NCBI GenBank assembly: GCA_041305085.1
Contig: JBFYMA010000022.1
Location: forward strand, 484-64,483
DNA from: Nanobdellota archaeon
GTDB lineage: Archaea; Nanobdellota; Nanobdellia; Woesearchaeales; UBA9642
Reading direction: 5' to 3'
DNA length: 64,000 bases
Positions within the stretch are counted from its first letter, which is position 1. Each line of letters opens with the position of its first letter. Positions 1 to 64,000 of the stretch are shown in pieces. The notes beneath the pieces are model-generated. The model ran no database searches. It saw nothing but the letters and a program-made list of their open reading frames with translations, and was not told where the DNA came from. The translations under genes were made by a program, and so were the position numbers.

Positions 1-295
1 CCCAGAATCTCAGAAAAGGATCCTTTTTTTTATTCAATATTGCCCTTCCTATATTCTTTCTGAAGATGCTCCTGTCCTTGTTCTGGTTCAGAAAGTGCTG
101 CTTAAGCCTGGACCTAAGCTGGTTTTTTCCTGTGTGTGTGCCTACCCTGACAATCCGGTCTGTACGATGAGATTTTTCTGTTTTTTCAAAAAGAATGTAG
201 ATTCCGTTGAGAGGAATGTTTAACTCATCAAAAGGAAAGCTGAACCTCTGCATACTGTTGAACAGCACATGAAGCTTTTCGCAGCTGCTGCTCAT
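1..295 (-). CDS. GIY-YIG-like nuclease domain protein (N-terminal part; gene runs off the window start)
   Basis: My own minus-strand translation from the ATG at 295: MSSSCEKLHVLFNSMQRFSFPFDELNIPLNGIYILFEKTEKSHRTDRIVRVGTHTGKNQLRSRLKQHFLNQNKDRSIFRKNIGRAILN. It has a GIY..(10-11 aa)..[YR]VG core followed by the conserved Arg and His (RL.QH), typical of GIY-YIG nucleases. The ATG overlaps the TGA of the upstream gene (ATGA). Confidence 0.5.
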   Translation of the reverse strand, partial: MSSSCEKLHVLFNSMQRFSFPFDELNIPLNGIYILFEKTEKSHRTDRIVRVGTHTGKNQLRSRLKQHFLNQNKDRSIFRKNIGRAILNKKKDPFLRFW

Positions 296-708
296 TTTGA
301 AACCCTCTTCTTAAGATAATGGAGCTGTTTTCCTATGCCAAGACCTTCCAGTGGAGTTTCATAATGTATTATTTTCGGAATCAGGTATTTCCTGTATTTT
401 TGGCTCGCAAGAAAAATGAATCTGTCATTTTTTAAATCTGCAAGGCATTCCAGGGAATCCAGAACTCCAATGCTCCATTCTCTGACTTCTTCGTCTTTCA
501 TTTTGTTCAGAGTTTGGTTGTAAGGACTTATTTCCTGGTCAGGATCCAGCAGGCCGTATTTTGCAGAAAGAATAAATATTTTGTCAGGTTTGAGTGATTC
601 TGCATATTTCCATGCATATACAAACAAAGGGCTTGTGTACATATCTTTTGCCTTTGACTTCTGGATTTTTTTCTTGCTTACGCATGAAACCAGCACTATC
701 TTTGCCAT
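292..708 (-). CDS. hypothetical protein (uncharacterised; translationally coupled to the downstream GIY-YIG-like gene)
   Basis: 138-aa ORF. A TATA-like sequence (ttttataataa on the minus strand) lies about 25 nt upstream of the ATG, suggesting a leaderless start. No recognisable catalytic motif. The stop overlaps the next start. Confidence 0.55.
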   Translation of the reverse strand: MAKIVLVSCVSKKKIQKSKAKDMYTSPLFVYAWKYAESLKPDKIFILSAKYGLLDPDQEISPYNQTLNKMKDEEVREWSIGVLDSLECLADLKNDRFIFLASQKYRKYLIPKIIHYETPLEGLGIGKQLHYLKKRVSK

Positions 709-1014
709 AAAAATCCAAGAATTAATATTATTATAAAAATAATTCTATTTTTGCTGCGTTAAAAATCTTGCTTTCGCGAGGTTAGCGCCTGGCTCACGGG
801 AAGTTGCCTTCCCTAGTGGCGCTCACTTCGTTCGGCACACAGCCTAACGCAATACTGCAAAGCAGCAGATCATTCCCTGATTGGATACGAGAAAAGCTTT
901 GCTTTTCTGGAAGGTACGCTCATTACATTCGATACCCAACCCCCTTTGCCTATTGAGCTATACTACTTGATATGCTTCGCCGGAAAAGGTGCCAACAACA
1001 ATTTCAATGCAGAA

Positions 1015-1932
1015 TTATTTTTCGTACAGCATATCAATTATCCTGTGGGCTTGTGCAAAATTGTTAAGCTGTATAAGAGCATCAGCAAGGTCTGTTACGC
1101 TGAGAAGACCTTCCAGCTTTTCCTCCTTTACTATTACCATCCTTTTTATCTTGTGCTCATGCATTATTTTTGCAATTTCAATCAATGAAGTGTCAGGAGA
1201 GGTGCTGATAACCGGACTGCTCATTATCTGCTCAATATGTATTTTGTCAGGATCGCTTTGGGAAGCGCATATTTTTCTGACCATGTCTGTATCAGTAACT
1301 ATTCCAATCGCTTTTTCTCCATCAACAATTACTATATCACCCACTTTGTAAGAGTCCATAAGGCCTGCAGCATCTCTTGCGGTTTTTTCCTTTTCACAGG
1401 TTATTATGTCAGAAGTCATCCACTTTTCAGCTGTTACTATGTTTTCAAATTTTTTTGCCCCAATCTTTTTTTTGGCTATATACTTTACAAGCTCGCCAAC
1501 TTCATATATTTTTCCAAGCTTCACCAGGCAGGCCATGAGGTCTGTGATTGTGAATATTCCTGCAAGGCTTCCGTGGCTTGTCACAGGGATCCTTTTTATC
1601 TTATTTCTAGTTATTATGTGGCTGGCCTGCATTATTGAGGAATTGGTCTCGATTACTATGGGCTTGGGGGTCATCACTTCTCCAATCTTGGTTTTTGATG
1701 GATCCTTTTTCTGCGCAACAACCCTTCTTGCAACATCTGTTTCAGTCAGTATGCCTATTATTTTGGCGTTTTTTTTGTTTAACAGAGAATTCTGGATTAC
1801 AACGATAGAGCCTATTTTTTTTTCAGCCATTATTTTTGTGGCTTCAAAGACAGTCCTGGTCTCTGTCAGTGTTTCCACTTGCTTTGCCATCCAATCATCT
1901 ACACTATCCCCTGAATAATTTTTTTCAGGCAT
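1015..1932 (-). CDS. CBS-domain protein (four tandem CBS domains)
   Basis: Repeated CBS signatures (e.g. GSIVVI..NSLLNKKNAKIIGILTETDVARRV, VGDIVIVDGEKAIGIVTDTDMVRK, KRMVIVKEEKLEGLLSVTDL). The ORF extends to 2007, but I chose the internal Met at 1932 to avoid the gap promoter; the start is uncertain (1890 is also possible). Confidence 0.7.
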   Translation of the reverse strand: MPEKNYSGDSVDDWMAKQVETLTETRTVFEATKIMAEKKIGSIVVIQNSLLNKKNAKIIGILTETDVARRVVAQKKDPSKTKIGEVMTPKPIVIETNSSIMQASHIITRNKIKRIPVTSHGSLAGIFTITDLMACLVKLGKIYEVGELVKYIAKKKIGAKKFENIVTAEKWMTSDIITCEKEKTARDAAGLMDSYKVGDIVIVDGEKAIGIVTDTDMVRKICASQSDPDKIHIEQIMSSPVISTSPDTSLIEIAKIMHEHKIKRMVIVKEEKLEGLLSVTDLADALIQLNNFAQAHRIIDMLYEK

Positions 1933-1962
1933 AACAATGTTTTTGTTGCTGAGGGTATTTAA

Positions 1963-3048
<1,086 letters not shown>

Positions 3049-3209
3049 TTTTTTGCTTTTTTTTTCTTATTTTTCTACACATACCATTTTTCTTTGTATG
3101 TTTTAATGTACTTTTTCTTAAGCACTTTTTCATCCAGTTTCTTTGGCAAAACTTCTCTAAGTTTTCCGTAATAAAAACATTTTTATATTAACCTGCATTC
3201 TTTTTTTTT

Positions 3210-3737
3210 ATGTCACAGGCATTGATAATTGTTGACTACGAAAACGAATGGGTAGACAGGAATTCTGAGTACTTCGTAGGGAACATCTCTGACAAAATAG
3301 TCAGTCTTAACAAGCTCATAAAATTCTGCAGAGGCAAAAAGATTCCAATATTTTTCACCACACACATTGAGAAGGATTCTGAAAAAGAGTTTAAAGAAGG
3401 AACAAAAAATGTTGAGATAATTTCAGACATAAATTTCGACAAAAACAAGGATATACTTATAAAAAAGAGCAAGATTTCCCCTTTCTACAAGACAGAGCTG
3501 GAACAAAAGCTTCAAAAGCTCAAAGTGAAAGAGCTAATAATTACAGGCATATTAACAAACCTGTGTGTAAGAAGCCTTGCTTCAGATGCCTACGACAGGG
3601 AATACTCAGTAAAAATAATTACAGATACATGCGCAGCATTTGACGAGGAAACGCACAACTTCACAATAAGGGATCTGCAGAGCACAAGGGATGAGATGAA
3701 ATTCTTGACAGCAAGGGAATTTATTAACTCAGGCTGA
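3210..3737 (+). CDS. isochorismatase-family (cysteine) hydrolase
   Basis: ALIIVDYENEW..., ELIITGILTNLCVRSLASDAYDREYSV (catalytic Cys in a TN.CV context), typical of isochorismatase/nicotinamidase-like hydrolases. Confidence 0.7.
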   Translation: MSQALIIVDYENEWVDRNSEYFVGNISDKIVSLNKLIKFCRGKKIPIFFTTHIEKDSEKEFKEGTKNVEIISDINFDKNKDILIKKSKISPFYKTELEQKLQKLKVKELIITGILTNLCVRSLASDAYDREYSVKIITDTCAAFDEETHNFTIRDLQSTRDEMKFLTAREFINSG

Positions 3738-3789
3738 AACCCCATAACCTTTATAAAGTTCTTTTCTTTCTGTATTCTATTGGAGGAGT

Positions 3790-3918
3790 ATGAAATGCGC
3801 TGAATGCCGGAAAGGTGTCAGCCAGATATCTGACACGGTCTGGTACTGCAAAGAGTGTGATAGGATAATCATAAGCAAAGACGAATTAATAGAGGAAAAG
3901 CAGCTGAAAAGGAGGTAA
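3790..3918 (+). CDS. small zinc-ribbon protein (42 aa, CxxC..CxxC), not in the ORF track
   Basis: My own translation: MKCAECRKGVSQISDTVWYCKECDRIIISKDELIEEKQLKRR. It has two CxxC pairs. It ends 3 nt before the pgk ATG and contains the pgk SD (AGGAGG). Confidence 0.4.
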   Translation: MKCAECRKGVSQISDTVWYCKECDRIIISKDELIEEKQLKRR

Positions 3919-3921
3919 AAA

Positions 3922-5109
3922 ATGAAATTCTTGAAAGACTTCAACTTCAAAGGGAAAAAAGTTATACTCAGGGCAGGTTTTGACATGCCTCTCGATGATC
4001 AAGGAAAAATATCAGATGACACAAGGATAAGGGAGACCCTTCCCACAATAAACTATCTTTTGGATAATTGTTGCAGGCAGCTAATAATAATATCCCACAT
4101 GGGAAGGCCAAAAGAACAGGTGGTTGAAAAGCTGAAAAATGATGTTGTTGCGCAGAAACTTTCAGAGCTGCTCGGCAAGGAAGTTGTAAAGCTGAATGAA
4201 TGCGCAGATGCAGTGATTCCTGAAAATAAAAGCATAATAATTCTTGAAAACCTGAGGTTTTACAAAGGAGAAGAGGCAAACGATGAAGACTTCTCAAAAA
4301 AGCTTGCCAACCTGGCAGATATTTATGTTAATGACGCTTTTTCAGTTATGCACAGGGAGCATTCAAGCATAGTGGGAATACCAAAATTCATCCCAGGATG
4401 TGCAGGGCTTCTAATTGAAAAGGAATTGAATGCGCTGACAATGGAAAACGCAGAAAAGCCCATACTCGGAATACTTGGAGGAAGCAAAATAAGCAGCAAA
4501 TTCGGGCTTATACAGGAGCTTCTCAAAAAGGTAGATAAGCTCCTTCTCGGAGGGGCAATGATCTTTACTTTTTACAAGGCCAAAGGGCTTGAAATTGGGA
4601 AAAGCCTTTTTGAGAAGGATGAAGTTGAAAAGGCAAAGCTTCTGATGAACAATGAAAAAATAATTTTGCCGACAGATATTGTTGTTGCAAAGGCATCCAG
4701 AATTGAAGATGTTAACCATAATTCAGAGGCAAAAACAATAACTCCTGAAAAAATTCCTGTTGATTGCATGGGGCTTGATGTGGGCCAGGATTCTGTTGAC
4801 GAGTTTGAGCTGGAGATGAAGGATGCAAAAACTGTTGTGTGGAACGGCCCATTGGGGTATTTTGAAGAGCCAAAGTTTGCAGAGTCAACAAAAAAAATTG
4901 CTAATTATCTGGCAGACTCAGGCAAAAAAGTAATTATAGGAGGAGGAGACACAGTCGCTGCTCTTGAAACTTTTGGAATACCAAAAGAAAAGTTTTTTCA
5001 TGTTTCAACTGGAGGAGGAGCGAGCATGGAGCTTATAGAAGGCAAAGTGCTGCCAGGAGTCAAGGCGCTGAATGACAATGAAGTTGAGTTTTTTGAAGTG
5101 AAAGGGTAA
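3922..5109 (+). CDS. pgk: phosphoglycerate kinase
   Basis: GKKVILRAGFDMPLDD, ISHMGRPK, GGGASMELIEGK hinge/ATP-site motifs. Full-length 395 aa. AGGAGG SD 6 nt upstream. Confidence 0.92.
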   Translation: MKFLKDFNFKGKKVILRAGFDMPLDDQGKISDDTRIRETLPTINYLLDNCCRQLIIISHMGRPKEQVVEKLKNDVVAQKLSELLGKEVVKLNECADAVIPENKSIIILENLRFYKGEEANDEDFSKKLANLADIYVNDAFSVMHREHSSIVGIPKFIPGCAGLLIEKELNALTMENAEKPILGILGGSKISSKFGLIQELLKKVDKLLLGGAMIFTFYKAKGLEIGKSLFEKDEVEKAKLLMNNEKIILPTDIVVAKASRIEDVNHNSEAKTITPEKIPVDCMGLDVGQDSVDEFELEMKDAKTVVWNGPLGYFEEPKFAESTKKIANYLADSGKKVIIGGGDTVAALETFGIPKEKFFHVSTGGGASMELIEGKVLPGVKALNDNEVEFFEVKG

Positions 5110-5110
5110 G

Positions 5111-5545
5111 TCAGCCTTCCCGCCTCAAGAAGTCTCCTTTGTCGAGCAATGGCTTGAGCATGTGCTTTCCTCCGTGCTGAAGAACTCCATAGCCAACATT
5201 TTCATCTTTTTCGTTCTGAACAAGGCACAGGCCATTTTGTATGTTGCTTTTTGTTATGTTTTCCTGGAACACATCCCTCTTGCAGGTAAAAAGCCATTCT
5301 CCTCTTTCATTCAGAAAAACTTTTTTCTGGCTTTTTTTGCTTATAATTTCAAGAAGTGCAAGGCTTGGGATAAACGCTTTTTTTGTTTCCCCAAGAAATA
5401 AACCTATGTGAAATAAATCTCTTTTTATGTCCTTGCTGTAATTCCATAACAAGGGATCTGCCTGGTAATATTTTCGCCCCATTTTATGGATATTTTCCAG
5501 CTCAAAGTTGCAGAATTTTTCTACAAATTGTTTCAGCGCTTCCAT
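5111..5545 (-). CDS. PUA-domain protein (Nip7-like, possible ribosome-biogenesis factor)
   Basis: The C-terminal NGLCLVQNEKDENVGYGV resembles PUA-domain beta-strands of archaeal Nip7 homologs. This is a weak assignment made from memory. Confidence 0.4.
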   Translation of the reverse strand: MEALKQFVEKFCNFELENIHKMGRKYYQADPLLWNYSKDIKRDLFHIGLFLGETKKAFIPSLALLEIISKKSQKKVFLNERGEWLFTCKRDVFQENITKSNIQNGLCLVQNEKDENVGYGVLQHGGKHMLKPLLDKGDFLRREG

Positions 5546-6774
5546 TTTATAGGGTTGCCAGAAAGCTCTGACAGTTTTTCAGTAATTTTTTGGAGTACAA
5601 GGTTGGGGTTTGTGCTTTCTAAGGTGTTTTCGATGGCTGCAAGCTGTTTTTCCTGATCTTTTATGCTTTGCTGGGTGCTTTCAAGATAGCTCTTCTGCTC
5701 TCTCAACTGGAGGCTTGTGGTGTTTTTCCTGATTTTTTCAGTATTCTCAGAAAGCTCTTTTTTTGCCTGCAAAAGCATTTTTCTTTTTTCTGCAAGAGCT
5801 TGTTTTGTAAGGCTTTTTATTGCTTCAAGGGTCTTTTCCTTTTTCTTGTCCTTTATTTCCAGCTTGTCTTTTTTCAGCTCTTCCTGGAGCTTTGAAATAG
5901 TATTTTTTATCTCTATCTTTTCATCATCCATAAGAGCTTCTGAAGGGTTGTCGATATATTGTTTAATGATATTGTCATCCAGCGCTTTTTTTGAAAACTT
6001 TTTAAGAGCTTTTTCAATTTCAGAAAAATCCTGGAGCAATTCGCTTTTCTGCTTTGCAAGCTTCTGCTCAATTGCCTCTTTTTCTTTCAGGAAACCCTTG
6101 TAGAACCTGTAGTCGTTGCTGCTTTCAAGTGAGTGAATCTTTTTAAGGATTTTTTCTTTTTCAGAATTCAAAATTTCTATCTCTGACTCTATGAATTTCT
6201 TGTGGCTTTTGGCATCTGCAAGGTGTATGCGCATATCCTCAACCTTTTTGAACAGCCCATTTATTTCATTTACCAGCTCTATGTTTTCCTTTTCAAGAAG
6301 CCGCCTTATTCCTATAAATAAATCCTCCAGCTCTTTTATTTTTCTTGTAAGCTTTTTTATTGTCTCCTCAAAAAAATCTTTCAGCACAAAAAGGCTTTTC
6401 TGGGTTTCAGCTGTTAGCAGCTCAAGGTCTTCAAAAAAATTCTTGCAGGCTTCATCAATCTCAATATAGGATTCAGGAATGCTTATTTTGTTTGCAAAAA
6501 CCCTTGTCCGTTTTATGAAGTTTTCCCTGTTGCCCTCCATTATCTGCCTTTCCCTTTCAGGAATGTTGGAGTTTCTGAGCTCTTCGCTTTCCAGAACATC
6601 AAGGTATTCTTTCAGCTTTTTTATGTTGTATTGAACCTCTATGCTTATTTCGTGAATTTTTGCGTTCAGCTTTGCAAATTTTTGGTTTATGGATTTTTCA
6701 AAGAAAGGATGGAGATCTGGTTCTTTTAATTCAACTGCCTCTTCCTTTTTTTTAAGAAAATCAAAGAGTCCCAT
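5533..6774 (-). CDS. long coiled-coil protein (hypothetical)
   Basis: 413 aa, rich in K/E heptad-like repeats throughout. No enzymatic motif. Confidence 0.6.
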   Translation of the reverse strand: MGLFDFLKKKEEAVELKEPDLHPFFEKSINQKFAKLNAKIHEISIEVQYNIKKLKEYLDVLESEELRNSNIPERERQIMEGNRENFIKRTRVFANKISIPESYIEIDEACKNFFEDLELLTAETQKSLFVLKDFFEETIKKLTRKIKELEDLFIGIRRLLEKENIELVNEINGLFKKVEDMRIHLADAKSHKKFIESEIEILNSEKEKILKKIHSLESSNDYRFYKGFLKEKEAIEQKLAKQKSELLQDFSEIEKALKKFSKKALDDNIIKQYIDNPSEALMDDEKIEIKNTISKLQEELKKDKLEIKDKKKEKTLEAIKSLTKQALAEKRKMLLQAKKELSENTEKIRKNTTSLQLREQKSYLESTQQSIKDQEKQLAAIENTLESTNPNLVLQKITEKLSELSGNPIKWKR

Positions 6775-6849
6775 AATACTGCTGGAGGAGGTTCTGGTTT
6801 AAAAAGCTTGTGCGTTAACTTTATTAATGCTGTTTGTTATTTTAGCTTT

Positions 6850-7164
6850 ATGAAGAGGAAATACAGCAAAAAGCCCCTTAAAGAAGTGGCTGTTGCAAAG
6901 CAGAGGATAAAAAAACTGTTCGAGCAGGCAGATCTGAGGTTTGATGAGGCTCCAGAGCTTTCCAACAGGTATGTTTATTTAGCAAGAAAAATCGCCATGA
7001 AGCTTAAAATAAGAATTCCTACTTCTATGAAGAGAAGGTTCTGCAAGCACTGTTATTCATTTCTGGTTCCGAACAAGAACTGCAGGGTCAGGATAAGAAA
7101 GGATAAAGTAATTTACAGCTGCTTTAACTGCAAGAAGTTCATGCGGTTTGGGTATAAAAAATGA
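6850..7164 (+). CDS. rnp4: RNase P protein component Rpp21/Rpr2 (Rnp4)
   Basis: Basic N-terminal helices (KQRIKKLFEQADLRF..RYVYLARKIAMK) plus a C-terminal zinc ribbon CKHC..(17)..CFNC, characteristic of archaeal Rpp21. Start trimmed to the internal Met (MKRKYSKK). Confidence 0.75.
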   Translation: MKRKYSKKPLKEVAVAKQRIKKLFEQADLRFDEAPELSNRYVYLARKIAMKLKIRIPTSMKRRFCKHCYSFLVPNKNCRVRIRKDKVIYSCFNCKKFMRFGYKK

Positions 7165-7198
7165 GGTGTATAAAATGAACTGGTGGTTTCCAGTTTTT

Positions 7199-9709
7199 TT
7201 AGTGGTGTTTTTGCTTAACCTTTTCCTCAATCTCTTTCCTGAACCTTTCAAGCGTCTTGACTATGTGCTCTGGCTGAGTTTTTAGTATTTCTGCTGTTTT
7301 CTCTATTACATCCCCGCGGTACTTTTCCGTACTAACAAGCATTGGATCTGTATTTAGCTTTTTCTTTTTAACAATCAATTTCCACTTTTCAAACAGTTCC
7401 TCTGCCCTTCCTGGTATCTCATCTTTTCCGCACTCAAGGATTTTTTTTGCCTGCGCAATAGCTGTGCCCTGGAAAGTTATCAGCTTATCTGTTGCCCTGC
7501 CTGCTGTAAACTCTATGCGGACTATGCCATCCTGTATTTTTGAAGTCTTTATAATCCTTATTTCGCCAACATCACCTGTTATGTCCAGATGTGTTCCTCC
7601 GCATGCCTCAACATCCAGTCCTGGAATTTCCACTATTCTGAGCTCTTTGCCAGGCACTGCTCCTCCCTGATATATGGAAAAGCTGTACTTTTGCTCTGCC
7701 AACCCGCGGGGCATAATTGTTTTGTACACCGGCAGGTTTTGGTGAACTATCTTGTTGGACTCTTTCTGGATATCTATTTCCTGCTCTCTTGTCAATGAGT
7801 CATAATGGGTTATGTCCAGCCTGGCCTTTTCAAGTGTTTTTGCTGCGCCTGCCTGGAATATGTGCTTTCCCAAAAGCTTTCTGCATACACCGTTGAGTAT
7901 GTGGGTTGCTGTGTGGTGCTGCGCCAGCTGGGTTCTTCTTTCAATGTCTATCCTGCAGTCAACTTTTTGCCCTTTCTTGAAGCTGTGGCTGCCAACAACG
8001 TGAACTATGTGAGGGCCGTGCTTGTATATTTCAAGGACTTTTGAACTTCCTATTTTTCCAAGGTCGTGCAGCTGACCTCCTGATGTTGGGTAAAATGCTG
8101 TCCTGTCAAGGACTATTTTGTTTCCGAATATTTCCTGAATTTTTGCCTCAAATGCAACATAATCGTAGTGCTCATAATATAGTATTTCTGTTGGTGGAGA
8201 ATCTATTTTCAGATCTTCTTTTTTCTTTGTCTGGGTTTGCTGTTCCTTTTTTTCGTGCAGACTGCTTACTATGCTGTAAAAATTGTCAGGAATCTCTATG
8301 GTCTGATTATTTTTTTCTGCTTCCTGCCTTATCTCTTCAGGAGTTATTCCCTGGCTGTCATATAGCTCAACAAGCTTTTTTTCATCTATTTTTTTGCCTT
8401 TTGAAATAAGGCCTGTTATTATCTGCTGGTTTCTTTTTTTTGTTTCTGCAAACTTGTTTTTTTCAAAATCAAGGATTGTTTTTACGTTTTCAAGGCTTTC
8501 CAGCAGTTCAGGGTAAAGGCTTTTCAGCTCTTTTGAATGCTTTTCGCACACCTCGGAGATATCAACTTTCCATCCGTAGCTGTCTATAAAATTTAGCGCC
8601 CTTCTGAAAAGAACTCTCAGGTTATAGCCGCCTTTTACATTGCTCGGAAGAACCCCGTCGCTCAAAGCCACTAATAAACTTCTGGAGTGCTCTGCAATGC
8701 TGTATATTGCTGACAAAGGCATTATCTGATTTTTGAGCTCTTTTTCATTCACACCAATTTTTTTTGAGATTTTTTTCCAGACTTTGTCAATGTCTGCAAC
8801 CTCATCCCTGTTTAAAAGCGCTGCATATGGTATGAATTTTTTTAGCAAAGCAGAGGGCTTTTTGTAGCCTGTTTTTTCAAGCACAAAATTGAGCGTTTCA
8901 GGGAATGTTGCATCGTACTGCGTTTCTGCTCCCTGGGAAAACCAGGCGTTTCTTTCCTGGCCCATACCCATATCAAGCACGTTAAGGTTCAGCTGTTTTA
9001 ATCCATTGCTGGTTTGCTCGTACTGCATATATACTTGGTTTCCAAGCTCTACACCTCTTGAAAAAAACTCCATGCACGGCCCTACATTGCCTCCGCCTGC
9101 CCAGCCGTCTTCGTGAAATATAACTTCTTCTTTTGGAAGCCCAAGCCCTTTTGTTATCCAGTTATAGATGTGTTCAAAGTAAAGGTTTACATCCCAGTCC
9201 TTTTTTTGTACAAACGCGTGCTGCCCAATCATGCTGAACCCTGTGTTGTGGGCACCTGTTATTCCAACATTGTCTATGTCATTAAACCTCAGGCAGAACT
9301 GGGGGACAACCAGAGGGTTGGCTGGAGGCTCTATTTCTCCAGAAACAACATAGGGCTGGAAGTCGTAAATAGATGCCTGGACAAAGTCTGTGTCTGAGCG
9401 CCATCTTGCAGCCACAGGATACCTTTTTATCGGAGTGTAGCCCTGATTTTTGAAAAGTTTTGAGAATTCCTGCCATACTTCTGTATAGCTCATCCTGTTT
9501 TTTGCTGGAGTGTTGCCAATAAACCTGAATCCTCCACTGCACTCAGGCTCTCCACAAGTCTTGCTGTTAATGCTCCAGAAGTATTTTCCGCAGCTGCACT
9601 TTTTTCTTGAAAAGCCGTATTTTTTAAGGGTTTCTGTGGCGTAGTATTTGTCAGGGTCTTTAGAAGCTTTGATTCTGAACTCCTGCTTTAGAGCTTTTGC
9701 ATCCATCAA
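7199..9709 (-). CDS. alaS: alanyl-tRNA synthetase (archaeal type)
   Basis: 836 aa. Archaeal-type N-terminus, class II core, editing-domain HxxxH/CxxxH (HHTATH..C..) and a C-terminal DHHA1-like region. Confidence 0.9.
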   Translation of the reverse strand: MMDAKALKQEFRIKASKDPDKYYATETLKKYGFSRKKCSCGKYFWSINSKTCGEPECSGGFRFIGNTPAKNRMSYTEVWQEFSKLFKNQGYTPIKRYPVAARWRSDTDFVQASIYDFQPYVVSGEIEPPANPLVVPQFCLRFNDIDNVGITGAHNTGFSMIGQHAFVQKKDWDVNLYFEHIYNWITKGLGLPKEEVIFHEDGWAGGGNVGPCMEFFSRGVELGNQVYMQYEQTSNGLKQLNLNVLDMGMGQERNAWFSQGAETQYDATFPETLNFVLEKTGYKKPSALLKKFIPYAALLNRDEVADIDKVWKKISKKIGVNEKELKNQIMPLSAIYSIAEHSRSLLVALSDGVLPSNVKGGYNLRVLFRRALNFIDSYGWKVDISEVCEKHSKELKSLYPELLESLENVKTILDFEKNKFAETKKRNQQIITGLISKGKKIDEKKLVELYDSQGITPEEIRQEAEKNNQTIEIPDNFYSIVSSLHEKKEQQTQTKKKEDLKIDSPPTEILYYEHYDYVAFEAKIQEIFGNKIVLDRTAFYPTSGGQLHDLGKIGSSKVLEIYKHGPHIVHVVGSHSFKKGQKVDCRIDIERRTQLAQHHTATHILNGVCRKLLGKHIFQAGAAKTLEKARLDITHYDSLTREQEIDIQKESNKIVHQNLPVYKTIMPRGLAEQKYSFSIYQGGAVPGKELRIVEIPGLDVEACGGTHLDITGDVGEIRIIKTSKIQDGIVRIEFTAGRATDKLITFQGTAIAQAKKILECGKDEIPGRAEELFEKWKLIVKKKKLNTDPMLVSTEKYRGDVIEKTAEILKTQPEHIVKTLERFRKEIEEKVKQKHH

Positions 9710-9843
9710 TCTGGAGTTTGATGCTTTATTTAAATAGTTTTAGCAGGCAAAAACTCCTCCAGGACCACTTTTTGTATAAAAATATTCACTATGTAGTGGT
9801 TAATTTAGAAATATTTAAAAATGATGGCTTAATCTTGCTAATT

Positions 9844-10629
9844 ATGCTTCAGGCAATTATATGCGATTATGATGGAACACTTGCTCCTACCATGGAAAGG
9901 CAGCAAAAATGGTTTAAGCACTGGTCAGAAGTCCATCGAAAAACCTGGGCTTTGGATGGCATTAAGGAGTTTGCAGCATTCTATAATCATCATTGCGCAA
10001 AGGAGGGAGGAGTGCAGAATGTTTATAATGCATTGAACCTGCCTTGTGAGATGAACAACAGAAAACATCCTGTGTGGTCAGCATATGAAGAGTTCAATAT
10101 TAAAAATCCTCATATGCTATATCCAGGAGTAAAAAAAACAATCAAGACAATCTGGGAGTTGGGGCGGCTTGGAACAAGCCCAGACAGCAATCGGCGCCTT
10201 AGACTAGGAATAAACACCACAAACAGCTGGACGTCTATAAGGAAAGATTTGGAAAAAGGAGGCATACTAAAGTATTTTGATGCTTATGTTACAGAAGAAG
10301 TTCTGAGAGCATACCAGGGAAATGGGATGCCTGATCCATTGAAAAAGCCCTCACCTATTTCTTTAGCGCTTATGCTGGGCTTGCTTGATTCTTCAGGAAG
10401 TGTTGCACTTCATTGGGGAGATACGTTGAATGATTTAAGGTCGTCCCAAAAAATAATAAGGCTAAATCCTGCCAACCCTGAAAAAGTAAAGACAATAGGA
10501 GCCTGCTATGGGTATGAGAAAAGGGAAATACTTGAGCGAGGGGTTGAAGTTGGTGGAAAGATTGTGACTTTTGACTATCTTGTCGACAGCCCTGAAGAAG
10601 TCATAGACATTGTCAGGAGCCTTTTGTAG
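9844..10629 (+). CDS. HAD-superfamily hydrolase
   Basis: Motif I ICDYDGTL and a C-terminal GD..ND motif (HWGDTLNDL). The ORF-track N-terminal extension (9697) overlaps alaS and was trimmed. Confidence 0.65.
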   Translation: MLQAIICDYDGTLAPTMERQQKWFKHWSEVHRKTWALDGIKEFAAFYNHHCAKEGGVQNVYNALNLPCEMNNRKHPVWSAYEEFNIKNPHMLYPGVKKTIKTIWELGRLGTSPDSNRRLRLGINTTNSWTSIRKDLEKGGILKYFDAYVTEEVLRAYQGNGMPDPLKKPSPISLALMLGLLDSSGSVALHWGDTLNDLRSSQKIIRLNPANPEKVKTIGACYGYEKREILERGVEVGGKIVTFDYLVDSPEEVIDIVRSLL

Positions 10630-10630
10630 A

Positions 10631-10825
10631 TTATTCAAGAACCAGAAAGAACTCATCCTTTTCAGCCAAGATGCCGTCAAAGCTTCGCGTTGCCAGCTTT
10701 ATCTTAAGTATGCACTTGTAGAAGTCTTCTTTTTCGTCGTAAACCTCGAATATTACTTCCTTGCTCTCGACTAGAAATGTCTTTTCTCCAATAACAATTT
10801 GGCTTTGGTTTTGGAATAATTGCAT
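10631..10825 (-). CDS. small hypothetical protein (64 aa)
   Basis: ORF only; acidic C-terminus. Low support. Confidence 0.3.
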   Translation of the reverse strand: MQLFQNQSQIVIGEKTFLVESKEVIFEVYDEKEDFYKCILKIKLATRSFDGILAEKDEFFLVLE

Positions 10826-10928
10826 TTTTTTGGGTGAAGATTAACTCCCCGAGGTGTTTTGGTAGAGGAGGGGTGGTTTGGTAAGAATCAAGCACCCCGG
10901 AGAGTTTTTCTTACTATGATTTCTTGGA

Positions 10929-11342
10929 TTACTTTTTGAGCTTGAGCGAAACAGCAGGCTTTCGCACTTCCTGCAGCCACATTAGGCCAAGCCTCATCAT
11001 GTTTTTGTTGAATTTTTCGCTTAGCTTGTAAGTTTTCTTGTAAAGGTCGTAGTCAACCAGTCCCATTGTCTTCATTGGTGTCAATATTCTGTCGTAAAAC
11101 TGTCTCTTGTTGTAGCTTAGGGGGGCTGGCTTTTTGTTGGTGTATCCCTTGTTTTCGGTTTCTATGAGCTTTCCCTCGTGGAGGGCTGATGCGAACAATG
11201 ACATCTCTGTTTTTCCAAGTTCTCCTTGGTTTTTCTTCATCTCGTTTATGAGCAATTTGGCTACCAATACCTGCTGTTTCGTTGCGAATATGATCTCGAA
11301 GATGTCTTCGGGGATGTTGTATTGGTCAAATAATATTACCAT
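10929..11342 (-). CDS. hypothetical protein
   Basis: 137-aa ORF followed by a 568-bp AT-rich non-coding stretch. No motif recognised. Confidence 0.45.
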   Translation of the reverse strand: MVILFDQYNIPEDIFEIIFATKQQVLVAKLLINEMKKNQGELGKTEMSLFASALHEGKLIETENKGYTNKKPAPLSYNKRQFYDRILTPMKTMGLVDYDLYKKTYKLSEKFNKNMMRLGLMWLQEVRKPAVSLKLKK

Positions 11343-11910
11343 TTTGCGGTTTTTTACACTTCTACCATACTAATATACATACTTATATATAAATGTATCG
11401 TTTTTGTATACTAGTTTGGGGTATTGATTAAAAATTTCTATATAGAAAACAAAGGAGTTTTTGGGAAACCTGGTAAAATAGTAAATTTTTATGCTGATTT
11501 TGGTTTCTGATTCCCGTGAGTATTGCACTGATACACAATGCAAGTTACATAGCAAAAGATGAGATAGAGTTGGCTCATTTAAGAGATGTTTTGAACGCAG
11601 CACCTTTAGAACTGGAATTAGGACCTTTGGCTCATTCTCTCCGTTAATTTTTGCACAAAGCAAAGAGCCAGAGTATAAAAATTATCATGCTCTTTACTTG
11701 AATACAGAAAACCAGTCAGGAATGGACTGTGTAAAGATGACGTTAACTCTCTGCACCCTGTTAAAAGAGAGATGGCTCTCCTGGCTATTTCGCTCCACTT
11801 TATCTAGTTATGCTTTTTCACGATTGTGTGCAGCTCTTGAGATATTGATAATGTAATATTAGGCATTTTTTCACCTCGTTGTGTAATATGTGAATTCACA
11901 TATATGAAGT

Positions 11911-13800
11911 TTATGATTTTTTAGAATCTTCAAAGAACTCGCCAATCCATTTCTCGTACATCAGAGTAATCTTGATGTCCCAATCTCCTGGAAAGCAGCG
12001 CTTGTAGTTGGGCCAGGCGTATCTTTCATCCAAAAAAATGATTACTCCCCTGTCCTTGTTGCTCCTGATGCACCTTCCTGCGCTCTGGATGGTTTTTGTA
12101 AAAGCAGGAAACAGATAGCCGTAATCCCATCCTTTGCCAAACTTGTCATCATAATACTTTATGAGTGCTTCTGCTTCCAAGTCTGGCTTTTGCAGCGGAA
12201 GGCCAACCACTATGACTCCTTTTACTTCATCTCCAGGCAGGTCTATTCCTTCGCCAAAACTTCCGCTCACAACTGCCAGCAGCACACTTCCTATTTTTTT
12301 GTAGCCCTTAAATTTTTCCAGAATCTCATTTCTTTCCTCTTTTGTGAGTCCTGAAACCTCGTCAAAAAGAGTTTTGTCGTTCTTTAAATATTGCCTTACC
12401 TGGTCTTTTAGATAATAGCTTGGAAAAAACACCAGCACATTTCCAGGAATCTTTTCAACAACCTTGTCCACTTCTTCAGCAATTAATTGATACTGCTGCT
12501 GGCTTCTGGACTGGTATTTTGTGCTTGTTTTGGGAATAATGATGTTCAGCCTGTTTTCTTTTGGAAAAGGGCTCTTGAAAGTCTTTTCAGAGGCATTCTC
12601 TATTCCCAGAAGCTCTTTATACATTGTTGTGGGTGTAAGGGTTCCTGACATAAGGATAGAGCAGTATGCCTCGTTTAGGGGCTGCCTTGTCACAACACTG
12701 GGATCAAGGCACCTGTAGCTTAGCACAATGTTTTTCTCCTTTACAGAAAGGATCCTTGTAAATCCCTCTTCTTTTAGCTTCCACCTTTCCAGAAACCTGG
12801 CAATGCTTCCAATATAGGAGTATTTCTGGTCTTCTCTAATATTATCTCCTATTATTCCCAGCTCTTCAACCATTTCATCATAATCTTTGATTTTTGAGAT
12901 TTTTTCAGTGAACTCCTCCATTGATATGTATTTTTCATCAAACTTTGACAGGCTTTTTTTGCTGGCTGAAAAATCATTAAGGCTTTGCTCTTTGAATCCT
13001 TTTGCATAATTAACCAGTACCCCTGCAATCTCTTTCAGCCAGCCAGCAATCTCATCAGGCGCATATTTTCTGGCTTCTTTTATTGCTCTTTCAAGGATTA
13101 CAGTTGAAAGGTATTCTGAGGCTAGGTCTTTTACCCTGTTGGGAAGGTTGTGGGCTTCATCCACAATTAATATGCACTGGCTGAGCTCTTTTTCAATCCT
13201 TTTTAAAAAGGAATTCCTTATTGAATTGTTGAAAACATAGTAATAATCTGTAACTATGAGCTTAGAGTTCTTGGCAGCCTGCATACTGACCTCATAAGGG
13301 CACAAATTGCACTTTTGGCACTCATCAATTATTTCCTGGCTGTCCTTTACCTTGTTTTTTATGCTTTCAAGTACTTTTTTTGCCTCTGTGCTTAGCTTGC
13401 CTTTTTTCTTAAAATTAGTGTAGTATTCGCACTTGTCATCATCTACCATTGCCCTGCAGTATTCTGCGAAGTCCTTGCTGTAAAGGGTTTGGGTTCCTGG
13501 CTGAAGACAGTACCATTTTTTTCCGAGAATGCTTGTTGCGCTGAAATCCTTGCTGTACTTCTGCTGGATGAGCTTAAGGGTATCTATTGCAATCTTGTGC
13601 TGGGTGTGCCTGCTGGTTAGAAAGAGCACTGTCAGACCTTTTTCAAAAGCTGCTGCAAGAGCTGGAGATATTGCGCTGGCAGTTTTTCCCAATCCTGTTG
13701 GTGCGTGGGCTACAAGGCTTTGCCGCTGCTTTATTGCATCTTCAATCTCTTTTATCAGCTCGTCCTGTATCTCTCTGACTTTTTCGTGCGGAAAAAACAT
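11911..13800 (-). CDS. xpd: ATP-dependent DNA helicase XPD/Rad3 family (Fe-S helicase)
   Basis: Walker A HAPTGLGKTAS, DEAH box VDEAHNL, and a four-Cys Fe-S insertion (C..C..CQKCNLC). Start trimmed to the Met at 13800. Confidence 0.85.
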   Translation of the reverse strand: MFFPHEKVREIQDELIKEIEDAIKQRQSLVAHAPTGLGKTASAISPALAAAFEKGLTVLFLTSRHTQHKIAIDTLKLIQQKYSKDFSATSILGKKWYCLQPGTQTLYSKDFAEYCRAMVDDDKCEYYTNFKKKGKLSTEAKKVLESIKNKVKDSQEIIDECQKCNLCPYEVSMQAAKNSKLIVTDYYYVFNNSIRNSFLKRIEKELSQCILIVDEAHNLPNRVKDLASEYLSTVILERAIKEARKYAPDEIAGWLKEIAGVLVNYAKGFKEQSLNDFSASKKSLSKFDEKYISMEEFTEKISKIKDYDEMVEELGIIGDNIREDQKYSYIGSIARFLERWKLKEEGFTRILSVKEKNIVLSYRCLDPSVVTRQPLNEAYCSILMSGTLTPTTMYKELLGIENASEKTFKSPFPKENRLNIIIPKTSTKYQSRSQQQYQLIAEEVDKVVEKIPGNVLVFFPSYYLKDQVRQYLKNDKTLFDEVSGLTKEERNEILEKFKGYKKIGSVLLAVVSGSFGEGIDLPGDEVKGVIVVGLPLQKPDLEAEALIKYYDDKFGKGWDYGYLFPAFTKTIQSAGRCIRSNKDRGVIIFLDERYAWPNYKRCFPGDWDIKITLMYEKWIGEFFEDSKKS

Positions 13801-13852
13801 GATAAAAAGAAAAAAGGGATTGATTATAAAGTTTAGCAATCTATGATTGCGC

Positions 13853-15244
13853 TTACCTTGCCATTGCTGTGTTAAGCCCTGCACTGTTTTGCATATACAG
13901 GCTGTCTGCTGCATTGGCATTTTCAGGGTCTGGCTTCATATAAACGCTCATTGTCAGCTGGTCGTCGACCCTTAACAGGATATTATGGTATTCAAACTCT
14001 TCAGCTATGCTTTGCTTATTTTTCTCGTAATACTTGTTAAAGAATTTGCCTTTTTTTCTAAGGACTTCATTTATTGGGTCTTCATTCACATTCATTCTTT
14101 TTCCTGAAGCTTCATATTGTGCAGTCTCCTTTGAGAGCTGTTTTCTTATATCTTTCATTGAAAGCCCCTGGTCGTAGAGCTCTTCAGCCCTGTCAGCAAA
14201 AGACTTGTTTTTTTCTTCTCCAAACATGAATGCAGTGTAGAGCATTTTTTTGTTGGCTCTTACTGTGTCAGGGTTTTGAGTTGATTTTCCTGTGTATTTC
14301 TCTCCTGCTTCAAAGCCCTTTTTATATAGTTTATAAACATCGCCTGTTGCTATTTCTAGCTTTGGAGCAATTTTCCAAGCAGGAGTGTTCTCTTTTTGTA
14401 GCTCAAAAGCCCTGCTTACAAGCGTGTCAAGGCTTTTAGAACATATAGGTGTTATTGGCTCTGGGCCTGCTGCAATGGTAGCTATTCCTTCAGTGTCTGT
14501 GAATTTTTGGTTTGGCTGCGCAAGCTTTGAGTGATCATTTGATTTGTATTCCTGCGGGAAATCAGGCTGTACTTTTTTTGGCGCCTCTGCTGTCTGAAAG
14601 TCCTTTTCTATTTTAGTCCTTATAGACTCTTCTTCTCCCGAGGAGTTTATAAGGCCTATCCTTGCGTAGTTGCTTGCAAGGATTTCCTGTTCTGTGAATG
14701 GTATGACAAACAGGCCTTCTTTGCTTTCAGCGCCAACTCTTTTTTCGTTTATTATGGCAAAATAGTTGCTTCCAGGAACAACAAACCCTTTGTTTTGGGT
14801 GTTATACAATGAGGTGTGGATGCTTTTGCCTGTTCTTATGGTTCCTGCAATTTCAAGAATGTCTGATCTAAGTGAATTGTGGGCAGGAATTTCTGTTATT
14901 GGCTTTGCTATACTGATTGGAGATTCTGTTATGGCTGCACTGTAGGCTGGCCTCTCTGCCATGCACCATGCATATTTTTCAAAGCTTTTTTCTTTTCTGT
15001 GTGTGCTTGATGTTGGTATGTCTGTTTCCTGCTCTGCCTGGCTTGTTGTTCCTATGCTTGAAGGCAGCAGATACAATAGTCCAAAAAACAAAAGAATTTC
15101 AGTTGTTCTTTTTATTCTTTGCAATGGGCTGCGAGGTATTGTTATGCCTTGCTCAGTCATGGATTTTTCAAGAGAAAACCTGTTTCCACTGAATCTTTCA
15201 TATGCATCCCTTAATTCTCCCTTTATAAGTTCTTTCCAGCCCAT
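13853..15244 (-). CDS. hypothetical membrane-anchored/secreted protein
   Basis: 463 aa with an N-terminal hydrophobic anchor (ILLFFGLLYLLPSSIG), then a long hydrophilic region. No catalytic motif recognised. Confidence 0.5.
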   Translation of the reverse strand: MGWKELIKGELRDAYERFSGNRFSLEKSMTEQGITIPRSPLQRIKRTTEILLFFGLLYLLPSSIGTTSQAEQETDIPTSSTHRKEKSFEKYAWCMAERPAYSAAITESPISIAKPITEIPAHNSLRSDILEIAGTIRTGKSIHTSLYNTQNKGFVVPGSNYFAIINEKRVGAESKEGLFVIPFTEQEILASNYARIGLINSSGEEESIRTKIEKDFQTAEAPKKVQPDFPQEYKSNDHSKLAQPNQKFTDTEGIATIAAGPEPITPICSKSLDTLVSRAFELQKENTPAWKIAPKLEIATGDVYKLYKKGFEAGEKYTGKSTQNPDTVRANKKMLYTAFMFGEEKNKSFADRAEELYDQGLSMKDIRKQLSKETAQYEASGKRMNVNEDPINEVLRKKGKFFNKYYEKNKQSIAEEFEYHNILLRVDDQLTMSVYMKPDPENANAADSLYMQNSAGLNTAMAR

Positions 15245-15340
15245 AGAAAAGAGCTAATTTAACTGTATTTATAACTTTTTCTATTTTTTACTACTTAGTA
15301 GTTACTTTTGGCGGGTTGCAACGTTCTATTCTATTTGTCC

Positions 15341-16000
15341 TCACTTTTTAGGCAGTTTTTCTTTTAGTTTTCTGAGCCTGTCCAAAAGCTTGCCTGCACT
15401 GGGCACGGATTTGTTCAGTGCTTTTTCAATCTCCAAGCTGTAATCTTTCAGATAAACATTCACATTTTTCAAAGGATTTCCATAGCTGTCAAAATATACA
15501 CAGGTATTTAATTGAACAATCTCCTTTTTTTCAGGAACCTCATCAGGATAACCAACAGTTATAAGTGCATGAAGGTTTACATTGCTTGGTACCTGCAGTA
15601 TGTCTTTTACTCTCCCATCCTCAAAGCCTCCAACCCAGCATGTTCCAAGTTCGAGAGCTGTTGCTGTAAGCAAGAGGTTTTCTATGGCAGCAGCAACACT
15701 CTGTATAGAGTAAAGCTGACTCCCCCTTTTTCCGTAAAATGTTTCCTGCTTTTCGCAGAGAGAGCATACAGCTATAATAACAGGAGCTTTTGCAACCCAG
15801 TACTGCTGGAAAGAATAATGGGAAATCTTCTGGATTTTTTCTGGCTCATTCACTATTATGAACTTCCAGTTCTGGATATGGCCTGCGCTCGGTGCAAAGC
15901 ATGCAGACTCAAGAATAAGGCCAATCTTTTCAAATTCTACAGGCTTTTGCAGGTATTTCCTGCAACTCCTCCTCTTTTGGACAGCAGTAAAAACATCCAT
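15341..16000 (-). CDS. nitroreductase-family FMN oxidoreductase
   Basis: RRSCRKY..PV, APSAGHIQNW, typical nitroreductase-fold motifs. Start trimmed to avoid overlap with the upstream gene. Confidence 0.7.
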   Translation of the reverse strand: MDVFTAVQKRRSCRKYLQKPVEFEKIGLILESACFAPSAGHIQNWKFIIVNEPEKIQKISHYSFQQYWVAKAPVIIAVCSLCEKQETFYGKRGSQLYSIQSVAAAIENLLLTATALELGTCWVGGFEDGRVKDILQVPSNVNLHALITVGYPDEVPEKKEIVQLNTCVYFDSYGNPLKNVNVYLKDYSLEIEKALNKSVPSAGKLLDRLRKLKEKLPKK

Positions 16001-16073
16001 GAACCAGATTACGCTTGATTTATTAATAAAAGTTTTGATTTTTTTTGTTTTTGGTTTAGGCAATTGGCACTTC

Positions 16074-16577
16074 TTAGTCATTCAGCTTTTCTAGTATAAT
16101 CTCAACTGTCTGCTCAATATTATTTTTTTCAGTGTTTATGACTATATCTTGAGGGTCGCTGAAGCCGTGCTTAGAATGCATTTCATCTATTAGCCCAGAC
16201 CTGCTTTGCCCGTTTATTCTTACAAGATCCCTTTTTTTGGCCTCTTCAATAGAACACTCCAGATAAAAAGAAACAATTCTATAATTGTTTTTTTTCAATA
16301 AATCCCCCAGACGTTTTTCTATAGTACAATAACGCATCTCTTGAAGCAAAATGTTTTTCTGCAAAGGAATAACTTGTTTGAGCATGTAAATAGTTACTTT
16401 GTTTGCTATTTCTTTGGCCTTTTCCCTGTCTGTCTTTTTAAGGCGTTTGAGCATTGTATCCTTGATATAAGCCTTGTCAACAAAGACATAATCTTTGAGT
16501 TTGTTATAAAGGTGAGAACAGACTGTTGATTTGCCAGATGCCATCGGCCCATGTATTGATATTAATATAGGTTTCAT
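16074..16577 (-). CDS. P-loop nucleotide/nucleoside kinase-like protein
   Basis: Walker A ISIHGPMASGKST at the N-terminus. Start trimmed to MKPILISIHG so that it does not run into the RNase P RNA. Confidence 0.6.
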   Translation of the reverse strand: MKPILISIHGPMASGKSTVCSHLYNKLKDYVFVDKAYIKDTMLKRLKKTDREKAKEIANKVTIYMLKQVIPLQKNILLQEMRYCTIEKRLGDLLKKNNYRIVSFYLECSIEEAKKRDLVRINGQSRSGLIDEMHSKHGFSDPQDIVINTEKNNIEQTVEIILEKLND

Positions 16578-16591
16578 TTTGAAAAAAAAGT

Positions 16592-16914
16592 GCAGAGCAG
16601 CTGTAAGCCACCTTGTGTGCCTCTCCACGGTTCATGGACAGAGGCTCTTAACATTCGACTAAGCCCTCAATTGAGGTTGCACCAGCCAGTACTCGCCGTT
16701 TCATCCATTCTCTTGGAGACGTCAAAGGGTCAACTCATGCCTGTCGCCAGGCACTTCGCCATTATCATCCCATTCCAAAAGTGGTCTCGTTTCTGAGCCG
16801 TTCACCAGGATTTCTCCTGCTCTCTTCCGAGAGTGGCGCTTTCCCCCTTTCGGGATCGGTGGGTGGACTTTCCTCAGAGCTTTTTTCAGCCCCGAAAGTT
16901 AAGCACTGCCCTGC
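16592..16914 (-). ncRNA. rnpB: RNase P RNA (archaeal type A-like)
   Basis: Minus strand reads GCAGGGCAGUG...GAGGAAAGUCCACCC (CR-I/P4 5' strand) ... CACAAGGUGGCUUACAGCUGCUCUGCAC (CR-V/P4 3' strand ACAG.A..GGCUUA). The 5' and 3' ends form a roughly 9-bp P1. A palindromic TATA (tttataaa) lies about 23 nt upstream. Length is about 323 nt. Confidence 0.85.
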
Positions 16915-16936
16915 ATAAATACGGAAAAAATGGGTG

Positions 16937-16944
16937 TTTATAAA
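16937..16944 (-). promoter_or_regulatory. TATA box for the RNase P RNA
   Basis: tttataaa about 23 nt upstream of the inferred RNA 5' end (GCAGGG at 16914). Confidence 0.5.
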
Positions 16945-16949
16945 GGTTT

Positions 16950-17222
16950 TTAAGCAAAATTCATAATAATCATCAATCCTATCAAGAGAAACAGGAAAAA
17001 TATTTTGAGAATAAGATTGGCTGTTTTTATGCCGTGCTGCTTCTGCTTTATTTGATTGATATTCTTCAGGATTGTGAAAATTATCAGTGCAAGTCCAATT
17101 ATCCATAAAATAAGAGAAACAACTGTTGATGAGCTGTACACAAACAATCCTATAAACCCGACAAGAAATCCTGTCCAGAAAATCAATGCATTCCACAGCC
17201 CTGAAACATGAAACTCATCCAT
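16950..17222 (-). CDS. small membrane protein (hypothetical, 3 TM)
   Basis: 90 aa, with three hydrophobic helices separated by short loops. Confidence 0.4.
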   Translation of the reverse strand: MDEFHVSGLWNALIFWTGFLVGFIGLFVYSSSTVVSLILWIIGLALIIFTILKNINQIKQKQHGIKTANLILKIFFLFLLIGLMIIMNFA

Positions 17223-17283
17223 GCATGTTTTAACTTTGTTAAGCTTATAAAGTTTTTTGGAATTATAAGAATATCCAGGCTTT

Positions 17284-17673
17284 TTAACTCAAAATCTCAA
17301 CATTAACTTTCCTGTTCCTTGGCCCGTCAAACTCGCAAAAAAATATGCCCTGCCAGGTTCCCAAAACCAGCTTTCCATATTTTACAGAAATTGTTTGTGA
17401 GCTTCCCATCAGTGAAGCCTTGATGTGGCTGTGGCTGTTGCCCTCTGCATGATAATAGTCGTCTTCCACAGGAATCAGCCTGTTCAATGTTTTGAGAATG
17501 TCCTTTTTGACATCAGGATCTGCGTTTTCGTTGATTGTTACTCCTGCCGTGGTGTGGGGCACAAAAACATGGCACAATCCATCTTTAATTCCAGAATCAT
17601 CTACTGCTTTTTGAACTTTTTCAGTTATGTCAATTAATTCCTGGCCTTTGAAAGTTTCAATTTTTATTTGCAT
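17284..17673 (-). CDS. YjbQ/UPF0047 family protein (secondary thiamine-phosphate synthase-like)
   Basis: GLCHVFVPHTTAGVTINENADPDV..D and the C-terminal QGIFFCEFDGPR are hallmarks of the YjbQ family. Confidence 0.8.
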   Translation of the reverse strand: MQIKIETFKGQELIDITEKVQKAVDDSGIKDGLCHVFVPHTTAGVTINENADPDVKKDILKTLNRLIPVEDDYYHAEGNSHSHIKASLMGSSQTISVKYGKLVLGTWQGIFFCEFDGPRNRKVNVEILS

Positions 17674-17763
17674 GCATTGTGGTAATGAAATATTATTTAT
17701 ATTGTTTGTCTAATAATAGTTCATAACAAAAACTTTTTTAAACATAAGGTTTTCATTTCAATT

Positions 17764-18930
17764 ATGCACCTGCCAAACTATTATGAGGGATGTACTGTGA
17801 ACCTTATGAGTTCTTTGGGAAAAGTTATTGGCTCAAAGCTAAAAACAGGCTACAACCCGTTAAAGGATCTAAGCATAAAATATCTGAAAAAATACAAAAA
17901 TGTTGTTCTTATAGTTCTGGACGGCTTGGGTTATGAGTTCTTAATAAAGCAAAAAAGCAGCTTTTTGAAAAACCACTTGGAGAAAAAACTCTGTTCTGTT
18001 TTTCCTCCAACAACCGCGGCTGCAGCAACAGTTTTTTTGACAGGACTGCCTGCACAACAGCACGGCCTTACAGGATGGTATGTTTTTTTAAAGGAAATAG
18101 GTATTTTAACAACAATACTTCGTTTTGTGCCAAGGATTAGTGGCTTCAAACTATCTGATGCAGGTGTAAACCCTAAAAAAATATTCCTGGGAAAGTCTCT
18201 ATACTCTAAAACAAAAGTTCCCTGTCATGTTCTCTATGATGATATTGTTATCGACTCGGATTTTACAATCGCTCATTCAGGAAATGCTAAAAGAAGCTCT
18301 TATAAAGCAGAATCAGTTAATTCATTTTTTAAAAAACTAAAACAGCTAATTAAATCTAACAATAAAAAGAAATTTATTTCTGCATACTGGCCCGGATTTG
18401 ACGCAGTATCTCACGGTTATGGAATAAACAGCAAAAAAACAAAGAGCCATTTTTTGGATTTGGATAAAAGGTTTTCCAAACTGGCAGACTCATTAAAAGG
18501 AACAGATACAATAATTTTAATAACAGCAGACCATGGTCTGATAGATTGCCCTAAATCAAAACAAATAGATACAAAAAATCACCCTGCGTTTGAAGAATGC
18601 CTCTCAATGCCCTTGTCCGGAGAGCCAAGGCTTGCCTATTGCTATGTGAAAGCTTCAAAAGCAAAAGATTTTGAAAAATATGTGAAAAAAAGACTTGGCC
18701 ATGCGTGCTGGATTTACAGGAGTGAAGCATTGTTAAACAATCATTTTTTTGGTTTATTTGAGCCTCATCCAAAGCTTAAAGACAGGATCGGAGATTATGT
18801 TCTTATAATGAAAGAGAATTATGTTATTTTGGATGGTTTGCTAGGAAAAAAACCTGACTTTCCTATAGGCAACCACGGTGGAGTTTCAAAAGATGAGCTG
18901 TACGTTCCTCTTATAGTTTTGAAATGCTGA
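17764..18930 (+). CDS. alkaline-phosphatase-superfamily metalloenzyme (phosphodiesterase / nucleotide pyrophosphatase-like)
   Basis: VVLIVLDGLGYE metal-site motif, putative nucleophile Thr in FPPTTAAAATVF, and distal His/Asp (ADHGL, GNHGG). Confidence 0.65.
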   Translation: MHLPNYYEGCTVNLMSSLGKVIGSKLKTGYNPLKDLSIKYLKKYKNVVLIVLDGLGYEFLIKQKSSFLKNHLEKKLCSVFPPTTAAAATVFLTGLPAQQHGLTGWYVFLKEIGILTTILRFVPRISGFKLSDAGVNPKKIFLGKSLYSKTKVPCHVLYDDIVIDSDFTIAHSGNAKRSSYKAESVNSFFKKLKQLIKSNNKKKFISAYWPGFDAVSHGYGINSKKTKSHFLDLDKRFSKLADSLKGTDTIILITADHGLIDCPKSKQIDTKNHPAFEECLSMPLSGEPRLAYCYVKASKAKDFEKYVKKRLGHACWIYRSEALLNNHFFGLFEPHPKLKDRIGDYVLIMKENYVILDGLLGKKPDFPIGNHGGVSKDELYVPLIVLKC

Positions 18931-19005
18931 ATTTTTCTTCTTCATAGCTTCAACCCAGCCTAAACCCTTAAATAACTATTTAAACAAACATTAATTATTC
19001 ACACT

Positions 19006-19614
19006 ATGTCAAACGAAGAATCATTCATGCTGGTTTCGCTTGAAGAAAATAAAGCCAAGAAGCTTGCCCAGGTTATAAGCAATGATACGAGCAGGAAAAT
19101 TCTTGACCTGCTGGCAAAAAAGGACTCAACAGAGACAGAGATAAGCAAAGAATTAGGCATTCCTATCTCTACAGTCCACTACAACCTAAAGGCTTTGATA
19201 GACTCCAATCTTGTGATAGTGGAGGAATACCATTACAGTGCCAAGGGCAAAGAGGTCAACCACTACAAACTGGCAAACAAGCTTATAATTATAAGTCCAA
19301 AGGAAAACACAGGGTTGAGAGAGGTCCTTAAAAAATTTCTTCCAATAACAATAATAACAGCGGCCGCAACTGCAATAATTTACTTTATCCAAAGAATCCT
19401 TTCAGGGCAGGATTTTGCTTCAAGGATTCAGGCTCCAATGATGTCAAAGGCTGCAGACGATGCAATGCTCATGACTGAAAGCACTATGGCAGAAACAGTC
19501 ACCCATGCAACTGCAACAAGCCAGTTTCCTTTTGCGCTGTGGTTTTTATTCGGAGCACTTTTTGTGATAATTCTTTACCTGATTTTTGAGATTATTGCAA
19601 AAAAGAGGAAATAA
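19006..19614 (+). CDS. ArsR-like winged-HTH regulator with C-terminal transmembrane segments
   Basis: N-terminal HTH (ILDLLAKKDSTETEISKELGIPISTVHYNLKAL) and two C-terminal hydrophobic helices. Confidence 0.65.
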   Translation: MSNEESFMLVSLEENKAKKLAQVISNDTSRKILDLLAKKDSTETEISKELGIPISTVHYNLKALIDSNLVIVEEYHYSAKGKEVNHYKLANKLIIISPKENTGLREVLKKFLPITIITAAATAIIYFIQRILSGQDFASRIQAPMMSKAADDAMLMTESTMAETVTHATATSQFPFALWFLFGALFVIILYLIFEIIAKKRK

Positions 19615-19692
19615 TGCATATTGTAACCCTTTTGAAGTAGTTCTTTTATCTTCTATAAAAATCAATATCTTTAAAAACTAATCCAGCCTAGC

Positions 19693-20706
19693 TTGTTTTG
19701 TATGGTTCACACTGTTTTCAAGATTGCAAACCTCACAAAAGTTTTTGGAAGGCATGTTGTCCTTAATGATATAAGCCTGGAAATTAATGCTGGAGAGATT
19801 TTTGGCATAATCGGAGCCAGTGGCTCTGGAAAAACAACATTTTTGAATACAATAATAGGGTTTTTAAGGCCTGAGATAGGTGATGTATTGTTCAGGGAGG
19901 AGCACCTTTTGGAGTTTAAGGAAGAGGATGCGTTTGTTTCTGTTTACAGAAAGCCAGCAGACCTTAAAAGGATCATAGGGTTTGCCAGCCAAAGCCCGTC
20001 TTATTATGAAGAGCTTACAGTAAGAGAAAACCTTGAGTACTTTGGGTCATTGCACAACCTCTCAAACGATGCCCTGACAACCAACATGAAGACTCTTCTT
20101 TCACTTATGGAGATAGAGGAATACAAGGACATGCTGGCAAAGAACCTTTCAGGGGGAATGGGCAGGAGGCTGGATATTGCTTGTGCACTTATCCATGACC
20201 CAAAAGTCCTTATTCTGGACGAGCCAACGTCAGACCTTGACCCTGTGCTCAGGAACCATATATGGAAGCTTATCCAAAAGATAAACAAAAAAGGGACATC
20301 TGTAATTCTTTCAAGCCACCACTTGAGGGAAATAGAGCTTTTGTGCAACAGGGTGGCCATACTTCAGAATGGAAAAATAATTGATGTAGGCACAACAGAC
20401 GAGATCAAGTCCAAGTTCTCCAAAAATGAGGAAATACATATTGAAAGCTTTCCAGGAAACTATGAAGAGCTTTCAAAAATTTCTGATCCGAACATTGCAA
20501 ATGTTGAGAACAAGAAAAATGAGTTGGTTATATATACGCAAAAGCCAGCCAAAGTTCTCAAACTGGTTCTTAACAGGATGGACAATCTGAAAGAAAAGAT
20601 AATAGAGATAAAGGTCAACAAGCCAAGCCTGGATGACGTGTTTTTCTCGCTCACAGCAAAAAAAGAAGCCCATGAAGAGGAAAAACGAGGCAGCAGCAAA
20701 AAATGA
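19693..20706 (+). CDS. ABC transporter ATP-binding protein
   Basis: Walker A GASGSGKTT, signature LSGGMGRRL, Walker B ILILDEPTSDLD, H-loop SSHHL. Confidence 0.9.
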   Translation: MFCMVHTVFKIANLTKVFGRHVVLNDISLEINAGEIFGIIGASGSGKTTFLNTIIGFLRPEIGDVLFREEHLLEFKEEDAFVSVYRKPADLKRIIGFASQSPSYYEELTVRENLEYFGSLHNLSNDALTTNMKTLLSLMEIEEYKDMLAKNLSGGMGRRLDIACALIHDPKVLILDEPTSDLDPVLRNHIWKLIQKINKKGTSVILSSHHLREIELLCNRVAILQNGKIIDVGTTDEIKSKFSKNEEIHIESFPGNYEELSKISDPNIANVENKKNELVIYTQKPAKVLKLVLNRMDNLKEKIIEIKVNKPSLDDVFFSLTAKKEAHEEEKRGSSKK

Positions 20707-22688
20707 AAATTTTCAGGATAATAAAAAAGAACTTTAAGCTTTTGCTGAGATCAAAGATTACTGCAATAGTAGTTGTGATAGCGCCTCTTTTGATAATACT
20801 TCTGGCAGGAGTTGCATTTAACAATAAGGACTCCGAGTCAGACCTTATAGTGGGAATATATCTTCAGAAGAATACAACTCTTTCTGCTTCTTTTATGGCC
20901 CAGCTGGAGAACAGCTCTTTTGAAATAACCCATTTTTCTTCTGAGCAGGAATGCAAAGACGCAATAAAGCAGTCCAATATTCAGGCCTGCATGGTTTTTC
21001 CAGAGGACTTTGAGATAATGCAGGATAGGCAGGCAGAGCTTTTTGTGTATGCAGACTATTCCAGGACAAATTTTGTTTTTTATCTTGTTGAATCCATATC
21101 AAAATCATTAAATACAAAAACATCAGAGCTTAGTGTAGGGCTTACAACCCAGATACTCGACGCTCTGGATAATGCAAAGCAAAAGAACTCAGAGGCTAGC
21201 CTCAAGCTGGTACAGATGAAGAGCTCTTTGGAAGAGCTTGAAAACTCCGCAGATACTCTCAAATCAAAACTTGACGCTATAAATGCAGAGAAGGAAAATG
21301 TGGGAATAACAGACATAAGCAGTTCTTTAGTAAACCTAAAAAGCGACATTGATGATCTGAAGCAAGATGGTGTAGATGCAGTGGGAATAGCCATAGAGGC
21401 AGGCGAAGCTGCACTTGATGAATACCCTGATATTTCAGACTGGGGAAACAATAACGAAACTTACAACATACTGATAGATGCCAGAGACCTTAATGACTCA
21501 TTGATTGTAAAAACCCATAATGAGTCAATAAAAGAGATAAATGAAATGCTTGCAACAATTGACGCAGCATCGGAAGCAGTCAAAAAAATTGAGGATAAGC
21601 TTGCAAAAGTGAAGGACTTCAAAACTTCAGGCTCTACAGATCTTTCATCGATAAAAACAAAGCTCACTTCCCTGAAGTCAGATGCAGAAGCCATAAAGTC
21701 GAGCCTTGAAGGAGTCAACCAGCAGATTTCCAGCCTGTCAATAACTTCTGCAGAGCGAATTGTCAACCCTATAAAAACAAACCTTCAGCCTGTTGTCACA
21801 GAGACCAACAACATAAACTATATGTTCCCGTATCTTATAATGCTCATAACTATGTTTGTATGCATTCTTTTATCAAGCACAACAATAATCATGGAGAAAA
21901 AATCCAAGGCTTACTTCAGGAACTTCACAACGCCAACTTCAGACCTAGTTTTTATCATCTCCACATACCTTACAAATATCATAATAGTTGTCTTGCAGCT
22001 TTTTGTGCTTTTTGTGCTTGCAAAATTTGCACTGGGCATACCAATAATAAACAATCTGCACTTTTCAATACTTGCATTGTTTATAGGCATTACTCTTTTC
22101 ACAGCAATAGGTATGGGGATTGGCTACTGGTTCTCAAGCCAGGAGGCTGCAATAATGCTCTCAATGTCAGTTGCAAGCATATTCATCCTGGTGTCCAACC
22201 TCATACTGCCCTTGGAAGTGATGCCTGCAACAATACAGGCAATTGCAGGATACAACCCATATGTGATGCTCTCAGAGCTTTTGAGGCAGCTCATAATCTT
22301 CAACATAATACCAAACACAATAGCATTTACTATGGTGATACTGGCCAGTGCAGCCATACTTATATTCCTTATTATTATTCTTATACAAAAAGTCTCTAAG
22401 CTTGCGTACTTCAAAAAGCTCCCCCACACAAAAAAGCAGAAGCTGGACAAAAGGAAAGAGGTCAGGCACAAAAATGCTTTCAAGCTCTATGAACGGACCA
22501 TTGAAAACCAGATAGACCTTCTTAATGAGCTGAAAAAAATGGATGATGAAACCTTTGCCACCTATGTGAGCAAGGACAAGAATGATTTCTATAACTGGGC
22601 AAAGTATGTGCTCAAGGACAAGAAGCTTGCAAACAAGCTGAAAGTAAGGACAAGGCAGGAAATGATTGGCGCAATAGAGCAGCAATAA
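20703..22688 (+). CDS. ABC-2 type permease with a large coiled-coil ectodomain (YhgE/Pip-like) and a C-terminal cytoplasmic module
   Basis: N-terminal TM, then about 300 aa of coiled-coil/Ser-Thr-rich region, then 5-6 TM helices. ATGA overlap with the ATPase gene. The C-terminal roughly 50 aa share the KDKNDFYNWAKYVL module with the AckA N-terminus. Confidence 0.75.
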   Translation: MKIFRIIKKNFKLLLRSKITAIVVVIAPLLIILLAGVAFNNKDSESDLIVGIYLQKNTTLSASFMAQLENSSFEITHFSSEQECKDAIKQSNIQACMVFPEDFEIMQDRQAELFVYADYSRTNFVFYLVESISKSLNTKTSELSVGLTTQILDALDNAKQKNSEASLKLVQMKSSLEELENSADTLKSKLDAINAEKENVGITDISSSLVNLKSDIDDLKQDGVDAVGIAIEAGEAALDEYPDISDWGNNNETYNILIDARDLNDSLIVKTHNESIKEINEMLATIDAASEAVKKIEDKLAKVKDFKTSGSTDLSSIKTKLTSLKSDAEAIKSSLEGVNQQISSLSITSAERIVNPIKTNLQPVVTETNNINYMFPYLIMLITMFVCILLSSTTIIMEKKSKAYFRNFTTPTSDLVFIISTYLTNIIIVVLQLFVLFVLAKFALGIPIINNLHFSILALFIGITLFTAIGMGIGYWFSSQEAAIMLSMSVASIFILVSNLILPLEVMPATIQAIAGYNPYVMLSELLRQLIIFNIIPNTIAFTMVILASAAILIFLIIILIQKVSKLAYFKKLPHTKKQKLDKRKEVRHKNAFKLYERTIENQIDLLNELKKMDDETFATYVSKDKNDFYNWAKYVLKDKKLANKLKVRTRQEMIGAIEQQ

Positions 22689-22751
22689 ATGAAAGAAGCA
22701 TAGGTCTGCTCCGTAAACAATAAAAACCCCTCCTGATTACTATAGCTAATA

Positions 22752-22943
22752 ATGGACAAAGGGTTTCAGTTTATGCGGTTTGGTGTCATGAGCATTTTGG
22801 GTGCTGCAGGAATGTACTTTTTCAGGGATTCAGCTATGTTTAACATTGCAGCCCTGCTCTTTATAGTTGCTACGTTTATCTTTGCCGCAGTGCTGATAAT
22901 TCCTGACAAATATGGAAACAGGCACATTGCCAGGAGGATATGA
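22752..22943 (+). CDS. small membrane protein (2 TM, hypothetical)
   Basis: 63 aa with two hydrophobic helices. Its stop overlaps the next start (ATGATG). Confidence 0.4.
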   Translation: MDKGFQFMRFGVMSILGAAGMYFFRDSAMFNIAALLFIVATFIFAAVLIIPDKYGNRHIARRI

Positions 22944-23509
22944 TGGGTTGGTTTGTTGCGGCTGTTTCAGGGACTCCAGGAACAGGAAAGACTGCTCTTT
23001 CAAAGCTTCTCGCAAAAAAATTTAATCTTTGTTATTTTGATGTCAACAATTTCATAAAAAAAAATGGGTTGGCAGAAAAATTTGACAAAGAGATGCGCTG
23101 CTGGGTTGTTAATGAGGTAATTCTGGCCAAGAAACTTTCTCAGGAGATTGTGCGCATTGAAAAGCTCCAGCCTGCAATACTGATGGATAAGAAAGACTTT
23201 TTTGCAAGAATAAATAAATTTCTCAACACAAAAAAAAATCCAGGAACAATTAAAGGCAGAAAAAATGTTTCAAAAAAGCAAATATTTGCAGGATTAGTTA
23301 TTGATTCACATCTAAGCCACTATTTGCCAAGAAAAATTGTGGATTTATGCATAATAACCAAGACTAGCCTGAAAACACTTCAAAAAAGGCTCAAAAAAAG
23401 GAGATATTCTAAAAAAAAAATAAGAAAAAATCTCGAAGCAGAGGCGTTTGACACCTGCTATGAAGAGGCGCTCCACAAAAATCACAAAATAATTGTTTAC
23501 AATAATTAA
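22943..23509 (+). CDS. Fap7/adenylate-kinase-6-like P-loop NTPase
   Basis: VAAVSGTPGTGKTALSK Walker A within 10 aa of the N-terminus, about 185 aa. AGGAGGA SD upstream. Start could be 22940 or 22943. Confidence 0.65.
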   Translation: MGWFVAAVSGTPGTGKTALSKLLAKKFNLCYFDVNNFIKKNGLAEKFDKEMRCWVVNEVILAKKLSQEIVRIEKLQPAILMDKKDFFARINKFLNTKKNPGTIKGRKNVSKKQIFAGLVIDSHLSHYLPRKIVDLCIITKTSLKTLQKRLKKRRYSKKKIRKNLEAEAFDTCYEEALHKNHKIIVYNN

Positions 23510-23510
23510 G

Positions 23511-24143
23511 ATGGATAAAACAAAAGCCAAAAGAATTGTGGAGATTCTTTACAAAGAATATCCTGAAGCAAAAACCTCTTTGAATTACAGGCATCCAATG
23601 GACCTGCTTGTTGCAACAATACTTTCTGCCCAGTGCACAGATGCAAGGGTTAATATTGTAACAAAGGAATTGTTCAAAAAATACAAGACACCTAAGGAAT
23701 ATGCTAATGCAAATCTAAAAACCTTTGAACAGGAAATAAAGAGTACTGGTTTTTACAGGAACAAGGCCAAAAACATTATTCTTGCTGCAAAGATAATCCA
23801 GCAAAAGCACAAAGGAATAATTCCTCTTTCAATGGATGAGCTTATTGCATTGCCTGGCATTGGCAGAAAGACTGCCAACGTCATAATAAGCAATGTGACT
23901 GGCAAGCACGAAGGAATAGTTGTTGATACACACGTAAAAAGGCTGTCTTACAGAATTGGATTTACTGAAAACAAGCAGCCTGAAAAAATAGAAAAAGATC
24001 TTGTAAATCTTTTTGAAAAAAAAGACTGGGGATTCCTGAGCCATGCGCTTATATTCCACGGCAGGAAAATATGCACAGCCCGAAAAACCCACTGTGAAAA
24101 ATGCATACTTAATAAGCAGTGCAGGAGCGCTTTTAAGGTTTAG
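23511..24143 (+). CDS. nth: endonuclease III (HhH-GPD DNA glycosylase with 4Fe-4S)
   Basis: HhH-GPD motif LPGIGRKTANVI..D and a C-terminal Fe-S cluster C..(6)..C..C..(5)..C (CTARKTHCEKCILNKQC). Confidence 0.88.
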   Translation: MDKTKAKRIVEILYKEYPEAKTSLNYRHPMDLLVATILSAQCTDARVNIVTKELFKKYKTPKEYANANLKTFEQEIKSTGFYRNKAKNIILAAKIIQQKHKGIIPLSMDELIALPGIGRKTANVIISNVTGKHEGIVVDTHVKRLSYRIGFTENKQPEKIEKDLVNLFEKKDWGFLSHALIFHGRKICTARKTHCEKCILNKQCRSAFKV

Positions 24144-24152
24144 AAAATTTAT

Positions 24153-24275
24153 TGAAAATTTCGACTAAAAGGAAAAATTTCTATGGGTTGAATATCACAG
24201 AGTGCAGCAATCTTTGATTGCTCTGCACCTCGACCTTTAGGTTGAGGATAGGGCGAACCTATCAGTAATCAGGTG
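24153..24275 (+). repeat. structured intergenic repeat element, copy 1 (deletion-derivative of the composite form)
   Basis: ttgaaaatttcgactaaaagg...gaatatcacagagtgcagcaatctttgattgctctgcacc...cctttaggttgagg...atcaggtgcatttttgtt. The sequence is shared with copies at 50030, 47212 and 36624. Confidence 0.75.
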
Positions 24276-24287
24276 CATTTTTGTTAT

Positions 24288-24728
24288 TTATATTTCTATC
24301 CTATTTTTAAAAATATCAAATTTTTCAAACTTTGCATTTTGTACTCTTGTTTCAAGCCCAGGGTCATTACCTCTTCTTTCAAAAAAGCGCCTCTGCTCGT
24401 GCATTATGTCTTTATGAGGATCTATTGAGTCACTTTCAATTTCTTTTGCTAGTTTTGCTCTGTCAATAGCGACATATCTGAATTTTAATTCCCCTCTTGA
24501 CATTGAAAAGTATAAAATCTCAGCTATGTTGTCAAGGTAAAGTGTATCTTCTGGTCTTATTTTGTTTAGCCTGCTGAAATCAATTGCTAAATCAAAAGCA
24601 GCAGAATCATCTGAGGCAAGAAATTTGTAACATGACCAGTCTTTCATGATATTATATGAGTATTTTGTTACATGCCCTGTCTTACCATTTTTTACAATGT
24701 ACTTAGCTACGCATATTCTTCTTCTCAT
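24288..24728 (-). CDS. hypothetical protein
   Basis: 146-aa ORF immediately flanked by repeat copy 1. No motif recognised. Confidence 0.45.
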   Translation of the reverse strand: MRRRICVAKYIVKNGKTGHVTKYSYNIMKDWSCYKFLASDDSAAFDLAIDFSRLNKIRPEDTLYLDNIAEILYFSMSRGELKFRYVAIDRAKLAKEIESDSIDPHKDIMHEQRRFFERRGNDPGLETRVQNAKFEKFDIFKNRIEI

Positions 24729-24826
24729 ACTTTGTCTGAAACTTTTTTCTATATAAAAACTTTTCGGGAGTTAAAAATAACAGAGGAAATAAAGTCTTAG
24801 GATTTTTCTATGTTTTAGAAACTGAT

Positions 24827-26245
24827 TCACTCCAGCGTATTATTTTCCAGCTCAACGCACTCCTTTGCTATCTCCAGCTCCTCGTTTGTAGGAATTACCA
24901 TGACCTTGATTTTGGAATCATCACTGCTTATGATTTTTTTGTTCGCTTTGTTTTTTTGGCTGTTCAGCTTTAGCCCTGCAAAAGCCAGCGCTTCACAGAC
25001 TTGTTCTCTGATATACCATGCATTTTCTCCAATGCCTCCTGTAAACACGAGCGCATCCATCCCGTGAAGTATGGTCATGTAGCCGCCTATAAACAGAGTT
25101 ATCCTGTAGGCCAGCATGTCAAGTGCTAGCTGGGCCATCTTGTTGCCATTTAATGAAGCTTCTCTTAGATCCCTTACATCGCTGGAAAGGCCTGCTATGC
25201 CCTTAAGTCCAGAACTTTTGTTAAGAAGATTTTCCATCTTTTCTATCGAGTAGTGCTTTTTTATCAGGAAAAGGACAATTTCAGGGTCTATTTCCCCGCT
25301 TCTGGTTCCCATAATCAACCCATCCAGCGGAGTAAAGCCCATGCTTGTATCGATGCTTTCACCATCTTTTATTGCAGTTATAGAGCTACCGTTTCCTAGA
25401 TGGCAGACAATCATTTCGTGGCTTTCTTTTTCAAGAATGTCTGAAGCCTTTCCTGCAACGTACCGGGTGCTTATGCCGTGAAAGCCATACTTTCTTATGC
25501 CATATTTTTCATAGAGCTCGTAAGGGATGCCATAAAGAAATGCCTGCTTGGGAATTGTTGAATGGAACGCTGTGTCAAAAACTGCAACCTGTTTTTTGTC
25601 TGGAAGAATTTTTCTGCATGCATTGATTCCTGCAAGGTTTGCAGGGTTGTGCAGCGGAGCAAACTCTGAAAATTTTTTTATTTCCCTGATAACCTCTTCT
25701 GTTATGAAAACAGGCTTTGAAAACTCTTCTCCTCCATGAACAACTCTGTGCCCTATCAGGGAGATGTCATTAAACGAGGAGATTATTTTGAATGAGATAA
25801 GCGCCTTTAGCGCAAGGGCGACAGCTTCTTCGTGGCTTTTTACAAAAATACTTTTTTTTATGTCCTGCCCGTGCGCACTCACCTGCAGAAAGCATTTTGG
25901 TGTTCCTATTGAATCAAAAACCCCCTTTATAAGCTGGCTTTCTGTCTGTGAATCGATGAGCTGAAACTTTAGCGAGCTGCTGCCTGCATTCAGAACAAGA
26001 ATTTTGAGGCTTCTGTAATTTTGCAGTATTATCAAAAAGTGCTTTTTGTCATAAATATTTTTTATTTCATGCGCAAGCTCGTACATCTTAAGAACATCTT
26101 TTATCCAGTTGTAGAAATCGTTCTTTTTATCGTTTACGTGATGGGTAAACACAGAGTCGTTCATGCTCTTTATGCTTTCTATGAGCCCTTCAAACGAACT
26201 TATCTCTGTGCCATCAATTACTCTGAAAAAACTTTGCTTGTCCAT
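24827..26245 (-). CDS. ackA: acetate kinase with an approximately 75-aa N-terminal extension
   Basis: ILVLNAGSSSLKFQL (ASKHA phosphate-1), HRVVHGG, GFTPLDGL.MGTRSG.IDP, and a C-terminal ELENNTLE-type end. The N-terminal extension carries the DKKNDFYNWIKDVL module. Confidence 0.88.
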   Translation of the reverse strand: MDKQSFFRVIDGTEISSFEGLIESIKSMNDSVFTHHVNDKKNDFYNWIKDVLKMYELAHEIKNIYDKKHFLIILQNYRSLKILVLNAGSSSLKFQLIDSQTESQLIKGVFDSIGTPKCFLQVSAHGQDIKKSIFVKSHEEAVALALKALISFKIISSFNDISLIGHRVVHGGEEFSKPVFITEEVIREIKKFSEFAPLHNPANLAGINACRKILPDKKQVAVFDTAFHSTIPKQAFLYGIPYELYEKYGIRKYGFHGISTRYVAGKASDILEKESHEMIVCHLGNGSSITAIKDGESIDTSMGFTPLDGLIMGTRSGEIDPEIVLFLIKKHYSIEKMENLLNKSSGLKGIAGLSSDVRDLREASLNGNKMAQLALDMLAYRITLFIGGYMTILHGMDALVFTGGIGENAWYIREQVCEALAFAGLKLNSQKNKANKKIISSDDSKIKVMVIPTNEELEIAKECVELENNTLE

Positions 26246-26271
26246 CTACAACCCCTTTTTTTTTTGACAAT

Positions 26272-27231
26272 TTACTCGTAAAGCGCTTCAAACGCAGTGA
26301 TGCCTGCAATGTTGAAAATGTCCTGAACGCTTGCTCCCCTGCTCATGTCATTGACGGGCTTTTTCAGGCCCTGCAGCAGTGGTCCCAGGGCGGTGAAGCC
26401 CCCAAGCCTTTCTGCAATTTTATATGAGATGTTGCCTGAGTTCAGGTCTGGAAAGATGAAAATGTTTGCCTTTCCGTTGAGAGTGCTTTTCTTTTTTTTG
26501 GATATTTCAGGGATTATGGCTGCATCAAACTGCACTTCACCATCAATTGCAAGAGATGGGTTTTTGGCCTGTGCTATTTCTGTGGCTTTTTTTACTTTGT
26601 CAACCATTTCATGCTTTGCAGAGCCCTTTGTTGAAAACGAAAGCATTGCCACTTTTGGGGAAATGCTGAACATTTTTGCTGTTTCTGCAGTTGTTAGTGC
26701 GATTTCTGCAAGCTCTTCTGCTGAAGGGCTTATCACAAGCCCGCAGTCAGAAAAAAAGTATTCTATATTGTTCTTTATCATAAGAAAATAGCTTGAAGCC
26801 CTCTCACCTTTTGTTCCAACAATGTGAAATGCGGGCAGAAAGGGCTTTGTAGAGCTGTTGTACCCTGAAACCATGCCGTCAACCAATCCATTTCTTAAAA
26901 GCATTGCGCCAAAATAATTGCTTTGCAGAACAGTTTCCCTAGCTTTTTCAGGGGTCATTTCTTTGCGCTTTCTCAACTCAAAATACTGGTCTGCAAAGCT
27001 TTCAGTGTTTTGGTCATACAAAGGATCCCTTATCTCAAACTTGTCCATGCTTATCCTGTTTTTTTTGCAGAGCTGTTCAATTGTGGGCCTATAGCCAACA
27101 AAATAAGGAATTGCAAGTCCCTGCTTCACAAGCATTGCTCCTGCCTTCAGAACATTTGGCTCGTGGCCGTCAGGAAAAACAATCCTGAGATTCTTTCCCT
27201 TAATCCTTTTTTGTATTTTTTGGAGTATTTT
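26272..27231 (-). CDS. pta: phosphate acetyltransferase (phosphotransacetylase)
   Basis: RIVFPDGHEP N-terminal motif and a Pta/PTB fold throughout (SDCGLVISP, ADILV-like regions). Lies 26 nt upstream of ackA on the same strand. Start trimmed from 27261 to 27231. Confidence 0.85.
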   Translation of the reverse strand, partial: KILQKIQKRIKGKNLRIVFPDGHEPNVLKAGAMLVKQGLAIPYFVGYRPTIEQLCKKNRISMDKFEIRDPLYDQNTESFADQYFELRKRKEMTPEKARETVLQSNYFGAMLLRNGLVDGMVSGYNSSTKPFLPAFHIVGTKGERASSYFLMIKNNIEYFFSDCGLVISPSAEELAEIALTTAETAKMFSISPKVAMLSFSTKGSAKHEMVDKVKKATEIAQAKNPSLAIDGEVQFDAAIIPEISKKKKSTLNGKANIFIFPDLNSGNISYKIAERLGGFTALGPLLQGLKKPVNDMSRGASVQDIFNIAGITAFEALYE

Positions 27232-27787
27232 CATTTTTTCTAAGTTTTTTGTAAGCCACAAATATGACTATTACAAGCTCGACAAGTATTATTATTGGCC
27301 TCATAACTCGTTCTGCATCGCTGAAATAAATAACAGTGCCTATGAACAGGGTTAACAGGCCGCCAAACATAAATCCTGTTGATACTATGTCATTTACCTT
27401 GCTTTTGGCTGTGGGAAAATAAAGCCCTCCTATTATTGCCAAAAGGCCCAATATTGCTGAATAAAGGAAAATGTAAAAGTTGAAATTTTTCTGGGAATTA
27501 TCATAGTCCTTGCTGCATGTGTTGCAGTAATGAGAGAATGTGCACCCGTTTTCATCATATTCATATTCTGTAAATCCTCCTGAGTTCCAGCATGCCTGCT
27601 CTTCCTGTGCAGGAACAGAATAGTTCTGGCAGGAGCTTCTGCTGTCAACAGCTTTTATAGGAAGCCCTCTGGAGCAGAAGTCTTCATAGTCTGGCTTGTC
27701 ATGGATTGCGTAAACAAGGCTGAAAACAAACACAGAGAACAGGATGGTAATAGCCAGCCCTATGATGATGTTCTTGAAGTCTGCCAT
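27200..27787 (-). CDS. membrane protein with a Cys-rich extracytoplasmic loop (hypothetical)
   Basis: 195 aa. N-terminal TM, then a Cys-rich segment (C..C..C..C..C..C), then 3 further TM helices. Its 3' end overlaps the pta start by about 30 nt. Confidence 0.5.
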   Translation of the reverse strand: MADFKNIIIGLAITILFSVFVFSLVYAIHDKPDYEDFCSRGLPIKAVDSRSSCQNYSVPAQEEQACWNSGGFTEYEYDENGCTFSHYCNTCSKDYDNSQKNFNFYIFLYSAILGLLAIIGGLYFPTAKSKVNDIVSTGFMFGGLLTLFIGTVIYFSDAERVMRPIIILVELVIVIFVAYKKLRKNENTPKNTKKD

Positions 27788-27832
27788 AAAACAGGATTAA
27801 GGGGCTTTGTTTAAATATTTAGTGGTTAACTT

Positions 27833-28975
27833 CTAGATATAGCCTCTCTTCCAATACCTTATGATTTCCATTAGTTCAGATACTGATAGGCTTTCATTGA
27901 ACCAGTTGTTTATACACTCAAAAAGCTCAGTGTTATCTATCATTTGGTTGCAGTCTTGGTCTATTGCACTGTTACAAGCTATGCAATTTCCTGAACCGTC
28001 ACATACATTGCTGCCTGTACATGACTCATCCTGCTGGCCAAACAGCACAGGAATTTGCTGGCATCCATTGCTGCACACAGGCTCATAGCATAAGTTGTCA
28101 GGGCACAAGTAATCATAATTTGAGCAGTTGTCTCCTGCATCGCAGCTGTTGTCTGTGCAGGGCCCTGTTGGCTGTGAAACAAAGTCATAGATGCTGTCAA
28201 CTATGAACTGGGCAAAAAGAGGGCCTGCAGCGTTGTTTCCTGCATCATTTGGATGAGAAGATAATGTGCCAACATACTCATCAGCCAAAAAATTGTCAGG
28301 TCCGACAGTAATACTCCTGTAATCAAAAATGTAAATGTTGGGATGAGTTTTGCCGTCTTCTGTAAGAAACTCATTTTTCATCCATTCTGAAAACTGCGTT
28401 GCGCGTAAAGCATTTGAAGCATTTGTTTCAGACTCTCTTCTCGGAGGAAGAGTCCAGAGGATAAAAATATTGTCAGGATAGCTGTCCATTAAGTCCCTCA
28501 AAGCCCTGTACTGGAGCTTGTAGTTTTCTATTGATTTTCTGTTTGATGAAATGTCTGGGCTTCCTGTGTCTGCCAGAACGTCAGAGCTGGGATAGCAGTG
28601 CTTGTAGATAATTACATCATAATTGCTCGTTAAATAGTCCATGCATACCATGTCAGGGTCAGAATTGGTGCATTCTCCGTTAATCCAAAGGTTCCAGTAA
28701 TCATAGGGATAGTTTGACCAGTTATAAGGTGTGCTTGGATAATATTTGTGGCTTATCTGAAAGCTTGTGCTGTGTGCTGAGTTGTATTCTGAAAACCATG
28801 CTGGAACGCTCTTGGCTGGATAAGTGTAAACCCCGTTTCCTGTGGAATGGTGAAGGAAATGAATTTTCTGGAAATCATCAATTGTGTACGCAGATGTAAT
28901 GCTGGCAAAAATCATTGCGCTGCAGAGCAGTGTAAAAAATATGAGGATTGTGGAAAAAGAGCTTTTTTTTAACAT
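27833..28975 (-). CDS. secreted protein with a Cys-rich region and a C-terminal dockerin/EF-hand-like module
   Basis: Signal peptide (MLKKSSFSTILIFFTLLCSAMIFASITSA). 20+ Cys in the C-terminal third. The terminal DQDCNQMIDNTELFECINNWF...ELMEIIRYW resembles Ca-binding dockerin repeats. Confidence 0.55.
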   Translation of the reverse strand: MLKKSSFSTILIFFTLLCSAMIFASITSAYTIDDFQKIHFLHHSTGNGVYTYPAKSVPAWFSEYNSAHSTSFQISHKYYPSTPYNWSNYPYDYWNLWINGECTNSDPDMVCMDYLTSNYDVIIYKHCYPSSDVLADTGSPDISSNRKSIENYKLQYRALRDLMDSYPDNIFILWTLPPRRESETNASNALRATQFSEWMKNEFLTEDGKTHPNIYIFDYRSITVGPDNFLADEYVGTLSSHPNDAGNNAAGPLFAQFIVDSIYDFVSQPTGPCTDNSCDAGDNCSNYDYLCPDNLCYEPVCSNGCQQIPVLFGQQDESCTGSNVCDGSGNCIACNSAIDQDCNQMIDNTELFECINNWFNESLSVSELMEIIRYWKRGYI

Positions 28976-29031
28976 TGTTACAATTATTTTATTTTTTATA
29001 TATAAATGTTTTCAACACAACTCTTTAAGAA

Positions 29032-30852
29032 TTATTCCACAGTAACGCTTTTGGCAAGGTTTCTGGGCTTATCAGGATCCAACCCTTTAAGAACTGCAAT
29101 ATGATAAGCAAGCAGCTGCAGGGGTATTATGTTTATAATCGGAGAGAGAAAGTCTAGTGTTTCCGGGACATAGATAACTTTGTTTGAGAGCTTTTCAACC
29201 AGTTCATCCTTTTGGGAGACAATACTGATGATTATTCCTTTTCTTGCTCTTACTTCCTGCATATTGCTAAGAATTTTTTCATAGGTTCCGTTTCTTGAGG
29301 CAATGAAAACAACAGGCATGTTCTGGTCTATAAGCGCTATTGGCCCGTGCTTCATCTCTGCAGCAGGATAACCCTCTGCATGTATGTAGCTGATTTCCTT
29401 TAGCTTTAGGGCTCCTTCAAGCGCTGTTGGAAAATTTATTCCTCTGCCCAAAAAAAGAAAATTGTTTGCTTTATAGAATTCTTTTGCAATTTCTTTTATT
29501 CTGTTTGTAAAGTTTTCCTGGAGTATGCTTTCGACCTTTCCAGGCAGTGCTTCCAGCTCCTTGAAAAGTTTTTCATAATGCTTGCTGCCTATTTTTCCTG
29601 TAACATTTGCTATCCTCAAAGTTAAGAGCAGCAGTGCAAGTATCTGGCCTGTGAAAGCCTTAGTGCTGGCAACGCCTATCTCAGGGCCTGCGTGGATATA
29701 AACTCCTGCATCGACTTCTCTTGAGATGCTGCTTCCCACAACGTTTATTATTCCAAGGGTTTTTGAGGTTTTTTTTGCCTTTCTCAATGCTTCCAGTGTG
29801 TCTGCAGTCTCTCCAGACTGGGAGATGGCAATTACAAGGTCTGAATCACTCATTATTATTTCTGAATACCTGAATTCTGAGGCGTACTCAACACTTACAG
29901 GCAGCTTAAGAATTGATTCCATGAACTGCCTTGCAATCAACCCAGAATGCCAGCTGGTACCACACCCAAGGATTATTATCCTATTTATTTTGTTAAGGTC
30001 TATGTTTTCTCTTTCAATGGAAATCTTTATTCCGTCTTTTTTCAGCCTTCCCCTGAGGCAGTTCTGCAAGGATTTTGGCTGCTCAAAAATTTCCTTGAGC
30101 ATGAAGTGGTCAAAGCCAGACTTTTCTATTGCTTTTATATCCCAGCTTATCTTTTCAATCTTTGGAGCAAAGGGCTTTTCCTTTTTTCTTATCACAACAC
30201 CTTTTTTTGTAATAGTGCAAAAGTCCTCTCTTTCCAGCACATAGTAGTCCTTTGTAAAAGGAGCAATTGCTGCAATGTCGCTTGCAACAAAAAATTCTTT
30301 TTTGCCGTATCCAACAATAAGTGGGCTGCCTTTTCTTGCGCACACAAACATATCATCTTTTTTTGAAAGTATTACAACTCCATAGGTGCCTTCAAGAAGG
30401 TTCAGAGCCTTTTTCACAGCATCCTCAAAGATGTTGCTTTTTGCAAAATCAGCAACAAGAAATGCTATGACTTCTGAATCAGTCTGAGTGGAGAAAACAG
30501 CACCTTTTTCTGCCAAGTATTTTTTCAAAGCCTCTGCGTTTTCTATTATGCCGTTGTGGACTATGAAAAAGTTTTTCCCCTGGTCAAAGTGTGGATGTGC
30601 GTTAAGCTCGTTTGGCTCGCCATGGGTAGCCCATCTTGTGTGGGCAATGCCTGAATTGCCTTGTATTTTCACATTTTTTATGGATTCTGCAAGAAACGAA
30701 ACTTTGCCAGGCTTTTTTATGCAGGTTATTTGCTGGCTGTTTTTTACAGCAATGCCCGCACTGTCGTAGCCCCTGTACTCCATCCTTTGCAGGCCCTGGA
30801 TAAGAATTTCTGCTGCATTTCTATGGCCGACATAGCCGAAAATCCCGCACAT
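29032..30852 (-). CDS. glmS: glutamine--fructose-6-phosphate aminotransferase
   Basis: N-terminal MCGIFGYVG (Ntn Cys), two SIS domains, C-terminal ...KSVTVE. 606 aa. Confidence 0.92.
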   Translation of the reverse strand: MCGIFGYVGHRNAAEILIQGLQRMEYRGYDSAGIAVKNSQQITCIKKPGKVSFLAESIKNVKIQGNSGIAHTRWATHGEPNELNAHPHFDQGKNFFIVHNGIIENAEALKKYLAEKGAVFSTQTDSEVIAFLVADFAKSNIFEDAVKKALNLLEGTYGVVILSKKDDMFVCARKGSPLIVGYGKKEFFVASDIAAIAPFTKDYYVLEREDFCTITKKGVVIRKKEKPFAPKIEKISWDIKAIEKSGFDHFMLKEIFEQPKSLQNCLRGRLKKDGIKISIERENIDLNKINRIIILGCGTSWHSGLIARQFMESILKLPVSVEYASEFRYSEIIMSDSDLVIAISQSGETADTLEALRKAKKTSKTLGIINVVGSSISREVDAGVYIHAGPEIGVASTKAFTGQILALLLLTLRIANVTGKIGSKHYEKLFKELEALPGKVESILQENFTNRIKEIAKEFYKANNFLFLGRGINFPTALEGALKLKEISYIHAEGYPAAEMKHGPIALIDQNMPVVFIASRNGTYEKILSNMQEVRARKGIIISIVSQKDELVEKLSNKVIYVPETLDFLSPIINIIPLQLLAYHIAVLKGLDPDKPRNLAKSVTVE

Positions 30853-30931
30853 AGCTATTCTAAGAATTGGCTTGTTTTTAAATATTTATCACTTGCATTC
30901 TATACTGAAAATTAACAACGTTTAAAAAGGG

Positions 30932-31663
30932 TTATTTTGAAATCCTCCACAGCCATTCAAAATATTTTTTGAATGAATCTGCTAGTTCTTTGCTTTCTAT
31001 GAGTATTATAAAAGGTATTTCGTTTTTGGTAACACAATAAAAGTTTATGCTGTTGCCGTATATGTTTATGACTGTTGGAGTCTGGATTGTTTTTGGAAGG
31101 TATTTTATTTTGGTGAAAGGCATTGCTGAAAGTGCCTTGCCTCTTTTTTTTGCTGTAGAATTGTTGGTAAGAAGTCCCCTTACTTTTATTTTCAGCTTTA
31201 TTCTTTCTTTGTGAAACTGCTCCAAAAAGTATGGTATTGTTTTATATGTTTCTCCTCCAGAGCTTAGAGAAAGCCATTCTTTGGGCTTTGACCTAATTAT
31301 ATCTTCAAGAACTGATTTTATTCCCTGCTTTCCTTTGAATATTTTTACTTCAAGGGTTGACTGAAATTTTGACAGCTCCAGAAGGCTCGGAAGAACGTTT
31401 TGTATTTTTTGCTCTTTTTCCTTAAGTATTTCAATTAGCCTGTTTGGATTTGCAGCTTCAAAAAACTTTTTTCTTCCAACTGTAGCATAGCTCGCCAAGC
31501 CTTTCTCTATAAGTCTTTCCAGGAGGTCATAAACAACTGCCCTGTGCAAGCCTGTTTTTTGTATTATGGCAGATGCTGATGAAGATCCTAACCGAAGAAG
31601 TGCGAGATATACTTCTGCCTCTTTTTCAGTCATTCCTATTTCCTGGAGTTCTGAATTTGACAT
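30932..31663 (-). CDS. TrmB-family transcriptional regulator
   Basis: N-terminal LTEKEAEVYLALLRLGSSSASAIIQKTGLHRAVVYDLLERLIEKGL (TrmB HTH) plus a C-terminal sugar-binding-like domain. Confidence 0.7.
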   Translation of the reverse strand: MSNSELQEIGMTEKEAEVYLALLRLGSSSASAIIQKTGLHRAVVYDLLERLIEKGLASYATVGRKKFFEAANPNRLIEILKEKEQKIQNVLPSLLELSKFQSTLEVKIFKGKQGIKSVLEDIIRSKPKEWLSLSSGGETYKTIPYFLEQFHKERIKLKIKVRGLLTNNSTAKKRGKALSAMPFTKIKYLPKTIQTPTVINIYGNSINFYCVTKNEIPFIILIESKELADSFKKYFEWLWRISK

Positions 31664-31719
31664 TATTTTTTGAAAGATATTCTCATATTTAAAGTTGTCG
31701 TAATATTGATTATTACAAA

Positions 31720-33006
31720 GTGTTATTAATAATCAGTAGTTTTTTACAATTCATGGACAGAAGTTTAATAAATAGAACTTTCATAAACGGTACAGGTGTA
31801 TGTATTCCTGATCATTTTTTGGATAGGAATACAGTTGCAAACTCTAAACTTGAAAAAGAGCTTGATATGGCAGAAGGAAGCATTGAACTTAAAACTGGAA
31901 TAAGGCAAAGGGCTTGGTCATCTCTTCCAGAAAATAACTATAAATTATACACTATTGAAGAAATGGCTGCAAATGCTGCTGTTGAAGCAGTGAAGTCTTC
32001 AAAGGATTCATTGTATTCTGGAACAAGAATTAGTAGAGTTTCAAGAATAATAATTTCAAGAGACATAATTCTTACAAGAAGAGCACGTTCAGTTGGCAAG
32101 GCAATAATAGAGAAATTGTACGAGAACAAAATTTCTGTCGACAAGTGCTATTCAATAGATTTAACAAATTATTGTCCTGGATTTGTCCATGCCCTGCACA
32201 TTGCTGAATTAATGGTGCGGAATGATGAGGCAGATCATGTACTTGTTGTTTCCTCGACAGATTATACTGACATAATAAATACAAACCATGCATTTAATAA
32301 ACAGTTTGAAAAAAAATTTGATTTAAATGCAAAATCAGTACTACAGTACTCTCTTTCAGAGCACGAATGTTTTCAGCCTCCGAAAGATAATGCTTTTCTT
32401 TGGGGCTGCGGAGCAGGAGCAGTTGTTGTTAGCAGGGTTGGGCCTTGCGATTATGCATTTACAGGATCAGAAGACAAGATAATTGGTTATGGTGCATGGG
32501 GCGCTGGAAGAGAAAAGCATGTCCCCAGTAATACAGAAAAAGGAGTTTTTGACCAATACCTTGACAGAACATTCATGAAACACTCTTTTGGAATAGGTGA
32601 AAGTGATGATGGCAAGGCATTTGCTTCTCTAGATGGACTGAAAATATATAAGTATGCAATGACTGAAGTTCCAAAATTTATTGAACATATGCTTTCAAAA
32701 TACAAAATTGACCCAAAAACTGTAAAGCTTGTGCCTCATCAGCCAAATCCAAGAATATTAAATGATTTAAGCCAAAGAATTCCCATCCCTAAAGAAAATA
32801 CGATTATGAGTTGTCACAGGCTTGGCAACATGATCGGTGCATCAATACCTGTTACATATCATTTTGCAAAAGAATCAACAAAAAGACAGTACTCCCGCCC
32901 ACCATATGGTATCGAAGGAACAATAAAAAAAGGAGATGTTGTCTTCTTTTGCTCTTTTGGAGACTCTTATTTGACTACAAGCGGGTTATTGTTTAAAGCA
33001 ACCTAA
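31720..33006 (+). CDS. thiolase-fold condensing enzyme, FabH (KAS III)-like
   Basis: Candidate active-site Cys in NYCPGFVHAL (cf. FabH AACAGF.YAL), His in VPHQPNPRIL, Asn in GNMIGASIP. 428 aa with insertions; the start may be 31753. Confidence 0.6.
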   Translation: MLLIISSFLQFMDRSLINRTFINGTGVCIPDHFLDRNTVANSKLEKELDMAEGSIELKTGIRQRAWSSLPENNYKLYTIEEMAANAAVEAVKSSKDSLYSGTRISRVSRIIISRDIILTRRARSVGKAIIEKLYENKISVDKCYSIDLTNYCPGFVHALHIAELMVRNDEADHVLVVSSTDYTDIINTNHAFNKQFEKKFDLNAKSVLQYSLSEHECFQPPKDNAFLWGCGAGAVVVSRVGPCDYAFTGSEDKIIGYGAWGAGREKHVPSNTEKGVFDQYLDRTFMKHSFGIGESDDGKAFASLDGLKIYKYAMTEVPKFIEHMLSKYKIDPKTVKLVPHQPNPRILNDLSQRIPIPKENTIMSCHRLGNMIGASIPVTYHFAKESTKRQYSRPPYGIEGTIKKGDVVFFCSFGDSYLTTSGLLFKAT

Positions 33007-33879
33007 TCAAACATACTTCTCCATGTCCTGGGAGATGTCTTCTTTGTTGATGGGGTAGTCGATCAGCGCTTTGCCGCCCTGGAGCGCTATGCAGTTTTCT
33101 TCGTAGGTTTTTCTTTCATGCTTATAGAATATGCCTATGGGCACTTTTTCTCCGAACTCTTCAGCCTTTTTCAGAGCTGATTCTTTGCTTGTAATATCAT
33201 GCCCTTGATCCTGTAGTTTGTAAACTCTTTCCTTCCAGAACTGGAATGTGTTGTGGTGGTTGAATGTTACGCAGGGCTGGAATATGTCTATGAGCGCAAA
33301 GCCCTTGTGCTTTATGGCTTCCATCATCAGCCATTTTAAGTGCTGTATGTCCCCTGCATACCCTCTTGCAACAAAGCTTGCACCTGAAGCAATTGCGACG
33401 CTTATGGGGTTGAATGGGACTTCATAGTTTCCCTGAGGGCTGGTTTTGGTTATTATGCCTTGTTCGGTTGTTGGGCTGGTCTGGTTTTTTGTGAGTGCAT
33501 AAAGAAGGTTGTCGTGCACAAAATAGCTTATGTTTATGTTTCGTTTGCAGGCGTGTATAAAGTGCTGCAGTCCTTCTCCATAGCCGTCTCCGTCTCCTCC
33601 TGCACTTACCACAGTAAGTCTTGGATTGGTAAGCTTTATCCCTTCAGCAACTGGAATGCCTCTGCCGTGTATTGAGTTGAACCCTATTGTTTTTACCCAG
33701 TAAGGGATTTTGCTGGAGCAGCCGATTCCTGAAGTAAGCACAAATTCATCTCTTGGTATTCCAAGTTCCATGACTGCCATTTTAATTGCAGTCAGTATGC
33801 CGAAGTTTCCGCAGCCAGGGCACCAATTATTGTCTTTGCACGCCCTGTCAAGGTCTTTGAGTGTTATTTTTTGCTCCAT
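33007..33879 (-). CDS. 2-oxoacid:ferredoxin oxidoreductase, beta (TPP-binding) subunit
   Basis: WCPGCGNFGI and GIGCSS TPP/Fe-S motifs. Immediately downstream of the alpha subunit. Confidence 0.85.
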   Translation of the reverse strand: MEQKITLKDLDRACKDNNWCPGCGNFGILTAIKMAVMELGIPRDEFVLTSGIGCSSKIPYWVKTIGFNSIHGRGIPVAEGIKLTNPRLTVVSAGGDGDGYGEGLQHFIHACKRNINISYFVHDNLLYALTKNQTSPTTEQGIITKTSPQGNYEVPFNPISVAIASGASFVARGYAGDIQHLKWLMMEAIKHKGFALIDIFQPCVTFNHHNTFQFWKERVYKLQDQGHDITSKESALKKAEEFGEKVPIGIFYKHERKTYEENCIALQGGKALIDYPINKEDISQDMEKYV

Positions 33880-33882
33880 TTT

Positions 33883-35619
33883 TTATTTTCCCAGCAGTTG
33901 TTTTGCCTTGTCATATATTTCTTCAGGATAAAATGCCCTTCCGTCGTATTTCAAAAATGTGTCAAGCTTGTGGCCTGTGAATTCCCTTATTATTCCTGCA
34001 AGCTGCCCAGTAAAATTGTTTTCAACAACTATTGACTTTTTGAAATTCCTGAAATAGCTGCTGAACTCCTGCTCTGGGAAAGGATAGATATAGGTTATCT
34101 GCAAAAAGTTTACTTTGAGGCCTTCTTTTTCCAGCCACTTCATTGCCTCAAGTATAGGCCCTTTGGTTGAGCCCCAGGAAACAATTGAAATGTCTGCATC
34201 TTTTGGCCCGTATAATTTTGGCTTGGGAATATCTTTTTTTGCGTATTCCAGCTTTCTGAAGCGCTTGTTCATCTGCTGGTTTCTTACTTCTATTGACTCA
34301 TCAAATACGCCAGTTTCATCGTGCTCATCGCTTGTAACCATAAATATTGCTTTTTGGCCTGGAACAGCTCTTGGGCTGACACCTGTTTCAGTATTCTTGA
34401 ACCGTTTATAATTGCTGCCCATACTTGCAGCTTCCTGGTCTGTAAGATAATCCCTTTCACGAACCTTTATTTTGTGCTGGTCAAAAAAAGGAACAGTTAT
34501 TTCGCTGCCTCCAAGGTATTTGTCAGTTATTATTATTACAGGAAGATGGTATTTGTATGCAAGGTTAAAGGCATTTATTGTTTCATAGAAGGACTCTTCC
34601 ATATCTCCTGGAGCAAGAATAATCCTGGGAAACTCCCCGTGGGATGCATTGAGCGCAAACTTCAGGTCAGACTGCTCTGTCCAGGTTGGGATTCCTGTTG
34701 AAGGCCCTCCCCTTGTTGCCAGAACAATAACCAAAGGAGTCTCTGTTATGCCAATCATTCCCAGTGTTTCACTCATAAGCGCAAACCCTCCTCCAGAAGT
34801 GGCTGTCATAGCCCTTGCCCCTGCAAAGCTCGCCCCGACTGCGTGGTTTATGGCGCTTATCTCGTCCTCTGTCTGCTTCATTATGAGATTGTGGGATTTT
34901 TCCCTGTTAACCATCTCTATCATTATTGAGGTTGCAGGAGTCATTGGGTATGCTGACATAAACTTGCAGCCTGCTTTTATTGCTCCCAATGCTATGCATG
35001 AGTTTCCTGTTATGAGCATCTGCTTCTTTTTTTTGTCAAGAACTTCCATCTTTGTTTTAAACCTGACATTGTTATAGTTTTTCTTTACATAGTTGTATCC
35101 TTCCATGAAAAGTTTTGTGTTTTCCTCAATTATTTCTTCGCCTTTTTTTGCAAATTCTTTTTCAAGGATTTCTGTAAACATTGTGGTGTCATAGTCGAGT
35201 ATTGCAGTACTTGCCCCTAATGCTACTATGTTTCGCATTATGGGCTCGCCCTTGTTTTCCCTGACAATCTTTTTTATAGGAACAGAAAAAAGCTGAATAT
35301 TTTTGAAAGGCTTTACATCGACTGTTTCAGGGTCAAAGATTATTGCCCCGTCATCTGTAACCTCTGATGCGTTTTCTTTTATTGTGTTCTGGTTCAATGC
35401 CACAAGTATGTCAATAGGCCTTATCTGGGAGTGTATCTGCTCATCCTCAGCCCTTACATGAAATGTGTTGTGACCGCCCCTTATCAATGAAGGATATTCT
35501 GTATAGCAGAAGACATTGTAGCCTGCTCTTGAGAATGCTTTGGCAAATATTGTGCCTGATTCCATGATGCCATAGCCTGCTTCTCCTCCAATCTTCCAAG
35601 AAACCTTGTTTTTCGCCAT
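33883..35619 (-). CDS. 2-oxoacid:ferredoxin oxidoreductase, fused gamma/alpha subunit
   Basis: N-terminal gamma-like domain (KIGGEAGYGIMESG..F) followed by alpha-domain motifs (AYPMTPAT, GGGFALMSE), as in two-subunit archaeal OFORs. Confidence 0.85.
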   Translation of the reverse strand: MAKNKVSWKIGGEAGYGIMESGTIFAKAFSRAGYNVFCYTEYPSLIRGGHNTFHVRAEDEQIHSQIRPIDILVALNQNTIKENASEVTDDGAIIFDPETVDVKPFKNIQLFSVPIKKIVRENKGEPIMRNIVALGASTAILDYDTTMFTEILEKEFAKKGEEIIEENTKLFMEGYNYVKKNYNNVRFKTKMEVLDKKKKQMLITGNSCIALGAIKAGCKFMSAYPMTPATSIMIEMVNREKSHNLIMKQTEDEISAINHAVGASFAGARAMTATSGGGFALMSETLGMIGITETPLVIVLATRGGPSTGIPTWTEQSDLKFALNASHGEFPRIILAPGDMEESFYETINAFNLAYKYHLPVIIITDKYLGGSEITVPFFDQHKIKVRERDYLTDQEAASMGSNYKRFKNTETGVSPRAVPGQKAIFMVTSDEHDETGVFDESIEVRNQQMNKRFRKLEYAKKDIPKPKLYGPKDADISIVSWGSTKGPILEAMKWLEKEGLKVNFLQITYIYPFPEQEFSSYFRNFKKSIVVENNFTGQLAGIIREFTGHKLDTFLKYDGRAFYPEEIYDKAKQLLGK

Positions 35620-35681
35620 ACACACCCCTTTTTAACTGTTTGAGGGAATATTATTATTTATAAACTTTGCGGATGTTAATG

Positions 35682-36568
35682 CTGTGTCCCGAAAGTGTGT
35701 TGAGCCAGCAGAATAAGTTGTGGCAGGCTAGTTTGCCACAGACTTCTATACAGATGGTTCAGGCTTTTTGAGAGCTTACGCTACTTCCGTATTTGCGTTT
35801 GGTTGCGCCAAACACTGCTTCGATAAGGCTTCTCCGATTGTAGGTTTTTTGTCTGAATGCTTTGTGCATCTTTTTTCTGAAAAAACCCTTTTTTGCATTC
35901 TTTTTCTTAGGAATCATGAGCAAGATTCCTTGCTCATGTGCTTGTTTGTAGAATTTTTCGGAGACGTAATCTTTGTCTGCTACAAGAATCCGTAGATTGC
36001 TTTGCCTTATGAGCTGGTATGCATCTTTAAGGTCGTGTGCGGGTAGCACACGAACCCTGGCGGCACAAAACTTTTTGTGCCGCGTGTCAAAAGCAGCATT
36101 CAACTTAATAGGCACTTTTGGCATTTTACCATCAATACACTTCAAGTAGTGATAGCTAGGGTTTATCCTAGACAAACCCGTTGCGTCAAGCGCAACAATG
36201 CGCACTTGCCTGCTTGTTGCCTTAATTACTTGCTGCCAAAAACGAATATCAAGCTTTGCAGCTGTGCGTTGCAAAAATGATTTTGTTGGGCAAGTAAAAC
36301 CCAACAAGTCACACAACTGCTTGACTCTCCGATAAGAGAGTCTACAACAGAAACGTATCAATAACGCACATATGTACTCGTACAACTCATACATCTTTGG
36401 CCCGAAATGGTGCAGCCATCTCGGACAGCCTAAGCGTTTGAGCAAACGCTTAACTTTATATACTAATTTTGCTTGTTTCTCCATTGGTAGACACCTGCGT
36501 TGTCCACCCCTCAGACAGCCTTACTGCTGTTTGAGGTTATAATCCTTTAGAAAAATCAGAGTCTCGGG
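35682..36568 (-). mobile_element. IS5/IS4-superfamily insertion sequence with imperfect terminal inverted repeats
   Basis: About 19-bp TIRs: gctgtgtcccgaaagtgtg at 35682 and cagagtctcgggacagagc at 36550 (15/19 complementary). GC content is visibly higher than the flanks. Encodes one DDE transposase. Confidence 0.7.
35759..36484 (-). CDS. DDE transposase (IS5-like)
   Basis: ALDATG, VADKDY and the C-terminal SLIEAVFGATKRKYG motif typical of IS4/IS5 DDE transposases. Confidence 0.8.
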   Translation of the reverse strand: MEKQAKLVYKVKRLLKRLGCPRWLHHFGPKMYELYEYICALLIRFCCRLSYRRVKQLCDLLGFTCPTKSFLQRTAAKLDIRFWQQVIKATSRQVRIVALDATGLSRINPSYHYLKCIDGKMPKVPIKLNAAFDTRHKKFCAARVRVLPAHDLKDAYQLIRQSNLRILVADKDYVSEKFYKQAHEQGILLMIPKKKNAKKGFFRKKMHKAFRQKTYNRRSLIEAVFGATKRKYGSSVSSQKA

Positions 36569-36623
36569 ACAGAGCATATATATCCATTAAGTATTTAAAT
36601 ATTGCAAATTTTTGTGTTGTAAT

Positions 36624-36693
36624 AACAAAAATTTCGACATGAAGGTCGGGCATTCAACCCATAGAAATTTCTCCTTTTAGTCGAAATTTTCAA
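36624..36693 (-). repeat. structured intergenic repeat, copy 4 (hairpin module only, reverse orientation)
   Basis: The reverse complement reads ttgaaaatttcgactaaaaggagaaatttctatgggttgaatgcccgaccttcatgtcgaaatttttgtt. Ends 9 nt before the wecB ATG, abutting the IS right end. Confidence 0.65.
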
Positions 36694-36701
36694 TAAATAA
36701 A

Positions 36702-37826
36702 ATGGAATCAAAAAATTGCAGGATAAAAATCATTAACGTTGTAGGCGCAAGACCTAATTTTGTCAAAATTGCACCTATTATGAGGGAGCTAAGAAACCAT
36801 AGTTTTTTTGAACCAATACTTGTACATACCGGACAGCACTACACAAAATCCATGAACGAGTATTTTTTTGAAGATTTGGGAATACCTAATCCTGATTACT
36901 CTTTGGGTGTGGGGTCAGGCTCTCATGCTGTCCAGACAGCAAAAATAATGACTGAGTTTGAAAAAGTGTGCCTTTCTGAAAAACCTGATCTCGTACTGGT
37001 AGTTGGTGATGTTAATTCAACAATAGCATGCGCACTGGTTGCAAAAAAGCTTCACATAAATGTTGTGCATGTAGAAGCAGGATTGAGAAGTTTTGACAGA
37101 GAAATGCCTGAAGAAATCAACAGAATATTAACAGATTCCATCTCTGACTTGCTTTTTGTGACAGAGATTTCAGGGATTCAAAATCTAAAAAATGAAGGGG
37201 TTTCTGAAGATAAAATGTTTATGGTTGGAAACGTAATGATTGACTCCCTTGTTCACAGCATTAAAAAAATAAGAAATGGGAAGTATTTTAAAAAATTTGG
37301 AGTAGACCCAAAAAAATATTTTGTACTAACTCTTCACAGGCCGAGCAATGTTGACAAAAAAGAAAACATTTTGTCCCTTCTTGATGCCATCAGCAAAATA
37401 CAAAAAAATGTAAAAATTGTTTTTCCTATTCACCCCAGAACTCTGAAATCACTAAAGGAAAAAAACATTCTGGAATCAGTAAAAAAAATGCAAAACCTAA
37501 TAATTTGCGAACCACTAAACTATATTGGCTTTTTGTCATTGGTCTATTACTCGAGAGGTGTCCTGACAGATTCGGGAGGGATCCAGGAGGAAACAACATA
37601 TTTCAAGATTCCTTGTATAACAATCAGGGAAAACACAGAAAGACCTTCAACAACAAAAACAGGAAGCAATATTTTGGTAGGTACTAATCCTGAAAGAATC
37701 GTTGAGGAAGCAAAAAAAGTTCTGGAAAATAAAAAATTTGAATCAGGGATACCTGAATTTTGGGATGGAAAAACCGCAAAAAGAATCGTTCAGATATTAT
37801 CAGAGCGTTTGAAAAATGGCAGTTAA
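36702..37826 (+). CDS. wecB: UDP-N-acetylglucosamine 2-epimerase (non-hydrolysing)
   Basis: KIINVVGARPNFVKIAPI, HTGQHY, HVEAGLRS, typical WecB/MnaA motifs. Confidence 0.88.
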   Translation: MESKNCRIKIINVVGARPNFVKIAPIMRELRNHSFFEPILVHTGQHYTKSMNEYFFEDLGIPNPDYSLGVGSGSHAVQTAKIMTEFEKVCLSEKPDLVLVVGDVNSTIACALVAKKLHINVVHVEAGLRSFDREMPEEINRILTDSISDLLFVTEISGIQNLKNEGVSEDKMFMVGNVMIDSLVHSIKKIRNGKYFKKFGVDPKKYFVLTLHRPSNVDKKENILSLLDAISKIQKNVKIVFPIHPRTLKSLKEKNILESVKKMQNLIICEPLNYIGFLSLVYYSRGVLTDSGGIQEETTYFKIPCITIRENTERPSTTKTGSNILVGTNPERIVEEAKKVLENKKFESGIPEFWDGKTAKRIVQILSERLKNGS

Positions 37827-39144
37827 AATAATCATTGTTGTGTTGGCTCCTGCAAAAGGAATTGGTGGAGGAAACAGAAAATTCAAAATTTATTATGACA
37901 ATTTTGATAAAAAATACTTTAACAAATATTATGTTTTTCTTGACAAAAACCCCAGAGCTTTTAAAAAAAACAAAGACGGTACATTCAACATAGGACTTGA
38001 AAAGTTACAACAATTTTTGGACAAAAAAAAGGCAGATTTTTTTTTTAGTGGGGAAAAAATTCCTGAAAAATTTTATAACGAAATTAAAAAAAAGTGCTTT
38101 TCCATAATTAATGTAAATTTCACATATCTTTATTCTAAAGACTCTAAGGATATAAACATTATCATAAGCAAGACAGACTATTTAAAGATAAAGCTTATTA
38201 ACAAAAAAATCCAGAACGCATATGTAGTATACAATCCCATAGATGTAAAAAAATGGGAATCTTTAAGAAATAATAGTCAAGGAAAGTATAAAAACTATTT
38301 TAAAAACAAAAAAATAAAATTAATTGTTGGTAGACTGGCCAGAGCAGAGCCCAGCAAATGGAATTATTTGATTATTAAAACACTTCTGCAAATGCAAAAA
38401 AGAAAGATATATGATTACGGATTTGTATTTGCAGGCATGACTGCATTATACAGAAAAACATTGCAGCTTTTCTTGGGAAGAAAAATGCTTGAAAACATCC
38501 TGTTTCTTCCCGAACTCAAAAAAGATGAAGACTTATCCAATTTTTATAACTCTATAGATCTTTTTTGGCAAACGTCCTTAATTGGCGAAAGCTTTGGAAA
38601 CGTTATTGCAGAAGCTTTTTACTTCAAGGTTCCAGTAATAACTGATTATAAAAGATTTGTGAGAAAAAATAAAAGAATAGACTTTTGGAGATATGATGCC
38701 CAGATAGAACTGGTGGATGATGGAAAAAATGGAAAATACTGCAACTATCCACAAAAAGTTATACAATTTTTGCAAAATACAAACTCTAAAAAACTTAAAA
38801 AAATGGGGGAAAATGGACTAAAAAAAACAAGATCTAAATATGATGTCAGGGACACATGCAAAACTTTTGCAAAAATATGCTATGAATACCTGAGAAAAGC
38901 CAAAAAAATTCCCAAAGATCCAAAATTTGAAGCCATCAAAAAAAAGCCTTCAGAAAAAGAATTAGATGATTATGAAAAAGAGTATTTTAAGAGAATAAGT
39001 TATGCTGTAAAGATTAACAAAATAAAACAAAACGAAAAAAGGACTTACAAAATCCAGGAATGGTTCTGGAAAAAAATAGAGTTGTTATATGTTGTAGTAA
39101 GAAAAGTTTGCAAAAAGCTCAAAATAGAATTGGAAAAGATGTAA
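37816..39144 (+). CDS. glycosyltransferase family 4 (GT-B) with a C-terminal extension
   Basis: EX7E motif GESFGNVIAEAF. Overlaps the wecB end by 11 nt. Confidence 0.7.
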   Translation: MAVKIIIVVLAPAKGIGGGNRKFKIYYDNFDKKYFNKYYVFLDKNPRAFKKNKDGTFNIGLEKLQQFLDKKKADFFFSGEKIPEKFYNEIKKKCFSIINVNFTYLYSKDSKDINIIISKTDYLKIKLINKKIQNAYVVYNPIDVKKWESLRNNSQGKYKNYFKNKKIKLIVGRLARAEPSKWNYLIIKTLLQMQKRKIYDYGFVFAGMTALYRKTLQLFLGRKMLENILFLPELKKDEDLSNFYNSIDLFWQTSLIGESFGNVIAEAFYFKVPVITDYKRFVRKNKRIDFWRYDAQIELVDDGKNGKYCNYPQKVIQFLQNTNSKKLKKMGENGLKKTRSKYDVRDTCKTFAKICYEYLRKAKKIPKDPKFEAIKKKPSEKELDDYEKEYFKRISYAVKINKIKQNEKRTYKIQEWFWKKIELLYVVVRKVCKKLKIELEKM

Positions 39145-39145
39145 A

Positions 39146-41008
39146 ATGTGTGGAATTTCAGGAATGGTTTTAGGAAATGGACAGGTTTCAGAAGATGTTC
39201 TGGAAGAAAATAACAATATAATGAAGCACAGGGGTCCTGATGATTCAGGAATATGGATTTCTAAAGACAAAAAAACAGGATTTTCCCATTCAAGGCTTTC
39301 AATCGTAGATCTTGATAAGAGATCAAAACAACCAATGATTTTTGAAAATGAAAAAATTGTCATCATTTTCAATGGAGAAATATATAACTATGTTGAGCTA
39401 AGAAAAAAACTTCAAAAAAAATACAAATTCAGAACAACATCTGACACAGAAGTTTTGGGTTATTTGTATATTGAAAAAGGAGTGAAGCTCTTAGACGAGA
39501 TAGAGGGAATGTTTGCATTCGCAATTTATGAGAAAGAACAAAATAAGACTTTTATTGCAAGAGATTTTATAGGACAAAAACCACTCATCTACTGCCAAGA
39601 TAAGGAAGGGTTTTTTTTTGGCTCAGAAATACCTGTCATTCTCAACAGCAACCCTAAACTTGACAAAAAAATTGATTATGGTTCTTTAGGTGTCTTTCTA
39701 ACTCCAAATTTCAGCCACATACCTGCACCATTCACTATCTTCAAAAATATCAAAAAGCTGGAGCCATCACATTACATAATAGTGAAACAAGGAAATATTA
39801 TTGAAAAAAAGCAGTATTACAAACTTCAAAAGAAAAAATTAAAAAAAAGAAACGAAGCTGATTTTATTTGCAGAAAAGTTAACTGGATGAAGCCTCTGGA
39901 CGTCAAATATGCCTCTTTCCTTTCGGGAGGTAATGATTCCTCACTTGTTTGCAGCTGTCTTGAAAAAGAAGCTGAAAAAAAAGTAGAGGTATATACGTTA
40001 AAGGTGGGAAATACTGATAAGGATTTTGAAAGAGCCAAATATGTTGCGAAAACACTGCATTTAAAACACAGCACAACAAATTTTAACTTTGAAAATTTTT
40101 TGAATAGTTTGGAAGACCAGATAAAAAACTTTGGCGAGCCTTATTACCACATCACTTCTGTTTATGCAGACTATATTCTGAATATGGTTGCAAAAAAATA
40201 CAAAGTTTTGTTTTCAGGCGCGGGAGGGGATGAAGTCTATTACGGGTATGACAACATCCAGTTTATTTTGATTGACTTTTTCCTTAAATCAAAAAAAATA
40301 ATTCCAAATTTTTTGTTTAAAGTTTTTCTGCCAAAAAAATATTCCTTTTTGCACGATGCAAACCATCAAAATTTCAAAGAAAAGTATTACAGCCACTGCT
40401 TTAACAGAACAAAAAATATTTTTGATTCTCAAATTGTTTGTAAAAAAACAAAAGAATACCTGAAAAAAATAAGCTCACAAATATTTATTCTCACAGATGC
40501 AAAAAATTATTTGGATATATCATACATGGCAGGAATTTATATAGAAAACAGCCATTCACTCACAATACAAAGCGATCTTGTGGGGATGAAAAACTCTGTG
40601 GAGATAAGATGTCCTTTTTTGGAAAAAAAAGTTATAGAAAGCGGATACAGTCTTCCTTTGCACAAAAAGATAAGTATTTTCAGGATAAGGGAAGGAAAAG
40701 AAGTGATAAAAAAAGCGCTTCTTAAAACTTTTTCAAAAAAATTTGTTTACTCAAAAAAAATTGGTTTTGGAGTGGAGTTCAAAGGACAAAAAAAAATACT
40801 AGAGTTGCATACAAAAAAAATAAGTAAGTACTTGAAAGATTTGGCAAAAAGAAAAGAGTTCAGCAACCTAGAAATAAGCAATATTCTTAAAAGAAAAAAA
40901 GAAAAAAAGTTTATACTTTTGATGAAGCTTTACTGCATCGAGACATGGTTTAAGGAATTTATCGACAAAAAAAATCATGATGTTAATTATTTTTTAGCAC
41001 AAAAATGA
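39146..41008 (+). CDS. asnB: asparagine synthase (glutamine-hydrolysing)-like amidotransferase
   Basis: N-terminal MCGISGMV (Ntn Cys) and PP-loop SGGNDSS. 620 aa. Confidence 0.85.
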   Translation: MCGISGMVLGNGQVSEDVLEENNNIMKHRGPDDSGIWISKDKKTGFSHSRLSIVDLDKRSKQPMIFENEKIVIIFNGEIYNYVELRKKLQKKYKFRTTSDTEVLGYLYIEKGVKLLDEIEGMFAFAIYEKEQNKTFIARDFIGQKPLIYCQDKEGFFFGSEIPVILNSNPKLDKKIDYGSLGVFLTPNFSHIPAPFTIFKNIKKLEPSHYIIVKQGNIIEKKQYYKLQKKKLKKRNEADFICRKVNWMKPLDVKYASFLSGGNDSSLVCSCLEKEAEKKVEVYTLKVGNTDKDFERAKYVAKTLHLKHSTTNFNFENFLNSLEDQIKNFGEPYYHITSVYADYILNMVAKKYKVLFSGAGGDEVYYGYDNIQFILIDFFLKSKKIIPNFLFKVFLPKKYSFLHDANHQNFKEKYYSHCFNRTKNIFDSQIVCKKTKEYLKKISSQIFILTDAKNYLDISYMAGIYIENSHSLTIQSDLVGMKNSVEIRCPFLEKKVIESGYSLPLHKKISIFRIREGKEVIKKALLKTFSKKFVYSKKIGFGVEFKGQKKILELHTKKISKYLKDLAKRKEFSNLEISNILKRKKEKKFILLMKLYCIETWFKEFIDKKNHDVNYFLAQK

Positions 41009-41156
41009 GCTGAGGTGTATAAACAGACCTTATTTTGGCAGCAATTTTTTCTATTGCACTTTTAAAGCTAACCCTTGGAAAATCAAAATAACAAAAATGT
41101 GCCTGATGACTGAACAGCTCGCCCTACTCCCTGCCTAAATGCAAGGTATAGATCAA

Positions 41157-41240
41157 TCAAAGATTGCTGGCATCACTCTGTGATATTCAACCCTGCGCAA
41201 TTTTCAATAAATTTCTGGCATCCCTCTGGGACATTCAGGA
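41157..41240 (-). repeat. partial copy of the intergenic repeat (reverse orientation)
   Basis: The reverse complement contains gggttgaatatcacagagtgatgccagcaatctttg, identical to the core of the copies at 50140 and 47300. Confidence 0.6.
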
Positions 41241-41625
41241 TGGAGTAGGATGTTAAAATCAAAACAATACAATAGCAGGAGTATAAAATACAAATAGAAA
41301 ATCGTGGCAAACATAACACCTGCATTTTTTTGCTGAACTGCTTTTTATCAGAATGATTTTTGGCTGGCTGATGCCAGCATTGTGCTGAGCTGCGCTCAGA
41401 ATACACCTGATTTTGTCAGGCTATGGCCTGCCATTGGAGGGTTTAGGCCGCGCAAAGCGCGGTTATTGTATTCATTCTGATCAATATTTTACAAGCCTGT
41501 AATTTTTATGATTCTTATGATTCTCATAATTCTCATAATCTCCACAATTCTTAATTCGATGCCTGAATGCTCGCAAAATTTAACACACCAAAAATTATAT
41601 AAATAAAGGAGATTCACTTTGTACT

Positions 41626-42765
41626 ATGAGGGGGGTTTGGTTCTTTGCGCTTATATTGATTCTTGTATTTGTATCTTCGTGCGTCCAGCAGTCCGAAACA
41701 GGAATAATCAAAAAGGGCGTTCAGAACGCTGTATCTTACAACAACACAAAAGACTGCCTTACCCAGAGTGGTGTGTGGAGAGATTTCTGCTATAAAGAGG
41801 TTGCCATAAATCAGGACAGTGCTGGTCTCTGCGAAAAGGCAGGCACAACAATGGATGCCTGCTATTACGGGATTGCAAAAAACAGGGTTGACGAATCTTT
41901 GTGCGCAAAAGCTGGTGGAGAGATGGACAACTGCTATTATGATGTTGCAAAAGAAAAAGAGGATGAATCAATATGCAAAAATGCAGGACTAAGAAGGGAT
42001 GTGTGTTTTGAAGACATTGCATTAATGAAATCAGACGAAACAATCTGCGAAGACGCAGGCAGAAGAAGGGATGACTGTGTTGCAGGGATTGCCCAGAAAA
42101 CAAATAATGACCTTTTGTGTGAGGATGCAGGCAAGAAAAAAGGCTTCTGCTATTTTATGCTTGCCCAGCAGAAAAAGGCAGAAAACCTGTGCATGAATGC
42201 AGAGGAGATGAAGGGCAACTGCTATTACAAGCTTGGAGTGCTGTTGGAGGATGCGCTGCTTTGCAACTCAACATACAGTGGAGCCTATTTCAATTTATGC
42301 TATAAGGAAGTTGCAGTTATTTTGAAAAATGAAAAATTTTGCCAGAGCGCAGGCAACAAGTCAAATGAATGCTATTGGGAGACTGCAAAAGCAAAATCTG
42401 ATGAAAGAATTTGTGAATCAATAGAGGATGACCAAAAAAGCTCAGAGAGCTGCTTTTATGATTTGGGTGTTGCCAAAGAAAACATTTTAATATGCAACAG
42501 GGCAGGCTCTCAAAAGAATGCCTGCTATATCAAGGTTGCATCCAGCACAAAAGATGCCAGCATCTGCGAGCAGACGGCCAGCAAGGATTCCTGCTATGTG
42601 GCTGTTGCCCAGTCAGTAAAGGATGAGTCTTTGTGCGATAATGCAGGCAGCAAAAAAGAAGAATGCTATTTTTCTCTTGCAAAAATAAAAAAACAGAGTG
42701 ACCTGTGCGCATCTACAGGGGAGAGCCAGCAGGCCTGCATGAAGCTCTTTGAAGTTGTAGAATAG
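41626..42765 (+). CDS. secreted/lipoprotein-like repeat protein: 14 tandem 24-aa two-Cys repeats
   Basis: Signal peptide ending VSSC. Repeats follow the pattern LCxxAGxxxDxCYxxxAxxxxDEx (e.g. LCAKAGGEMDNCYYDVAKEKEDES). DNA period is about 72 bp. Confidence 0.7.
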   Translation: MRGVWFFALILILVFVSSCVQQSETGIIKKGVQNAVSYNNTKDCLTQSGVWRDFCYKEVAINQDSAGLCEKAGTTMDACYYGIAKNRVDESLCAKAGGEMDNCYYDVAKEKEDESICKNAGLRRDVCFEDIALMKSDETICEDAGRRRDDCVAGIAQKTNNDLLCEDAGKKKGFCYFMLAQQKKAENLCMNAEEMKGNCYYKLGVLLEDALLCNSTYSGAYFNLCYKEVAVILKNEKFCQSAGNKSNECYWETAKAKSDERICESIEDDQKSSESCFYDLGVAKENILICNRAGSQKNACYIKVASSTKDASICEQTASKDSCYVAVAQSVKDESLCDNAGSKKEECYFSLAKIKKQSDLCASTGESQQACMKLFEVVE

Positions 42766-42772
42766 GCAGATT

Positions 42773-44269
42773 TTAATTTTCTGATTTTGTCAAAACCTTC
42801 TTTCCAAGGCTTTCAAATTTTTCTCCGTCCAGGTATTCTCTTATCTTTGTTTTGAGATCCTCAACTTTTACTCTTATCTGGCTCTCTGTGTCCCTCTCCC
42901 TGAGGGTTACTGTATTGTCCTTCAATGAATCAAAGTCTATTGTTATGCAAAGCGCAGTGCCTTTTTCAGCTTCCCTAAGATATCTTTTGCCAATGCTTGC
43001 TGACTCATCATAGCTACACACAAACTCTTTGTTGAGCTCTGCAAAAATATTTTGGCCCATTTCAGGAAGATTGTCTTTTTTTACAAGCGGAAGTATTGCA
43101 GCTGTTACAGGACTCATGCTAGGCTTGACCCTTAAGGCTGTTTTCCCCTCATTCTTTGTCTTTATGTCATAAAAATTATCCAGAAGGCAGAAAACAGGCC
43201 TGTCTGTTCCAAAAGCAATTTCCAGCACATGTGGATGCTGCTTTTTGTTTTTATCATTAGGCACTTCAAAGCTTTTTCCTGAAAACTTTTCATGCTGTTT
43301 TAAGTCATAGTCAGTCCTGTCGTGGATGCCGCAACACTCAATCCATCCAAAGCTGTCAGTCTTTATCTCAAGGTCCCAGGCATCGTCTGCGTAAAAAGCC
43401 ATTTCTTCTTTGCTGTGCTGCTTAAGCCTGATGTTTTGCTCTTTGAAGCCCATCTCCCTGAACAAGCTGTATGCTATTGTAATTGTCCAGGCATATGCAT
43501 AGTTTTTGAAAAGCTTTTTTTTCAGTGCGTCTTTTACAGAAATGTTTTCCTGCTTGTCCTTTTTGTTGCTGATGAGCGGAAGAACTGTTTTTTCTATTGT
43601 TGTAATATTGTAATCCTTTTTCTGCTCTGGAAAAATAAAAAGCTGGGCCTCTGCCTGGGTAAACTCTCTCATCCTTACTATGTGCTGCCTTGGGCTTATC
43701 TCGTTTCTGTAGGCCTTCCCAATCTGGAATACTCCAAAAGGAAGCTTTTTCCTGAAAAAATCGTAATACCTGATGAATGGAAGGTATGTGGTTGTGGCTG
43801 TTTCAGGTCTTAAAAATGCTTCTGTGTCTATGCCAATAACTGTTTTGAGCATAAGGTTGTGCTTTTTTATTGTTTTTGGAAGCGTTGCCTGGCAGTTTGG
43901 GCACTTGAAATCATTATTCTTGAAAAATTCTGGATAATTAGAGATTTTTTTGCCTGGAAAAAGCTCGTTCACTATTGTTTCAATCTTGAATGAGGAATTG
44001 CACTTTCCGCACGTTGCAACATCATCTGTAAATCCTCCAAGATGGCCTGAAGCCTCCCATACCCTGCCAGGCATTATGGTTGGCAGCTCCACCTCCCAAA
44101 AATTGTGCTTTTGGAAGTGCCTTCTTATGTGCTCCTCTACCTTGTTTTTGAGCAGCTTTCCAAGAGGTGCATATGTGTAGAATCCTGACAGTCCGCCATA
44201 TACTTCTGGAGAAGGCCCCCACACAAACCCTTTTTGCTGCAAAAAGCTTATCAGCTCTGATGCATTCAT
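42773..44269 (-). CDS. glyS: glycyl-tRNA synthetase (archaeal/eukaryotic-type class II)
   Basis: N-terminal FVWGPSPEVYGGLSGFYTYAPLG, class II motifs, C-terminal anticodon-binding domain. 498 aa. Confidence 0.85.
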   Translation of the reverse strand: MNASELISFLQQKGFVWGPSPEVYGGLSGFYTYAPLGKLLKNKVEEHIRRHFQKHNFWEVELPTIMPGRVWEASGHLGGFTDDVATCGKCNSSFKIETIVNELFPGKKISNYPEFFKNNDFKCPNCQATLPKTIKKHNLMLKTVIGIDTEAFLRPETATTTYLPFIRYYDFFRKKLPFGVFQIGKAYRNEISPRQHIVRMREFTQAEAQLFIFPEQKKDYNITTIEKTVLPLISNKKDKQENISVKDALKKKLFKNYAYAWTITIAYSLFREMGFKEQNIRLKQHSKEEMAFYADDAWDLEIKTDSFGWIECCGIHDRTDYDLKQHEKFSGKSFEVPNDKNKKQHPHVLEIAFGTDRPVFCLLDNFYDIKTKNEGKTALRVKPSMSPVTAAILPLVKKDNLPEMGQNIFAELNKEFVCSYDESASIGKRYLREAEKGTALCITIDFDSLKDNTVTLRERDTESQIRVKVEDLKTKIREYLDGEKFESLGKKVLTKSEN

Positions 44270-44331
44270 GGAGTTATTGAAGAAACCAGAAGTTTAAATA
44301 ATTGATGGTTTGGGGATATTATTGAAAATTG

Positions 44332-44372
44332 CGCAGGGGTTTAATACCCCTACCTTCAGGTCGCGGGAGGAG
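44332..44372 (+). repeat. degenerate fragment of the intergenic repeat
   Basis: ttgaaaattgcgcaggggtttaatacccctaccttcaggtcgcggg matches the hairpin module of copy 3 (47212). Confidence 0.5.
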
Positions 44373-44382
44373 GTTATTTGAA

Positions 44383-44724
44383 CTATTCCCTCTCCTCTTT
44401 TTTCTTTGGTCTGCTCTTTTTCTCAAAGTACTCATTTACTATCTTCTCCATCTTTGGCTTAGCGTCTTTTCCAAGCTTGTAATAGATCTTTTCAGCCTCT
44501 CCGCCCCAGGAATAGTCTCCTTTTTCCTTTTCTATCCTGTCAACCAAGAATTCTCCTGTTGCAACGCCCTTTTTCAGATGGTAATAAATAACGCGAAGGG
44601 TTACTTTTGGAAAAATGTCCCTGTAAGCCTTGAATATCTCATAACCATGGGCACGCTTCATAAAATAGAGCAGTTCCACCATGTTCTGCCTTATGCCTGA
44701 GCCTATAGGTCTCCCCCTTGCCAT
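44383..44724 (-). CDS. PadR-like winged-helix protein
   Basis: HGYEIFKAYRDIFPKVTLRVIYYHLKKGVATGEF resembles the PadR HTH-wing pattern. Basic C-terminal tail. Confidence 0.45.
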   Translation of the reverse strand: MARGRPIGSGIRQNMVELLYFMKRAHGYEIFKAYRDIFPKVTLRVIYYHLKKGVATGEFLVDRIEKEKGDYSWGGEAEKIYYKLGKDAKPKMEKIVNEYFEKKSRPKKKEERE

Positions 44725-44769
44725 GGCATTGAAAATAATTAATTTTATTTATAAATTTTGCTATGAGCA

Positions 44770-46119
44770 TCATTTTTTGTAGCAAAAAGTGCAGAAAGAC
44801 CTTCCTAATCCAACTTTTTCTGCTATCTGAAGCACTTCATCCATAGAGGGGCGCACATAGAAGTCTGCTCCAAGGAGTTCTGCAATCTGCTTGTTATTTC
44901 TGCCTTTTCCTGCATAAAAACTTTTGTCTTCAAAATCCCTTCTTCTTGGGCAGTTTCCTATTATTTCAGGAGAGCCTGCAACAACTACAACTTTTTCTGC
45001 ATACGTTCTTGCCTGGGAAGTGATCCATCTGAGTGTTGAGCCGCTCCTTACCATATCATCTATTAGGAATAGAGACTTAAGCTTTCTTCCAATGTTGCAC
45101 ACAGAATACTTTGCCCTGAAGTCCAGATCTGAAATATATTCAGGATCTTCTGGAAGGATTTTTGAGCCTCCGTAATGGGTTCTTGTGAAAAGAATAACTT
45201 CTTCATTATCTTGATTTTGCCTCAAAAAGATTTTTACAAAACCATTCTTGTAATGTATCCCTGAGTTCGGGACAACTGCAACTGCTTTTGCAAGATGCCC
45301 GTATTTTTCAGCAATCATCATGCCTACTTCCTCCTTGAATCTGGCTATTTTCTGGTATGTAGGCATGGAGAAATAATCTATAGTGTGAAAGCAGAGCTCA
45401 CTTTTTGTTTTTTCTGCAAAACGTTTTTTTTGCACCCCTTCTTTGCTTATATTGTAGAGCACTCCTGGCTCAACTTCTTCTGCTTCATAATCCTCTCCAA
45501 TGTATGAGGAAAGAATCTGGAAGCAGTGCTTGTCTGTTGCAAGAACCGTTTTGCTGTTGTGCCTTGCAATGCTCAAAGGAATTGTGCCCTCAGGGCTTCT
45601 TGCTGCAAATATTTCATCGTCAACCATTATTAATGCATTGTAAGACCCTTGAACTTGTTTTAATGCATCTATTATTTTTTGGCTTATTTCAGGCTTTTTG
45701 GATTTTACTATTAAAAACATCAAAAGCTCTTCATCAGTCCTGTCTGTGAAAAGAATTCTTTTTCTCTCAATCTTGCTGTAAATAGCTTCAGAATTTGCTA
45801 TCTTGCCGTCAAGACAAATGCTTATGCTTTTTTCCTGATGCTTTGCAGAAATAGGAGGAACATTTTCTTTAGAATTGTTTAAATGGCTTGCAGAATACTG
45901 CGTGCTTCCAATTGCTATGTTGCCAATAATCTGGTCCAAATTGTCTTTGAAAGCGCTTCTCGGGTTGTCAAATCCTTTTACAATATTGTGACCTTCCTTG
46001 TTGGATACTGCAATTCCGGACCCATCCTTACCCAGATGCATAGAGTTGTGCAACATAAGATAAGCCAGTATTCCAGCCCTTTTTCCTCTTGGCTCCCAAA
46101 CAGCTACCTGCCCCCCCAT
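44770..46119 (-). CDS. purF: amidophosphoribosyltransferase (PurF)-like protein lacking the N-terminal catalytic Cys
   Basis: Ntn-glutaminase-like N-domain aligned to PurF but beginning MGGQV, not MCG. PRTase motif LFLIDDMVRSGSTL. C-terminal CxxC (SFCTFC) like Fe-S-type PurF. Confidence 0.65.
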   Translation of the reverse strand: MGGQVAVWEPRGKRAGILAYLMLHNSMHLGKDGSGIAVSNKEGHNIVKGFDNPRSAFKDNLDQIIGNIAIGSTQYSASHLNNSKENVPPISAKHQEKSISICLDGKIANSEAIYSKIERKRILFTDRTDEELLMFLIVKSKKPEISQKIIDALKQVQGSYNALIMVDDEIFAARSPEGTIPLSIARHNSKTVLATDKHCFQILSSYIGEDYEAEEVEPGVLYNISKEGVQKKRFAEKTKSELCFHTIDYFSMPTYQKIARFKEEVGMMIAEKYGHLAKAVAVVPNSGIHYKNGFVKIFLRQNQDNEEVILFTRTHYGGSKILPEDPEYISDLDFRAKYSVCNIGRKLKSLFLIDDMVRSGSTLRWITSQARTYAEKVVVVAGSPEIIGNCPRRRDFEDKSFYAGKGRNNKQIAELLGADFYVRPSMDEVLQIAEKVGLGRSFCTFCYKK

Positions 46120-46237
46120 GTTTTGCGAAAATATTTTTGTTAATATAAACTTTTGTATATGGGATAAAATTATTGGTTTGCGGATAACATTTACTATTCC
46201 AGTAACTTTTTAAACCAAAAAAAAGATCGATGAAATC

Positions 46238-47191
46238 ATGTATGCTTTTGAGCTTTCCAAGAAAAACATGCAATTATCTGAGTCTGAAGTGCTAGAACTT
46301 TTAGGAATAAAACAAAAGCCTAAGCTTATTGAAAACTTTCTTTTTGCAGAAAAAATTGGCGGAAAAATAATTGAAAAAGCCAGCAGGCTTGCGTTTACGC
46401 GAAAAGTTTTCAAGCTGCTGTTTGATGGAAGCAAAAAAGACCTTGAAAAGCTTATGAAAAACTTTTCCTGGAAAAAAATTTACAGGTCAAGCTTTGCGCT
46501 CAGGGTTTACAACAGTCCAGAATGGCAGGAAAAGGATCTTGCAGGATTTATATGGAGGGCTGTAAAAAACCCAAAAGTTGTTCTTGAAGACCCATTCACA
46601 ATGATTGCGGTAGTTTTTTTTGGAAAAAGATTTTTTTGCTTTCAGGAGCTATGGAAAAATTCTCAGAATTTTGAGGCAAGAAAGCCCCAGAACAGGCCAG
46701 AGCAGCACCCATCCTCTCTTGATCCAAGGCTTGCAAGAGCAATGGTGAATCTTGCATCATCATCAAACATTATCGACCCTTTTTGCGGAGCTGGAGGAAT
46801 ATTGATAGAGTCTGCGCTTATGGGGCTTAAGACAAAGGGAAGCGATTTTGACAGGGTCATGATAAACAGGGCAAAGCTGAACATGGCCCATTTTGGCATA
46901 AAGGATGTTAAGCTGGAGCAGAAGGATGCGCTGGCTGCAAGAATTGGCAAAAGCTTTGCAATTGTCACAGACTTTCCCTATGGCAAGAATACAAAGGTTT
47001 CTGATGCAGGATCCCTTTTGAAAAGATTTCTTGAAAAAGCAAAAAAGCAGGGAGTAAACAAAATTGTTATAGGGCTGAATAACAGCATGCCGTATAATAG
47101 GATAATAAAAAATGCAGGATGGAAGACTAGGAAAGAGTTTTCAATATACATCCACAAAAGCCTTACGAAGAGGATTGTTGTGCTTGAATGA
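46238..47191 (+). CDS. THUMP-domain RNA (guanine-N2) methyltransferase, Trm11/Trm14-like
   Basis: SAM motif I DPFCGAGGILIE and motif IV DFPYG (N2-G MTase type). N-terminal THUMP-like region. Confidence 0.7.
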   Translation: MYAFELSKKNMQLSESEVLELLGIKQKPKLIENFLFAEKIGGKIIEKASRLAFTRKVFKLLFDGSKKDLEKLMKNFSWKKIYRSSFALRVYNSPEWQEKDLAGFIWRAVKNPKVVLEDPFTMIAVVFFGKRFFCFQELWKNSQNFEARKPQNRPEQHPSSLDPRLARAMVNLASSSNIIDPFCGAGGILIESALMGLKTKGSDFDRVMINRAKLNMAHFGIKDVKLEQKDALAARIGKSFAIVTDFPYGKNTKVSDAGSLLKRFLEKAKKQGVNKIVIGLNNSMPYNRIIKNAGWKTRKEFSIYIHKSLTKRIVVLE

Positions 47192-47211
47192 GGAATTTGA
47201 GCTTTTTGTTA

Positions 47212-47398
47212 TTGAAAATTTCGCAGGGATTTAATACCCCTCACTTTAGTGCGAAATTCTTCAATTCCAAAAATGTGCCTTACAAGATTGCGAGCATGTA
47301 ATATTCCAGAGGGATGCCAGCAATCCTTGATTGCTCTGCACCCCTGCATTTAGGCAGGGTATAGGGTGAGCTATTAAGTCATAAGGCACATTTTTGTT
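47212..47398 (+). repeat. structured intergenic repeat, copy 3 (degenerate tail continues to about 47530)
   Basis: ttgaaaatttcgcaggg...gtgcgaaattcttcaa hairpin, then aaatgtgccttac...gatgccagcaatccttgattgctctgcacc...cataaggcacatttttgtt. The terminal stem is perfect. Confidence 0.75.
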
Positions 47399-47584
47399 AT
47401 CATGATAACACAACTGCGCACTGTGGTGCACAGCCTAGACTCGCCAAAGGAGGGCAATAGCCAGGCAGAGCCGGGTTTTTCCTGAGCAGAGCTCAGTAAT
47501 CTTCTGGCAGGTGCCAGCAATATCATCATGATTAAGCATTATTCTGCTTTATACAAAAAATAAAAATAGTTGACTCTTACTTCT

Positions 47585-48079
47585 TCACTTCTTTATGCTC
47601 TTATATACCCTCTCCAGCTCTTTATCGTCTGCAATAATGTTGTTCATGGCCTCTATTATGACATTCACATCGGTTATCATGTCCTTAAGAAGGCCTGCCT
47701 CCAGCTCCTGAATTGTGGGCCTGTCCTCAAGCATGCCTATGAGCTCGTTCAAGTTTTTCTTTATCTTCCAGATCTGCTGGTTCTTGTCGTTCAAAAAGCC
47801 GCCGTCGTTGAGCCTGATGAAATCTTTTTTCTGAGCCTCCTCGTTTGTGATGTCAACTATGTCTGAAGAGACTATCTCAACTTCCCTGTGGAGCTTGAGA
47901 AACATGTTTCTGAGATCTTCAAGATCTTTTTCCCTGTCTCCAGGCTTCCCGTCTTCAAGTATTCCTTTTAGCTCCAGAATCTTTTTTTCAGAGTCCAGAA
48001 TGAGCCTGCAAATCTGCTTGTTTATGCTTTTGTCCTTTATCTCTATATTAAGAACATTGCTTTTTTTTGAAAAAACCAT
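47585..48079 (-). CDS. hypothetical coiled-coil protein
   Basis: 164-aa charged, heptad-rich ORF. Confidence 0.45.
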   Translation of the reverse strand: MVFSKKSNVLNIEIKDKSINKQICRLILDSEKKILELKGILEDGKPGDREKDLEDLRNMFLKLHREVEIVSSDIVDITNEEAQKKDFIRLNDGGFLNDKNQQIWKIKKNLNELIGMLEDRPTIQELEAGLLKDMITDVNVIIEAMNNIIADDKELERVYKSIKK

Positions 48080-48206
48080 GATTACACCTCTCTGCTTTTA
48101 AGCCAGAAGTCATATTTAAATATTTTTATACTGCCAAAACAAAATATTTATATATCTTCTTGTTTTTGTCTACTCAGAAGGGGTGAGAATTGATTATTTG
48201 TAAAAG

Positions 48207-50021
48207 GTGATAATTTTGGAAACAGACAAAAAAGAAAACTATGAAGAAAACGATAACATTTACAAGAACGATCTGGACTTTAATGAAGAAGACTATGAAG
48301 TTGATGCAGAAACAATAGAAATAAACGACGATGCTGACTCTCCTGCACAAAAAAAGCAGGAAGAGTCTTCCGCCAATGCAAAAAAAGCTGCAATACAGAG
48401 AGATGATGATAATGAAGAAAAAGACAAGCCAGTTGCTTCTTCCAGGCCTATGAAAAAGGTTTCAAAGCCTATAAAGCCTGTAGTAACAAGAAAAGCAAAG
48501 AAAATTACAAAAAAAACCAATTCAAAGCCTTCAAAAAGCCCAAAAAAGCCAAGCAATTCAAATGGTGAAACAGCAGTATGGCCTTGGATTGTGCTTATCA
48601 TAGTAATAGTGACTGCAGCTGCAGTTCTTATCTGGAGCATTGTTACACATCCACCGCAGCAGCAGACAGCTGGCAATAATACAGTTGTTGCCACAGTGAA
48701 CGGCGAGCAGATAACCCTGGGAGAAATTAATGCCAGATATGACTCTCTGAACCCATTTTACAAGAGCGTAATAACAAAGGAACTGCTTTTAAACCAGTCT
48801 ATAGATGAGTTGCTGCTGCTTCAGGAAGCAGAAAAAGAAGGTTTAACAGCAACAGATCAGGAAGTTGAAGACCTTATAAATTCGATACTTGAGGAAAGCA
48901 ACATGTCCTATGATGATTTTGTTTCAAGGCTTGCATCGCAGGGAATATCCATTGATTATGTAAGGAGTGTATACAAGAATCAGATGATTATAGATAAAGT
49001 CCTTAACCAGACGGTATTTAAAGGTATTGAGGTGTCAGAGCAGGAAATTGAGAATTACTATGAGGAAAACAAGGACCTGTTCACAGGCACGCCTGACCAG
49101 GCAAAGGTAAGGCATATACTGGTTGCCATAGACAACTACACAACTCTTGAACTGGCCTCTGAAAAGATAAATGAGGCAAAAAACAAGTACTTGTCTGAAG
49201 AAGAGGACTTCTGCAGCCTTGTGGCAGAGTATTCTGATGACGCAGGAAGCATTGCCTCATGCGGAGAATACACTTTTCCAAGGGGTCAGATGGTGCCTGA
49301 GTTTGAAAATGCAGCGTTTGAGCTGGAGCCAAACCAGACAGAGATAGTGCAGTCTGTCTACGGCTATCACTTTATAGAAAAACTTGAGGATATTCCAGGA
49401 ACCGTTGCATCGTTTGAGTCCTTGAGGGACCAGATAGAACAGACACTGCTGTACCAGAAGCAGGAAGAATCATATATGAGCTACATAAAAACACTGAGGG
49501 ATTCTTCAGCCATAACTGCCAACTATGATGCTCTGGAAGCTGAGGCTATGGAAGAGCAGGCAGAAACAACAGGAAATGTAGTGACAGAGCCAATAGAGAA
49601 TGTGATTGGTGAAGACCAGGAAACCTCAGACCAGTCCATGCAGGAAGAAAACTCTGTGCAGCAGGAGCAAACATCTGAACAACAAGAAACAATGAATGAG
49701 CAGCAAGAAATACAGGATGAAACACAGAATGAAGATTCTTCAATGATAGAAAATACAGAAGAGCTGAGAACCTGCCTTGCAGCTACAGATGCAGTTTTGT
49801 ATGGTGCATACTGGAAAAAAGAAGTAAAAGAGCAGAAGGATATGCTTGGAGATGTTTTCGATGTGATAGAATATGTTGAGTGCGATCCAAACTATCCTGA
49901 CAGCCAGCCTGAAAAGTGCTCAGAGAAAGAAATAGATGTTTATCCAACATGGATAATAAAAGGGGAAAAATCTGAAGGCAAAAAAACCCTTCAGGAATTG
50001 AAAGAATTGGCTCTTTGCTGA
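48207..50021 (+). CDS. membrane-anchored parvulin-type peptidyl-prolyl isomerase (PrsA/SurA-like) with a C-terminal thioredoxin-like domain
   Basis: Low-complexity acidic/basic N-terminal tail, one TM, SurA-like chaperone region, parvulin core (VRHILV...YGYHFI), an acidic Q/E linker, and a C-terminal YGAYW..YVEC.PNYP..C..YPTWIIKG domain. Confidence 0.75.
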   Translation: MIILETDKKENYEENDNIYKNDLDFNEEDYEVDAETIEINDDADSPAQKKQEESSANAKKAAIQRDDDNEEKDKPVASSRPMKKVSKPIKPVVTRKAKKITKKTNSKPSKSPKKPSNSNGETAVWPWIVLIIVIVTAAAVLIWSIVTHPPQQQTAGNNTVVATVNGEQITLGEINARYDSLNPFYKSVITKELLLNQSIDELLLLQEAEKEGLTATDQEVEDLINSILEESNMSYDDFVSRLASQGISIDYVRSVYKNQMIIDKVLNQTVFKGIEVSEQEIENYYEENKDLFTGTPDQAKVRHILVAIDNYTTLELASEKINEAKNKYLSEEEDFCSLVAEYSDDAGSIASCGEYTFPRGQMVPEFENAAFELEPNQTEIVQSVYGYHFIEKLEDIPGTVASFESLRDQIEQTLLYQKQEESYMSYIKTLRDSSAITANYDALEAEAMEEQAETTGNVVTEPIENVIGEDQETSDQSMQEENSVQQEQTSEQQETMNEQQEIQDETQNEDSSMIENTEELRTCLAATDAVLYGAYWKKEVKEQKDMLGDVFDVIEYVECDPNYPDSQPEKCSEKEIDVYPTWIIKGEKSEGKKTLQELKELALC

Positions 50022-50029
50022 TTTTTTTA

Positions 50030-50265
50030 TTGAAAATTTCGACTAAAAGGTGAAATTTATATGGGTTGAATATCACAGAGTGCAGCAACCTCTGCTGCTC
50101 TGCACCCCTGCCTTCAGGTCGAAATTTTCAATTCCAAAAGTGCGCCTGAGAAGATTGTGAGCCAGTAATATCACAGAGTGATGCCAGCAATCTTTGATTG
50201 CTCTGCACCGCAACCTTTAGGTCGAGGATAGGGCGAACCTATCAGTAATCAGGTGCATTTTTGTT
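50030..50265 (+). repeat. structured intergenic repeat, copy 2 (full composite form)
   Basis: Contains the ttgaaaatttcgac...gtcgaaattttcaa hairpin module and the gtgcgcctgag...atcaggtgcatttttgtt stem-enclosed module. The atatcacagagtg core occurs twice. Confidence 0.8.
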
Positions 50266-50863
50266 ATTTTTTCTTTCCTTTTTTTACCCTGCTAGTAATT
50301 CTGGAAAGCTCGTTAACATTTTCTGTAAATGCAGGCAGCACTTTTGAAAACACTTTTTCCATAGCCTTTATCTCACTTCCGACTTCTAGAATGTTTTTGT
50401 CGTACTCTCCTATTTTGCCAATCACTGCCTGGTGAAGCTTGTCAAAGCTGTCCTTTAAATCGTTGAACTTCTGCTCCAGTGAAGTAATTTTGTTTTCTGT
50501 CTTGTTCTTCCATTCAATAATCTTGTTTATATCCTTTACAAGCTCGTTCCACTTTTCATCAATTATTGCCTCTATAAGGTCTTCGCTTGATCCAAGATCG
50601 TTCATTGTGGGCTGTGGCTGTGGAATGCTCATTGGAGCTGGAGAATCCATTCCTGGAAAACCTCCGAATCCTGCTCCCTGGCTGTGGCTGTGCTGTATTG
50701 ACCCCCCTCCAATATTTTCTGACTGGTCAAGTGCTCCTATGATATCAGAATAAGTATAGCCATCCCTCTGCAGACTCTCAATTATCTGAGTGTTTGAAAG
50801 GCCCTGCGCCTTCATATTTTTTACCTGGTCAACTGGAGGTTTTTTGTTGCCCAAAAATGCCAT
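50264..50863 (-). CDS. hypothetical protein (N-terminal small helical domain, Gly/Pro-rich linker, C-terminal coiled coil)
   Basis: 199-aa ORF. No catalytic motif. Confidence 0.5.
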   Translation of the reverse strand: MAFLGNKKPPVDQVKNMKAQGLSNTQIIESLQRDGYTYSDIIGALDQSENIGGGSIQHSHSQGAGFGGFPGMDSPAPMSIPQPQPTMNDLGSSEDLIEAIIDEKWNELVKDINKIIEWKNKTENKITSLEQKFNDLKDSFDKLHQAVIGKIGEYDKNILEVGSEIKAMEKVFSKVLPAFTENVNELSRITSRVKKGKKK

Positions 50864-50946
50864 AATGATTCCTCTTTTTCATCACAGACATAAACAAGCA
50901 TATTTATAAATCTTTTTATTATCCCTTTTTTCTTAAAGAGCAAGAG

Positions 50947-51303
50947 GTGTTAAACTTGTATCATATAGGAAAAGTGCTGAATGTGCTGAAATCAGGCAAA
51001 GAAGTTGTGAGCTGTGATGACTCTGTCCAGGCAGTTGCAGAAATGTGGGACAAAAACATTCTTACATTCCTGGTCGACCCAAAAATATCTGGGCAGCTAA
51101 AAAAAGCAGACTTTGTTCTTGTTGACTACAAGCCTATTGGTGAAAAGATTCCTGTGCCAAGGCACATTATTGTCAAAATACTCAAAGGAAAGACTGCTGA
51201 AGAGGTCTGGAAAGAATACAAAAAGTATTTTGCAGACAAGCATAAAAAGGCTGCCAACTCCCAGATTCAGCCGCCAACAATGGTGCCCCAGTATCTGGGA
51301 TGA
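50947..51303 (+). CDS. hypothetical protein
   Basis: 118-aa ORF with a basic C-terminus. Confidence 0.45.
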   Translation: MLNLYHIGKVLNVLKSGKEVVSCDDSVQAVAEMWDKNILTFLVDPKISGQLKKADFVLVDYKPIGEKIPVPRHIIVKILKGKTAEEVWKEYKKYFADKHKKAANSQIQPPTMVPQYLG

Positions 51304-51369
51304 ATTTTTAATAGAAGTTTTTTCTTGTTTTTACTTTTTTTGTCTGTCTAACCCCTGTTTAAGAACACA

Positions 51370-51966
51370 CTATCTTTCTGTCAGGAAAACGAGTGCAAGA
51401 ATTCCGACTATTAAAAGGAATAGAAGTCCAAGAACTTTTGGATGGAACAGGGTGTTGTAGAGGTTTGTTGTAAAGCTTCCTGTGTCTGTGGATTGGCCCT
51501 CGTTGACATCAACGCTGTTATCAGTGCTGACATCAGAATTTCCATTATTGTTTGTTGAAGTTGAATTTCCTAATCCCTGCTCAAGCGCGCTCTGGCCGAA
51601 GACGCTTCCAAATCCAAACAAAAGAATAATTACAGAAATAGTTATCACCCACATCCTGGCTTTGGGAATAGCACCCATAATGCTGCTGTCTTCTGCGCCG
51701 AAAACCCTGAAAACAAATATTATGAGGAAAACGACAACCACAAGTATTAGGAACCAGGGAACAATAAAATTCACAAACCCCAGTGCAAACTTGCTTGCGA
51801 GCACAAGCACTGCTACAGAAACTGCAACCATTCCGTTAAGCCCTTTTTTTTCTGCACCAAAAGCCTTTGTTTTTTCCAGCAATGCATAGACAATTATCCA
51901 GACCAGTATAAAAGTAAATACTGATCCGAAAAATGAAAAAAGGCTCAGGTCTAAAAGCGTTGCCAT
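51370..51966 (-). CDS. paralogous integral membrane protein A (third of a tandem triplet)
   Basis: 4 predicted TM helices. N-terminal motif ..VFTFILVWIIVYALLEKTKAFGAEKKG is shared with the two upstream paralogs. Thr/Ser/Asn-rich extracytoplasmic loop. Confidence 0.65.
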   Translation of the reverse strand: MATLLDLSLFSFFGSVFTFILVWIIVYALLEKTKAFGAEKKGLNGMVAVSVAVLVLASKFALGFVNFIVPWFLILVVVVFLIIFVFRVFGAEDSSIMGAIPKARMWVITISVIILLFGFGSVFGQSALEQGLGNSTSTNNNGNSDVSTDNSVDVNEGQSTDTGSFTTNLYNTLFHPKVLGLLFLLIVGILALVFLTER

Positions 51967-51968
51967 GT

Positions 51969-52574
51969 TCAGTCCCTTTTTCCTCCTTCCTGAAGCATTT
52001 TTGTAAGTCCCTTTACCCAGCCTTCGCTGTCAGCACCCCTGGGCTTGTCCTCTTTGGTAATAAACCATATCACTATGCCGAAAACAAGAATTGTTATTAC
52101 TGCTGCCTGGGTTGAAGGATCCCTTAAAAATCCAAGCCAGCTTGGCAGGCCAGTCCATCCTGCTTGTGTTGCAAAGATATAAATTACTATTATAAAAGCG
52201 GCCAGAACAATCCATCCTCCAAATGAGTGCTTGGAAATGTCCAGCTCTTTGCCAAAAACACCAATAAGCAATAGAACCATTAGTATGGCAACTATTATCA
52301 GGGAAATGTTTGGCAAAGCGCCATTTATTATCTCAACAATGTCAAACCTTCCATAGCTTCCTGTAACGTGCGGAATTACAACTGCAAGCGCCATCACAAG
52401 GGAAACAATAACATTGAAATTCTTTTTTGGCCTGCCGTCAGGCTCTTTTCCGAGAATTTTTGCCTTTTGCAGCACAGCAAAAACCAGTGTGAATATAAGT
52501 ATGAACGGGAGTATTACATCTACCAACCCTATATTCTCAAGCGACCTAAGCGCGTTTTCAAAAAAGCTCATCAA
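51969..52574 (-). CDS. paralogous integral membrane protein B (second of the triplet)
   Basis: IGLVDVILPFILIFTLVFAVLQKAKILGKEPDG N-terminal motif. 4 TM. 2-nt spacer to paralog A. Confidence 0.65.
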   Translation of the reverse strand: MMSFFENALRSLENIGLVDVILPFILIFTLVFAVLQKAKILGKEPDGRPKKNFNVIVSLVMALAVVIPHVTGSYGRFDIVEIINGALPNISLIIVAILMVLLLIGVFGKELDISKHSFGGWIVLAAFIIVIYIFATQAGWTGLPSWLGFLRDPSTQAAVITILVFGIVIWFITKEDKPRGADSEGWVKGLTKMLQEGGKRD

Positions 52575-53143
52575 CCATCACCCTCTTCTGTTTTTTTATC
52601 CTTTGAGGCAGCTCTGTCTCTTGTTACGTAAAACATAAAACCTACAATCAAAGCTACGAGTATTATTCCTGAAACAACATTGGTGTTCCAGTTGTTCTTC
52701 AAAAAGTTGTAAATATTGTCTAGCCAGCCAAGGCTGTACAGGAATATGAGTATTATTCCTATGAACATAATTACCATGAATACTGTCTTCCAGGGACCTT
52801 TGAGATAAAATTCCTTGTCTCCAGAGTGGAAGCTTCCGACAAGAAGCATGAATCCTATTGACAGGAGCAAAAGCAGGATTATGTAGGAAAGAGTTTCGTT
52901 CATGACTTTGACAACTTGGGCGCTTCCAACCACGAAAAAAGCAACCACAAAGCTGGTCATGCTGTTGAGGTTTTTCCTTGTAACCATGTTTCCCTTATCA
53001 TTTTTTTCAAGCCCGTAAATCTTGGTTTTTTCAAGAATTGCAAATGTGAGTGTGAATGAAAGCAGGAATGGAAGAACTACATCGTATATTCCTATATCAT
53101 TGAAAAAACCCAGTGTTCCCCTGAATACAGATTCCTCTGCCAT
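52571..53143 (-). CDS. paralogous integral membrane protein C (first of the triplet)
   Basis: IGIYDVVLPFLLSFTLTFAILEKTKIYGLEKN N-terminal motif. 4 TM. ATGA overlap with paralog B. Confidence 0.65.
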   Translation of the reverse strand: MAEESVFRGTLGFFNDIGIYDVVLPFLLSFTLTFAILEKTKIYGLEKNDKGNMVTRKNLNSMTSFVVAFFVVGSAQVVKVMNETLSYIILLLLLSIGFMLLVGSFHSGDKEFYLKGPWKTVFMVIMFIGIILIFLYSLGWLDNIYNFLKNNWNTNVVSGIILVALIVGFMFYVTRDRAASKDKKTEEGDG

Positions 53144-53244
53144 AAGCTCAGTATGGAACAGATTTATATATAAATGTTTTGGTAATTGACACTTATAAGT
53201 ATCAACTGCAAACCTTTAAAAAAGGCTCCAAACTCCTTTAAGTT

Positions 53245-53769
53245 ATGGAGTACTCTTTTGACCTCAAAGTGCCAAAGGACAGGATTGCTGTCATTATAGG
53301 CAAGGATGGAGAAACAAAGAAGGAGCTTGAAAAAGACACCAAAGCAATGATAATGGTGGACTCAAAGGAAGGAGATATCCATATAGAGGGAAAGGATCCT
53401 CTGCTTGCCTATGTGCTGAGAGAAGTCATAAAGTCAATAGCCCACGGCTTCAGCCCTGAAATAGCAAGGCTTTTGCTAAAGCAGGACTACATCCTTGAAA
53501 TAATATCCTTAAAGGATTTTGCAAAGGCAAACCACCACAAAAGGCTGAAAGGAAGGATTATTGGGGCAGGTGGAAAGAGCAGGACAACAATTGAGGACCT
53601 TACAAACTGCTATGTTTCTGTGTACGGCAAAAATGTTTCCATAATCGGAGAGGCAGAGACAATAGACGATGCAAAAAGGGCAGTCATTATGCTGCTGAAA
53701 GGCTCAACCCATGCAACTGTCTACAAGTTTTTGGAAAAGCAGAGAAAGCAGAAAGGCACATTTTTCTAG
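53245..53769 (+). CDS. KH-domain RNA-binding protein (archaeal Dim2/Pno1-like)
   Basis: Two KH-type GxxG motifs (IIGKDGETKK, IIGAGGKSRTTIE). About 174 aa, typical of archaeal Dim2-like proteins. Confidence 0.7.
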   Translation: MEYSFDLKVPKDRIAVIIGKDGETKKELEKDTKAMIMVDSKEGDIHIEGKDPLLAYVLREVIKSIAHGFSPEIARLLLKQDYILEIISLKDFAKANHHKRLKGRIIGAGGKSRTTIEDLTNCYVSVYGKNVSIIGEAETIDDAKRAVIMLLKGSTHATVYKFLEKQRKQKGTFF

Positions 53770-54635
53770 GCAAAAGCAATTATGAATATTCCTGCAAGCA
53801 TTATCGCAGAAGCTATTATTTTGTGGGGAATCCTATGCTCGTGGTACATTTTCCCTCCGAGAAATACTGTTATCAGGGTTGAGAACCTCCTTATAGGTAT
53901 TACAAGTGAGACAAGAACAGTCGGAAGTGCTATTACCCACAAAATGCTGAAAGCGGCAAAGTTGTCAAGAATTGCAGGAATCGAGAAAATCCAGAAGTGC
54001 TCCTTCAGCACTTTCAGGACAGTTTTCAGCCTTCCTGAAACAACAACAAGAATCATTATAAAAACTGTGTTTATGAGCACTGCCCAGAAATACTTTGTAA
54101 ACGCGCTAATTGTCTGGAGCACTGTCTTATCAATGATTGCCATAAAAGAAGCGAGAATCAATACGAGAAGCATAAAGAAAAGGTATTTCTTTTTTATCTC
54201 TGTAAAAGGATGGTGCCAGTTTTTTATGTTTTTTATTGTAAGATAATAACCTCCAATTATTATAACAACAACCCCCATAATCTGCAGGGTTGTGGGTGCT
54301 TCGCTAAGCAAAAAAAAGGAAAGCACAAGCAGGAATGCAGGGCTGAAGTTGATAAGAGGTGCAACAGTTGAGACCTCCTCGTTCTTGTATGATGCATACA
54401 TGAAAAATGCAGTGATTATGTTCATGATGCAGAAAATTATTATAAGAACAAGAATCTTTCCAGGAATCTCAAACTGTATATCAAAGAACAGAATTGGAAT
54501 GCTGAATATGAACTGTACAATCGCATATGAGCCGATAAAGTCGAAAATGCTTTCAAACGCCAATGCTTTTTTTCTCAATGCCTGGCTCAAACCGAAGAAC
54601 ACTGCAGAAAGCAATGTAATAAGTATCCAGCTCAT
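53766..54635 (-). CDS. DMT-superfamily (EamA-like) transporter
   Basis: 289 aa, about 10 TM helices in two EamA-like halves. Confidence 0.6.
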   Translation of the reverse strand: MSWILITLLSAVFFGLSQALRKKALAFESIFDFIGSYAIVQFIFSIPILFFDIQFEIPGKILVLIIIFCIMNIITAFFMYASYKNEEVSTVAPLINFSPAFLLVLSFFLLSEAPTTLQIMGVVVIIIGGYYLTIKNIKNWHHPFTEIKKKYLFFMLLVLILASFMAIIDKTVLQTISAFTKYFWAVLINTVFIMILVVVSGRLKTVLKVLKEHFWIFSIPAILDNFAAFSILWVIALPTVLVSLVIPIRRFSTLITVFLGGKMYHEHRIPHKIIASAIMLAGIFIIAFA

Positions 54636-54722
54636 GCAGACTTTTTAAAAAGTACAGTATAAATAGTTAACGGATAATATTTTCCAAAACAATTATAAAT
54701 AATTTAACAAACACACCAAGGA

Positions 54723-55181
54723 ATGATAACCGCCAATAAAAATAATTGCCTGATAATAAAACGCGCAACCCAGAAAGACTATGCTTCTATTTATAAGATT
54801 GCAAAAAGCAGCAAAAAAGGTTTCATTATGTCAAAAAAAACATGGTTTTATGACAAGAAAGAGCTTGCAGGATATATAGCTGACAAGAAAAGAAGCATTC
54901 TTCTGGTTGCTTTTGTCAACAAGAGAATTGCAGGGTTCATTCATGGAAGAATGATAAACAATGCATGGTATACTGTTGACACTGCAGCCACATTGCCAAA
55001 ATACAGATCTTTGGGAATAGGAACACTGCTTTTCCAAAAACTGGAGTTAACTGCAAAAAGACGAGGCTGCGTTTATTTTAATGGGCTTGTAAAATTTGAA
55101 AACAAGAAAGCCATCTCATTTTGGCAAAAGCAGGGATTTGAAAAAGGAAAAAAGTTTGTGTGGGTGGAAAAGTTTCTTTAG
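54723..55181 (+). CDS. GNAT-family N-acetyltransferase
   Basis: Acetyl-CoA-binding motif RSLGIGTLLFQKLELTAKRRG (Q/RxxGxG/A). Confidence 0.7.
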   Translation: MITANKNNCLIIKRATQKDYASIYKIAKSSKKGFIMSKKTWFYDKKELAGYIADKKRSILLVAFVNKRIAGFIHGRMINNAWYTVDTAATLPKYRSLGIGTLLFQKLELTAKRRGCVYFNGLVKFENKKAISFWQKQGFEKGKKFVWVEKFL

Positions 55182-55214
55182 CTGAAAAAACACTGAACAT
55201 ACTTTGTGTAAAAA

Positions 55215-55552
55215 TTAGACTTCGTCTATTGCCGCAAGGTTCGCTTGTCTTGATTATGAAACTCGAAAGCACTCGTCTCCGGATGGGACATCCCCCTGCT
55301 CGTGCTGCAAAACGTTTCAACTCACAAATGGGCGGCAACGCATTTTTACACAAAGCCAAATGAATATGCTATGTCCTTAATGTCTTTTTTGCCATTCCTG
55401 TGAAGCCTTTCACTTCATTTGTCGCTACACTCCAGAGGGTTGGCTCCTTCGGAGATGGAGTGTACACTCACTCATTCATTACTAGGCGAGCCCGGCAAAA
55501 AGCGAACCTCTGGTGAGATTCGGGACATAGCTGGTTAACTGTGGCCGCAAAA
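55215..55552. ncRNA. candidate structured RNA of unknown class (GC-rich island; strand unresolved, minus slightly favoured)
   Basis: About 48% GC in a roughly 35% GC genome. Long-range complementarity GCUAUGUCC (55368) / GGACAUAGC (55527). Hairpin CACUCCA...UGGAGUG containing a CUCC-UUCG-GGAG tetraloop stem. CCAGAGG/CCUCUGG pair. Oligo-T at 55215-55221. Only junk ORFs overlap. Confidence 0.4.
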
Positions 55553-55599
55553 ACCTAAAAAACAAAACTATAAAAAACATTTCCTTATTCTCTTTTTTT

Positions 55600-56073
55600 A
55601 TGGAGCCGCTAAAAATCCAGAAGATTGCTGACACTGATGATGTCGGATTTATAAAGAAAGGGGATTCTGCCATAGACCTTAGAGCTAGCGGGGTCTTTGT
55701 TGTAAATCTTGATGAAGAGCAAAAAGAAATTTCACAAAAACAATATTCTCTCCAGCCAGGCGAGCGCATACTTGTAAAGACCGGTGTAAAGGCACATTTT
55801 CCAAAAGGTTTTTGGGGAAACATAAGGGACAGGTCAGGACTTGCACTGAAGCACGGCATACACCAGCTCGGAGGGGTTATTGATGAGAATTACCGAGGGG
55901 AAATTGGAGTAATAATCATAAACCTGGGAAAAAAGCCTTATACTATTTCAAAGAATGACAGGGTTGCCCAAATGGTGCTTACGCCCTATGCTACTCCAAA
56001 CATAGAGTTTGTCAGCTCTTTGGAAGATTCTGAAAGAGGAGAAACAGGGTTTGGGCATAGCGGAAAATTCTAA
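55600..56073 (+). CDS. dut: dUTP diphosphatase (dCTP deaminase/dUTPase family)
   Basis: GSAIDLRAS, RSGLALKHGI, GVIDENYRGEIGVII, GETGFGHSG, the classic trimeric dUTPase motifs. A TATA at 55569-55576 lies 24 nt upstream, suggesting a leaderless transcript. Confidence 0.85.
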   Translation: MEPLKIQKIADTDDVGFIKKGDSAIDLRASGVFVVNLDEEQKEISQKQYSLQPGERILVKTGVKAHFPKGFWGNIRDRSGLALKHGIHQLGGVIDENYRGEIGVIIINLGKKPYTISKNDRVAQMVLTPYATPNIEFVSSLEDSERGETGFGHSGKF

Positions 56074-58733
56074 GGGTTGTTTGAAGATTTCCTGATAAAC
56101 ATGTTAACAATTGCAGATGCAATTTTCTGCACAATGTACACTGCAATCACTGCAGCAATCAGTATTCCCCACACTTCAAAGCTTAATGGAGACAGCTCAA
56201 ATATTCTGTTAAGAGGGGTATAAATTATCGCCAGCTGCAGTATTATTGCTCCTCCTAGCGCCATCATCAAGTACTTATTGGAAAAGAATCTAATTTTGTA
56301 TTCAGACCTCACAATCTGTATTCTCAGGAACTGCATCAGAACCAGCAGCGTAAGTGTTACTGTTCTTGCTGTTAACACATCATAATTCTGAAGCATGTAT
56401 CTGAACAGCCAGATTGCTGCTGCAGTCATTATCAAACCCACCAAAAATATGTTGACAAATATTTTTTTTGATATTATATTTTCCTTGATATTTCTTGGAG
56501 GCTTTTCCATTATGCTCTTGCTGTGAGGGTCTATTCCCAAAGCCAAAGCTGGAGGCCCGTCCGTCACCAGGTTCATCCAAAGAATATGCAGTGCAGTAAG
56601 AGGAAGTATAAGCTTTCCTTCGCCATCCAAAAACCCAAGCCATCCTGCAAGGATCATTGCCGTAAATAAGACTAGTACTTCTGCAAGGTTTGTGCTCAGG
56701 AGATAGTTTACAAATTTTCTTATGTTGTCAAATATTCCCCTTCCCTCTTCAACAGCATTGACAATGCTGGCAAAGTTGTCATCAGTAAGTATCATGTCGC
56801 TTGCCTCTTTTGAAACGTCTGTTCCTGTTATGCCCATGGCTATCCCTATATCTGCACGCTTAAGCGCAGGTGCATCATTTACCCCATCTCCTGTCATTGC
56901 AACAACGTGCCCCTTCTTTTTAAGGGCTTCAACTATTTTCATTTTGTCTTTTGGATTTACTCTTGCGTATATTCCTATGTTTTCAACCTCTTTATCAAGG
57001 TCTATGCTCTGCAGCTCCTGGCCGTCAACAGCCCTGCCCTCTATTCCTATCTCTCTTCCTATAGCAACAGCAGTGCCTTTGTAGTCTCCTGTAATCATTA
57101 CAACTTTTATTCCTGCAGTCTTGCACTTCTGCACTGCTATTTTTACTTCTTCTCTTGGAGGGTCTATCATTCCCTGAAGCCCCACAAAAATAAGGTTTTT
57201 CTCCACTGATTTGATATTATCCTCTTTTTCGTTTTTTGCAAGAGGCCTATATGCAAACGCCAAAACCCTTAATGCTTCGCTGGAAAACTGCTCATTGGTT
57301 TTTTTTATCTGCTCAACATCCTTTTGGGTAATATTTCTTACTTTTCCGTTTATGAGTATTCTATTACAGACACCCAGCACAGAATCAGGTGCCCCTTTGA
57401 CAAGCGCAGACCTGTCTTTTCCATTCAGGATGTGGATTGTTGCCATTCTTTTTCTTTCGCTGTCAAATGGAATCTCGTTCAGCCTTGGATATTTTTCCCT
57501 TGTCTCAGGAATGCTGAAGTGGGCCTTGGCGGCAACAGCCAGCAGGCATCCCTCTGTTGGGTCTCCTGAAACAGTCCATTTTCCATCCTCGTGCATCAGC
57601 TGCGAGTCATTGCAGAGCACACCTATTTTCAAAAGCAGATCGTTTTTAATTTGTTTTGAAAATTTCCCTTCAGGAGAATAGCCTGAGCCTGACACTTCTA
57701 TGAGCTGGCTGTCAGTAAAAATCTTTTTTACAGTCATTTCGTTTTTTGTAAGTGTTCCTGTCTTGTCAGTGCAGATAACGCTTGTCCCTCCAAGAGTTTC
57801 AACGCTTGGAAGCTTTCTTATGAGCGCGCTTTTTTTGACCATTTTCTGTATTCCCATGGCAAGGGTTATTGTGACAACTGCAGGCAGCCCTTCCGGAACT
57901 GCAGCAACTGCCAATGAAACTGCAAACTCAAACATTTTCAGAATATCATTTCCGCCTATTATTCCTGTAACAAATACAATGATGCAGATTGCCAGCACAA
58001 GCATCCCTAATCTTTTTCCAAGCTTTTCCAGCTTTAGCTGCAGGGGAGTTGCAGTTTTTGGGGTTTCCTGGATAAGGCCTGCAATTTTTCCAATCTCTGA
58101 CTGCATGCCTGTGCCTGTAACAATTGCCTTTCCTCTTCCATTAACAACAGTTGTTCCTGAGTAGACCATATTGAGCCTGTCTGCAAGCACTTTGTCTGAA
58201 GCCATCTTTTCTGTTGTTTTCTCTACTCCTCCGCTCTCTCCTGTGAGTGCTGCTTCCTGAGTCTTGAGCTGGACTGCATCTATAAGCCTTGCATCTGCAG
58301 GAATCTTGTCTCCTGTTGCAAGAACAATAACATCTCCTGGAACAAGGTCATTTACATCAACATGGGTTTCTTTTCCATTCCTTATCACCAAAGCATTTAG
58401 GCTGGCCATCTTGCGCAGTGCCTCGATGCTTTTTTCTGCATTGTACTCCTGGATAAACCCAAATATTGAATTAAAGAGCAGAATCACGAATATTGCTATT
58501 GCATCAACCCATTCTCCTAAATATGCAGAAACAAGTGTTGCAAAAATAAGGATATATATAAGGAAATTGTTGAACTGCCTCAAAAATATCTTGAGCTTAG
58601 AGTCTCCTTTTTTGCAGACAAGCTCGTTTGAGCCGTACTGGGCAAGCCTGTTGCGGGCATCCTCATGGGAGATTCCAGTTTTTGAGCTCTTGAGCCTTGC
58701 AAAAACTTCACCAATAGATTCATCAAAGTACAT
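56070..58733 (-). CDS. cation-transporting P-type ATPase (P2-type, Ca2+-ATPase-like)
   Basis: Phosphorylation motif CTDKTGTLT, TGES actuator motif, MITGD, hinge GDGVNDAPAL, 10 TM. 887 aa. Confidence 0.88.
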   Translation of the reverse strand: MYFDESIGEVFARLKSSKTGISHEDARNRLAQYGSNELVCKKGDSKLKIFLRQFNNFLIYILIFATLVSAYLGEWVDAIAIFVILLFNSIFGFIQEYNAEKSIEALRKMASLNALVIRNGKETHVDVNDLVPGDVIVLATGDKIPADARLIDAVQLKTQEAALTGESGGVEKTTEKMASDKVLADRLNMVYSGTTVVNGRGKAIVTGTGMQSEIGKIAGLIQETPKTATPLQLKLEKLGKRLGMLVLAICIIVFVTGIIGGNDILKMFEFAVSLAVAAVPEGLPAVVTITLAMGIQKMVKKSALIRKLPSVETLGGTSVICTDKTGTLTKNEMTVKKIFTDSQLIEVSGSGYSPEGKFSKQIKNDLLLKIGVLCNDSQLMHEDGKWTVSGDPTEGCLLAVAAKAHFSIPETREKYPRLNEIPFDSERKRMATIHILNGKDRSALVKGAPDSVLGVCNRILINGKVRNITQKDVEQIKKTNEQFSSEALRVLAFAYRPLAKNEKEDNIKSVEKNLIFVGLQGMIDPPREEVKIAVQKCKTAGIKVVMITGDYKGTAVAIGREIGIEGRAVDGQELQSIDLDKEVENIGIYARVNPKDKMKIVEALKKKGHVVAMTGDGVNDAPALKRADIGIAMGITGTDVSKEASDMILTDDNFASIVNAVEEGRGIFDNIRKFVNYLLSTNLAEVLVLFTAMILAGWLGFLDGEGKLILPLTALHILWMNLVTDGPPALALGIDPHSKSIMEKPPRNIKENIISKKIFVNIFLVGLIMTAAAIWLFRYMLQNYDVLTARTVTLTLLVLMQFLRIQIVRSEYKIRFFSNKYLMMALGGAIILQLAIIYTPLNRIFELSPLSFEVWGILIAAVIAVYIVQKIASAIVNMFIRKSSNNP

Positions 58734-58913
58734 ATGCTTAATTCAAATGCTTTACTATTTAAAAGTTCGTCATTACTTGGAGAGAGTGGAATAAGGAGAG
58801 AGTGTATAATAACATTTCGTTGGGCTTTTTATGGGTGGATAATTTTTACGCATCAGGTTTTTCCTATGCTCACATTTGCTCGATTCTGTAGTTATGTATG
58901 TATAAGGGTTAGG

Positions 58914-59858
58914 TCAGAAATAAACCAATTTAAGATACTTGCGTATTGTAAACTCTTCAAAGTCTTTAATGCTTGGGAAGTTGTTCTTAAGTTCGGACAA
59001 TAGCTTGAAGTATTCTTCTCTTGAGGGTACTTCTACATCGAACTCGAAGTCGTTCAGGGAGATGGTTGTATCAATATAGGTAACATACTTGTTCATCTTC
59101 GAGAATTCCAAGAGCCTATCAAGTATAGAAAGGTCATTCAATACAAGATTGATCTTATAGTACTTGTATCCTATCCTATCAAGATTAAGGATTGCCTTAT
59201 AACCAAGTATAATCTTTTTTTGTTCAAGTCTTCTTATTCGAAAGGCGAGCGTGCGAACGGGAATTGCTATCCTCCTTGATAGTTCCAGCGTGGATACCCT
59301 TGCATCTGAGGATATTTCTTGCAAAATTCTTCTATCTGTCTCGTCTATCAGCTCTGTCTCTGATCCCCCTACGATCAATGAGTTAAAGTCTTTCCTTTCT
59401 CCTACGAAATATTCTCTAGAGAGGTGATAGACTTTTGTGAATATGGCCAGACTGTATCTTCCTATGTTTCTTTTGTATTTTTGCTTAAATTCTTGCCATA
59501 TATCTTTAAACTGATAGACTGAACTAACCCAACAGACAAACCCTGCATCATATATGCCGTCCATGGTTGAAAGAACGTGAATCTCAGGAAGTTTTTTCAG
59601 GCAGTTCAGGATCTCAGCCTCTTTTTGGGTGTCTGTGTCAATAAATCTCAGGTAAACTCTGAATCCTATAAGCCCAAGCTTTGAGTTGTCTATAAGTGCA
59701 TAATAGCCCAGTATATATTTTTCCCTTTCAAGGCGCGAGAGCCTGTAAGCGGCAGTGTTGGGATTAAGTCTTGTTTTTTTGGCAAGGATGTTTATAGGCA
59801 TCCTTGCATCTTCATCAAGGCACACCAATATACGAAAATCCTTAATATCAAGCTTCAT
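58914..59858 (-). CDS. tandem-duplicated Lrp/AsnC-family transcriptional regulator
   Basis: Two successive HTH+RAM-like units (FRILVCLDEDARMPINILAKKTRL...; RRILQEISSDARVSTLELSRRIAIP...). Confidence 0.65.
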   Translation of the reverse strand: MKLDIKDFRILVCLDEDARMPINILAKKTRLNPNTAAYRLSRLEREKYILGYYALIDNSKLGLIGFRVYLRFIDTDTQKEAEILNCLKKLPEIHVLSTMDGIYDAGFVCWVSSVYQFKDIWQEFKQKYKRNIGRYSLAIFTKVYHLSREYFVGERKDFNSLIVGGSETELIDETDRRILQEISSDARVSTLELSRRIAIPVRTLAFRIRRLEQKKIILGYKAILNLDRIGYKYYKINLVLNDLSILDRLLEFSKMNKYVTYIDTTISLNDFEFDVEVPSREEYFKLLSELKNNFPSIKDFEEFTIRKYLKLVYF

Positions 59859-59951
59859 TTTAATAATTAGGCTAATAAGTTTAAAAATATTGCTATTTTA
59901 ACAAAATATGTATACAAAAATTCATATATTTATTATCACTATACAGTAAGT

Positions 59952-60956
59952 ATGAAAGCCGAAACATACTTTGAAATCATGAACCAGGTGTCCAGATCAA
60001 CGAGACCTATACTGGAAAAGGCAATTGCAGGAGAAGATGATTGCATAGGCTACCGACTCATAAGAAGAAGGCTGGACAAGCCAAAGTTAAGAGATATCCT
60101 TGTATACGCAAGCTACAAGAGTGTATGCAACCAGGACTCAGAGAAAGTTTATCCTGTTTGCGCAGCAATGGAGCTGTTTAACTGCTCCACCTACGCATAC
60201 AACTGGATACTTGACCAAAAAGAAGATGTCCATACAGGAGAAGATGTCAACAAACTGATAATTGCAGGGATGCAAATGAGAGAGAAATCAGAGGAACTTC
60301 TCTTCTCCTATGGAAATGTGGAACTGATACAAAGGTTCTCAGAAGCACACAGAAAAATATATGATGCCCAATATATGGATCTCTTCAAGCTTACCTACAA
60401 TAAGTTTTCCACTGCATCCATGACAGATTTTGAGAACCTCTACGAGCAAAGGCTTAAAAACATAACAGGACATTTCATTGGCCTCTGTTGCTATGCTGGC
60501 GCAGCTGTTGGTGAAGACAAAAAGAATGCAGAAATACTTCATCAATATGGTGTGTTACTGGGCACAGCCGGGCAGCTCGTCAATGATCTGGGCGACTTCG
60601 TAGCATCTCCGCAAAAGGTTCTTGAGAAATCATATAAGGATCAGTTCAGCGATATACGCCAAGGAAAGTTAACTCTGGCTGCAAAGTACGCACTTACTCA
60701 CGGAACCAAACAAGAGCAAGAATCTCTTACTGATCTTATTGGCAACGCCAACCCCACAATAGAAGAGTTGGAGCGTTGCCAATCTGCCATAGTTAGCTCG
60801 GGAGCTGCAGAGTATGTAATGAAGAGGTCAAAAAACTATCGAAATGCTGCAAAGAAGGTGCTGCACCAGATTCCCGAATCGCATTGGCGGGACATATTAT
60901 CAGTGACCAGCGTGCACACACGCACGAACAAATACATCAAAAAACTATTTCGCTAA
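59952..60956 (+). CDS. trans-isoprenyl diphosphate synthase-like protein with degenerate Asp-rich motifs
   Basis: The region around QLVNDLGDFVASPQ...IRQGKLTL aligns with the second Asp-rich motif region of polyprenyl synthases (..DD..D.....GK...D...GK.TL) but reads NDLGD. No clear first DDxxD. Confidence 0.45.
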   Translation: MKAETYFEIMNQVSRSTRPILEKAIAGEDDCIGYRLIRRRLDKPKLRDILVYASYKSVCNQDSEKVYPVCAAMELFNCSTYAYNWILDQKEDVHTGEDVNKLIIAGMQMREKSEELLFSYGNVELIQRFSEAHRKIYDAQYMDLFKLTYNKFSTASMTDFENLYEQRLKNITGHFIGLCCYAGAAVGEDKKNAEILHQYGVLLGTAGQLVNDLGDFVASPQKVLEKSYKDQFSDIRQGKLTLAAKYALTHGTKQEQESLTDLIGNANPTIEELERCQSAIVSSGAAEYVMKRSKNYRNAAKKVLHQIPESHWRDILSVTSVHTRTNKYIKKLFR

Positions 60957-61047
60957 ACTGAACAATCATGATAAAACCAGCATTATTAGACACTCTCAAA
61001 ATAGCTAAATAACTAACTTTATTAACAACCTGTTTCTCTAACAAAGC

Positions 61048-62931
61048 ATGCAGTTCAACGGATTAACACTCGACATCTTCCAGGTAGATGCTATAAAAAG
61101 CCTTTCAAAAAACAACTCTGTTGTAGTCAGCGCGCCTACAGGCTGCGGCAAGACAGTGATTGCAGAGTACTTGATAGAGCAGGAGCTGAAAAAAAACAAA
61201 AGGGTTGTCTATACTGCTCCAATAAAGGCGCTGAGCAACCAGAAGTACAGGGATTTCAGCAGCCAGTTCGGAAAGGAAAAGATTGGTCTGATGACAGGGG
61301 ATGAAGTCATAAATCCCACTGCCCAGATAATAATTATGACCACAGAGATTTACAGGAACATGGTCCTTGTCAAGGATGAAAGCGTCCAGAACATCAGCTT
61401 TGTCGTGTTTGACGAAATCCATTACATAAATGATATAGAAAGGGGGTATGTGTGGGAGGAGTCAATAATTTTTTCTCCTGAAACAGTAAGGTTTGTCTGC
61501 CTTTCAGCCACAATCCCAAATGCTGAGGAGTTCTCAAGATGGATTGAGAAGATAAAAAACCACAAGGTTGACACAATCATATACACCCACAGGCCTGTGC
61601 CTCTGAAAAAGCTCTTTTATGCAGAGGATTTAGGGTTTGCAGAGCTGGAAAAAATCCAGGCAATGAAGAAAGCAGTGCCTTACAGAAAAGTTTTCAGGAA
61701 AAAAGGTGCTCTGCCAAGATTTCCCCTGCCAAACCACCTGAGCCTTGTAAGCCTTCTTGGAGAGGAAAAAACACCTATTCTTTTTTTTTGCTTTTCAAGG
61801 ATGACATGCCAGAAGTATGCAGAGCAGCTGGCAAAAAAAACAAACAAAACAAATCTTGATTCAATAAAGCTCATAAACGAAAAGCTCAAGACTGTTCCCA
61901 GAGAGGTTTCCATGCTGAAAACAACAGTTATACTGAGGGAGACCCTTCCAAAAGGTATCGGCTTCCACCATGCAGGGCTTATACCAGTACTCAAAGAGAT
62001 CGTTGAAGAGCTTTTCAGCAAAGGAATGATTGACGTGCTTTATGTTACTGAAACATTTGCTGTAGGAATAAACATGCCTGCAAAGACTGTCTGCTTCAAT
62101 GACCTGCGAAAGTTCAACGGAATAAATTTCTCCTATCTGAACAGCAAAGAATTTTTCCAGATGGCCGGAAGGGCAGGCAGAAGGGGAATGGACCTTGTGG
62201 GATTTGTGGTTTCAATGATAGACTACAGGTTTTTTGATATTGAAAGAATAAGAAAAATCACTTCAAAGGATGCTGAGCCTCTGCAGTCCCAGTTCAGGCT
62301 TTCAGTAAATACAGTGCTGAACATGATAAAAAGGCATTCTCATGAAGAGATTGATAAAATACTTGAGCAGTCATTTTTTGCGTTCCAGAAAAGCTCCACA
62401 AGCACTGTCAAGAGAACATATAAAAACCTTCTTGGAAGGCTTAAAAAGCTGGACTTTCTGGATGAGCAGCTAAGGCTTACTGAAAAAGGGGATTTTGCCT
62501 CAAGGATTTTCTGCGATGAAATAGTTTTTACAGAGCTCTTTTCAACAGGCTTCTGGAAAAAGCTCACAACATATGAGATAACACTAATAATTGCAGCAAT
62601 GGTTTATGAGCCAAAAAGAAACGCAAGGTTTTACAAAAATGTTTCTTCAACAATAGAGCATAGGTTAGAAACCTCAACCCTGGGAATCCTGGGAAAAAAA
62701 GCAAAGCAGATAGCCAACATGTCTTCAATAGTCTACCCTATTTTTTCAGGAAAAAGCTTTTTTGAGATGCTCAACAATACAAGCATGGACGAAGGTGACC
62801 TTATGAGGCTTTTCAGCCAGATACTTGACAGGCTTCAGCAGCTTTTGAGGGCTGCAGATGATTACGAGCTGAGGCAGAGGCTTGAAAGCTGCCTCTCAAC
62901 AGCGAGAGATTTCATTAAGGATATTTACTAG
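61048..62931 (+). CDS. superfamily 2 DEAD/DEAH-box helicase (Ski2/Hel308-like)
   Basis: Walker A APTGCGKT, DEIH box (VVFDEIHYI), SAT, helicase C motifs (HHAGL, QMAGRAGRRG). Confidence 0.8.
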   Translation: MQFNGLTLDIFQVDAIKSLSKNNSVVVSAPTGCGKTVIAEYLIEQELKKNKRVVYTAPIKALSNQKYRDFSSQFGKEKIGLMTGDEVINPTAQIIIMTTEIYRNMVLVKDESVQNISFVVFDEIHYINDIERGYVWEESIIFSPETVRFVCLSATIPNAEEFSRWIEKIKNHKVDTIIYTHRPVPLKKLFYAEDLGFAELEKIQAMKKAVPYRKVFRKKGALPRFPLPNHLSLVSLLGEEKTPILFFCFSRMTCQKYAEQLAKKTNKTNLDSIKLINEKLKTVPREVSMLKTTVILRETLPKGIGFHHAGLIPVLKEIVEELFSKGMIDVLYVTETFAVGINMPAKTVCFNDLRKFNGINFSYLNSKEFFQMAGRAGRRGMDLVGFVVSMIDYRFFDIERIRKITSKDAEPLQSQFRLSVNTVLNMIKRHSHEEIDKILEQSFFAFQKSSTSTVKRTYKNLLGRLKKLDFLDEQLRLTEKGDFASRIFCDEIVFTELFSTGFWKKLTTYEITLIIAAMVYEPKRNARFYKNVSSTIEHRLETSTLGILGKKAKQIANMSSIVYPIFSGKSFFEMLNNTSMDEGDLMRLFSQILDRLQQLLRAADDYELRQRLESCLSTARDFIKDIY

Positions 62932-62983
62932 AGCTGCTAAAACCACAGTAACTTATATAAATAGATGCACCAACTATATTCTT

Positions 62984-63805
62984 ATGGAGCATCAGGTGAC
63001 AGAGGAAGAGCTGAAAAACATGAGTCCTGAGCAGATTGCAGAGCTTCAAAAGCAGAACTGCATCTTCTGCAAGATAATCAGCGGAGAGATTCCTTCAAAA
63101 AAAGTCTTTGAAGACGAGTTCTGCACTGCCATCCTCGACATCAATCCAGCAAACGAAGGTCATGTGCTTATACTGCCGAAAGAGCACTACCAAATCCTTC
63201 CCCAGATCCCTGAAAATATTGTCGGAAAGCTGTTTGTGGTTGCAAAAGAGATTTCTCACTCAATACTCCAGGCTTTTGGCGCAAAAGGAACAAATATTTT
63301 TGTTGCAAATGGGCAGGTTGCTGGCCAAAGAGCTCCTCATTTCATGATTCATGTGTTCCAGAGGGCAGAGGGGGATGGGATTTTCAAAAACAATCCTTCA
63401 AAGCTTTCTGCCCAGGATATCCAAAAGCTGAAAAGCCATCTTGTTCCAAAAATTAGCAGGCTGTTTGGGAGCGGGGCAGAAGAAGAGTCTGCAAGCCTTC
63501 TCGAAACAGAAAGCATTGATCAAGACATGGTAAGGGATCTTCAGAGAAAAAAGCAGCAAGATGAAGAGCAGGAAGAAGACTCTTACAAGGATGACTTTGA
63601 AGAATATGACAAAGCTGAAGAAACAGAAAAAAGAAGCGATGCTGAAGGCGAAAAGCCAGAGAGCAAAGAGGATGAGAATAAAGACAAAAGCCCTGAAGAG
63701 GACAATGAAAACGAAGACGAGCATGAAGGAGAAGAACACCAGGATGTAGATATTGAGAGCGGAGAAAAATTTGACCTTGACAAGATAGGTGATTTGTTCA
63801 GATGA
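62984..63805 (+). CDS. HIT-family hydrolase with an acidic C-terminal tail
   Basis: HIT-like core (ILDINPANEGHVLILPKEH ... HFMIHVF histidine triad-like), followed by about 100 aa of D/E/K-rich low complexity. Start trimmed from 62882 to clear the helicase gene. Confidence 0.6.
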   Translation: MEHQVTEEELKNMSPEQIAELQKQNCIFCKIISGEIPSKKVFEDEFCTAILDINPANEGHVLILPKEHYQILPQIPENIVGKLFVVAKEISHSILQAFGAKGTNIFVANGQVAGQRAPHFMIHVFQRAEGDGIFKNNPSKLSAQDIQKLKSHLVPKISRLFGSGAEEESASLLETESIDQDMVRDLQRKKQQDEEQEEDSYKDDFEEYDKAEETEKRSDAEGEKPESKEDENKDKSPEEDNENEDEHEGEEHQDVDIESGEKFDLDKIGDLFR

Positions 63806-64000
63806 GCGAAGAATTTGAAAACATCGAAACCAGCCCAAGCTTTTTGTACTGGAATGAGAATATCATAATCATGCTTCCGGAAAAGCCGTTAAGCCCAGGT
63901 GAGCTGCAGATTTTTCCAAGAGAGCACTACACAATAATAGAGCAGGTCCCGAACAAAACTGTCTCAGAGCTGTTCAATGCAGCAAATTCTCTTTCAACAA
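63802..64000 (+). CDS. second HIT-like protein (5' part; runs off the window end)
   Basis: My own translation: MSEEFENIETSPSFLYWNENIIIMLPEKPLSPGELQIFPREHYTIIEQVPNKTVSELFNAANSLST, paralogous to the N-terminus of the upstream HIT gene. ATGA overlap. Confidence 0.5.
   Translation, partial: MSEEFENIETSPSFLYWNENIIIMLPEKPLSPGELQIFPREHYTIIEQVPNKTVSELFNAANSLST

Follow-up and report, generated by a model that had tools for sequence, protein, structure and literature searches.

A single-repeat DUF5752/OrfY-type module on an acetate kinase and an ABC-2 permease of a DPANN archaeon, and the ties of its family to glycogen gene clusters

Background

The closest described relative of the domain considered here is OrfY from Thermoproteus tenax (PDB 4CSO), which stands alone as a two-repeat protein of about 210 aa and whose gene reportedly adjoins treT. 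In Pfam the domain is catalogued as DUF5752 (PF19027), a model of 208 positions that spans two repeats, and the family at large is found in an alpha-glucan gene context. A literature search returned no mention of the DUF5752/OrfY family.

An earlier note on the DNA of a Nanobdellota archaeon had proposed that one small module is common to the C-terminus of an ABC-2 permease and the N-terminus of an acetate kinase (AckA), both encoded in the window, by which we mean the whole 64-kb stretch analysed. The resemblance is real, with 20 identities and 29 positives in 42 aligned residues and no gaps (BLASTP, E=5e-12), and the alignment reaches upstream to an F-x-[LV] strand if one single-residue gap is allowed. 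The alpha-glucan context of the family is not repeated here, as neither GH57 nor glycogen synthase is encoded within the 64-kb window.

The Two Carriers and Their Neighbours

The features of the locus are as follows.

19006..19614, plus strand: ArsR/TrmB-like wHTH protein, with a membrane segment at its C-terminus, encoded ahead of the ABC genes (HTH_20, HTH_5, TrmB)
19693..20706, plus strand: ABC ATPase subunit, its stop overlapping the permease start (PF00005, DrrA1-3_C)
20703..22688, plus strand: ABC-2 type permease, 661 aa (open reading frame; ABC2_membrane_3, PF12698, 114 bits, cut-off 31.6)
22386..22460, plus strand: K/R-rich linker after TM6, residues ~562-586 (10 of the 25 residues just past the last TM are K or R)
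22461..22685, plus strand: permease C-terminal DUF5752/OrfY-type module, residues 587-661 (HMM; PF19027 sub-threshold)
24827..26245, minus strand: ackA, module plus acetate kinase, 472 aa (open reading frame; PF00871; TIGR00016)
26012..26245, minus strand: AckA N-terminal DUF5752/OrfY-type module, residues 1-~78 (HMM; PF19027 sub-threshold; AF2)
26272..27261, minus strand: pta (phosphotransacetylase), upstream of ackA and 26 nt from its start (PF01515, E=7.5e-110)
33007..35625, minus strand: pyruvate:ferredoxin oxidoreductase subunits, given for context (POR, POR_N, TPP_enzyme_C, PFO_beta_C)

Set beside other ABC-2 permeases (PF12698/PF01061), the window protein is an ordinary full-length member, with six TM segments and an adjacent ATPase, to which an extra terminal module has been added. 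Hydropathy and K/R topology place its N-terminus inside and give a layout of one N-terminal TM helix, an extracytoplasmic coiled-coil loop of ~340 aa, five more TM helices, and a K/R-rich cytoplasmic tail; by the positive-inside rule, the linker after TM6 is cytoplasmic. This topology and the fact that the partner enzymes are cytosolic bear out the earlier suggestion of a cytoplasmic module, which holds for both proteins. Permease orthologues are 630-700 aa long; of 45 permease homologues, about 25 have conserved the tail module and about 20 lack it.

AckA is likewise a canonical, full-length acetate kinase with an extra terminal module. PF00871 covers residues 81-461 (E=4e-148, 493.6 bits, cut-off 22) and TIGR00016 residues 79-466 (493 bits, cut-off 293.4); the phosphate-1 motif LVLNAGSSS occupies residues 83-91, and the module abuts the first kinase strand, KILVLNAGSSS. 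Pyruvate:ferredoxin oxidoreductase, Pta and AckA together make up the ATP-yielding route from pyruvate to acetate, the end of a sugar-to-acetate fermentation, and their genes are contiguous in one relative, L081. There the order of pta and ackA is identical and the gap between them is 2 nt, compared with 26 nt in the window, a spacing that supports the long form of AckA.

Of the 120 AckA homologues nearest to the window protein, 37 have conserved the extension, some of them with as little as 45% identity, and 83 lack it. The earlier note had taken it to be translated and under protein-level constraint, which the ortholog alignment and the short pta gap confirm; it had also called the extension unusual, yet with about a third of the nearest homologues carrying one it is not rare in the lineage. 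That the resemblance to the permease arose by chance, or that the extension is an annotation artefact upstream of a true start at the internal Met ('MYELAHE', residue 54), is ruled out. The presence of that Met is all that speaks for such an artefact. It is not conserved among AckA homologues, the region upstream of it is conserved in the 37 orthologues, and the pairwise E value, the 26-nt gap to pta and a confident AF2 model all weigh on the other side. The long forms of AckA and of the permease are genuine, which matters for genome annotation.

Identity and Architecture of the Module

The AckA and permease segments are almost certainly single DUF5752 (PF19027)/OrfY repeats, cytoplasmic alpha+beta domains of 65-80 aa that were fused, separately and long ago, to the front of a Woesearchaeota-type AckA and to the end of the permease. 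PF19027 matches both, at 19.1 bits (AckA) and 17.5 bits (permease), below its GA of 23; because the model covers two repeats, a single repeat reaches only about half of the score, and single-repeat copies are consequently under-detected by Pfam. Relatives do exceed GA (P0151 48, P0121 43, P0124 36, L010 30, L043 26 and P0213 24 bits, with another at 31), and precomputed PF19027 matches are present on 11 AckA orthologues. The earlier note had allowed that the similarity might be explained by a known common domain of trivial function. The domain is indeed a catalogued one, with a structure in 4CSO, but its standing as a domain of unknown function keeps it from counting as trivial.

The link to OrfY is seen in both sequence and fold. 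A single-sequence phmmer search against 4CSO is weak (E=0.45). The A1 profile matches 4CSO in two stretches (E=5.8e-5), and the A3 profile, built from 50 modules, covers both OrfY repeats (E=3.1e-8, 36.4 bits), with module columns 6-66 aligned to OrfY 17-88 and the second repeat matched at OrfY 166-191. The fold is shared as well: the AF2 model of a single module, that of AckA (pLDDT 89.4), has 4CSO as its sole Foldseek match (probability 0.84), and a tandem-module model again matches only 4CSO (probability 1.00). The tandem model (pTM 0.61) has no fixed module-module packing, and it does not reproduce the inter-repeat arrangement of OrfY (TM 0.34, rmsd 19 A).

The window modules have in common with OrfY the motif H-x(5-16)-NDFxxW...LA. 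They differ from it in lacking an 11-residue insertion that OrfY carries ahead of NDF, and above all in consisting of one repeat, each fused to a larger protein, for which reason they are best filed as single-repeat DUF5752 variants and not as OrfY orthologues.

The module comprises a beta-hairpin, four helices, and a fifth helix of the form K[TS]KEEMIxxLE. HMM envelopes of residues 587-654 in the permease (79.9 bits) and 1-70 in AckA (100.5 bits), along with the AF2 models, make it about 65-80 aa (about 70 aa at the permease end, about 78 aa in AckA), longer than the 50 aa first proposed. The family consensus reads YFxLxNGxxIKxLxEL..L..MDDxTFxHHVNxxKNDFxNWIxDVfkDxxLAxkI, so the KNDFxNW stretch belongs to the family as a whole and is no peculiarity of the AckA-permease pair. 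The near-invariant positions of the module, H36, K41, N42, D43, F44 and W47, are polar or aromatic. In the AF2 model NDF caps helix 3 at its N-terminal end, and NDFxxW has been lost in some permease lineages that keep the domain. Five of these residues (H36, K41, N42, D43 and W47) would be as much at home in a pocket for a small ligand or sugar as in a protein interface.

A nucleic-acid-binding module is extremely unlikely. The idea draws on the molecule name of 4CSO, where OrfY is called a 'transcription factor', and on fusions of the module to a cold-shock domain plus TrmB wHTH (P0213), and to KaiC/RadA-like and HerA/FtsK-like ATPases. That said, a mean net charge of -1.6 over 218 modules makes such a role improbable, no match to HTH, HhH or any other fold that binds nucleic acid was obtained, the partners are mostly metabolic enzymes, transporters and membrane anchors, and no support for the PDB label was found in the literature search.

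A Large DPANN Family Near Glycogen Genes

The module family comprises 4753 clusters at 50% identity (E<=1e-3), nearly all from DPANN archaea, whose genomes are tiny. The module occurs alone, in tandem, tail-anchored, or with coiled coils, and is fused to GH57, PfkB, Transketolase_C, KaiC-like and HerA/DUF87-like ATPases, and a cold-shock domain with TrmB.

Gene neighbourhoods were compared in 80 related loci, picked with a single narrow peptide pattern and placed in order of their resemblance to the AckA module. GH57 lies directly upstream of the module genes, on the same strand, in 47 of them (four as fusions), a figure of 59% that may be biased by this way of selecting loci. Glycogen_syn (PF05693) is present in 34 of the 80; 33 have both GH57 and the synthase, with module genes in between, and 32 have neither. 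The chief genomic home of the family is a DPANN glycogen operon that reads GH57, one to three small module proteins, either soluble or anchored by a C-terminal TM, and then a GT3 glycogen synthase. Two-module, OrfY-type proteins are found directly after Glycogen_syn, once with a debranching enzyme also present. One contig, QZIT01000005.1, bears a GH57-module-module-GS cluster (L017) and apparently also an orthologue of the permease with its module (P0274).

Relationship of the Two Window Copies

The two window copies were compared codon by codon over the KNDFYNW stretch.

22578..22598, plus strand: KNDFYNW codons of the permease, AAGAATGATTTCTATAACTGG
26105..26125, minus strand: KNDFYNW codons of AckA, AAGAACGATTTCTACAACTGG

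As had been noticed earlier, the difference is synonymous, with two changes confined to third positions; the two codon strings had then been listed the other way round. The copies agree at 56% of nucleotides across the 126-nt core, and identities at codon positions 1, 2 and 3 of 0.52, 0.81 and 0.36 indicate conservation at the protein level and no recent DNA duplication. A six-frame translation of the window yielded no third copy.

Nothing indicates a special relationship between the two proteins. Their modules are 38% identical, each stands at about rank 140 of 276 in similarity to the other, many modules in other genomes are 50-56% identical to one or the other, and thousands of members sit on unrelated proteins. 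As the two are not mutual closest relatives, nothing points to a specific AckA-permease pair.

The most specific form of such a relationship would be a module heterodimer that tethers AckA to the ABC-2 exporter, coupling, for example, acetate/ATP production to export. The genes are 2.1 kb apart, their neighbourhood is kept in L081, and both modules are cytoplasmic; there is also a weak lean of AckA modules toward the 'soluble' (window copy +3.2 bits) and of permease modules toward the 'anchored' (window copy -7.0 bits) subtype of the glycogen operons. We nonetheless judge it very unlikely. Besides the low mutual rank and the many other carriers, the fusions are independent, with separate AckA+module and permease+module clades and many homologues lacking the module. 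The subtypes are poorly discriminated (84% and 64% correct on hold-out), and synteny is found only in the one close relative.

Possible Roles

An interaction, localisation or regulatory domain remains the best class of explanation for the module. Being a catalogued domain, hugely expanded in DPANN and usually found in glycogen operons, it probably serves as a common handle for docking or regulation and implies no private link between AckA and the permease. Among the enzymes fused to it, GH57, the PfkB kinase, the transketolase subunit and AckA move carbon from glucan to acetate, and the module is also found on the cytoplasmic faces of membrane proteins such as the ABC-2 permease and HerA-like ATPases.

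From this architecture and gene neighbourhood our best guess, a tentative one, is that the module docks or targets its carriers, on the cytoplasmic side, to an assembly linked to glycogen. It would bind one common partner, be it a second module, an enzyme of glycogen metabolism, or the glucan particle, and the proteins bearing it would be collected at a membrane-associated assembly for glycogen fermentation or regulated together with it. AckA and the permease would then have a common address without forming a pair of their own.

The main rival reading, conceivable though rather unlikely, is that the module is a small-molecule sensor akin to ACT or CBS domains, responding to a sugar, sugar-phosphate, NDP-glucose or nucleotide and allosterically tuning AckA, the ABC exporter, GH57, PfkB and the ATPases. 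The near-invariant polar and aromatic residues suit such a sensor, as do stand-alone and tandem forms like those of ACT and CBS and the placement of the module on or beside glucan and central-carbon enzymes and ATP-using machines. Yet no known ligand-binding fold is among the structure matches, the NDF helix cap may be structural, and several permease lineages retain the domain with a decayed motif. Many coiled-coil or tail-anchored carriers have no catalytic part to regulate, and confinement of the family largely to DPANN would be odd if the metabolite were universal.

A bolder version of the docking proposal, unlikely as it stands, makes the DUF5752 module a tag that addresses proteins to a glycogen metabolon specific to DPANN and tethered to the membrane. 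In this picture the module proteins encoded between GH57 and the eukaryote-type GT3 synthase would be the missing primer, anchor or regulator of that synthase, and AckA, PfkB, transketolase, GH57 and the ABC-2 exporter would all be drawn to the one particle. The archaeal GT3 glycogen synthase is uncharacterised, no glycogenin-like protein is known there, and its partners were named as an open question in a 2024 review (PMC11046441). The link of the module to the GH57 and GT3 operon and to glucan-to-acetate enzymes bears on that question, and it offers a testable handle on how these fermentative episymbionts organise or regulate carbon storage.

Comparison with Known Systems

ACT and CBS domains resemble the module in being small, in occurring alone or in tandem, and in being fused to many metabolic enzymes and transporters. 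The module differs from them in having no fold or sequence match to either.

Eukaryotes have glycogen-targeting modules of their own, the carbohydrate-binding domains CBM20, CBM21 and CBM48, found on PP1 G-subunits, AMPK-beta, laforin and the membrane-anchored Stbd1. These are beta-sandwiches, in contrast to the mostly helical DUF5752 module, which has no sequence or fold kinship with them and whose own binding of glucan is putative. The likeness lies in the proposed logic, by which a small module carried by unrelated proteins, one of them anchored in the membrane, would bring them to glycogen and its enzymes.

The permease and acetate kinase copies of the module

The C-terminus of an ABC-2 permease and the N-terminus of acetate kinase (AckA) carry one and the same small module, and their genes and immediate neighbors are as follows.

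20703-22688, + strand: ABC-2 permease, a 661-aa ORF (Pfam ABC2_membrane_3, 114 bits)
22752-22943, + strand: 63-aa ORF for a two-TM peptide, after the permease; no Pfam match
24288-24728, - strand: 146-aa ORF directly downstream of ackA; no Pfam match
24827-26245, - strand: AckA, a 472-aa ORF in which the Pfam acetate kinase domain begins only at residue 81

The TIGR00016 match spans AckA residues 79-466. An ungapped alignment of the AckA head with the permease tail covers 42 residues with 20 identities and 29 positives (E=5e-12), and it reaches an upstream 'F-x-[LV]' strand once one single-residue gap is allowed. On this evidence the resemblance first pointed out in the earlier note, a module of about 50 aa common to the two proteins, is real. 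No third copy was found in the window by a motif and HMM scan of all six frames.

At the DNA level, the KNDFYNW codons of the two genes show just two differences, both at third positions. Over the 126-nt core the identity is 56%, distributed as 0.52/0.81/0.36 by codon position, so the similarity has been kept at the level of protein and does not reflect recent copying of DNA. Recent intragenomic duplication or conversion is excluded by the overall and third-position identities and by the finding that neither module is the other's nearest relative.

The AckA extension is present in 37 of the 120 closest AckA homologues, where its N-termini are strongly conserved down to 45% overall identity (for example, 'HYFVLxxGxxIKDLxELxxxLKxIDxKTFEYHVNDSKNDFANWIRYVFK'). 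An internal Met, the possible alternative start, is unconserved among homologues, and the interval between the end of pta and the long ackA start is 26 nt in the window and 2 nt at L081, a locus of a relative with the same pta-ackA order. The conserved upstream region, the unconserved Met and the 26-nt gap exclude translation from the internal Met. The proposal that the extension is translated and constrained as protein is borne out by its conservation in these homologues, the unconserved Met and the short interval to pta.

Among permease homologues, the C-terminal module is kept in about 25 of 45 (630-700 aa, 31-68% identity); the shorter homologues (500-600 aa) are without it. With six hydrophobic segments, an N-terminus rich in K/R and 10 K/R among the 25 residues after TM6, the permease has a topology that places its tail in the cytoplasm, where AckA is found too. 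In several permease homologues (P0276, P0277, P0281, P0289-P0291, P0294, P0297 and P0309) the domain is retained while the NDFxxW motif, near-invariant elsewhere, has degenerated, to 'NALYEYGK' or 'NRVADFAAEVL' for example, which suggests that the motif may be dispensable for some roles of the domain.

Identity and fold of the module

Pfam DUF5752 (PF19027) matches both modules just under its cut-off, each in a different half of the 208-position model, showing that DUF5752 consists of the module unit in tandem. Relatives of the module score above the cut-off. A profile of 16 modules had a single match in the PDB, to two stretches of 4CSO (Thermoproteus tenax 'OrfY protein'; E=5.8e-5); a profile of 50 diverse modules covered nearly the whole module (E=3.1e-8) and found no PDB relative besides 4CSO. 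The AF2 model of the module (pLDDT 89.4) consists of a beta-hairpin and four helices, with a fifth helix in the tandem model, and 4CSO was again the sole Foldseek match, with a probability of 0.84 (single module) or 1.00 (tandem). The module is a cytoplasmic, independently folding domain of OrfY type.

NCBIfam holds no model for the module, and the literature searched made no mention of DUF5752, PF19027, OrfY or 4CSO. In T. tenax, orfY presumably adjoins treT. All told, the module belongs to a catalogued and structurally solved family of unknown function that is common in the host lineage. A known domain does explain the similarity between the two proteins, as the earlier note had allowed; the trivial function that it attached to such an outcome did not emerge, the function of the family being unknown.

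Family size and architectures

A word-index protein search with the module alone gave no match. Searched without an index, 1.84 billion cluster representatives yielded 4753 members at E<=1e-3, or 3296 at E<=1e-10. Scanning genomes with a single narrow peptide pattern gave 411 sites that were confirmed, from which 80 loci were kept; nearly all bear the label Woesearchaeota, Nanoarchaeia or Nanoarchaeota, and a few are from Aenigmatarchaeota and Altiarchaeota.

Among the top matches and related loci, the module occurs as stand-alone proteins of 80-200 aa and as tandems of two or three. It is also found in C-terminal TM-anchored forms, coiled-coil proteins, KaiC-like ATPases and giant HerA/DUF87 membrane ATPases, and on a TrmB-wHTH plus cold-shock protein, GH57 glycosidases, a PfkB kinase and a transketolase C-terminal subunit. 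Binding of nucleic acid, to which the PDB label of 4CSO offers the only pointer, is unlikely given this spectrum of partners and the acidic net charge of the family (mean -1.6).

Two groups of carriers have distinctive layouts. In 23 of the 150 top family members (P0124-P0166 and others; L087:5001-6293, L088:5001-6293), a 'MVKxxIxGLLxKK' N-terminus is followed by between one and three '[IV]PDELPxL[AV]ED' motifs, then by an acidic stretch, a coiled coil and one or two modules; PDELPxL is a candidate short linear motif for binding. Next to one such carrier lies an ORF of giant size (at least 5919 aa). The giant membrane carriers (P0140, P0163, P0168, P0172, P0184 and P0190; 1300-1970 aa) have an extracytoplasmic N-terminal part, a TM segment, a HerA/DUF87-type ATPase and two C-terminal modules split by a long charged linker. 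In P0140, the one giant carrier scanned, the extracytoplasmic part is made up of CarboxypepD_reg repeats. The gene contexts of four other representatives (P0175, P0202, P0129 and P0151), on short contigs or among unannotated neighbors, gave no functional clue.

Origin of the fusions

Across 55 aligned columns the window's two modules share 38% identity, and in order of similarity to either one, the other comes about 140th of 276. Modules on unrelated proteins of other genomes reach 50-56% identity to either copy, and 'KNDFxNW' is a family consensus rather than a peculiarity of this pair. The neighborhood of permease, AAA_18, EndoIII and ackA-pta, common to the window and one close relative, is ordinary synteny. 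Downstream of ackA, L081 has different genes (EncFtn-like and CYTH). Judged by these comparisons, the module does not mark AckA as a partner of the permease. Reading it as an interaction or regulatory module, as the earlier note proposed, remains reasonable in general, but these two proteins are not singled out by it.

The fusions to AckA and to the permease are ancient and separate. A rough NJ tree built from kinase domains (119 sequences; P0001-P0120) splits the AckA proteins with the module into clades of 27, 5, 2, 2 and 1. Monophyly, and with it a single origin of the AckA fusion, is unsupported in this tree, which hints that the fusion may have been gained or lost repeatedly, though the tree is too crude to separate several gains from one gain followed by losses.

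Other features of the window

An archaeal RNase P RNA lies at 16592-16914 on the - strand (144.6 bits), and no tRNA genes were found across the 64 kb. This RNA, together with the nearest homologues, assigns the window to a Woesearchaeota-like DPANN archaeon. A low-GC stretch at 37816-41008 (0.30 vs about 0.40 elsewhere) encodes a GT1-family glycosyltransferase and an asparagine-synthase-like protein and adjoins a UDP-GlcNAc 2-epimerase gene; it may be a horizontally acquired island for glycan synthesis.

Association with glycogen metabolism

Both neighborhood and fusion link the module family strongly to alpha-glucan enzymes. A GH57 gene lies directly upstream of the module gene or genes, on the same strand, at 47 of the 80 DPANN loci, a share (59%) that may not represent the whole family since a single pattern and resemblance to the AckA module governed the choice of loci. 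In four of the 47 the two are fused. A GT3 glycogen synthase is present at 34 of the 80, and both enzymes at 33. From this census and from Pfam searches of ten examples, the usual operon order is GH57, one to three small module proteins, then glycogen synthase (L007:1298-5572, L014, L017, L031, L033, L036, L041, L048, L054, L058, L061, L069 and others). Elsewhere, two-module OrfY-type proteins directly follow a Glycogen_syn gene (PF05693, GT3-type), once with a debranching enzyme as well.

The small operon proteins comprise 49 soluble forms, which often have a basic N-terminal tail, and 21 with a terminal TM helix that forms a C-terminal anchor. Soluble and tail-anchored modules separate weakly (84%/64% in hold-out), and the resulting scores of the window modules (+3.2 bits for AckA, -7.0 bits for the permease) are too weak to use.

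Neither GH57 nor glycogen synthase is encoded in the 64-kb window. Its genes do include those for POR, Pta and AckA, which form the final, ATP-yielding part of sugar fermentation. A 576-kb Woesearchaeota contig, QZIT01000005.1, carries a GH57-module-module-glycogen synthase cluster (L017:2585-6398). P0274, a permease-plus-module orthologue (56% identity), is apparently also on that contig.

A possible role

We tentatively propose that the module serves to dock or target its carriers by binding a common partner, be it another module, a glycogen enzyme or the glucan itself. The carriers would then be gathered at a membrane-associated glycogen-fermentation assembly or co-regulated with it. Simple module-module pairing fits poorly with the AF2 tandem model, in which the inter-module geometry is not fixed (pTM 0.61) and the arrangement seen in OrfY is not recovered (TM 0.34 vs 4CSO).

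The main rival, a regulatory domain that senses a ligand, seems less likely to us. The family logo is dominated by F7 (frequency 0.92), G12 (0.90), L21 (0.95), F33 (0.87), H36 (0.93), N42 (0.97), D43 (0.93), F44 (0.94), W47 (0.99), L57 (0.94) and A58 (0.86), and the invariant H/K/N/D/W set is compatible with sensing and equally with docking.

The GT3 glycogen synthases of archaea occur only in DPANN and Euryarchaeota, are uncharacterised, and have no known partner and no glycogenin-like primer protein found for them (2024 review, PMC11046441). The single-repeat, promiscuous form of the domain and its expansion in DPANN appear to be previously undescribed, as does the tie between the module and the GH57/GT3 glycogen synthase operon.

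Follow-up and report, generated by a model that had tools for sequence, protein, structure and literature searches.

In proteobacteria, the extragenic REP/BIME repeats go together with RAYT transposases, and the REPs are sequences of 20-40 nt with a conserved 5' GTAG. Other bacteria carry modular intergenic repeats, such as the pneumococcal BOX (boxA-boxB(n)-boxC), ERIC, the Neisseria Correia element and bcr1 of Bacillus cereus; a flanking TTTAT has been reported for bcr1, and long inverted ends are clear in the Correia and ERIC elements, which also show a TA duplication. A general review covers both groups (PMC3184786). A further group, the palindrome-associated transposable elements (PATEs), are gene-less derivatives of IS200/IS605 which are found in Haloquadratum walsbyi (PMC3119063) and also in Geobacillus stearothermophilus (PMC10055086). 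Elements of the IS200/IS605 group integrate 3' of a transposon-adjacent motif (TTTAT, for instance) without duplicating their target (PMC10055086). As for MITEs in archaea, a census has been published in which terminal inverted repeats were required and no family was described (PMC11602168).

Here we report on a stretch of 64 kb (the window hereafter) from a DPANN archaeon of the Woesearchaeota type, which has a small genome. Between its genes lie six gene-less, hairpin-rich repeat copies of 59 to 241 bases, which look like a new, undescribed family of small parasitic DNA landing at gene ends, and not like a new RNA gene.

Copies in the window and their structure

All six loci of the original prediction are present far above chance, with modules, hairpins and intergenic placement as it had described them. 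Common to them are TTATTGAAAATTKCG at the 5' end and (TTTTT)GTTAT at the 3' end, for which about 0-0.6 matches are expected by chance. Searched with TTATTGAAAATTTCG at no more than 2 mismatches, the window gives 7 matches against 0.63 expected, namely the 6 outward-facing 5' ends and an internal arm of copy C6, while the pattern TTATTGAAAATTKCG-N(2-21)-GGRTTKAAT matches exactly the 6 loci where none is expected; for the core of module 2 there are 4 matches against 0.04 expected, and for the element 3' end 5 against 0.08. To the six copies a seventh fragment, the start of module 2, has to be added, and the "tails" once assigned to the same repeat belong to a second repeat family. The full unit consists, in this order, of TTAT, a palindromic A domain, TCC, a palindromic B domain and G-TTAT, and the features are as follows.

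24149-24287, + strand: C1, internal-deletion derivative of a C6-like unit
36622-36696, - strand: C2, A-domain-only derivative ending in TTTTTGTTAT; 54.7 bits
41088-41210, - strand: C3, internal-deletion derivative
41211-41235, - strand: module-2 fragment of another copy (AATGTCCCAGAGGGATGCCAGAAAT), adjoining the 5' end of C3
about 41344-41454, - strand: second hairpin-rich repeat family, copy 2, 69% identical to copy 1
44319-44377, + strand: C4, decayed A-domain copy; 57.8 bits
47203-47212, + strand: solo 3'-terminal motif TTTTTGTTAT, directly before the 5' end of C5, TTAT being common to both
47209-47400, + strand: C5, compact A domain and B domain; 73 bits
within C5, + strand: A domain, a three-way junction with hairpins GGGATTTAATACCCC and CACTTTAGTG
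47269-47282 / 47382-47395, + strand: C5, closing stem of the B domain, AAAAATGTGCCTTA / TAAGGCACATTTTT
47427-47535, + strand: second hairpin-rich repeat family, copy 1
50027-50267, + strand: C6, full composite unit
50027-50030, + strand: C6, TTAT, left end of the unit
about 50029-50134, + strand: C6, A domain, closing stem ATTGAAAATTTCGAC / GTCGAAATTTTCAAT
50083-50106, + strand: C6, module-2 copy inside the A domain
between A domain and B domain, + strand: C6, TCC linker
50136-50149 / 50249-50262, + strand: C6, closing stem of the B domain, AAAAGTGCGCCTGA / TCAGGTGCATTTTT
50185-50209, + strand: C6, module 2 inside the B domain
50208-50227, + strand: C6, CTTTAG-loop hairpin inside the B domain

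The A domain is a three-way junction, where an outer stem ATTGAAAATTKC/GMAATTTTYAAT with conserved sequence surrounds two small hairpins. The B domain is closed by a helix of the form A5-stem...stem-T5, in which the stem sequence is free and the pairing constant, and contains a variable number of small hairpins together with one hairpin bearing a conserved C-TTYA-G loop.

Through nested internal deletions the copies come in sizes from 55 to 252 nt, and the same 5' and 3' termini are always retained. For example C1, rightly predicted to be a deletion derivative, is 93-96% identical to C6 on either side of the deletion, with the crossover in a repeated CAGCAA directly after ATATCACAGAGTG; of the long module-1 hairpin, only the 5' arm exists there. 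In C3 the 5' end of the A domain is fused to module 2 and the 3' half of B, and in C4 the 3' arm has diverged, yet the terminal GGTTAT is retained.

Related copies and empty sites

Confinement to the window, which the original prediction had named as damaging to it, was not what we found: related copies occur at unrelated loci with other flanking genes in at least 5 other populations, 4 of them metagenomic and 1 a named Woesearchaeota genome. Ga0265296 has copies on five contigs and Ga0209541 on two, one of which, L020, exists also as the ENA contig L044 with an identical ATPase gene, where the covariance model recovers the same copy. Further copies are in Ga0182021 and Ga0182027, and that of L039 lies on a named Candidatus Woesearchaeota contig of 576 kb. 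In 1 of the 4 metagenome populations, that of L020, the host was checked, and the named proteins that match it best come from Nanoarchaeota, Pacearchaeota and Woesearchaeota. Outside the window the family is patchy and sparse, with a single copy in 44 kb of L039 and none found in L038, L043 and L045. Copies of one genome have lineage-specific stems in common (CCGCAC in Ga0265296 and Ga0209541, TGTGCC or GTGCGCC in the window), as expected if local master copies had been amplified.

Several orthologous junctions are empty. In L039, where the orthology of the junction genes was confirmed at 37-71% identity, the genes of the SurA/194aa junction are 26 nt apart, those of the MT/168aa junction overlap and those of the GlyRS/108aa junction are 42 nt apart, and colinearity returns when C4 and one TTAT are removed; in L028 the nth/ackA junction is tight and the genes abut. 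Since the relatives supplying these sites are distant (64-80% protein identity), the empty sites are evidence of gain or loss but not of mobility at present. Other DNA inserts into the elements in turn: the same IS4/Tn5-like IS sits inside the GGGGTTTAATACCCC hairpin of two different copies.

A low-GC island (36702-41008, wecB-GT-asnB), absent from L038, has C2 and C3 at its borders in the same orientation. This arrangement, as well as the imperfect palindromes at 3' ends of genes, would be expected of attC-like recombination sites of an integron-type cassette system capturing genes. We regard such a system as highly improbable, considering that the ends, TTATTGAAAAT and GTTAT followed by pyrimidines, have no RYYYAAC / GTTRRRY core, that no integrase is present in the window, and that the genes beside the other copies are not cassettes but syntenic housekeeping genes (GlyRS, SurA-like, nth).

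Termini of the element

In the window TTAT precedes all 6 outward 5' ends, also when it is omitted from the search, and GTTAT is the 3' end of 14/14 complete copies found by the 5' pattern, of which the 3' end was no part; the metagenome copies were obtained with a pattern that contained the left TTAT. In the diverged L039 copy, found by covariance model, the 3' end is TTTAT. Because the AT of the left TTAT pairs inside the conserved A stem, this TTAT may simply be part of the element, and TTAT may be a recognition motif rather than a target duplication.

A duplicated 4-bp TTAT target would be the signature of a classical DDE-type MITE, moved by a cut-and-paste transposase whose gene would lie in another part of the genome. 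Every complete copy indeed has TTAT on its left and on its right, the inverted ends of the A-only derivative C2 are good (15/20), the copies are small, ORF-free and intergenic with an AT-rich target, and automatically called MITEs are dense in one Woesearchaea genome, at 105 per Mb (PMC11602168). Against this reading, which we consider unlikely, the composite copies are without real terminal inverted repeats, as 8-10/20 terminal positions match and mostly in an A run; moreover all copies keep one orientation relative to the non-palindromic target, which is unexpected with a symmetric DDE synapse, and the left AT belongs to the conserved A stem. No transposase with matching ends was found, and the sole IS in the window, of IS4/5 type, has unrelated inverted repeats. 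Among the three options offered at first, a MITE-like element is the best supported insofar as it means a non-autonomous element, given the unrelated loci, the termini that survive nested deletions, the empty orthologous sites and the IS hits on elements; a textbook MITE it is not.

Position relative to genes

All six copies in the window are intergenic. C1 occupies the entire gap from the nth stop (24143) to the stop of a convergent 146-aa ORF (24288), and C6 likewise fills the complete gap between two convergent stops, the TTA (50264-50266) of its terminal GTTAT being the TAA stop of a convergent 199-aa gene. C5 starts 17 nt past the stop of a UPF0020 methyltransferase gene, C3 points with its 3' end toward the asnB stop (41008), C4 has the GlyRS promoter on one side and the stop of a conserved 113-aa gene on the other, and C2 lies between the IS and wecB, whose ATG is 5 nt from the C2 5' end. 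Overall, 13/17 copies have their 3' end turned to the stop codon of a convergent gene, and in 3 copies the terminal TTA is the TAA of that gene; where copies lie at tandem-gene junctions, they run antisense to the genes in 5/5. Convergent genes in the host genome are normally 0-7 nt apart or overlapping, so that the element-bearing junctions (140-390 nt) are exceptional.

Folding and a possible role as RNA

Two pairs that are fully compensated and two G-U pairs distinguish the closing stems of C5 and C6, which had been attributed to copies 3 and 2; the pairing is kept by different sequences, as predicted. Outside the A5/T5 tract all B1 stems are paired (TGTGCCTTA, GTGCGCCTGA, CCGCAC, TTCGC and TCA). 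The tendency is seen inside the window and is stronger between related genomes, where termini and hairpin loops are conserved and stems vary with compensating changes; three pairs covary in the A domain, and the interior of the element has no conservation between lineages. Compensated stems together with conserved loops point to structure under selection, and would fit an RNA or a protein-binding role too. Compensatory change alone is no proof of selection on RNA, since DNA transposition hairpins or template switching in palindromes give the same pattern. Fold strength is equal on both strands (z from -5.4 to -6.9). Among the folds of complete copies only, there are 18 G-U pairs on the + strand and 13 on the - strand, and in the loop hairpins G-U against A-C stands at 6 to 4, so the strand asymmetry gives no robust signal pointing to a one-strand RNA.

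These counts weigh against the abundant small structured RNA of the original prediction, that is, independently transcribed sRNA genes with a built-in terminator. Such genes would suit the strong and conserved secondary structure with some covariation, the stem and then T run at the 3' end, and the G-U recurring at one position of the A stem. Yet no Rfam family matches at or beside the copies, even with E allowed up to 1; the copies start so close to other genes (5-17 nt past a stop codon, or 5 nt from a start) that no BRE/TATA promoter belonging to them would fit; large internal deletions are tolerated; and the interior lacks conservation between lineages. We hold this possibility for very slight.

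A cis-acting role deserves more weight, though on the whole we find it rather unlikely: the copies would be bidirectional terminators or 3'-end stabilisers of mostly convergent genes, spread by duplication and now maintained by selection, where the A5-stem-T5 helix of the B domain and the A-rich/T-rich outer A stem would stop archaeal RNA polymerase at T runs, whichever way it travels. A5 and T5 flank the B domain in every lineage despite the compensated change of the stem, the A-tract/stem/T-tract design recurs in the internal mini-hairpins of L016, L021 and L023, and equal folding of both strands is just what a bidirectional element predicts; the stops faced by most copies and the gaps filled by C1 and C6 agree with it. 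But most convergent pairs in the window are spacer-free and the orthologous junctions in relatives are element-free, which shows that the element is not required for termination. Furthermore, the deletion derivatives C2, C4 and L006 have lost most of the structure and kept the termini, the copies C2, L027 and L039 are in promoter regions, and the role leaves the conserved outer A stem sequence and the TTAT/GTTAT ends unexplained.

Proposed origin of the family

Altogether we lean toward the view that the copies are a new family of non-autonomous mobile repeats without genes, resembling REP, PATE or BOX elements, in DPANN (Woesearchaeota-type) archaea. The element presumably is, or recently was, copied in trans to new sites, and would insert at TTAT in one fixed orientation. 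As TTAT sites often are A-TAA stop-codon contexts read on the opposite strand, such landing would bring the 3' end against a convergent stop, where it is often seen. Copies would survive mainly at gene 3' ends, where they would be harmless, and would be co-transcribed with neighbour genes; their A-tract/stem/T-tract hairpins, possibly bidirectional terminators, would probably stop or stabilise transcripts both ways.

As the mobilising enzyme we tentatively put forward a HUH/Y1 transposase (IS200/IS605-TnpA or RAYT type) that recognises hairpins in single-stranded DNA, in view of the lack of terminal inverted repeats, the asymmetric ends, the subterminal hairpins and the fixed orientation to a non-palindromic 4-mer; doubtful as it is, it seems the most likely kind. 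If so mobilised, the element would be PATE/REP-like and not a DDE-type MITE. No Y1, TnpB or RAYT domain was seen in the window ORFs tested or in the genes flanking copies at other loci, and no similarity to a known IS sequence was found. An unrelated phage terminator has the 16-mer GTGCGGTTTTTGTTAT in common with the element.

Comparison with known systems

The family resembles PATEs in being gene-less, in having asymmetric ends with subterminal hairpins and no terminal inverted repeats, in its fixed orientation beside a short AT-rich motif and, as we suppose, in being mobilised in trans. It differs from them as neither TnpA nor TnpB, Rfam match nor IS similarity was found for it, as the T5 run just before its 3' end would halt a transcript ahead of the guide, and as its double palindrome, with hairpins that vary in the interior, departs from the usual left-end/right-end layout. 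With REP/BIME it shares extragenic palindromes mainly between convergent genes, mosaics of palindromic units, targeting by specific IS elements and a probable action on transcript 3' ends, whereas it is archaeal, 55-252 nt long and AT-rich at its ends, with no GTAG and no RAYT seen. Like BOX it is modular with a variable number of internal hairpin modules, and like BOX, ERIC, Correia and bcr1 in general it would be co-transcribed with neighbour genes and has AT-rich flanking motifs; these belong to another domain of life and have no sequence relationship with it, and the long inverted ends and TA duplication of Correia and ERIC are missing. The B domain, an A-tract, a GC-containing stem and T5 readable on both strands, is built like an intrinsic terminator (hairpin plus T-run), but its loop is very long (35-170 nt) and packed with further hairpins, and it comes as a repeated family whose termini are conserved and is attached to an A domain of conserved sequence. 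Finally, the MITEs of the archaeal census (PMC11602168), which may include the present family, come from the same host group and the same general class of small intergenic repeats; they were called automatically, with terminal inverted repeats as a requirement and no family described.

Copies of the repeat and their genomic setting

As predicted from the sequence, near-identical modules recur at six loci, and the same sequences were found on reading each of them. The six copies are named C1-C6, and the hairpin core recurring within them is called module 2.

Copies of the repeat in the window, with one adjoining fragment
50027-50267, plus strand: C6, the fullest copy
47209-47400, plus strand: C5, a compact full unit
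24149-24287, plus strand: C1, deleted from inside the first domain up to module 2 of the second
41088-41210, minus strand: C3, likewise deleted from inside the first domain up to module 2 of the second
36622-36696, minus strand: C2, first domain fused to the terminal TTTTTGTTAT
44319-44377, plus strand: C4, decayed first domain with the GGTTAT end still present
41211-41235: extra module-2 fragment, adjoining C3

Within the window the gapped pattern of the 5' module matches exactly these six loci against 0 expected, and the 15-mer TTATTGAAAATTTCG with at most 2 mismatches gives 7 matches where 0.63 are expected by chance; the module-2 core and the 3' end motif are matched 4 and 5 times, with 0.04 and 0.08 expected, respectively. 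Multiple alignment of the copies shows one 5' end, TTATTGAAAATTKCG, and one 3' end, GTTAT, in all six; TTTTT stands directly before GTTAT in five, and the differences from copy to copy are nested internal deletions. Family units are 55-252 nt in size and ORF-free. The proposal that a deletion between direct repeats of the composite form gave rise to C1 is borne out, with the crossover in the repeated CAGCAA just after ATATCACAGAGTG. Two other details are to be corrected: the terminal stems assigned to "copy 3" and "copy 2" are really those of C5 and C6, and the "tails" regarded as extensions of the copies, at 47427-47535 (plus strand) and 41344-41454 (minus strand), are a separate second family of hairpin-rich intergenic repeats with 69% identity across 111 nt. 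This second family carries CTGAGCNNAGCTCAG and GCCAGC palindromes, one copy lying 3' of C5 and the other 5' of C3, and no copy of it occurs in any outside locus fetched. Besides, a solitary intergenic mini-hairpin, AGAAAAGC-TTT-GCTTTTCT, is located at 890-908, and its stem is that of one internal mini-hairpin in the elements of L021 and L023, two loci fetched from outside.

The window has a G+C content of about 39% and carries an archaeal RNase P RNA, and its glycyl-tRNA synthetase (GlyRS) has its closest named relatives in Candidatus Woesearchaeota and Nanoarchaeota; judged by these two markers, the host is a DPANN archaeon. The genome is very compact: convergent genes normally abut or overlap (5109/5111, 33006/33007, 42765/42773, 53769/53766 and 56073/56070), and the exceptions are the junctions of 140-390 nt in which C1, C5 and C6 sit. 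Several other features of the window were observed on the way. A 1-kb stretch at 13921-14960 has no long ORF in the simple gene call and a coding-like composition on the minus strand, and may be a frameshifted or interrupted gene. The plus-strand ORF 41626-42765 is made up of Cys-rich repeats, about eight diverged units of 72 nt (24 aa) that follow the form C..AG....D.CY...IA; the ORF matches nothing in Pfam, and its ortholog in the outside locus L038 is 49% identical. Upstream of this ORF, at about 41505-41555, lie short tandem repeats of about 11 nt (ttatgattct / cataattctc), and a tandem repeat of similar style is seen at about 130-200 of L040, upstream of GlyRS in that 77%-identical relative.

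Architecture and structural conservation

The design of the elements became clear because relatives from metagenomes were compared. The compact canonical form, for example that of the outside locus L017, starts TTAT-TGAAAATTGCGCA-GGGGTTTAATACCCC-GCACTTTAGTGC-GCAATTTTTAAT-TCC- and continues -AAAAACCGCAC-GATAAATA-CCCCGACCTTCAGGTCGGGG-ATTA-GTGCGGTTTTT-G-TTAT, with a palindromic domain A before the TCC and a palindromic domain B behind it. Domain A is a three-way junction: within the outer stem ATTGAAAATTKC / GMAATTTTYAAT lie two hairpins, one of them GGGG-TTTAATA-CCCC and the other short with the loop C-TTTA-G. RNAalifold independently predicts this structure. Domain B is closed by a helix of the form A5-stem / stem-T5, inside which there are a hairpin with the same C-TTYA-G loop and a variable number of extra hairpins. 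Module 2 is one of these extra hairpins; its stem is CAGCAATC/GATTGCTCTG in the window versus CAGAAATC/GATTTCTG in the compensated homologue of L020. In L016, L021 and L023, up to five A-rich/T-rich mini-hairpins are present.

On either strand, whole elements give much stronger folds than shuffled sequence does (z from -5.4 to -6.9). Across nine A domains 92% of the cells are paired and three pairs have changed on both sides, and the structure outscores all 500 shuffles and all slid controls in paired cells and covariation score. The compensatory change predicted for the terminal stem is confirmed: beyond A5/T5, the closing stem of domain B takes five sequences, all fully paired (TGTGCCTTA, GTGCGCCTGA, CCGCAC, TTCGC and TCA), and C5 and C6 differ there by two compensated pairs and two G-U pairs. 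By contrast, the outer A stem, the TCC linker and the termini are kept as sequence even in the diverged copy of L039, a locus on a 576-kb Woesearchaeota contig (Ga0104751_1000001), while the interior of that copy is unrelated to the others. Such conserved end sequence, together with inner stems that are free to change and still paired, points to ends that would be recognised by a protein and to hairpins required as such.

Ends, orientation and target

TTAT stands on both sides of every complete copy, constant in sequence and orientation. The outward 5' ends are preceded by it in 6 of 6 cases in the window (TTAT was no part of the search pattern), all 14 complete copies found by the 5' pattern end in GTTAT, the 3' end lying outside that pattern, and the diverged L039 copy, a covariance-model match, ends in TTTAT. 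Since TTAT is constant and the AT of the left one pairs within the A stem, TTAT may belong to the element itself or act as a recognition motif. A non-palindromic 4-mer that is always in one orientation is not expected of symmetric DDE cut-and-paste with target duplication; it fits either TTAT belonging to the element or an oriented insertion beside a short motif as in IS200/IS605. With TTAT removed, terminal inverted repeats in the composite copies amount to 8-10 of 20 positions, mostly the A run, and the A-only derivative C2 alone reaches 15 of 20.

A gene stop lies at the 3' side of the element in 13 of 17 copies (a convergent gene), and in 8 of 17 there is one at the 5' side as well; in C6, L002 and L006 the terminal TTA is itself the TAA stop of the convergent gene, and at all five tandem-gene junctions the element runs antisense to them. 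In two places a left end follows immediately on a right-end motif: at 47203-47212, before C5, and where the L039 copy is followed by TGAAAAT. Such junctions are what an IS200/IS605-like mechanism would be expected to give, and may also be chance in AT-rich spacers.

Distribution and evidence of spread

That the copies might be confined to the window was considered in the original prediction, and the search of other genomes shows the opposite, at least five further populations having copies in other surroundings. Five contigs of metagenome Ga0265296 carry copies whose flanking genes differ, and further ones are carried by two contigs of Ga0209541, by Ga0182021, by Ga0182027 and by one more assembly. 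L020, from Ga0209541, recurs as the ENA contig L044 with an identical ATPase gene, where the covariance model finds the same copy, and its host is also DPANN by best named protein matches. Lineage-specific stems common to the copies of one genome are the pattern expected of local amplification. The module-2 pattern gave a single match in the species-representative genome collection, a chance one in an alphaproteobacterial MAG. In viral contigs, the A-stem pattern had no matches, and the 5' pattern matched nothing but an unrelated sequence of 32 nt that also occurs in human-gut metagenome contigs; the 34 viral matches of the 16-mer GTGCGGTTTTTGTTAT were judged compatible with chance for a 16-mer. 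None of the 34 is preceded by the paired B arm, and the three whose context was inspected are ordinary phage terminators.

The L039 contig has the same gene order as the window (194aa-SurA-...-168aa-methyltransferase-108aa-GlyRS, orthology at 37-71% identity), and three of its junctions can be compared with occupied ones.

Junctions in the window and in L039 (protein lengths of the L039 orthologs in brackets)
SurA / 199aa (194aa): C6 in the window; 26 nt in L039
methyltransferase / 164aa (168aa): C5 in the window; overlapping in L039
GlyRS / 113aa (108aa): C4 in the window; 42 nt in L039

Taking C4 and one TTAT out of the window leaves GATGGTTTGGGGATA-TTAT-TTGAAC, which aligns with GATGGTTTTT-TAT-TTCTTC of L039. 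Likewise in L028, whose nth is 80% identical, nth and ackA abut, and in the window C1 and a 146-aa ORF lie between them. As these relatives are distant, the empty junctions show gain or loss and not ongoing movement. The 146-aa ORF (24288-24728, minus strand, between C1 and ackA) has no Pfam match; given its absence where nth and ackA abut in L028, it may have arrived with or near C1.

RNA or DNA

A small structured RNA with a terminator was among the original proposals, and the results speak against it. In the window the sole Rfam match at gathering threshold is the archaeal RNase P at 16592-16914, and with E relaxed to 1, a scan of 24000-50400 still places no match on the elements. The two strands do not differ in how well they fold, their z-scores being similar. 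When the folds of all copies are pooled, G-U pairs number 42 on the element plus strand versus 18 on the minus strand, an excess that could signify RNA made from one strand; it is largely gone among the complete copies in those folds (18 versus 13), and in the loop hairpins G-U versus A-C stands at 6 versus 4, so that the asymmetry is not decisive. A G-T at one outer A-stem position in 6 of 9 copies is a weak hint of RNA. The copies start 5-17 nt past a stop codon or 5 nt ahead of a start codon, which makes an independent promoter unlikely; if transcribed, the elements are part of neighbouring mRNAs. Readings as C/D box, K-turn, tRNA-like structure, origin-recognition box or attC were dropped, the motifs not being conserved among copies, and ARAGORN found no tRNA in the window. 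Elsewhere, the intergenic regions 740-1012 and 55185-55600 are relatively GC-rich (0.43-0.47) with strong predicted folds, and are mutually dissimilar; neither matches an Rfam family at E up to 1, and both may represent non-coding RNAs that lack annotation.

Insertion sequences and the question of a partner

The only IS in the window (35655-36601, DDE_Tnp_1) was rejected as parent of the elements, its inverted repeats being unrelated to their ends. Among the ORFs scanned, namely those of the 64-kb window and the genes beside copies elsewhere, there is no Y1_Tnp, OrfB_IS605 (TnpB) or RAYT, and no other transposase except unrelated IS4- and UPF0236-type ones. From the architecture, mobilisation would likely be performed by a hairpin-recognising single-strand transposase, a partner enzyme that does not appear among those ORFs.

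Some bacterial IS target REP sequences. In two copies with different flanks (L003, 1810-3400, and L026, from 2003 onward), the same IS4/Tn5-like IS sits at the same position in the GGGGTTTAATACCCC hairpin; it encodes a 462-aa transposase with Tnp_DNA_bind, DDE_Tnp_1 and Dimer_Tnp_Tn5, and its ends are TGACCCTTACCC. By analogy, this suggests that the IS targets the repeat, the elements serving as a landing pad. Another observation concerns a low-GC island at 36702-41008 (0.30-0.34 versus about 0.39-0.40), with wecB, a GT1 glycosyltransferase and asparagine synthase, which is bracketed by C2 and C3 in the same orientation, with the IS4/5-type IS (35655-36601) beside C2. L038 lacks the island, with only 163 nt between its POR gene and its gene for the Cys-rich protein, and the island may be captured cargo; the intergenic sequence of L038 is too diverged for mapping the exact junctions.

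Possible roles and significance

The family is read as selfish non-autonomous repeats whose presence at gene 3' ends is tolerated. The sequence design makes a secondary effect on transcripts plausible, since an A-tract/stem/T-tract form, terminator-like from either strand, is common to domain B, the mini-hairpins and the outer stem of domain A, and a stable stem directly followed by at least five T is present on both strands of domain B. The elements escape a simple terminator scan, their loops exceeding what it allows. In this genome and its relatives, convergent junctions are as a rule free of the element, which is therefore not required for termination. C2 extends to within 5 nt of the wecB ATG, so that any nearby wecB promoter would lie within C2. 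A wider scenario would combine TTAT-oriented, hairpin-reading single-strand mobilisation (IS200/IS605- or RAYT-like and new to DPANN, or of unknown type), homing to the complement of A-TAA stops, and elements that double as bidirectional terminators, as occasional promoters (for example of wecB) and as brackets of captured islands; we regard this whole as an improbable conjecture.

DPANN archaea have very small, tightly packed genomes usually thought poor in repetitive DNA, and here a stretch of 26 kb in the window holds about one copy per 4 kb, of a family that several uncultured populations of Woesearchaeota type have in common, with lineage-specific variants. Through it the persistence of mobile DNA in reduced genomes can be approached; it could also be used as a marker for strain typing and assembly breaks, and it is a natural test case for archaeal transcript ends between abutting genes. 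If the TTAT orientation does reflect single-strand transposition, this mechanism, possibly with RNA-guided partners, would be extended to a group in which it is new to study; if not, the elements are one more family of small intergenic repeats.

Comparison with known systems

A strict MITE is shorter than about 600 bp, without ORF, at many unrelated sites, and has terminal inverted repeats, a target-site duplication and a parent IS. The original interpretation is partly supported: its MITE-like reading holds and its small-RNA reading does not. The family is small (55-252 nt), ORF-free and multi-copy at unrelated sites, with six copies in the window and others in at least five further populations; however, its composite copies have no real terminal inverted repeats and no parent IS with the same ends was found in the scanned ORFs. 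REP/BIME units are imperfect palindromes of 20-40 nt with a conserved 5' GTAG and a RAYT gene; the family is likewise extragenic and enriched between convergent genes, but its units are longer with termini TTATTGAAAAT/GTTAT, and neither a GTAG head nor a RAYT-like ORF was seen. Integron attC sites have RYYYAAC and GTTRRRY core sites and belong to a cassette array beside an integrase; this candidate was rejected, as the element ends misfit the core sites, the flanking genes are syntenic housekeeping genes and no integrase is among the scanned ORFs. The insertion of IS200/IS605 elements takes place 3' of a transposon-adjacent motif, for example TTTAT, and duplicates nothing; PATEs are their gene-less derivatives (PMC10055086). 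Like these, the family lacks inverted ends and has subterminal hairpins at both ends. Its fixed left TTAT and last bases GTTAT, and the right-end motif abutting a left end at 47203-47212 and in L039, would fit an oriented insertion 3' of a motif, but judged by sequence they may also reflect a 4-bp duplication. A PATE is expected to have TnpA (Y1 HUH) and/or TnpB in the same genome and a guide-RNA scaffold at its right end; here no TnpA/TnpB is among the ORFs scanned, and the elements of the 64-kb window have no Rfam match. The closest kinds, besides PATEs and REP/BIME elements, are the modular bacterial repeats such as BOX, ERIC, Correia and bcr1, and also the automatically called MITEs reported at high density in one Woesearchaea genome (PMC11602168). 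Altogether, small non-autonomous intergenic repeats are a known class, and the elements are best placed in it as a new family.

Follow-up and report, generated by a model that had tools for sequence, protein, structure and literature searches.

The nearest analogues of the protein described here are the disulfide-bridged Sel1-like proteins, namely HcpB and HcpC of Helicobacter (PDB 1KLX and 1OUV) and human mitochondrial COA7 (7MQZ). They are exported or intermembrane-space proteins that form elongated α/α solenoids of 4-9 repeats, and their known roles are the binding of proteins or small ligands. Sel1-like repeat (SLR) units measure about 36-44 aa, or 30-36 aa in COA7, and pair two antiparallel helices that are about equally long; one disulfide per repeat, between cysteines 8-11 residues apart, links these helices in COA7 and the Hcp proteins (PMC8892353). 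TPR superhelices, including CTPR and MamA, are right-handed stacks of helical hairpins which serve as binding scaffolds; they are mostly cytoplasmic and are built from a 34-aa unit without cysteines. The leucine-rich repeat variant (LRV; Pfam PF01816, PDB 1LRV) has a superhelical arrangement of 24-residue units, each with one α-helix and one short 3-10 helix. The DHR series and the designed toroids are idealised, very regular assemblies of short helical repeats.

A large part of microbial diversity consists of DPANN archaea and CPR bacteria, which spend their life attached to other cells and whose surface proteins are mostly unannotated. A first-pass annotation of a 64-kb window (the whole stretch of archaeal DNA that was analysed) had pointed to a secreted protein made of two-cysteine repeats. 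Like Hcp and COA7, this protein is a predicted exported, elongated α/α solenoid, for which an equivalent disulfide in each repeat is proposed, the paired cysteines lying 10 residues apart (9-13 in the family). It differs from them in having units of 24-26 aa whose two helices measure 6 and 15 residues, in its number of repeats (14, its relatives reaching 18 or more) and in the absence of sequence or profile similarity. The likeness to TPR proteins and to the designed repeats is one of class only, the latter being artificial, without cysteines and composed of longer two-helix units. LRV shares the unit length and the long-plus-short helix logic, but it is cytoplasmic and has no conserved cysteine pair.

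Coding sequence and surroundings

The features of the gene are listed in Table 1. The reading frame proposed in the first-pass annotation was intact and was not broken by sequencing errors. A transcript starting from the putative TATA-like box would be leaderless or nearly so, and a Shine-Dalgarno-like site was found as an alternative signal.

Table 1. Position of the features of the repeat-protein gene in the window
Feature	Position	Strand	Basis
Putative archaeal TATA-like box ATTATATAAATA, ~26 nt 5' of the ATG	41594..41605	+	Read from sequence
AAGGAG, alternative Shine-Dalgarno-like site	41606-41611	+	Read from sequence
Complete CDS, 379 aa + stop (42763-42765)	41626..42765	+	ATG start, frame intact
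Signal peptide + lipobox, aa 1-19	41626..41682	+	n-region MRG, h-region VWFFALILILVF, V16-S17-S18-C19
Cys19, predicted lipidated N-terminus	41680-41682	+	Lipobox match
Linker, aa 20-42 (VQQSETGIIKKGVQNAVSYNNTK)	41683..41751	+	Low AF2 confidence, conserved in ortholog
N-x-T sequon at N39, in linker	41740-41748	+	Conserved in ortholog
Repeat array, aa 43-379, 14 units	41752..42762	+	C1/C2 pattern, AF2 helices
Six perfectly regular 24-aa units, aa 68-211	41827..42258	+	Regex
C-terminal capping unit, aa 361-379: C361-x9-C371, then MKLFEVVE	42706..42762	+	

The GlyRS gene is convergent with the repeat-protein CDS and ends at 42773. A related Woesearchaeota-like contig carries a collinear ortholog beside GlyRS, at the equivalent position. 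It encodes 375 aa, is 49% identical to the query with only 2 gaps, and has 14 units whose irregular lengths match those of the query, as well as 29 Cys, all of them conserved. Unit identity between both orthologs was 0.50 at equal index versus 0.29 off the diagonal. The ORF at 41626-42765 is a real gene. In two relatives whose GlyRS is 62-64% identical, the gene was absent at the GlyRS-adjacent position, implying that it is dispensable. Ack-Pta, ~39% GC and long spacers in the window could have suggested an origin from Methanosarcina, which was rejected because relatives of the window's GlyRS carry the names Woesearchaeota or Nanoarchaeota. An exact search of public assemblies for the window's own proteins gave no record.

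The CDS is preceded by a 617 bp spacer (41009-41625), described at first as full of repeat debris. It does contain repeated DNA, namely a ~105-nt intergenic repeat that occurs here once and is dispersed across the window, a tandem repeat of 9 bp x 5.8 and a GC-rich hairpin cluster. The accessory-looking context that had been suggested holds for the upstream block (35.7-41.6 kb), which comprises an IS transposase, low-GC glycosylation genes and this spacer, but not for the gene, which is no recent accessory insertion because its position beside GlyRS is kept in a relative. The cysteine-repeat motif was found in no other ORF of the window.

At lag 24 the protein autocorrelation reached 0.234, whereas 2000 shuffles gave 0.065 (z=12.6). 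For the DNA, the value at lag 72 was 0.408, while lags divisible by 3 had a mean of 0.275 (sd 0.029), in agreement with the 72-bp periodicity reported initially. Tandem Repeats Finder detected no DNA-level array in the CDS, suggesting that the repeats are old and diverged and not the result of a recent expansion. Since the ORF adjoins a spacer bearing dispersed repeats, it might be thought a periodic by-product of repetitive or non-coding DNA and no functional gene. The chance of this is negligible: the periodicity sits at the protein level, and the ortholog with its conserved cysteines, the numerous related proteins and the confident AF2 model presented below refute it.

Export signal, linker and repeat array

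Lipobox lipoproteins are of the bacterial type, and in archaea they depend on AliA/AliB (AliA being arCOG02177). The protein starts with MRGVWFFALILILVFVSSC, in which a positive n-region (M-R-G) is followed by the hydrophobic segment VWFFALILILVF, with a maximum 15-residue Kyte-Doolittle hydropathy of 2.94 from residue 6. The VSSC sequence, from which the protein had been called lipoprotein-like, matches the lipobox consensus [L/V/I][A/S/T/V/I][G/A/S]C at positions -3 to +1, and predicted lipoproteins are reported to be prevalent in DPANN archaea (PMC12462473). The ortholog has the lipobox LLVGC. The C-terminus ends in ...QQACMKLFEVVE (...EEPCRLLFEE in the ortholog), and neither a hydrophobic segment nor a PGF-CTERM-type archaeosortase signal was present there. 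Of the two anchoring signals that the first-pass annotation had proposed to look for, the lipobox was thus found, whereas the tripartite C-terminal signal of archaeosortase substrates, with its short motif, hydrophobic helix and basic tail, was absent.

In the linker, residues 21-35 had pLDDT values below 50 in the AF2 model; both orthologs share the pattern GI[IV]xKG...AVSYN[ND]T in this region. The array that follows has the 24-aa unit consensus [LI]-C-x2-A-G-x3-D-x-C-Y-x2-[IVL]-A-x4-D-E-S. Besides the lipobox Cys19, the protein has 28 repeat Cys arranged as 14 pairs, whose spacings alternate between 10 (range 9-13) and 14, so that the count of 14 two-cysteine tandem repeats was correct. Nine of the 14 units are exactly 24 aa long and the rest measure 25, 26, 27, 23 and 20 aa, the last one being the C-terminal cap. 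Conservation of Cys-Tyr and Ala-Gly in most units was borne out as well, with C-Y or C-F at the second Cys of 12 units and A-G in 8 of the 14.

Extent and distribution of the family

A word-index homology search retrieved only 2 matches for the protein query and a single one for a profile. This kind of search is unsuited to a low-complexity repeat and an exhaustive one was therefore needed: phmmer yielded 1650 related cluster representatives at E<=1e-3, 392 of them at <=1e-10 and 8 at <=1e-30, with a lowest E of 1.8e-55. Similarly, the protein query alone found no relative in GTDB genomes and a hand-made degenerate DNA motif succeeded, its variable-gap form having missed the TGC-rich query. 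The DNA motif scan located 97 ORFs with at least 3 units, in 93 loci of other genomes, and showed that the family occurs mainly in DPANN archaea and CPR/Patescibacteria. A viral origin was rejected, as a single motif match was found among 2.9 million viral contigs. Our literature search did not find a prior description of the two-cysteine repeat.

The family motif is C-[YF]-x2-[VIL]-A-x4-[DN]-x2-[LI]-C, followed by 9-12 residues. The distance from the second cysteine of a unit (C2) to the first cysteine (C1) of the next is fixed at 14, while that from C1 to C2 varies between 10 and 12, and the unit has 24 aa in the query and 26 in most relatives. We defined the family by an uninterrupted run of 3 or more units that have a distance of 14 from C2 to C1 and the Y/A/D signature, located after an export signal or membrane anchor; the query has 14 such units.

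Family members are multi-copy and very variable in length, with 3-18 units or more. An N-terminal hydrophobic segment was present in 144/152 relatives and a lipobox-like site in 42/152; the array was also found fused to TM anchors, Yip1, DUF5667, TSP3 and multi-pass membrane domains. No fused domain recurred among the 82 relatives compared with Pfam, and when the 483 neighbouring ORFs of the 93 loci were clustered, no family appeared in more than 4 loci. Neither result points to a specific partner or ligand.

These data bear on whether the protein could be an S-layer or another lattice-forming coat protein, as in the surface array suggested by the first-pass annotation; none of the results favours such a lattice. 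The prediction of an exported, membrane-tethered and acidic protein, possibly glycosylated, is in line with many archaeal S-layer proteins. Known archaeal S-layer proteins are, however, mostly β-rich and much larger; the gene is missing from the locus in the two relatives mentioned above, and a multi-copy array of variable length, which also serves as an add-on module of unrelated membrane proteins, is ill-suited to an essential lattice subunit. A coat protein therefore seems very improbable.

Predicted fold and comparison with known repeats

The full-length protein, modelled by AF2 from its single sequence, was all-helical with a pLDDT of 84.5. Such confidence from a single sequence is attributable to the high regularity of the repeats, as in designed repeat proteins. 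For six repeats (aa 62-215) with a 10-row alignment, pLDDT was 95.3 and pTM 0.86, all five models reaching at least 94.4. Strict alternation of 6- and 15-residue helices was seen in both models, with C1 within the ~6-residue helix and C2 midway in the ~15-residue helix of each unit, which corroborates the solenoid suggested by the first reading of the sequence.

Searches for known domains gave no relevant match. With Pfam, nothing was obtained for the query at E<=10 (Sel1, TPR_*, LRV and HEAT_* included) or for 38 three-unit segments at E<=1, no repeat family matched 82 relatives at E<=0.001, and a run on 10 relatives returned nothing relevant to the repeat. NCBIfam on the query and 10 relatives was equally negative. 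Against PDB sequences, the query retrieved nothing relevant and the family profile had no match at E<=10, while the Sel1 consensus, used as a positive control, matched 44 SLR/TPR sequences, including 1KLX, 1OUV and 7MQZ. Aligned to the Sel1 consensus by hhalign, the family alignment gave a probability of 0.05%. A known domain and Sel1-like membership were both rejected on these grounds, and the repeat family, unrecognised at first sight, remained so for the query, the family profile and the relatives.

At the level of structure, Foldseek found no significant match in the PDB for the six-unit model (E>=0.066, TM-scores <=0.40). Its top matches were the designed proteins 6e9t, 5cwj and 6xr1 (E>=0.066, TM<=0.18), and the weak matches included TPR, consensus-TPR, MamA and Sel1 repeat proteins. 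TPR superhelices were the best natural-protein matches, none significant, at TM 0.2-0.35 and E>=0.014 overall (E>=0.014 and TM<=0.31 for the full-length model; E>=1.0 and TM ~0.35 for the six-unit model). The similarity to Hcp and COA7 was not significant either, and no LRV (1LRV) or PBS-lyase HEAT-like structure was among the top 50 matches.

A divergent member of an existing α/α repeat family, either Sel1-like/TPR or a 24-residue LRV/HEAT-like one, would agree with the nature of these weak matches, with the intra-repeat disulfides of the Sel1-like proteins Hcp and COA7 (PMC8892353), and with the long and short helices of the 24-residue LRV unit. It is unlikely, given the negative Pfam, profile and hhalign results, the low TM-scores obtained with a model of pLDDT 95 and a unit of 24-26 aa, as compared with 34 in TPR and 30-44 in SLR proteins.

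Cysteine pairing

Both Cys of the unit are ~99% conserved in the family. When C2 was missing from a unit of the relatives, C1 of the same unit was kept in 5/12 cases, versus 869/1011 otherwise (p=5e-4), and C1 of the next unit was retained in 12/12. Beyond the last core motif, the number of further Cys was odd in 140/152 relatives; in 84/152 there was a single closing Cys, so that C1 was closed 9-15 aa later. Moreover, an even count of Cys followed the membrane segment in 108/122 relatives (p=4e-19). Since correlated loss, array ends and parity agree, the first Cys of each unit probably pairs with the Cys 10-12 residues later, that is, with the following C2. The disulfide stapling suggested by the first-pass annotation thereby gains indirect support from the sequences of the family.

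The pairs might otherwise stay reduced, either as two-thiol metal sites (Cu(I), Zn, Fe) or as a redox buffer, making the protein a surface metal sponge or redox protein. Cysteine conservation of ~99% would be no less expected of ligands than of disulfides, and the correlated loss within units fits a two-ligand site equally well. The family is found mostly in lineages considered anaerobic, no disulfide-forming enzyme (Dsb- or VKOR-like gene) was seen within the 64-kb window, and the structural analogue COA7 is redox-active (PMC8892353). Nevertheless, exported proteins with structural disulfides classically show such Cys parity and closed array ends, and the nearest precedents, Hcp and COA7, hold true disulfides with comparable spacing (PMC8892353). 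No conserved His, Met or extra Cys lies beside the pairs, two thiols alone being poor for most metals, and a 24-residue unit, whose small core is made up of L, A, Y, [IVL] and A, would plausibly need a covalent staple. We consequently hold the metal or redox alternative to be quite unlikely.

Discussion

The sequence data and the models together make it highly probable that the protein is an exported, Cys-paired α-solenoid of a new family. A Sec-type signal peptide would direct its export and be removed upon lipidation of Cys19, after which a linker of ~23 residues, probably N-glycosylated, would suspend the protein from the outer face of the membrane. According to a high-confidence prediction, all 14 units combine a short return helix with a long one, and the long helices lie side by side to form an elongated rod. 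The Cys of the short helix would bond the Cys 10 residues on in the following long helix, giving, according to the family statistics, 14 intra-unit staples that may offset the very small hydrophobic core of the 24-residue unit. The conserved positions appear to be structural (Cys, Tyr, Ala, aliphatics and the Asp at helix starts), and the exposed ones, on a predicted acidic surface, vary among units and orthologs. The complete account, a lipid-anchored extracytoplasmic helical solenoid that belongs to a large un-annotated two-cysteine family found mainly in DPANN and CPR/Patescibacteria, seems to us moderately probable.

With regard to function, a rigid surface rod for binding or scaffolding, whose partners could be proteins or glycans of the envelope or of a host cell, is proposed tentatively as the likeliest role, because other α/α solenoids (TPR, Sel1-like) work in this way. 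At exposed positions, the position-wise identity between the query and its ortholog was 0.11-0.56. This argues against a single conserved binding surface, units 1-3 (62-76% identical) being a possible exception. A broader proposal seems doubtful: the two-cysteine unit of 24-26 residues would be a structurally new mini α-solenoid with a single staple in every turn and no PDB counterpart, a surface hallmark of both radiations of ultra-small episymbionts (DPANN and CPR) exchanged between domains, whose rods belong to a host-holding or envelope-spanning apparatus.

The motif, the unit anatomy and the Cys pairing rule provide a precise, searchable definition for at least 1650 clusters that current domain databases miss, and the fold is predicted with sufficient confidence for experiments to be based on it. 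The solution of one disulfide per repeat, which is rare (Helicobacter Hcp, mitochondrial COA7), would be extended to a much shorter unit, and for the design of repeat proteins it is of interest how compact a helical module of 24 residues with a covalent staple would be. If the disulfides form outside supposedly anaerobic cells, the question arises of how exported proteins get oxidised there. Should the rods act in host attachment, they might offer handles by which episymbiosis could be studied or disrupted.

Results

The repeat gene and its periodicity

The open reading frame of the repeat gene was intact and started with an ATG, some 26 nt downstream of a TATA-like box read from the sequence. 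Its 379-aa product had the N-terminus MRGVWFFALILILVFVSSC, followed by a 23-residue linker and by 14 units with two cysteines each. It contained 29 cysteines in total, and past the lipobox cysteine (Cys19) spacings of 10 residues (range 9-13) alternated with spacings of 14. Nine of the 14 units were exactly 24 residues long; the others had 25, 26, 27 and 23 residues, with a 20-residue C-terminal cap. The 24-residue periodicity greatly exceeded chance expectation (at lag 24, a residue autocorrelation of 0.234 versus 0.065 +/- 0.013 in 2000 shuffles, z=12.6), in agreement with the two-cysteine tandem repeats described in the first-pass annotation, and the 72-bp DNA periodicity also claimed there was recovered (0.408 versus 0.275 +/- 0.029 at lag 72). 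Tandem Repeats Finder reported no DNA tandem repeat within the gene, suggesting that the units are ancient and diverged, and no other ORF of the 64-kb window bore the family motif.

Features of the window that bear on the repeat gene
Feature	Coordinates	Strand	Remark
Archaeal RNase P RNA	16592-16914
Dispersed repeat	24183-24286	-
Acetate kinase (Ack), phosphotransacetylase (Pta)	24827-27261
Block 2, Pta to POR beta	27200-33006		two unannotated ORFs, GlmS, TrmB regulator, KAS-III-like gene
Pyruvate:ferredoxin oxidoreductase (POR)	33007-35625
POR alpha	33883-35625
DDE transposase	35759-36484	-	block 1
Low-GC block	36702-41008		block 1
Dispersed repeat	41086-41190	+	in the 617-bp spacer
GC-rich hairpin cluster	41340-41480		four or five short hairpins, 9-bp closing stem CAGAATGAT...ATCATTCTG
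9-bp tandem repeat TAATTCTCA	41500-41551		5.8 copies, 81% matches, ~75 bp upstream of the start codon
Repeat gene	41626-42765	+
Sequon N39	41740-41748		linker; NNT, NDT in the L126 ortholog
Sequon N244	42355-42363		unit 9; NKS, NQT in the L126 ortholog
Glycyl-tRNA synthetase (GlyRS)	42773-44269	-	neighbour of the repeat gene
Dispersed repeat, partial	44290-44382	-
Dispersed repeat	47297-47402	-
SurA-N/PpiC protein	48207-50021	+	604 aa
Dispersed repeat	50163-50269	-
Three paralogous ORFs	51370-53143	-	tandem, ~200 aa each

Predicted fold and cysteine pairing

AlphaFold2 modelled the whole protein from its single sequence with a pLDDT of 84.5 (220 residues at or above 90), the other four models being poor, and a 154-residue fragment of six regular units and flanks, supplied with nine homologous rows, with a pLDDT of 95.3 and a pTM of 0.86, all five models reaching at least 94.4. 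Both models were all-helical, with short and long helices in strict alternation, as expected of the solenoid proposed earlier. The short helix (~6 residues, x-S-L-C-x-K) holds the first cysteine of the unit (C1) and is separated by a single non-helical residue, the Gly of A-G, from a long helix of ~15 residues, of which the second cysteine (C2) is the seventh; two residues, the last a conserved Asp, lead directly into the next short helix. We read the models as a parallel stack of long helices whose return path would be formed by the short ones.

Pairing was judged from family statistics, on 1023 core motifs for correlated loss, 152 relatives for array ends and 122 relatives for parity. C2 had been lost 12 times in these motifs and the following C1 four times. 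When C2 was missing, the C1 of its own unit was present in 5 of 12 cases, versus 869 of 1011 otherwise (Fisher p=5e-4), and that of the next unit in all 12; when C1 was missing, the C2 after it was present in one of four cases versus 866 of 1019 (p=0.012). The last core motif ends on a C1, and beyond it an odd number of further cysteines was found in 140 of the 152 proteins, with exactly one closing cysteine, 9-15 residues on, in 84; only two arrays ended on an unpartnered C1. A cysteine also stood 9-15 residues ahead of the first core motif in 127 proteins. Cysteine counts after a single N-terminal hydrophobic segment were even in 108 of 122 relatives (p=4e-19), and the query has 28 in this count. 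Correlated loss, array ends and parity thus agreed that C1 pairs with the following C2, and indicate 14 predicted intra-unit Cys-Cys links in the query. The first-pass annotation had suggested a disulfide-stapled protein: the pairing is supported, and we infer a disulfide, in preference to a metal-bridged dithiol, as the nature of the link. In the alpha/alpha repeats of COA7, disulfides between cysteines 8-11 residues apart bridge both helices of each repeat, and HcpB and HcpC also have disulfide-bridged alpha/alpha repeats (PMC8892353).

A DsbD-type transmembrane thiol-disulfide transporter gene (L001 1-75, contig Ga0394675_057886) was located ~6 kb from the gene of P0004, a 927-aa family member with 18 units; this single case bears on the handling of exported cysteines.

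Size and distribution of the family

A word-index homology search with the query returned two relatives only, and an exhaustive phmmer search of 1.84 billion representatives returned 1650 at E<=1e-3, 392 at E<=1e-10 and eight at E<=1e-30. Among 152 relatives the distance from C2 to the next C1 was fixed at 14 (1529 cases), within the signature C-[YF]-x2-[VIL]-A-x4-[DN]-x-[ST]-[LI]-C, and that from C1 to C2 was 12 in 951 cases, 10 in 327 and 11 in 255, so that the query represents a less common 24-residue subtype of a mainly 26-residue repeat. An N-terminal hydrophobic segment was present in 144 of these proteins and a lipobox-like site in 42; the array also followed Yip1, DUF5667 or TSP3 domains or preceded a multi-pass membrane domain, and is on these features a predicted extracytoplasmic module.

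Scanning of GTDB species genomes with a degenerate DNA motif spanning 1.5 units gave at least 120 loci. By the labels of the 120 listed, 91 of which had an ORF with at least three units, 84 were archaeal: Micrarchaeota (17, including two Bilamarchaeaceae), Woesearchaeota (15), Altiarchaeota (11), Iainarchaeum (9), Nanoarchaeota (7), Pacearchaeota (4), Nanohalarchaeota (3), Aenigmarchaeota (1), loci labelled Methanosarcinales or Methanophagales (7) and unspecified archaea (10). The 36 bacterial loci comprised CPR/Patescibacteria (29, including seven Saccharibacteria), unspecified bacteria (3) and other bacteria (4; Pseudomonadales, Izemoplasma, Bdellovibrionales and Campylobacterales). Several genomes had two to four family loci each among the matches listed, and three or four separate loci per small genome indicates paralog expansion in DPANN genomes. 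At least four loci were found in one Iainarchaeum MAG (L025, L039, L044, L102) and at least three in one Micrarchaeota MAG (L012, L048, L101). Two of the highest-scoring relatives lay on contigs with bacterial-type genes (P0003, DNA pol III gamma/tau; P0010, DprA, Pth, FtsA and FtsZ), and P0004 and P0009 had archaeal gene contexts, showing that the family is common to both domains. A motif scan of 2.9 million viral contigs gave one match only.

Pfam gave no match at E<=10 with the query, none with the repeats of 10 relatives or with 38 three-unit segments, and among 82 relatives no family recurred; precomputed Pfam annotation of family genes was empty in every locus fetched. NCBIfam gave nothing meaningful for query or relatives, and no PDB sequence matched the query or the family profile at E<=10; as a control, the Sel1 consensus matched 44 PDB sequences, including HcpB, HcpC and COA7. 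The repeat was not described in the papers covered by full-text searches, and the family was, as first noted, an unrecognised one. Membership of the Sel1-like repeats was rejected by hhalign (family alignment against the Sel1 consensus, probability 0.05%). Like Hcp and COA7, the query is a predicted alpha-solenoid with one putative disulfide per repeat, but its unit is much shorter and of different build. Neither in sequence nor, at a significant level, in structure could the query be related to any described family. It belongs to a large repeat family that lacks annotation, spans both domains and is typical of DPANN and CPR organisms.

Conservation and context of the locus

Relatives of the GlyRS, from sources named Woesearchaeota or Nanoarchaeota, were 77, 68, 67 and 64% identical, and together with the archaeal RNase P RNA they assign the window to a Woesearchaeota-like DPANN archaeon. 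On the contig of the 68% relative (L126), a convergent 375-aa gene directly past GlyRS was 49% identical to the query end to end with two gaps only, and shared the lipobox (LLVGC), the 14 units, the 29 cysteines and the irregular unit lengths. Units of the same index were 50% identical on average, versus 29% for differing indices, and nine of 14 had their best match on the diagonal, so that the array is older than the divergence of both lineages and each unit retains its own identity; the two arrays show neither concerted evolution nor length variation. Only units 1-3 and the linker were well conserved, the latter with an N-x-T sequon (YNNT/YNDT); exposed positions differed, and net charge was -11 in the query and -31 in the ortholog. 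Two sequons (N39 and N244) were positionally kept, and the conserved N-x-S/T sites suggest N-glycosylation of a surface rod. In the GlyRS relatives at 64% and 62%, this position was taken by an H+-pyrophosphatase gene or a NUDIX gene, so the repeat gene, by sequence comparison a real, conserved gene, is lineage-restricted and dispensable.

On L126, GlyRS is followed without interruption by the repeat gene, POR alpha, POR beta, Pta and Ack. The window keeps this order, but it is broken by two blocks of extra genes. Block 1, between POR alpha and the repeat gene, comprises the transposase gene, a low-GC block (0.29-0.35 versus 0.39 for the window) encoding a UDP-GlcNAc 2-epimerase, a GT1 glycosyltransferase and an asparagine-synthase-like enzyme (amidotransferase), and the 617-bp spacer. 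Since L126 lacks a counterpart of 35759-41008 between its POR and repeat genes, this stretch looks like an inserted glycosylation island. The accessory-looking context first proposed therefore holds for this upstream block, not for the repeat gene itself, whose GlyRS-side position is shared with L126.

The spacer held three kinds of repeated or structured DNA. The "repeat debris" of the first reading corresponded to a ~105-nt dispersed repeat restricted to intergenic spacers, with one copy here and copies in four others (the 41k and 47k copies share 86% identity over 94 nt). It had three predicted hairpins, compensatory changes in only two of 19 pairs and no Rfam match, and may represent a MITE or a family of small RNAs. 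The GC-rich hairpin cluster (folding energy z: + strand, -4.5; - strand, -5.5) matched nothing in Rfam at E<=1 and contained no tRNA; a structured RNA is one possible identity, a small element enclosed by inverted repeats another. The third was the 9-bp tandem repeat.

Elsewhere in the window, Ack, Pta and POR make up a complete pyruvate-to-acetate ATP-yielding route. A protein with SurA-N and PpiC-type rotamase domains, a folding chaperone of bacterial-periplasm style, was kept near GlyRS in two further relatives (L127, L128) and would bear on exported-protein folding in this archaeon. The three tandem paralogs all had hydrophobic N-terminal regions and no Pfam match (second versus third, 31% identity over 189 aa; first versus second, E=3e-6).

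Discussion

The first description and reading of the gene proved correct overall. The export signal contains a lipobox matching the published consensus, and the protein would be exported by Sec and lipidated at Cys19 by the archaeal lipoprotein pathway, given the reports of AliA and of predicted lipoproteins in DPANN (PMC12462473). It may then be N-glycosylated at the conserved sequons, while fourteen disulfide staples would stabilise a unit with a hydrophobic core of only about five residues, giving an acidic rod tethered at the membrane surface. TPR and Sel1-like solenoids suggest, by analogy, that it most likely serves as a rod for scaffolding or binding, either within the envelope or facing a host cell. 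Conservation in the family is limited to structural positions, with near-invariant cysteines. No conserved gene neighbourhood of family members and no recurrent fused domain (82 relatives) were found, and exposed positions vary between orthologs, so a specific partner is without support.

New repeat families are expected in microbial dark matter. This one is abundant, has a sharp definition and a confident model, is absent from Pfam and PDB, and bears on how ultra-small symbionts build their surfaces and on whether they oxidise exported proteins.
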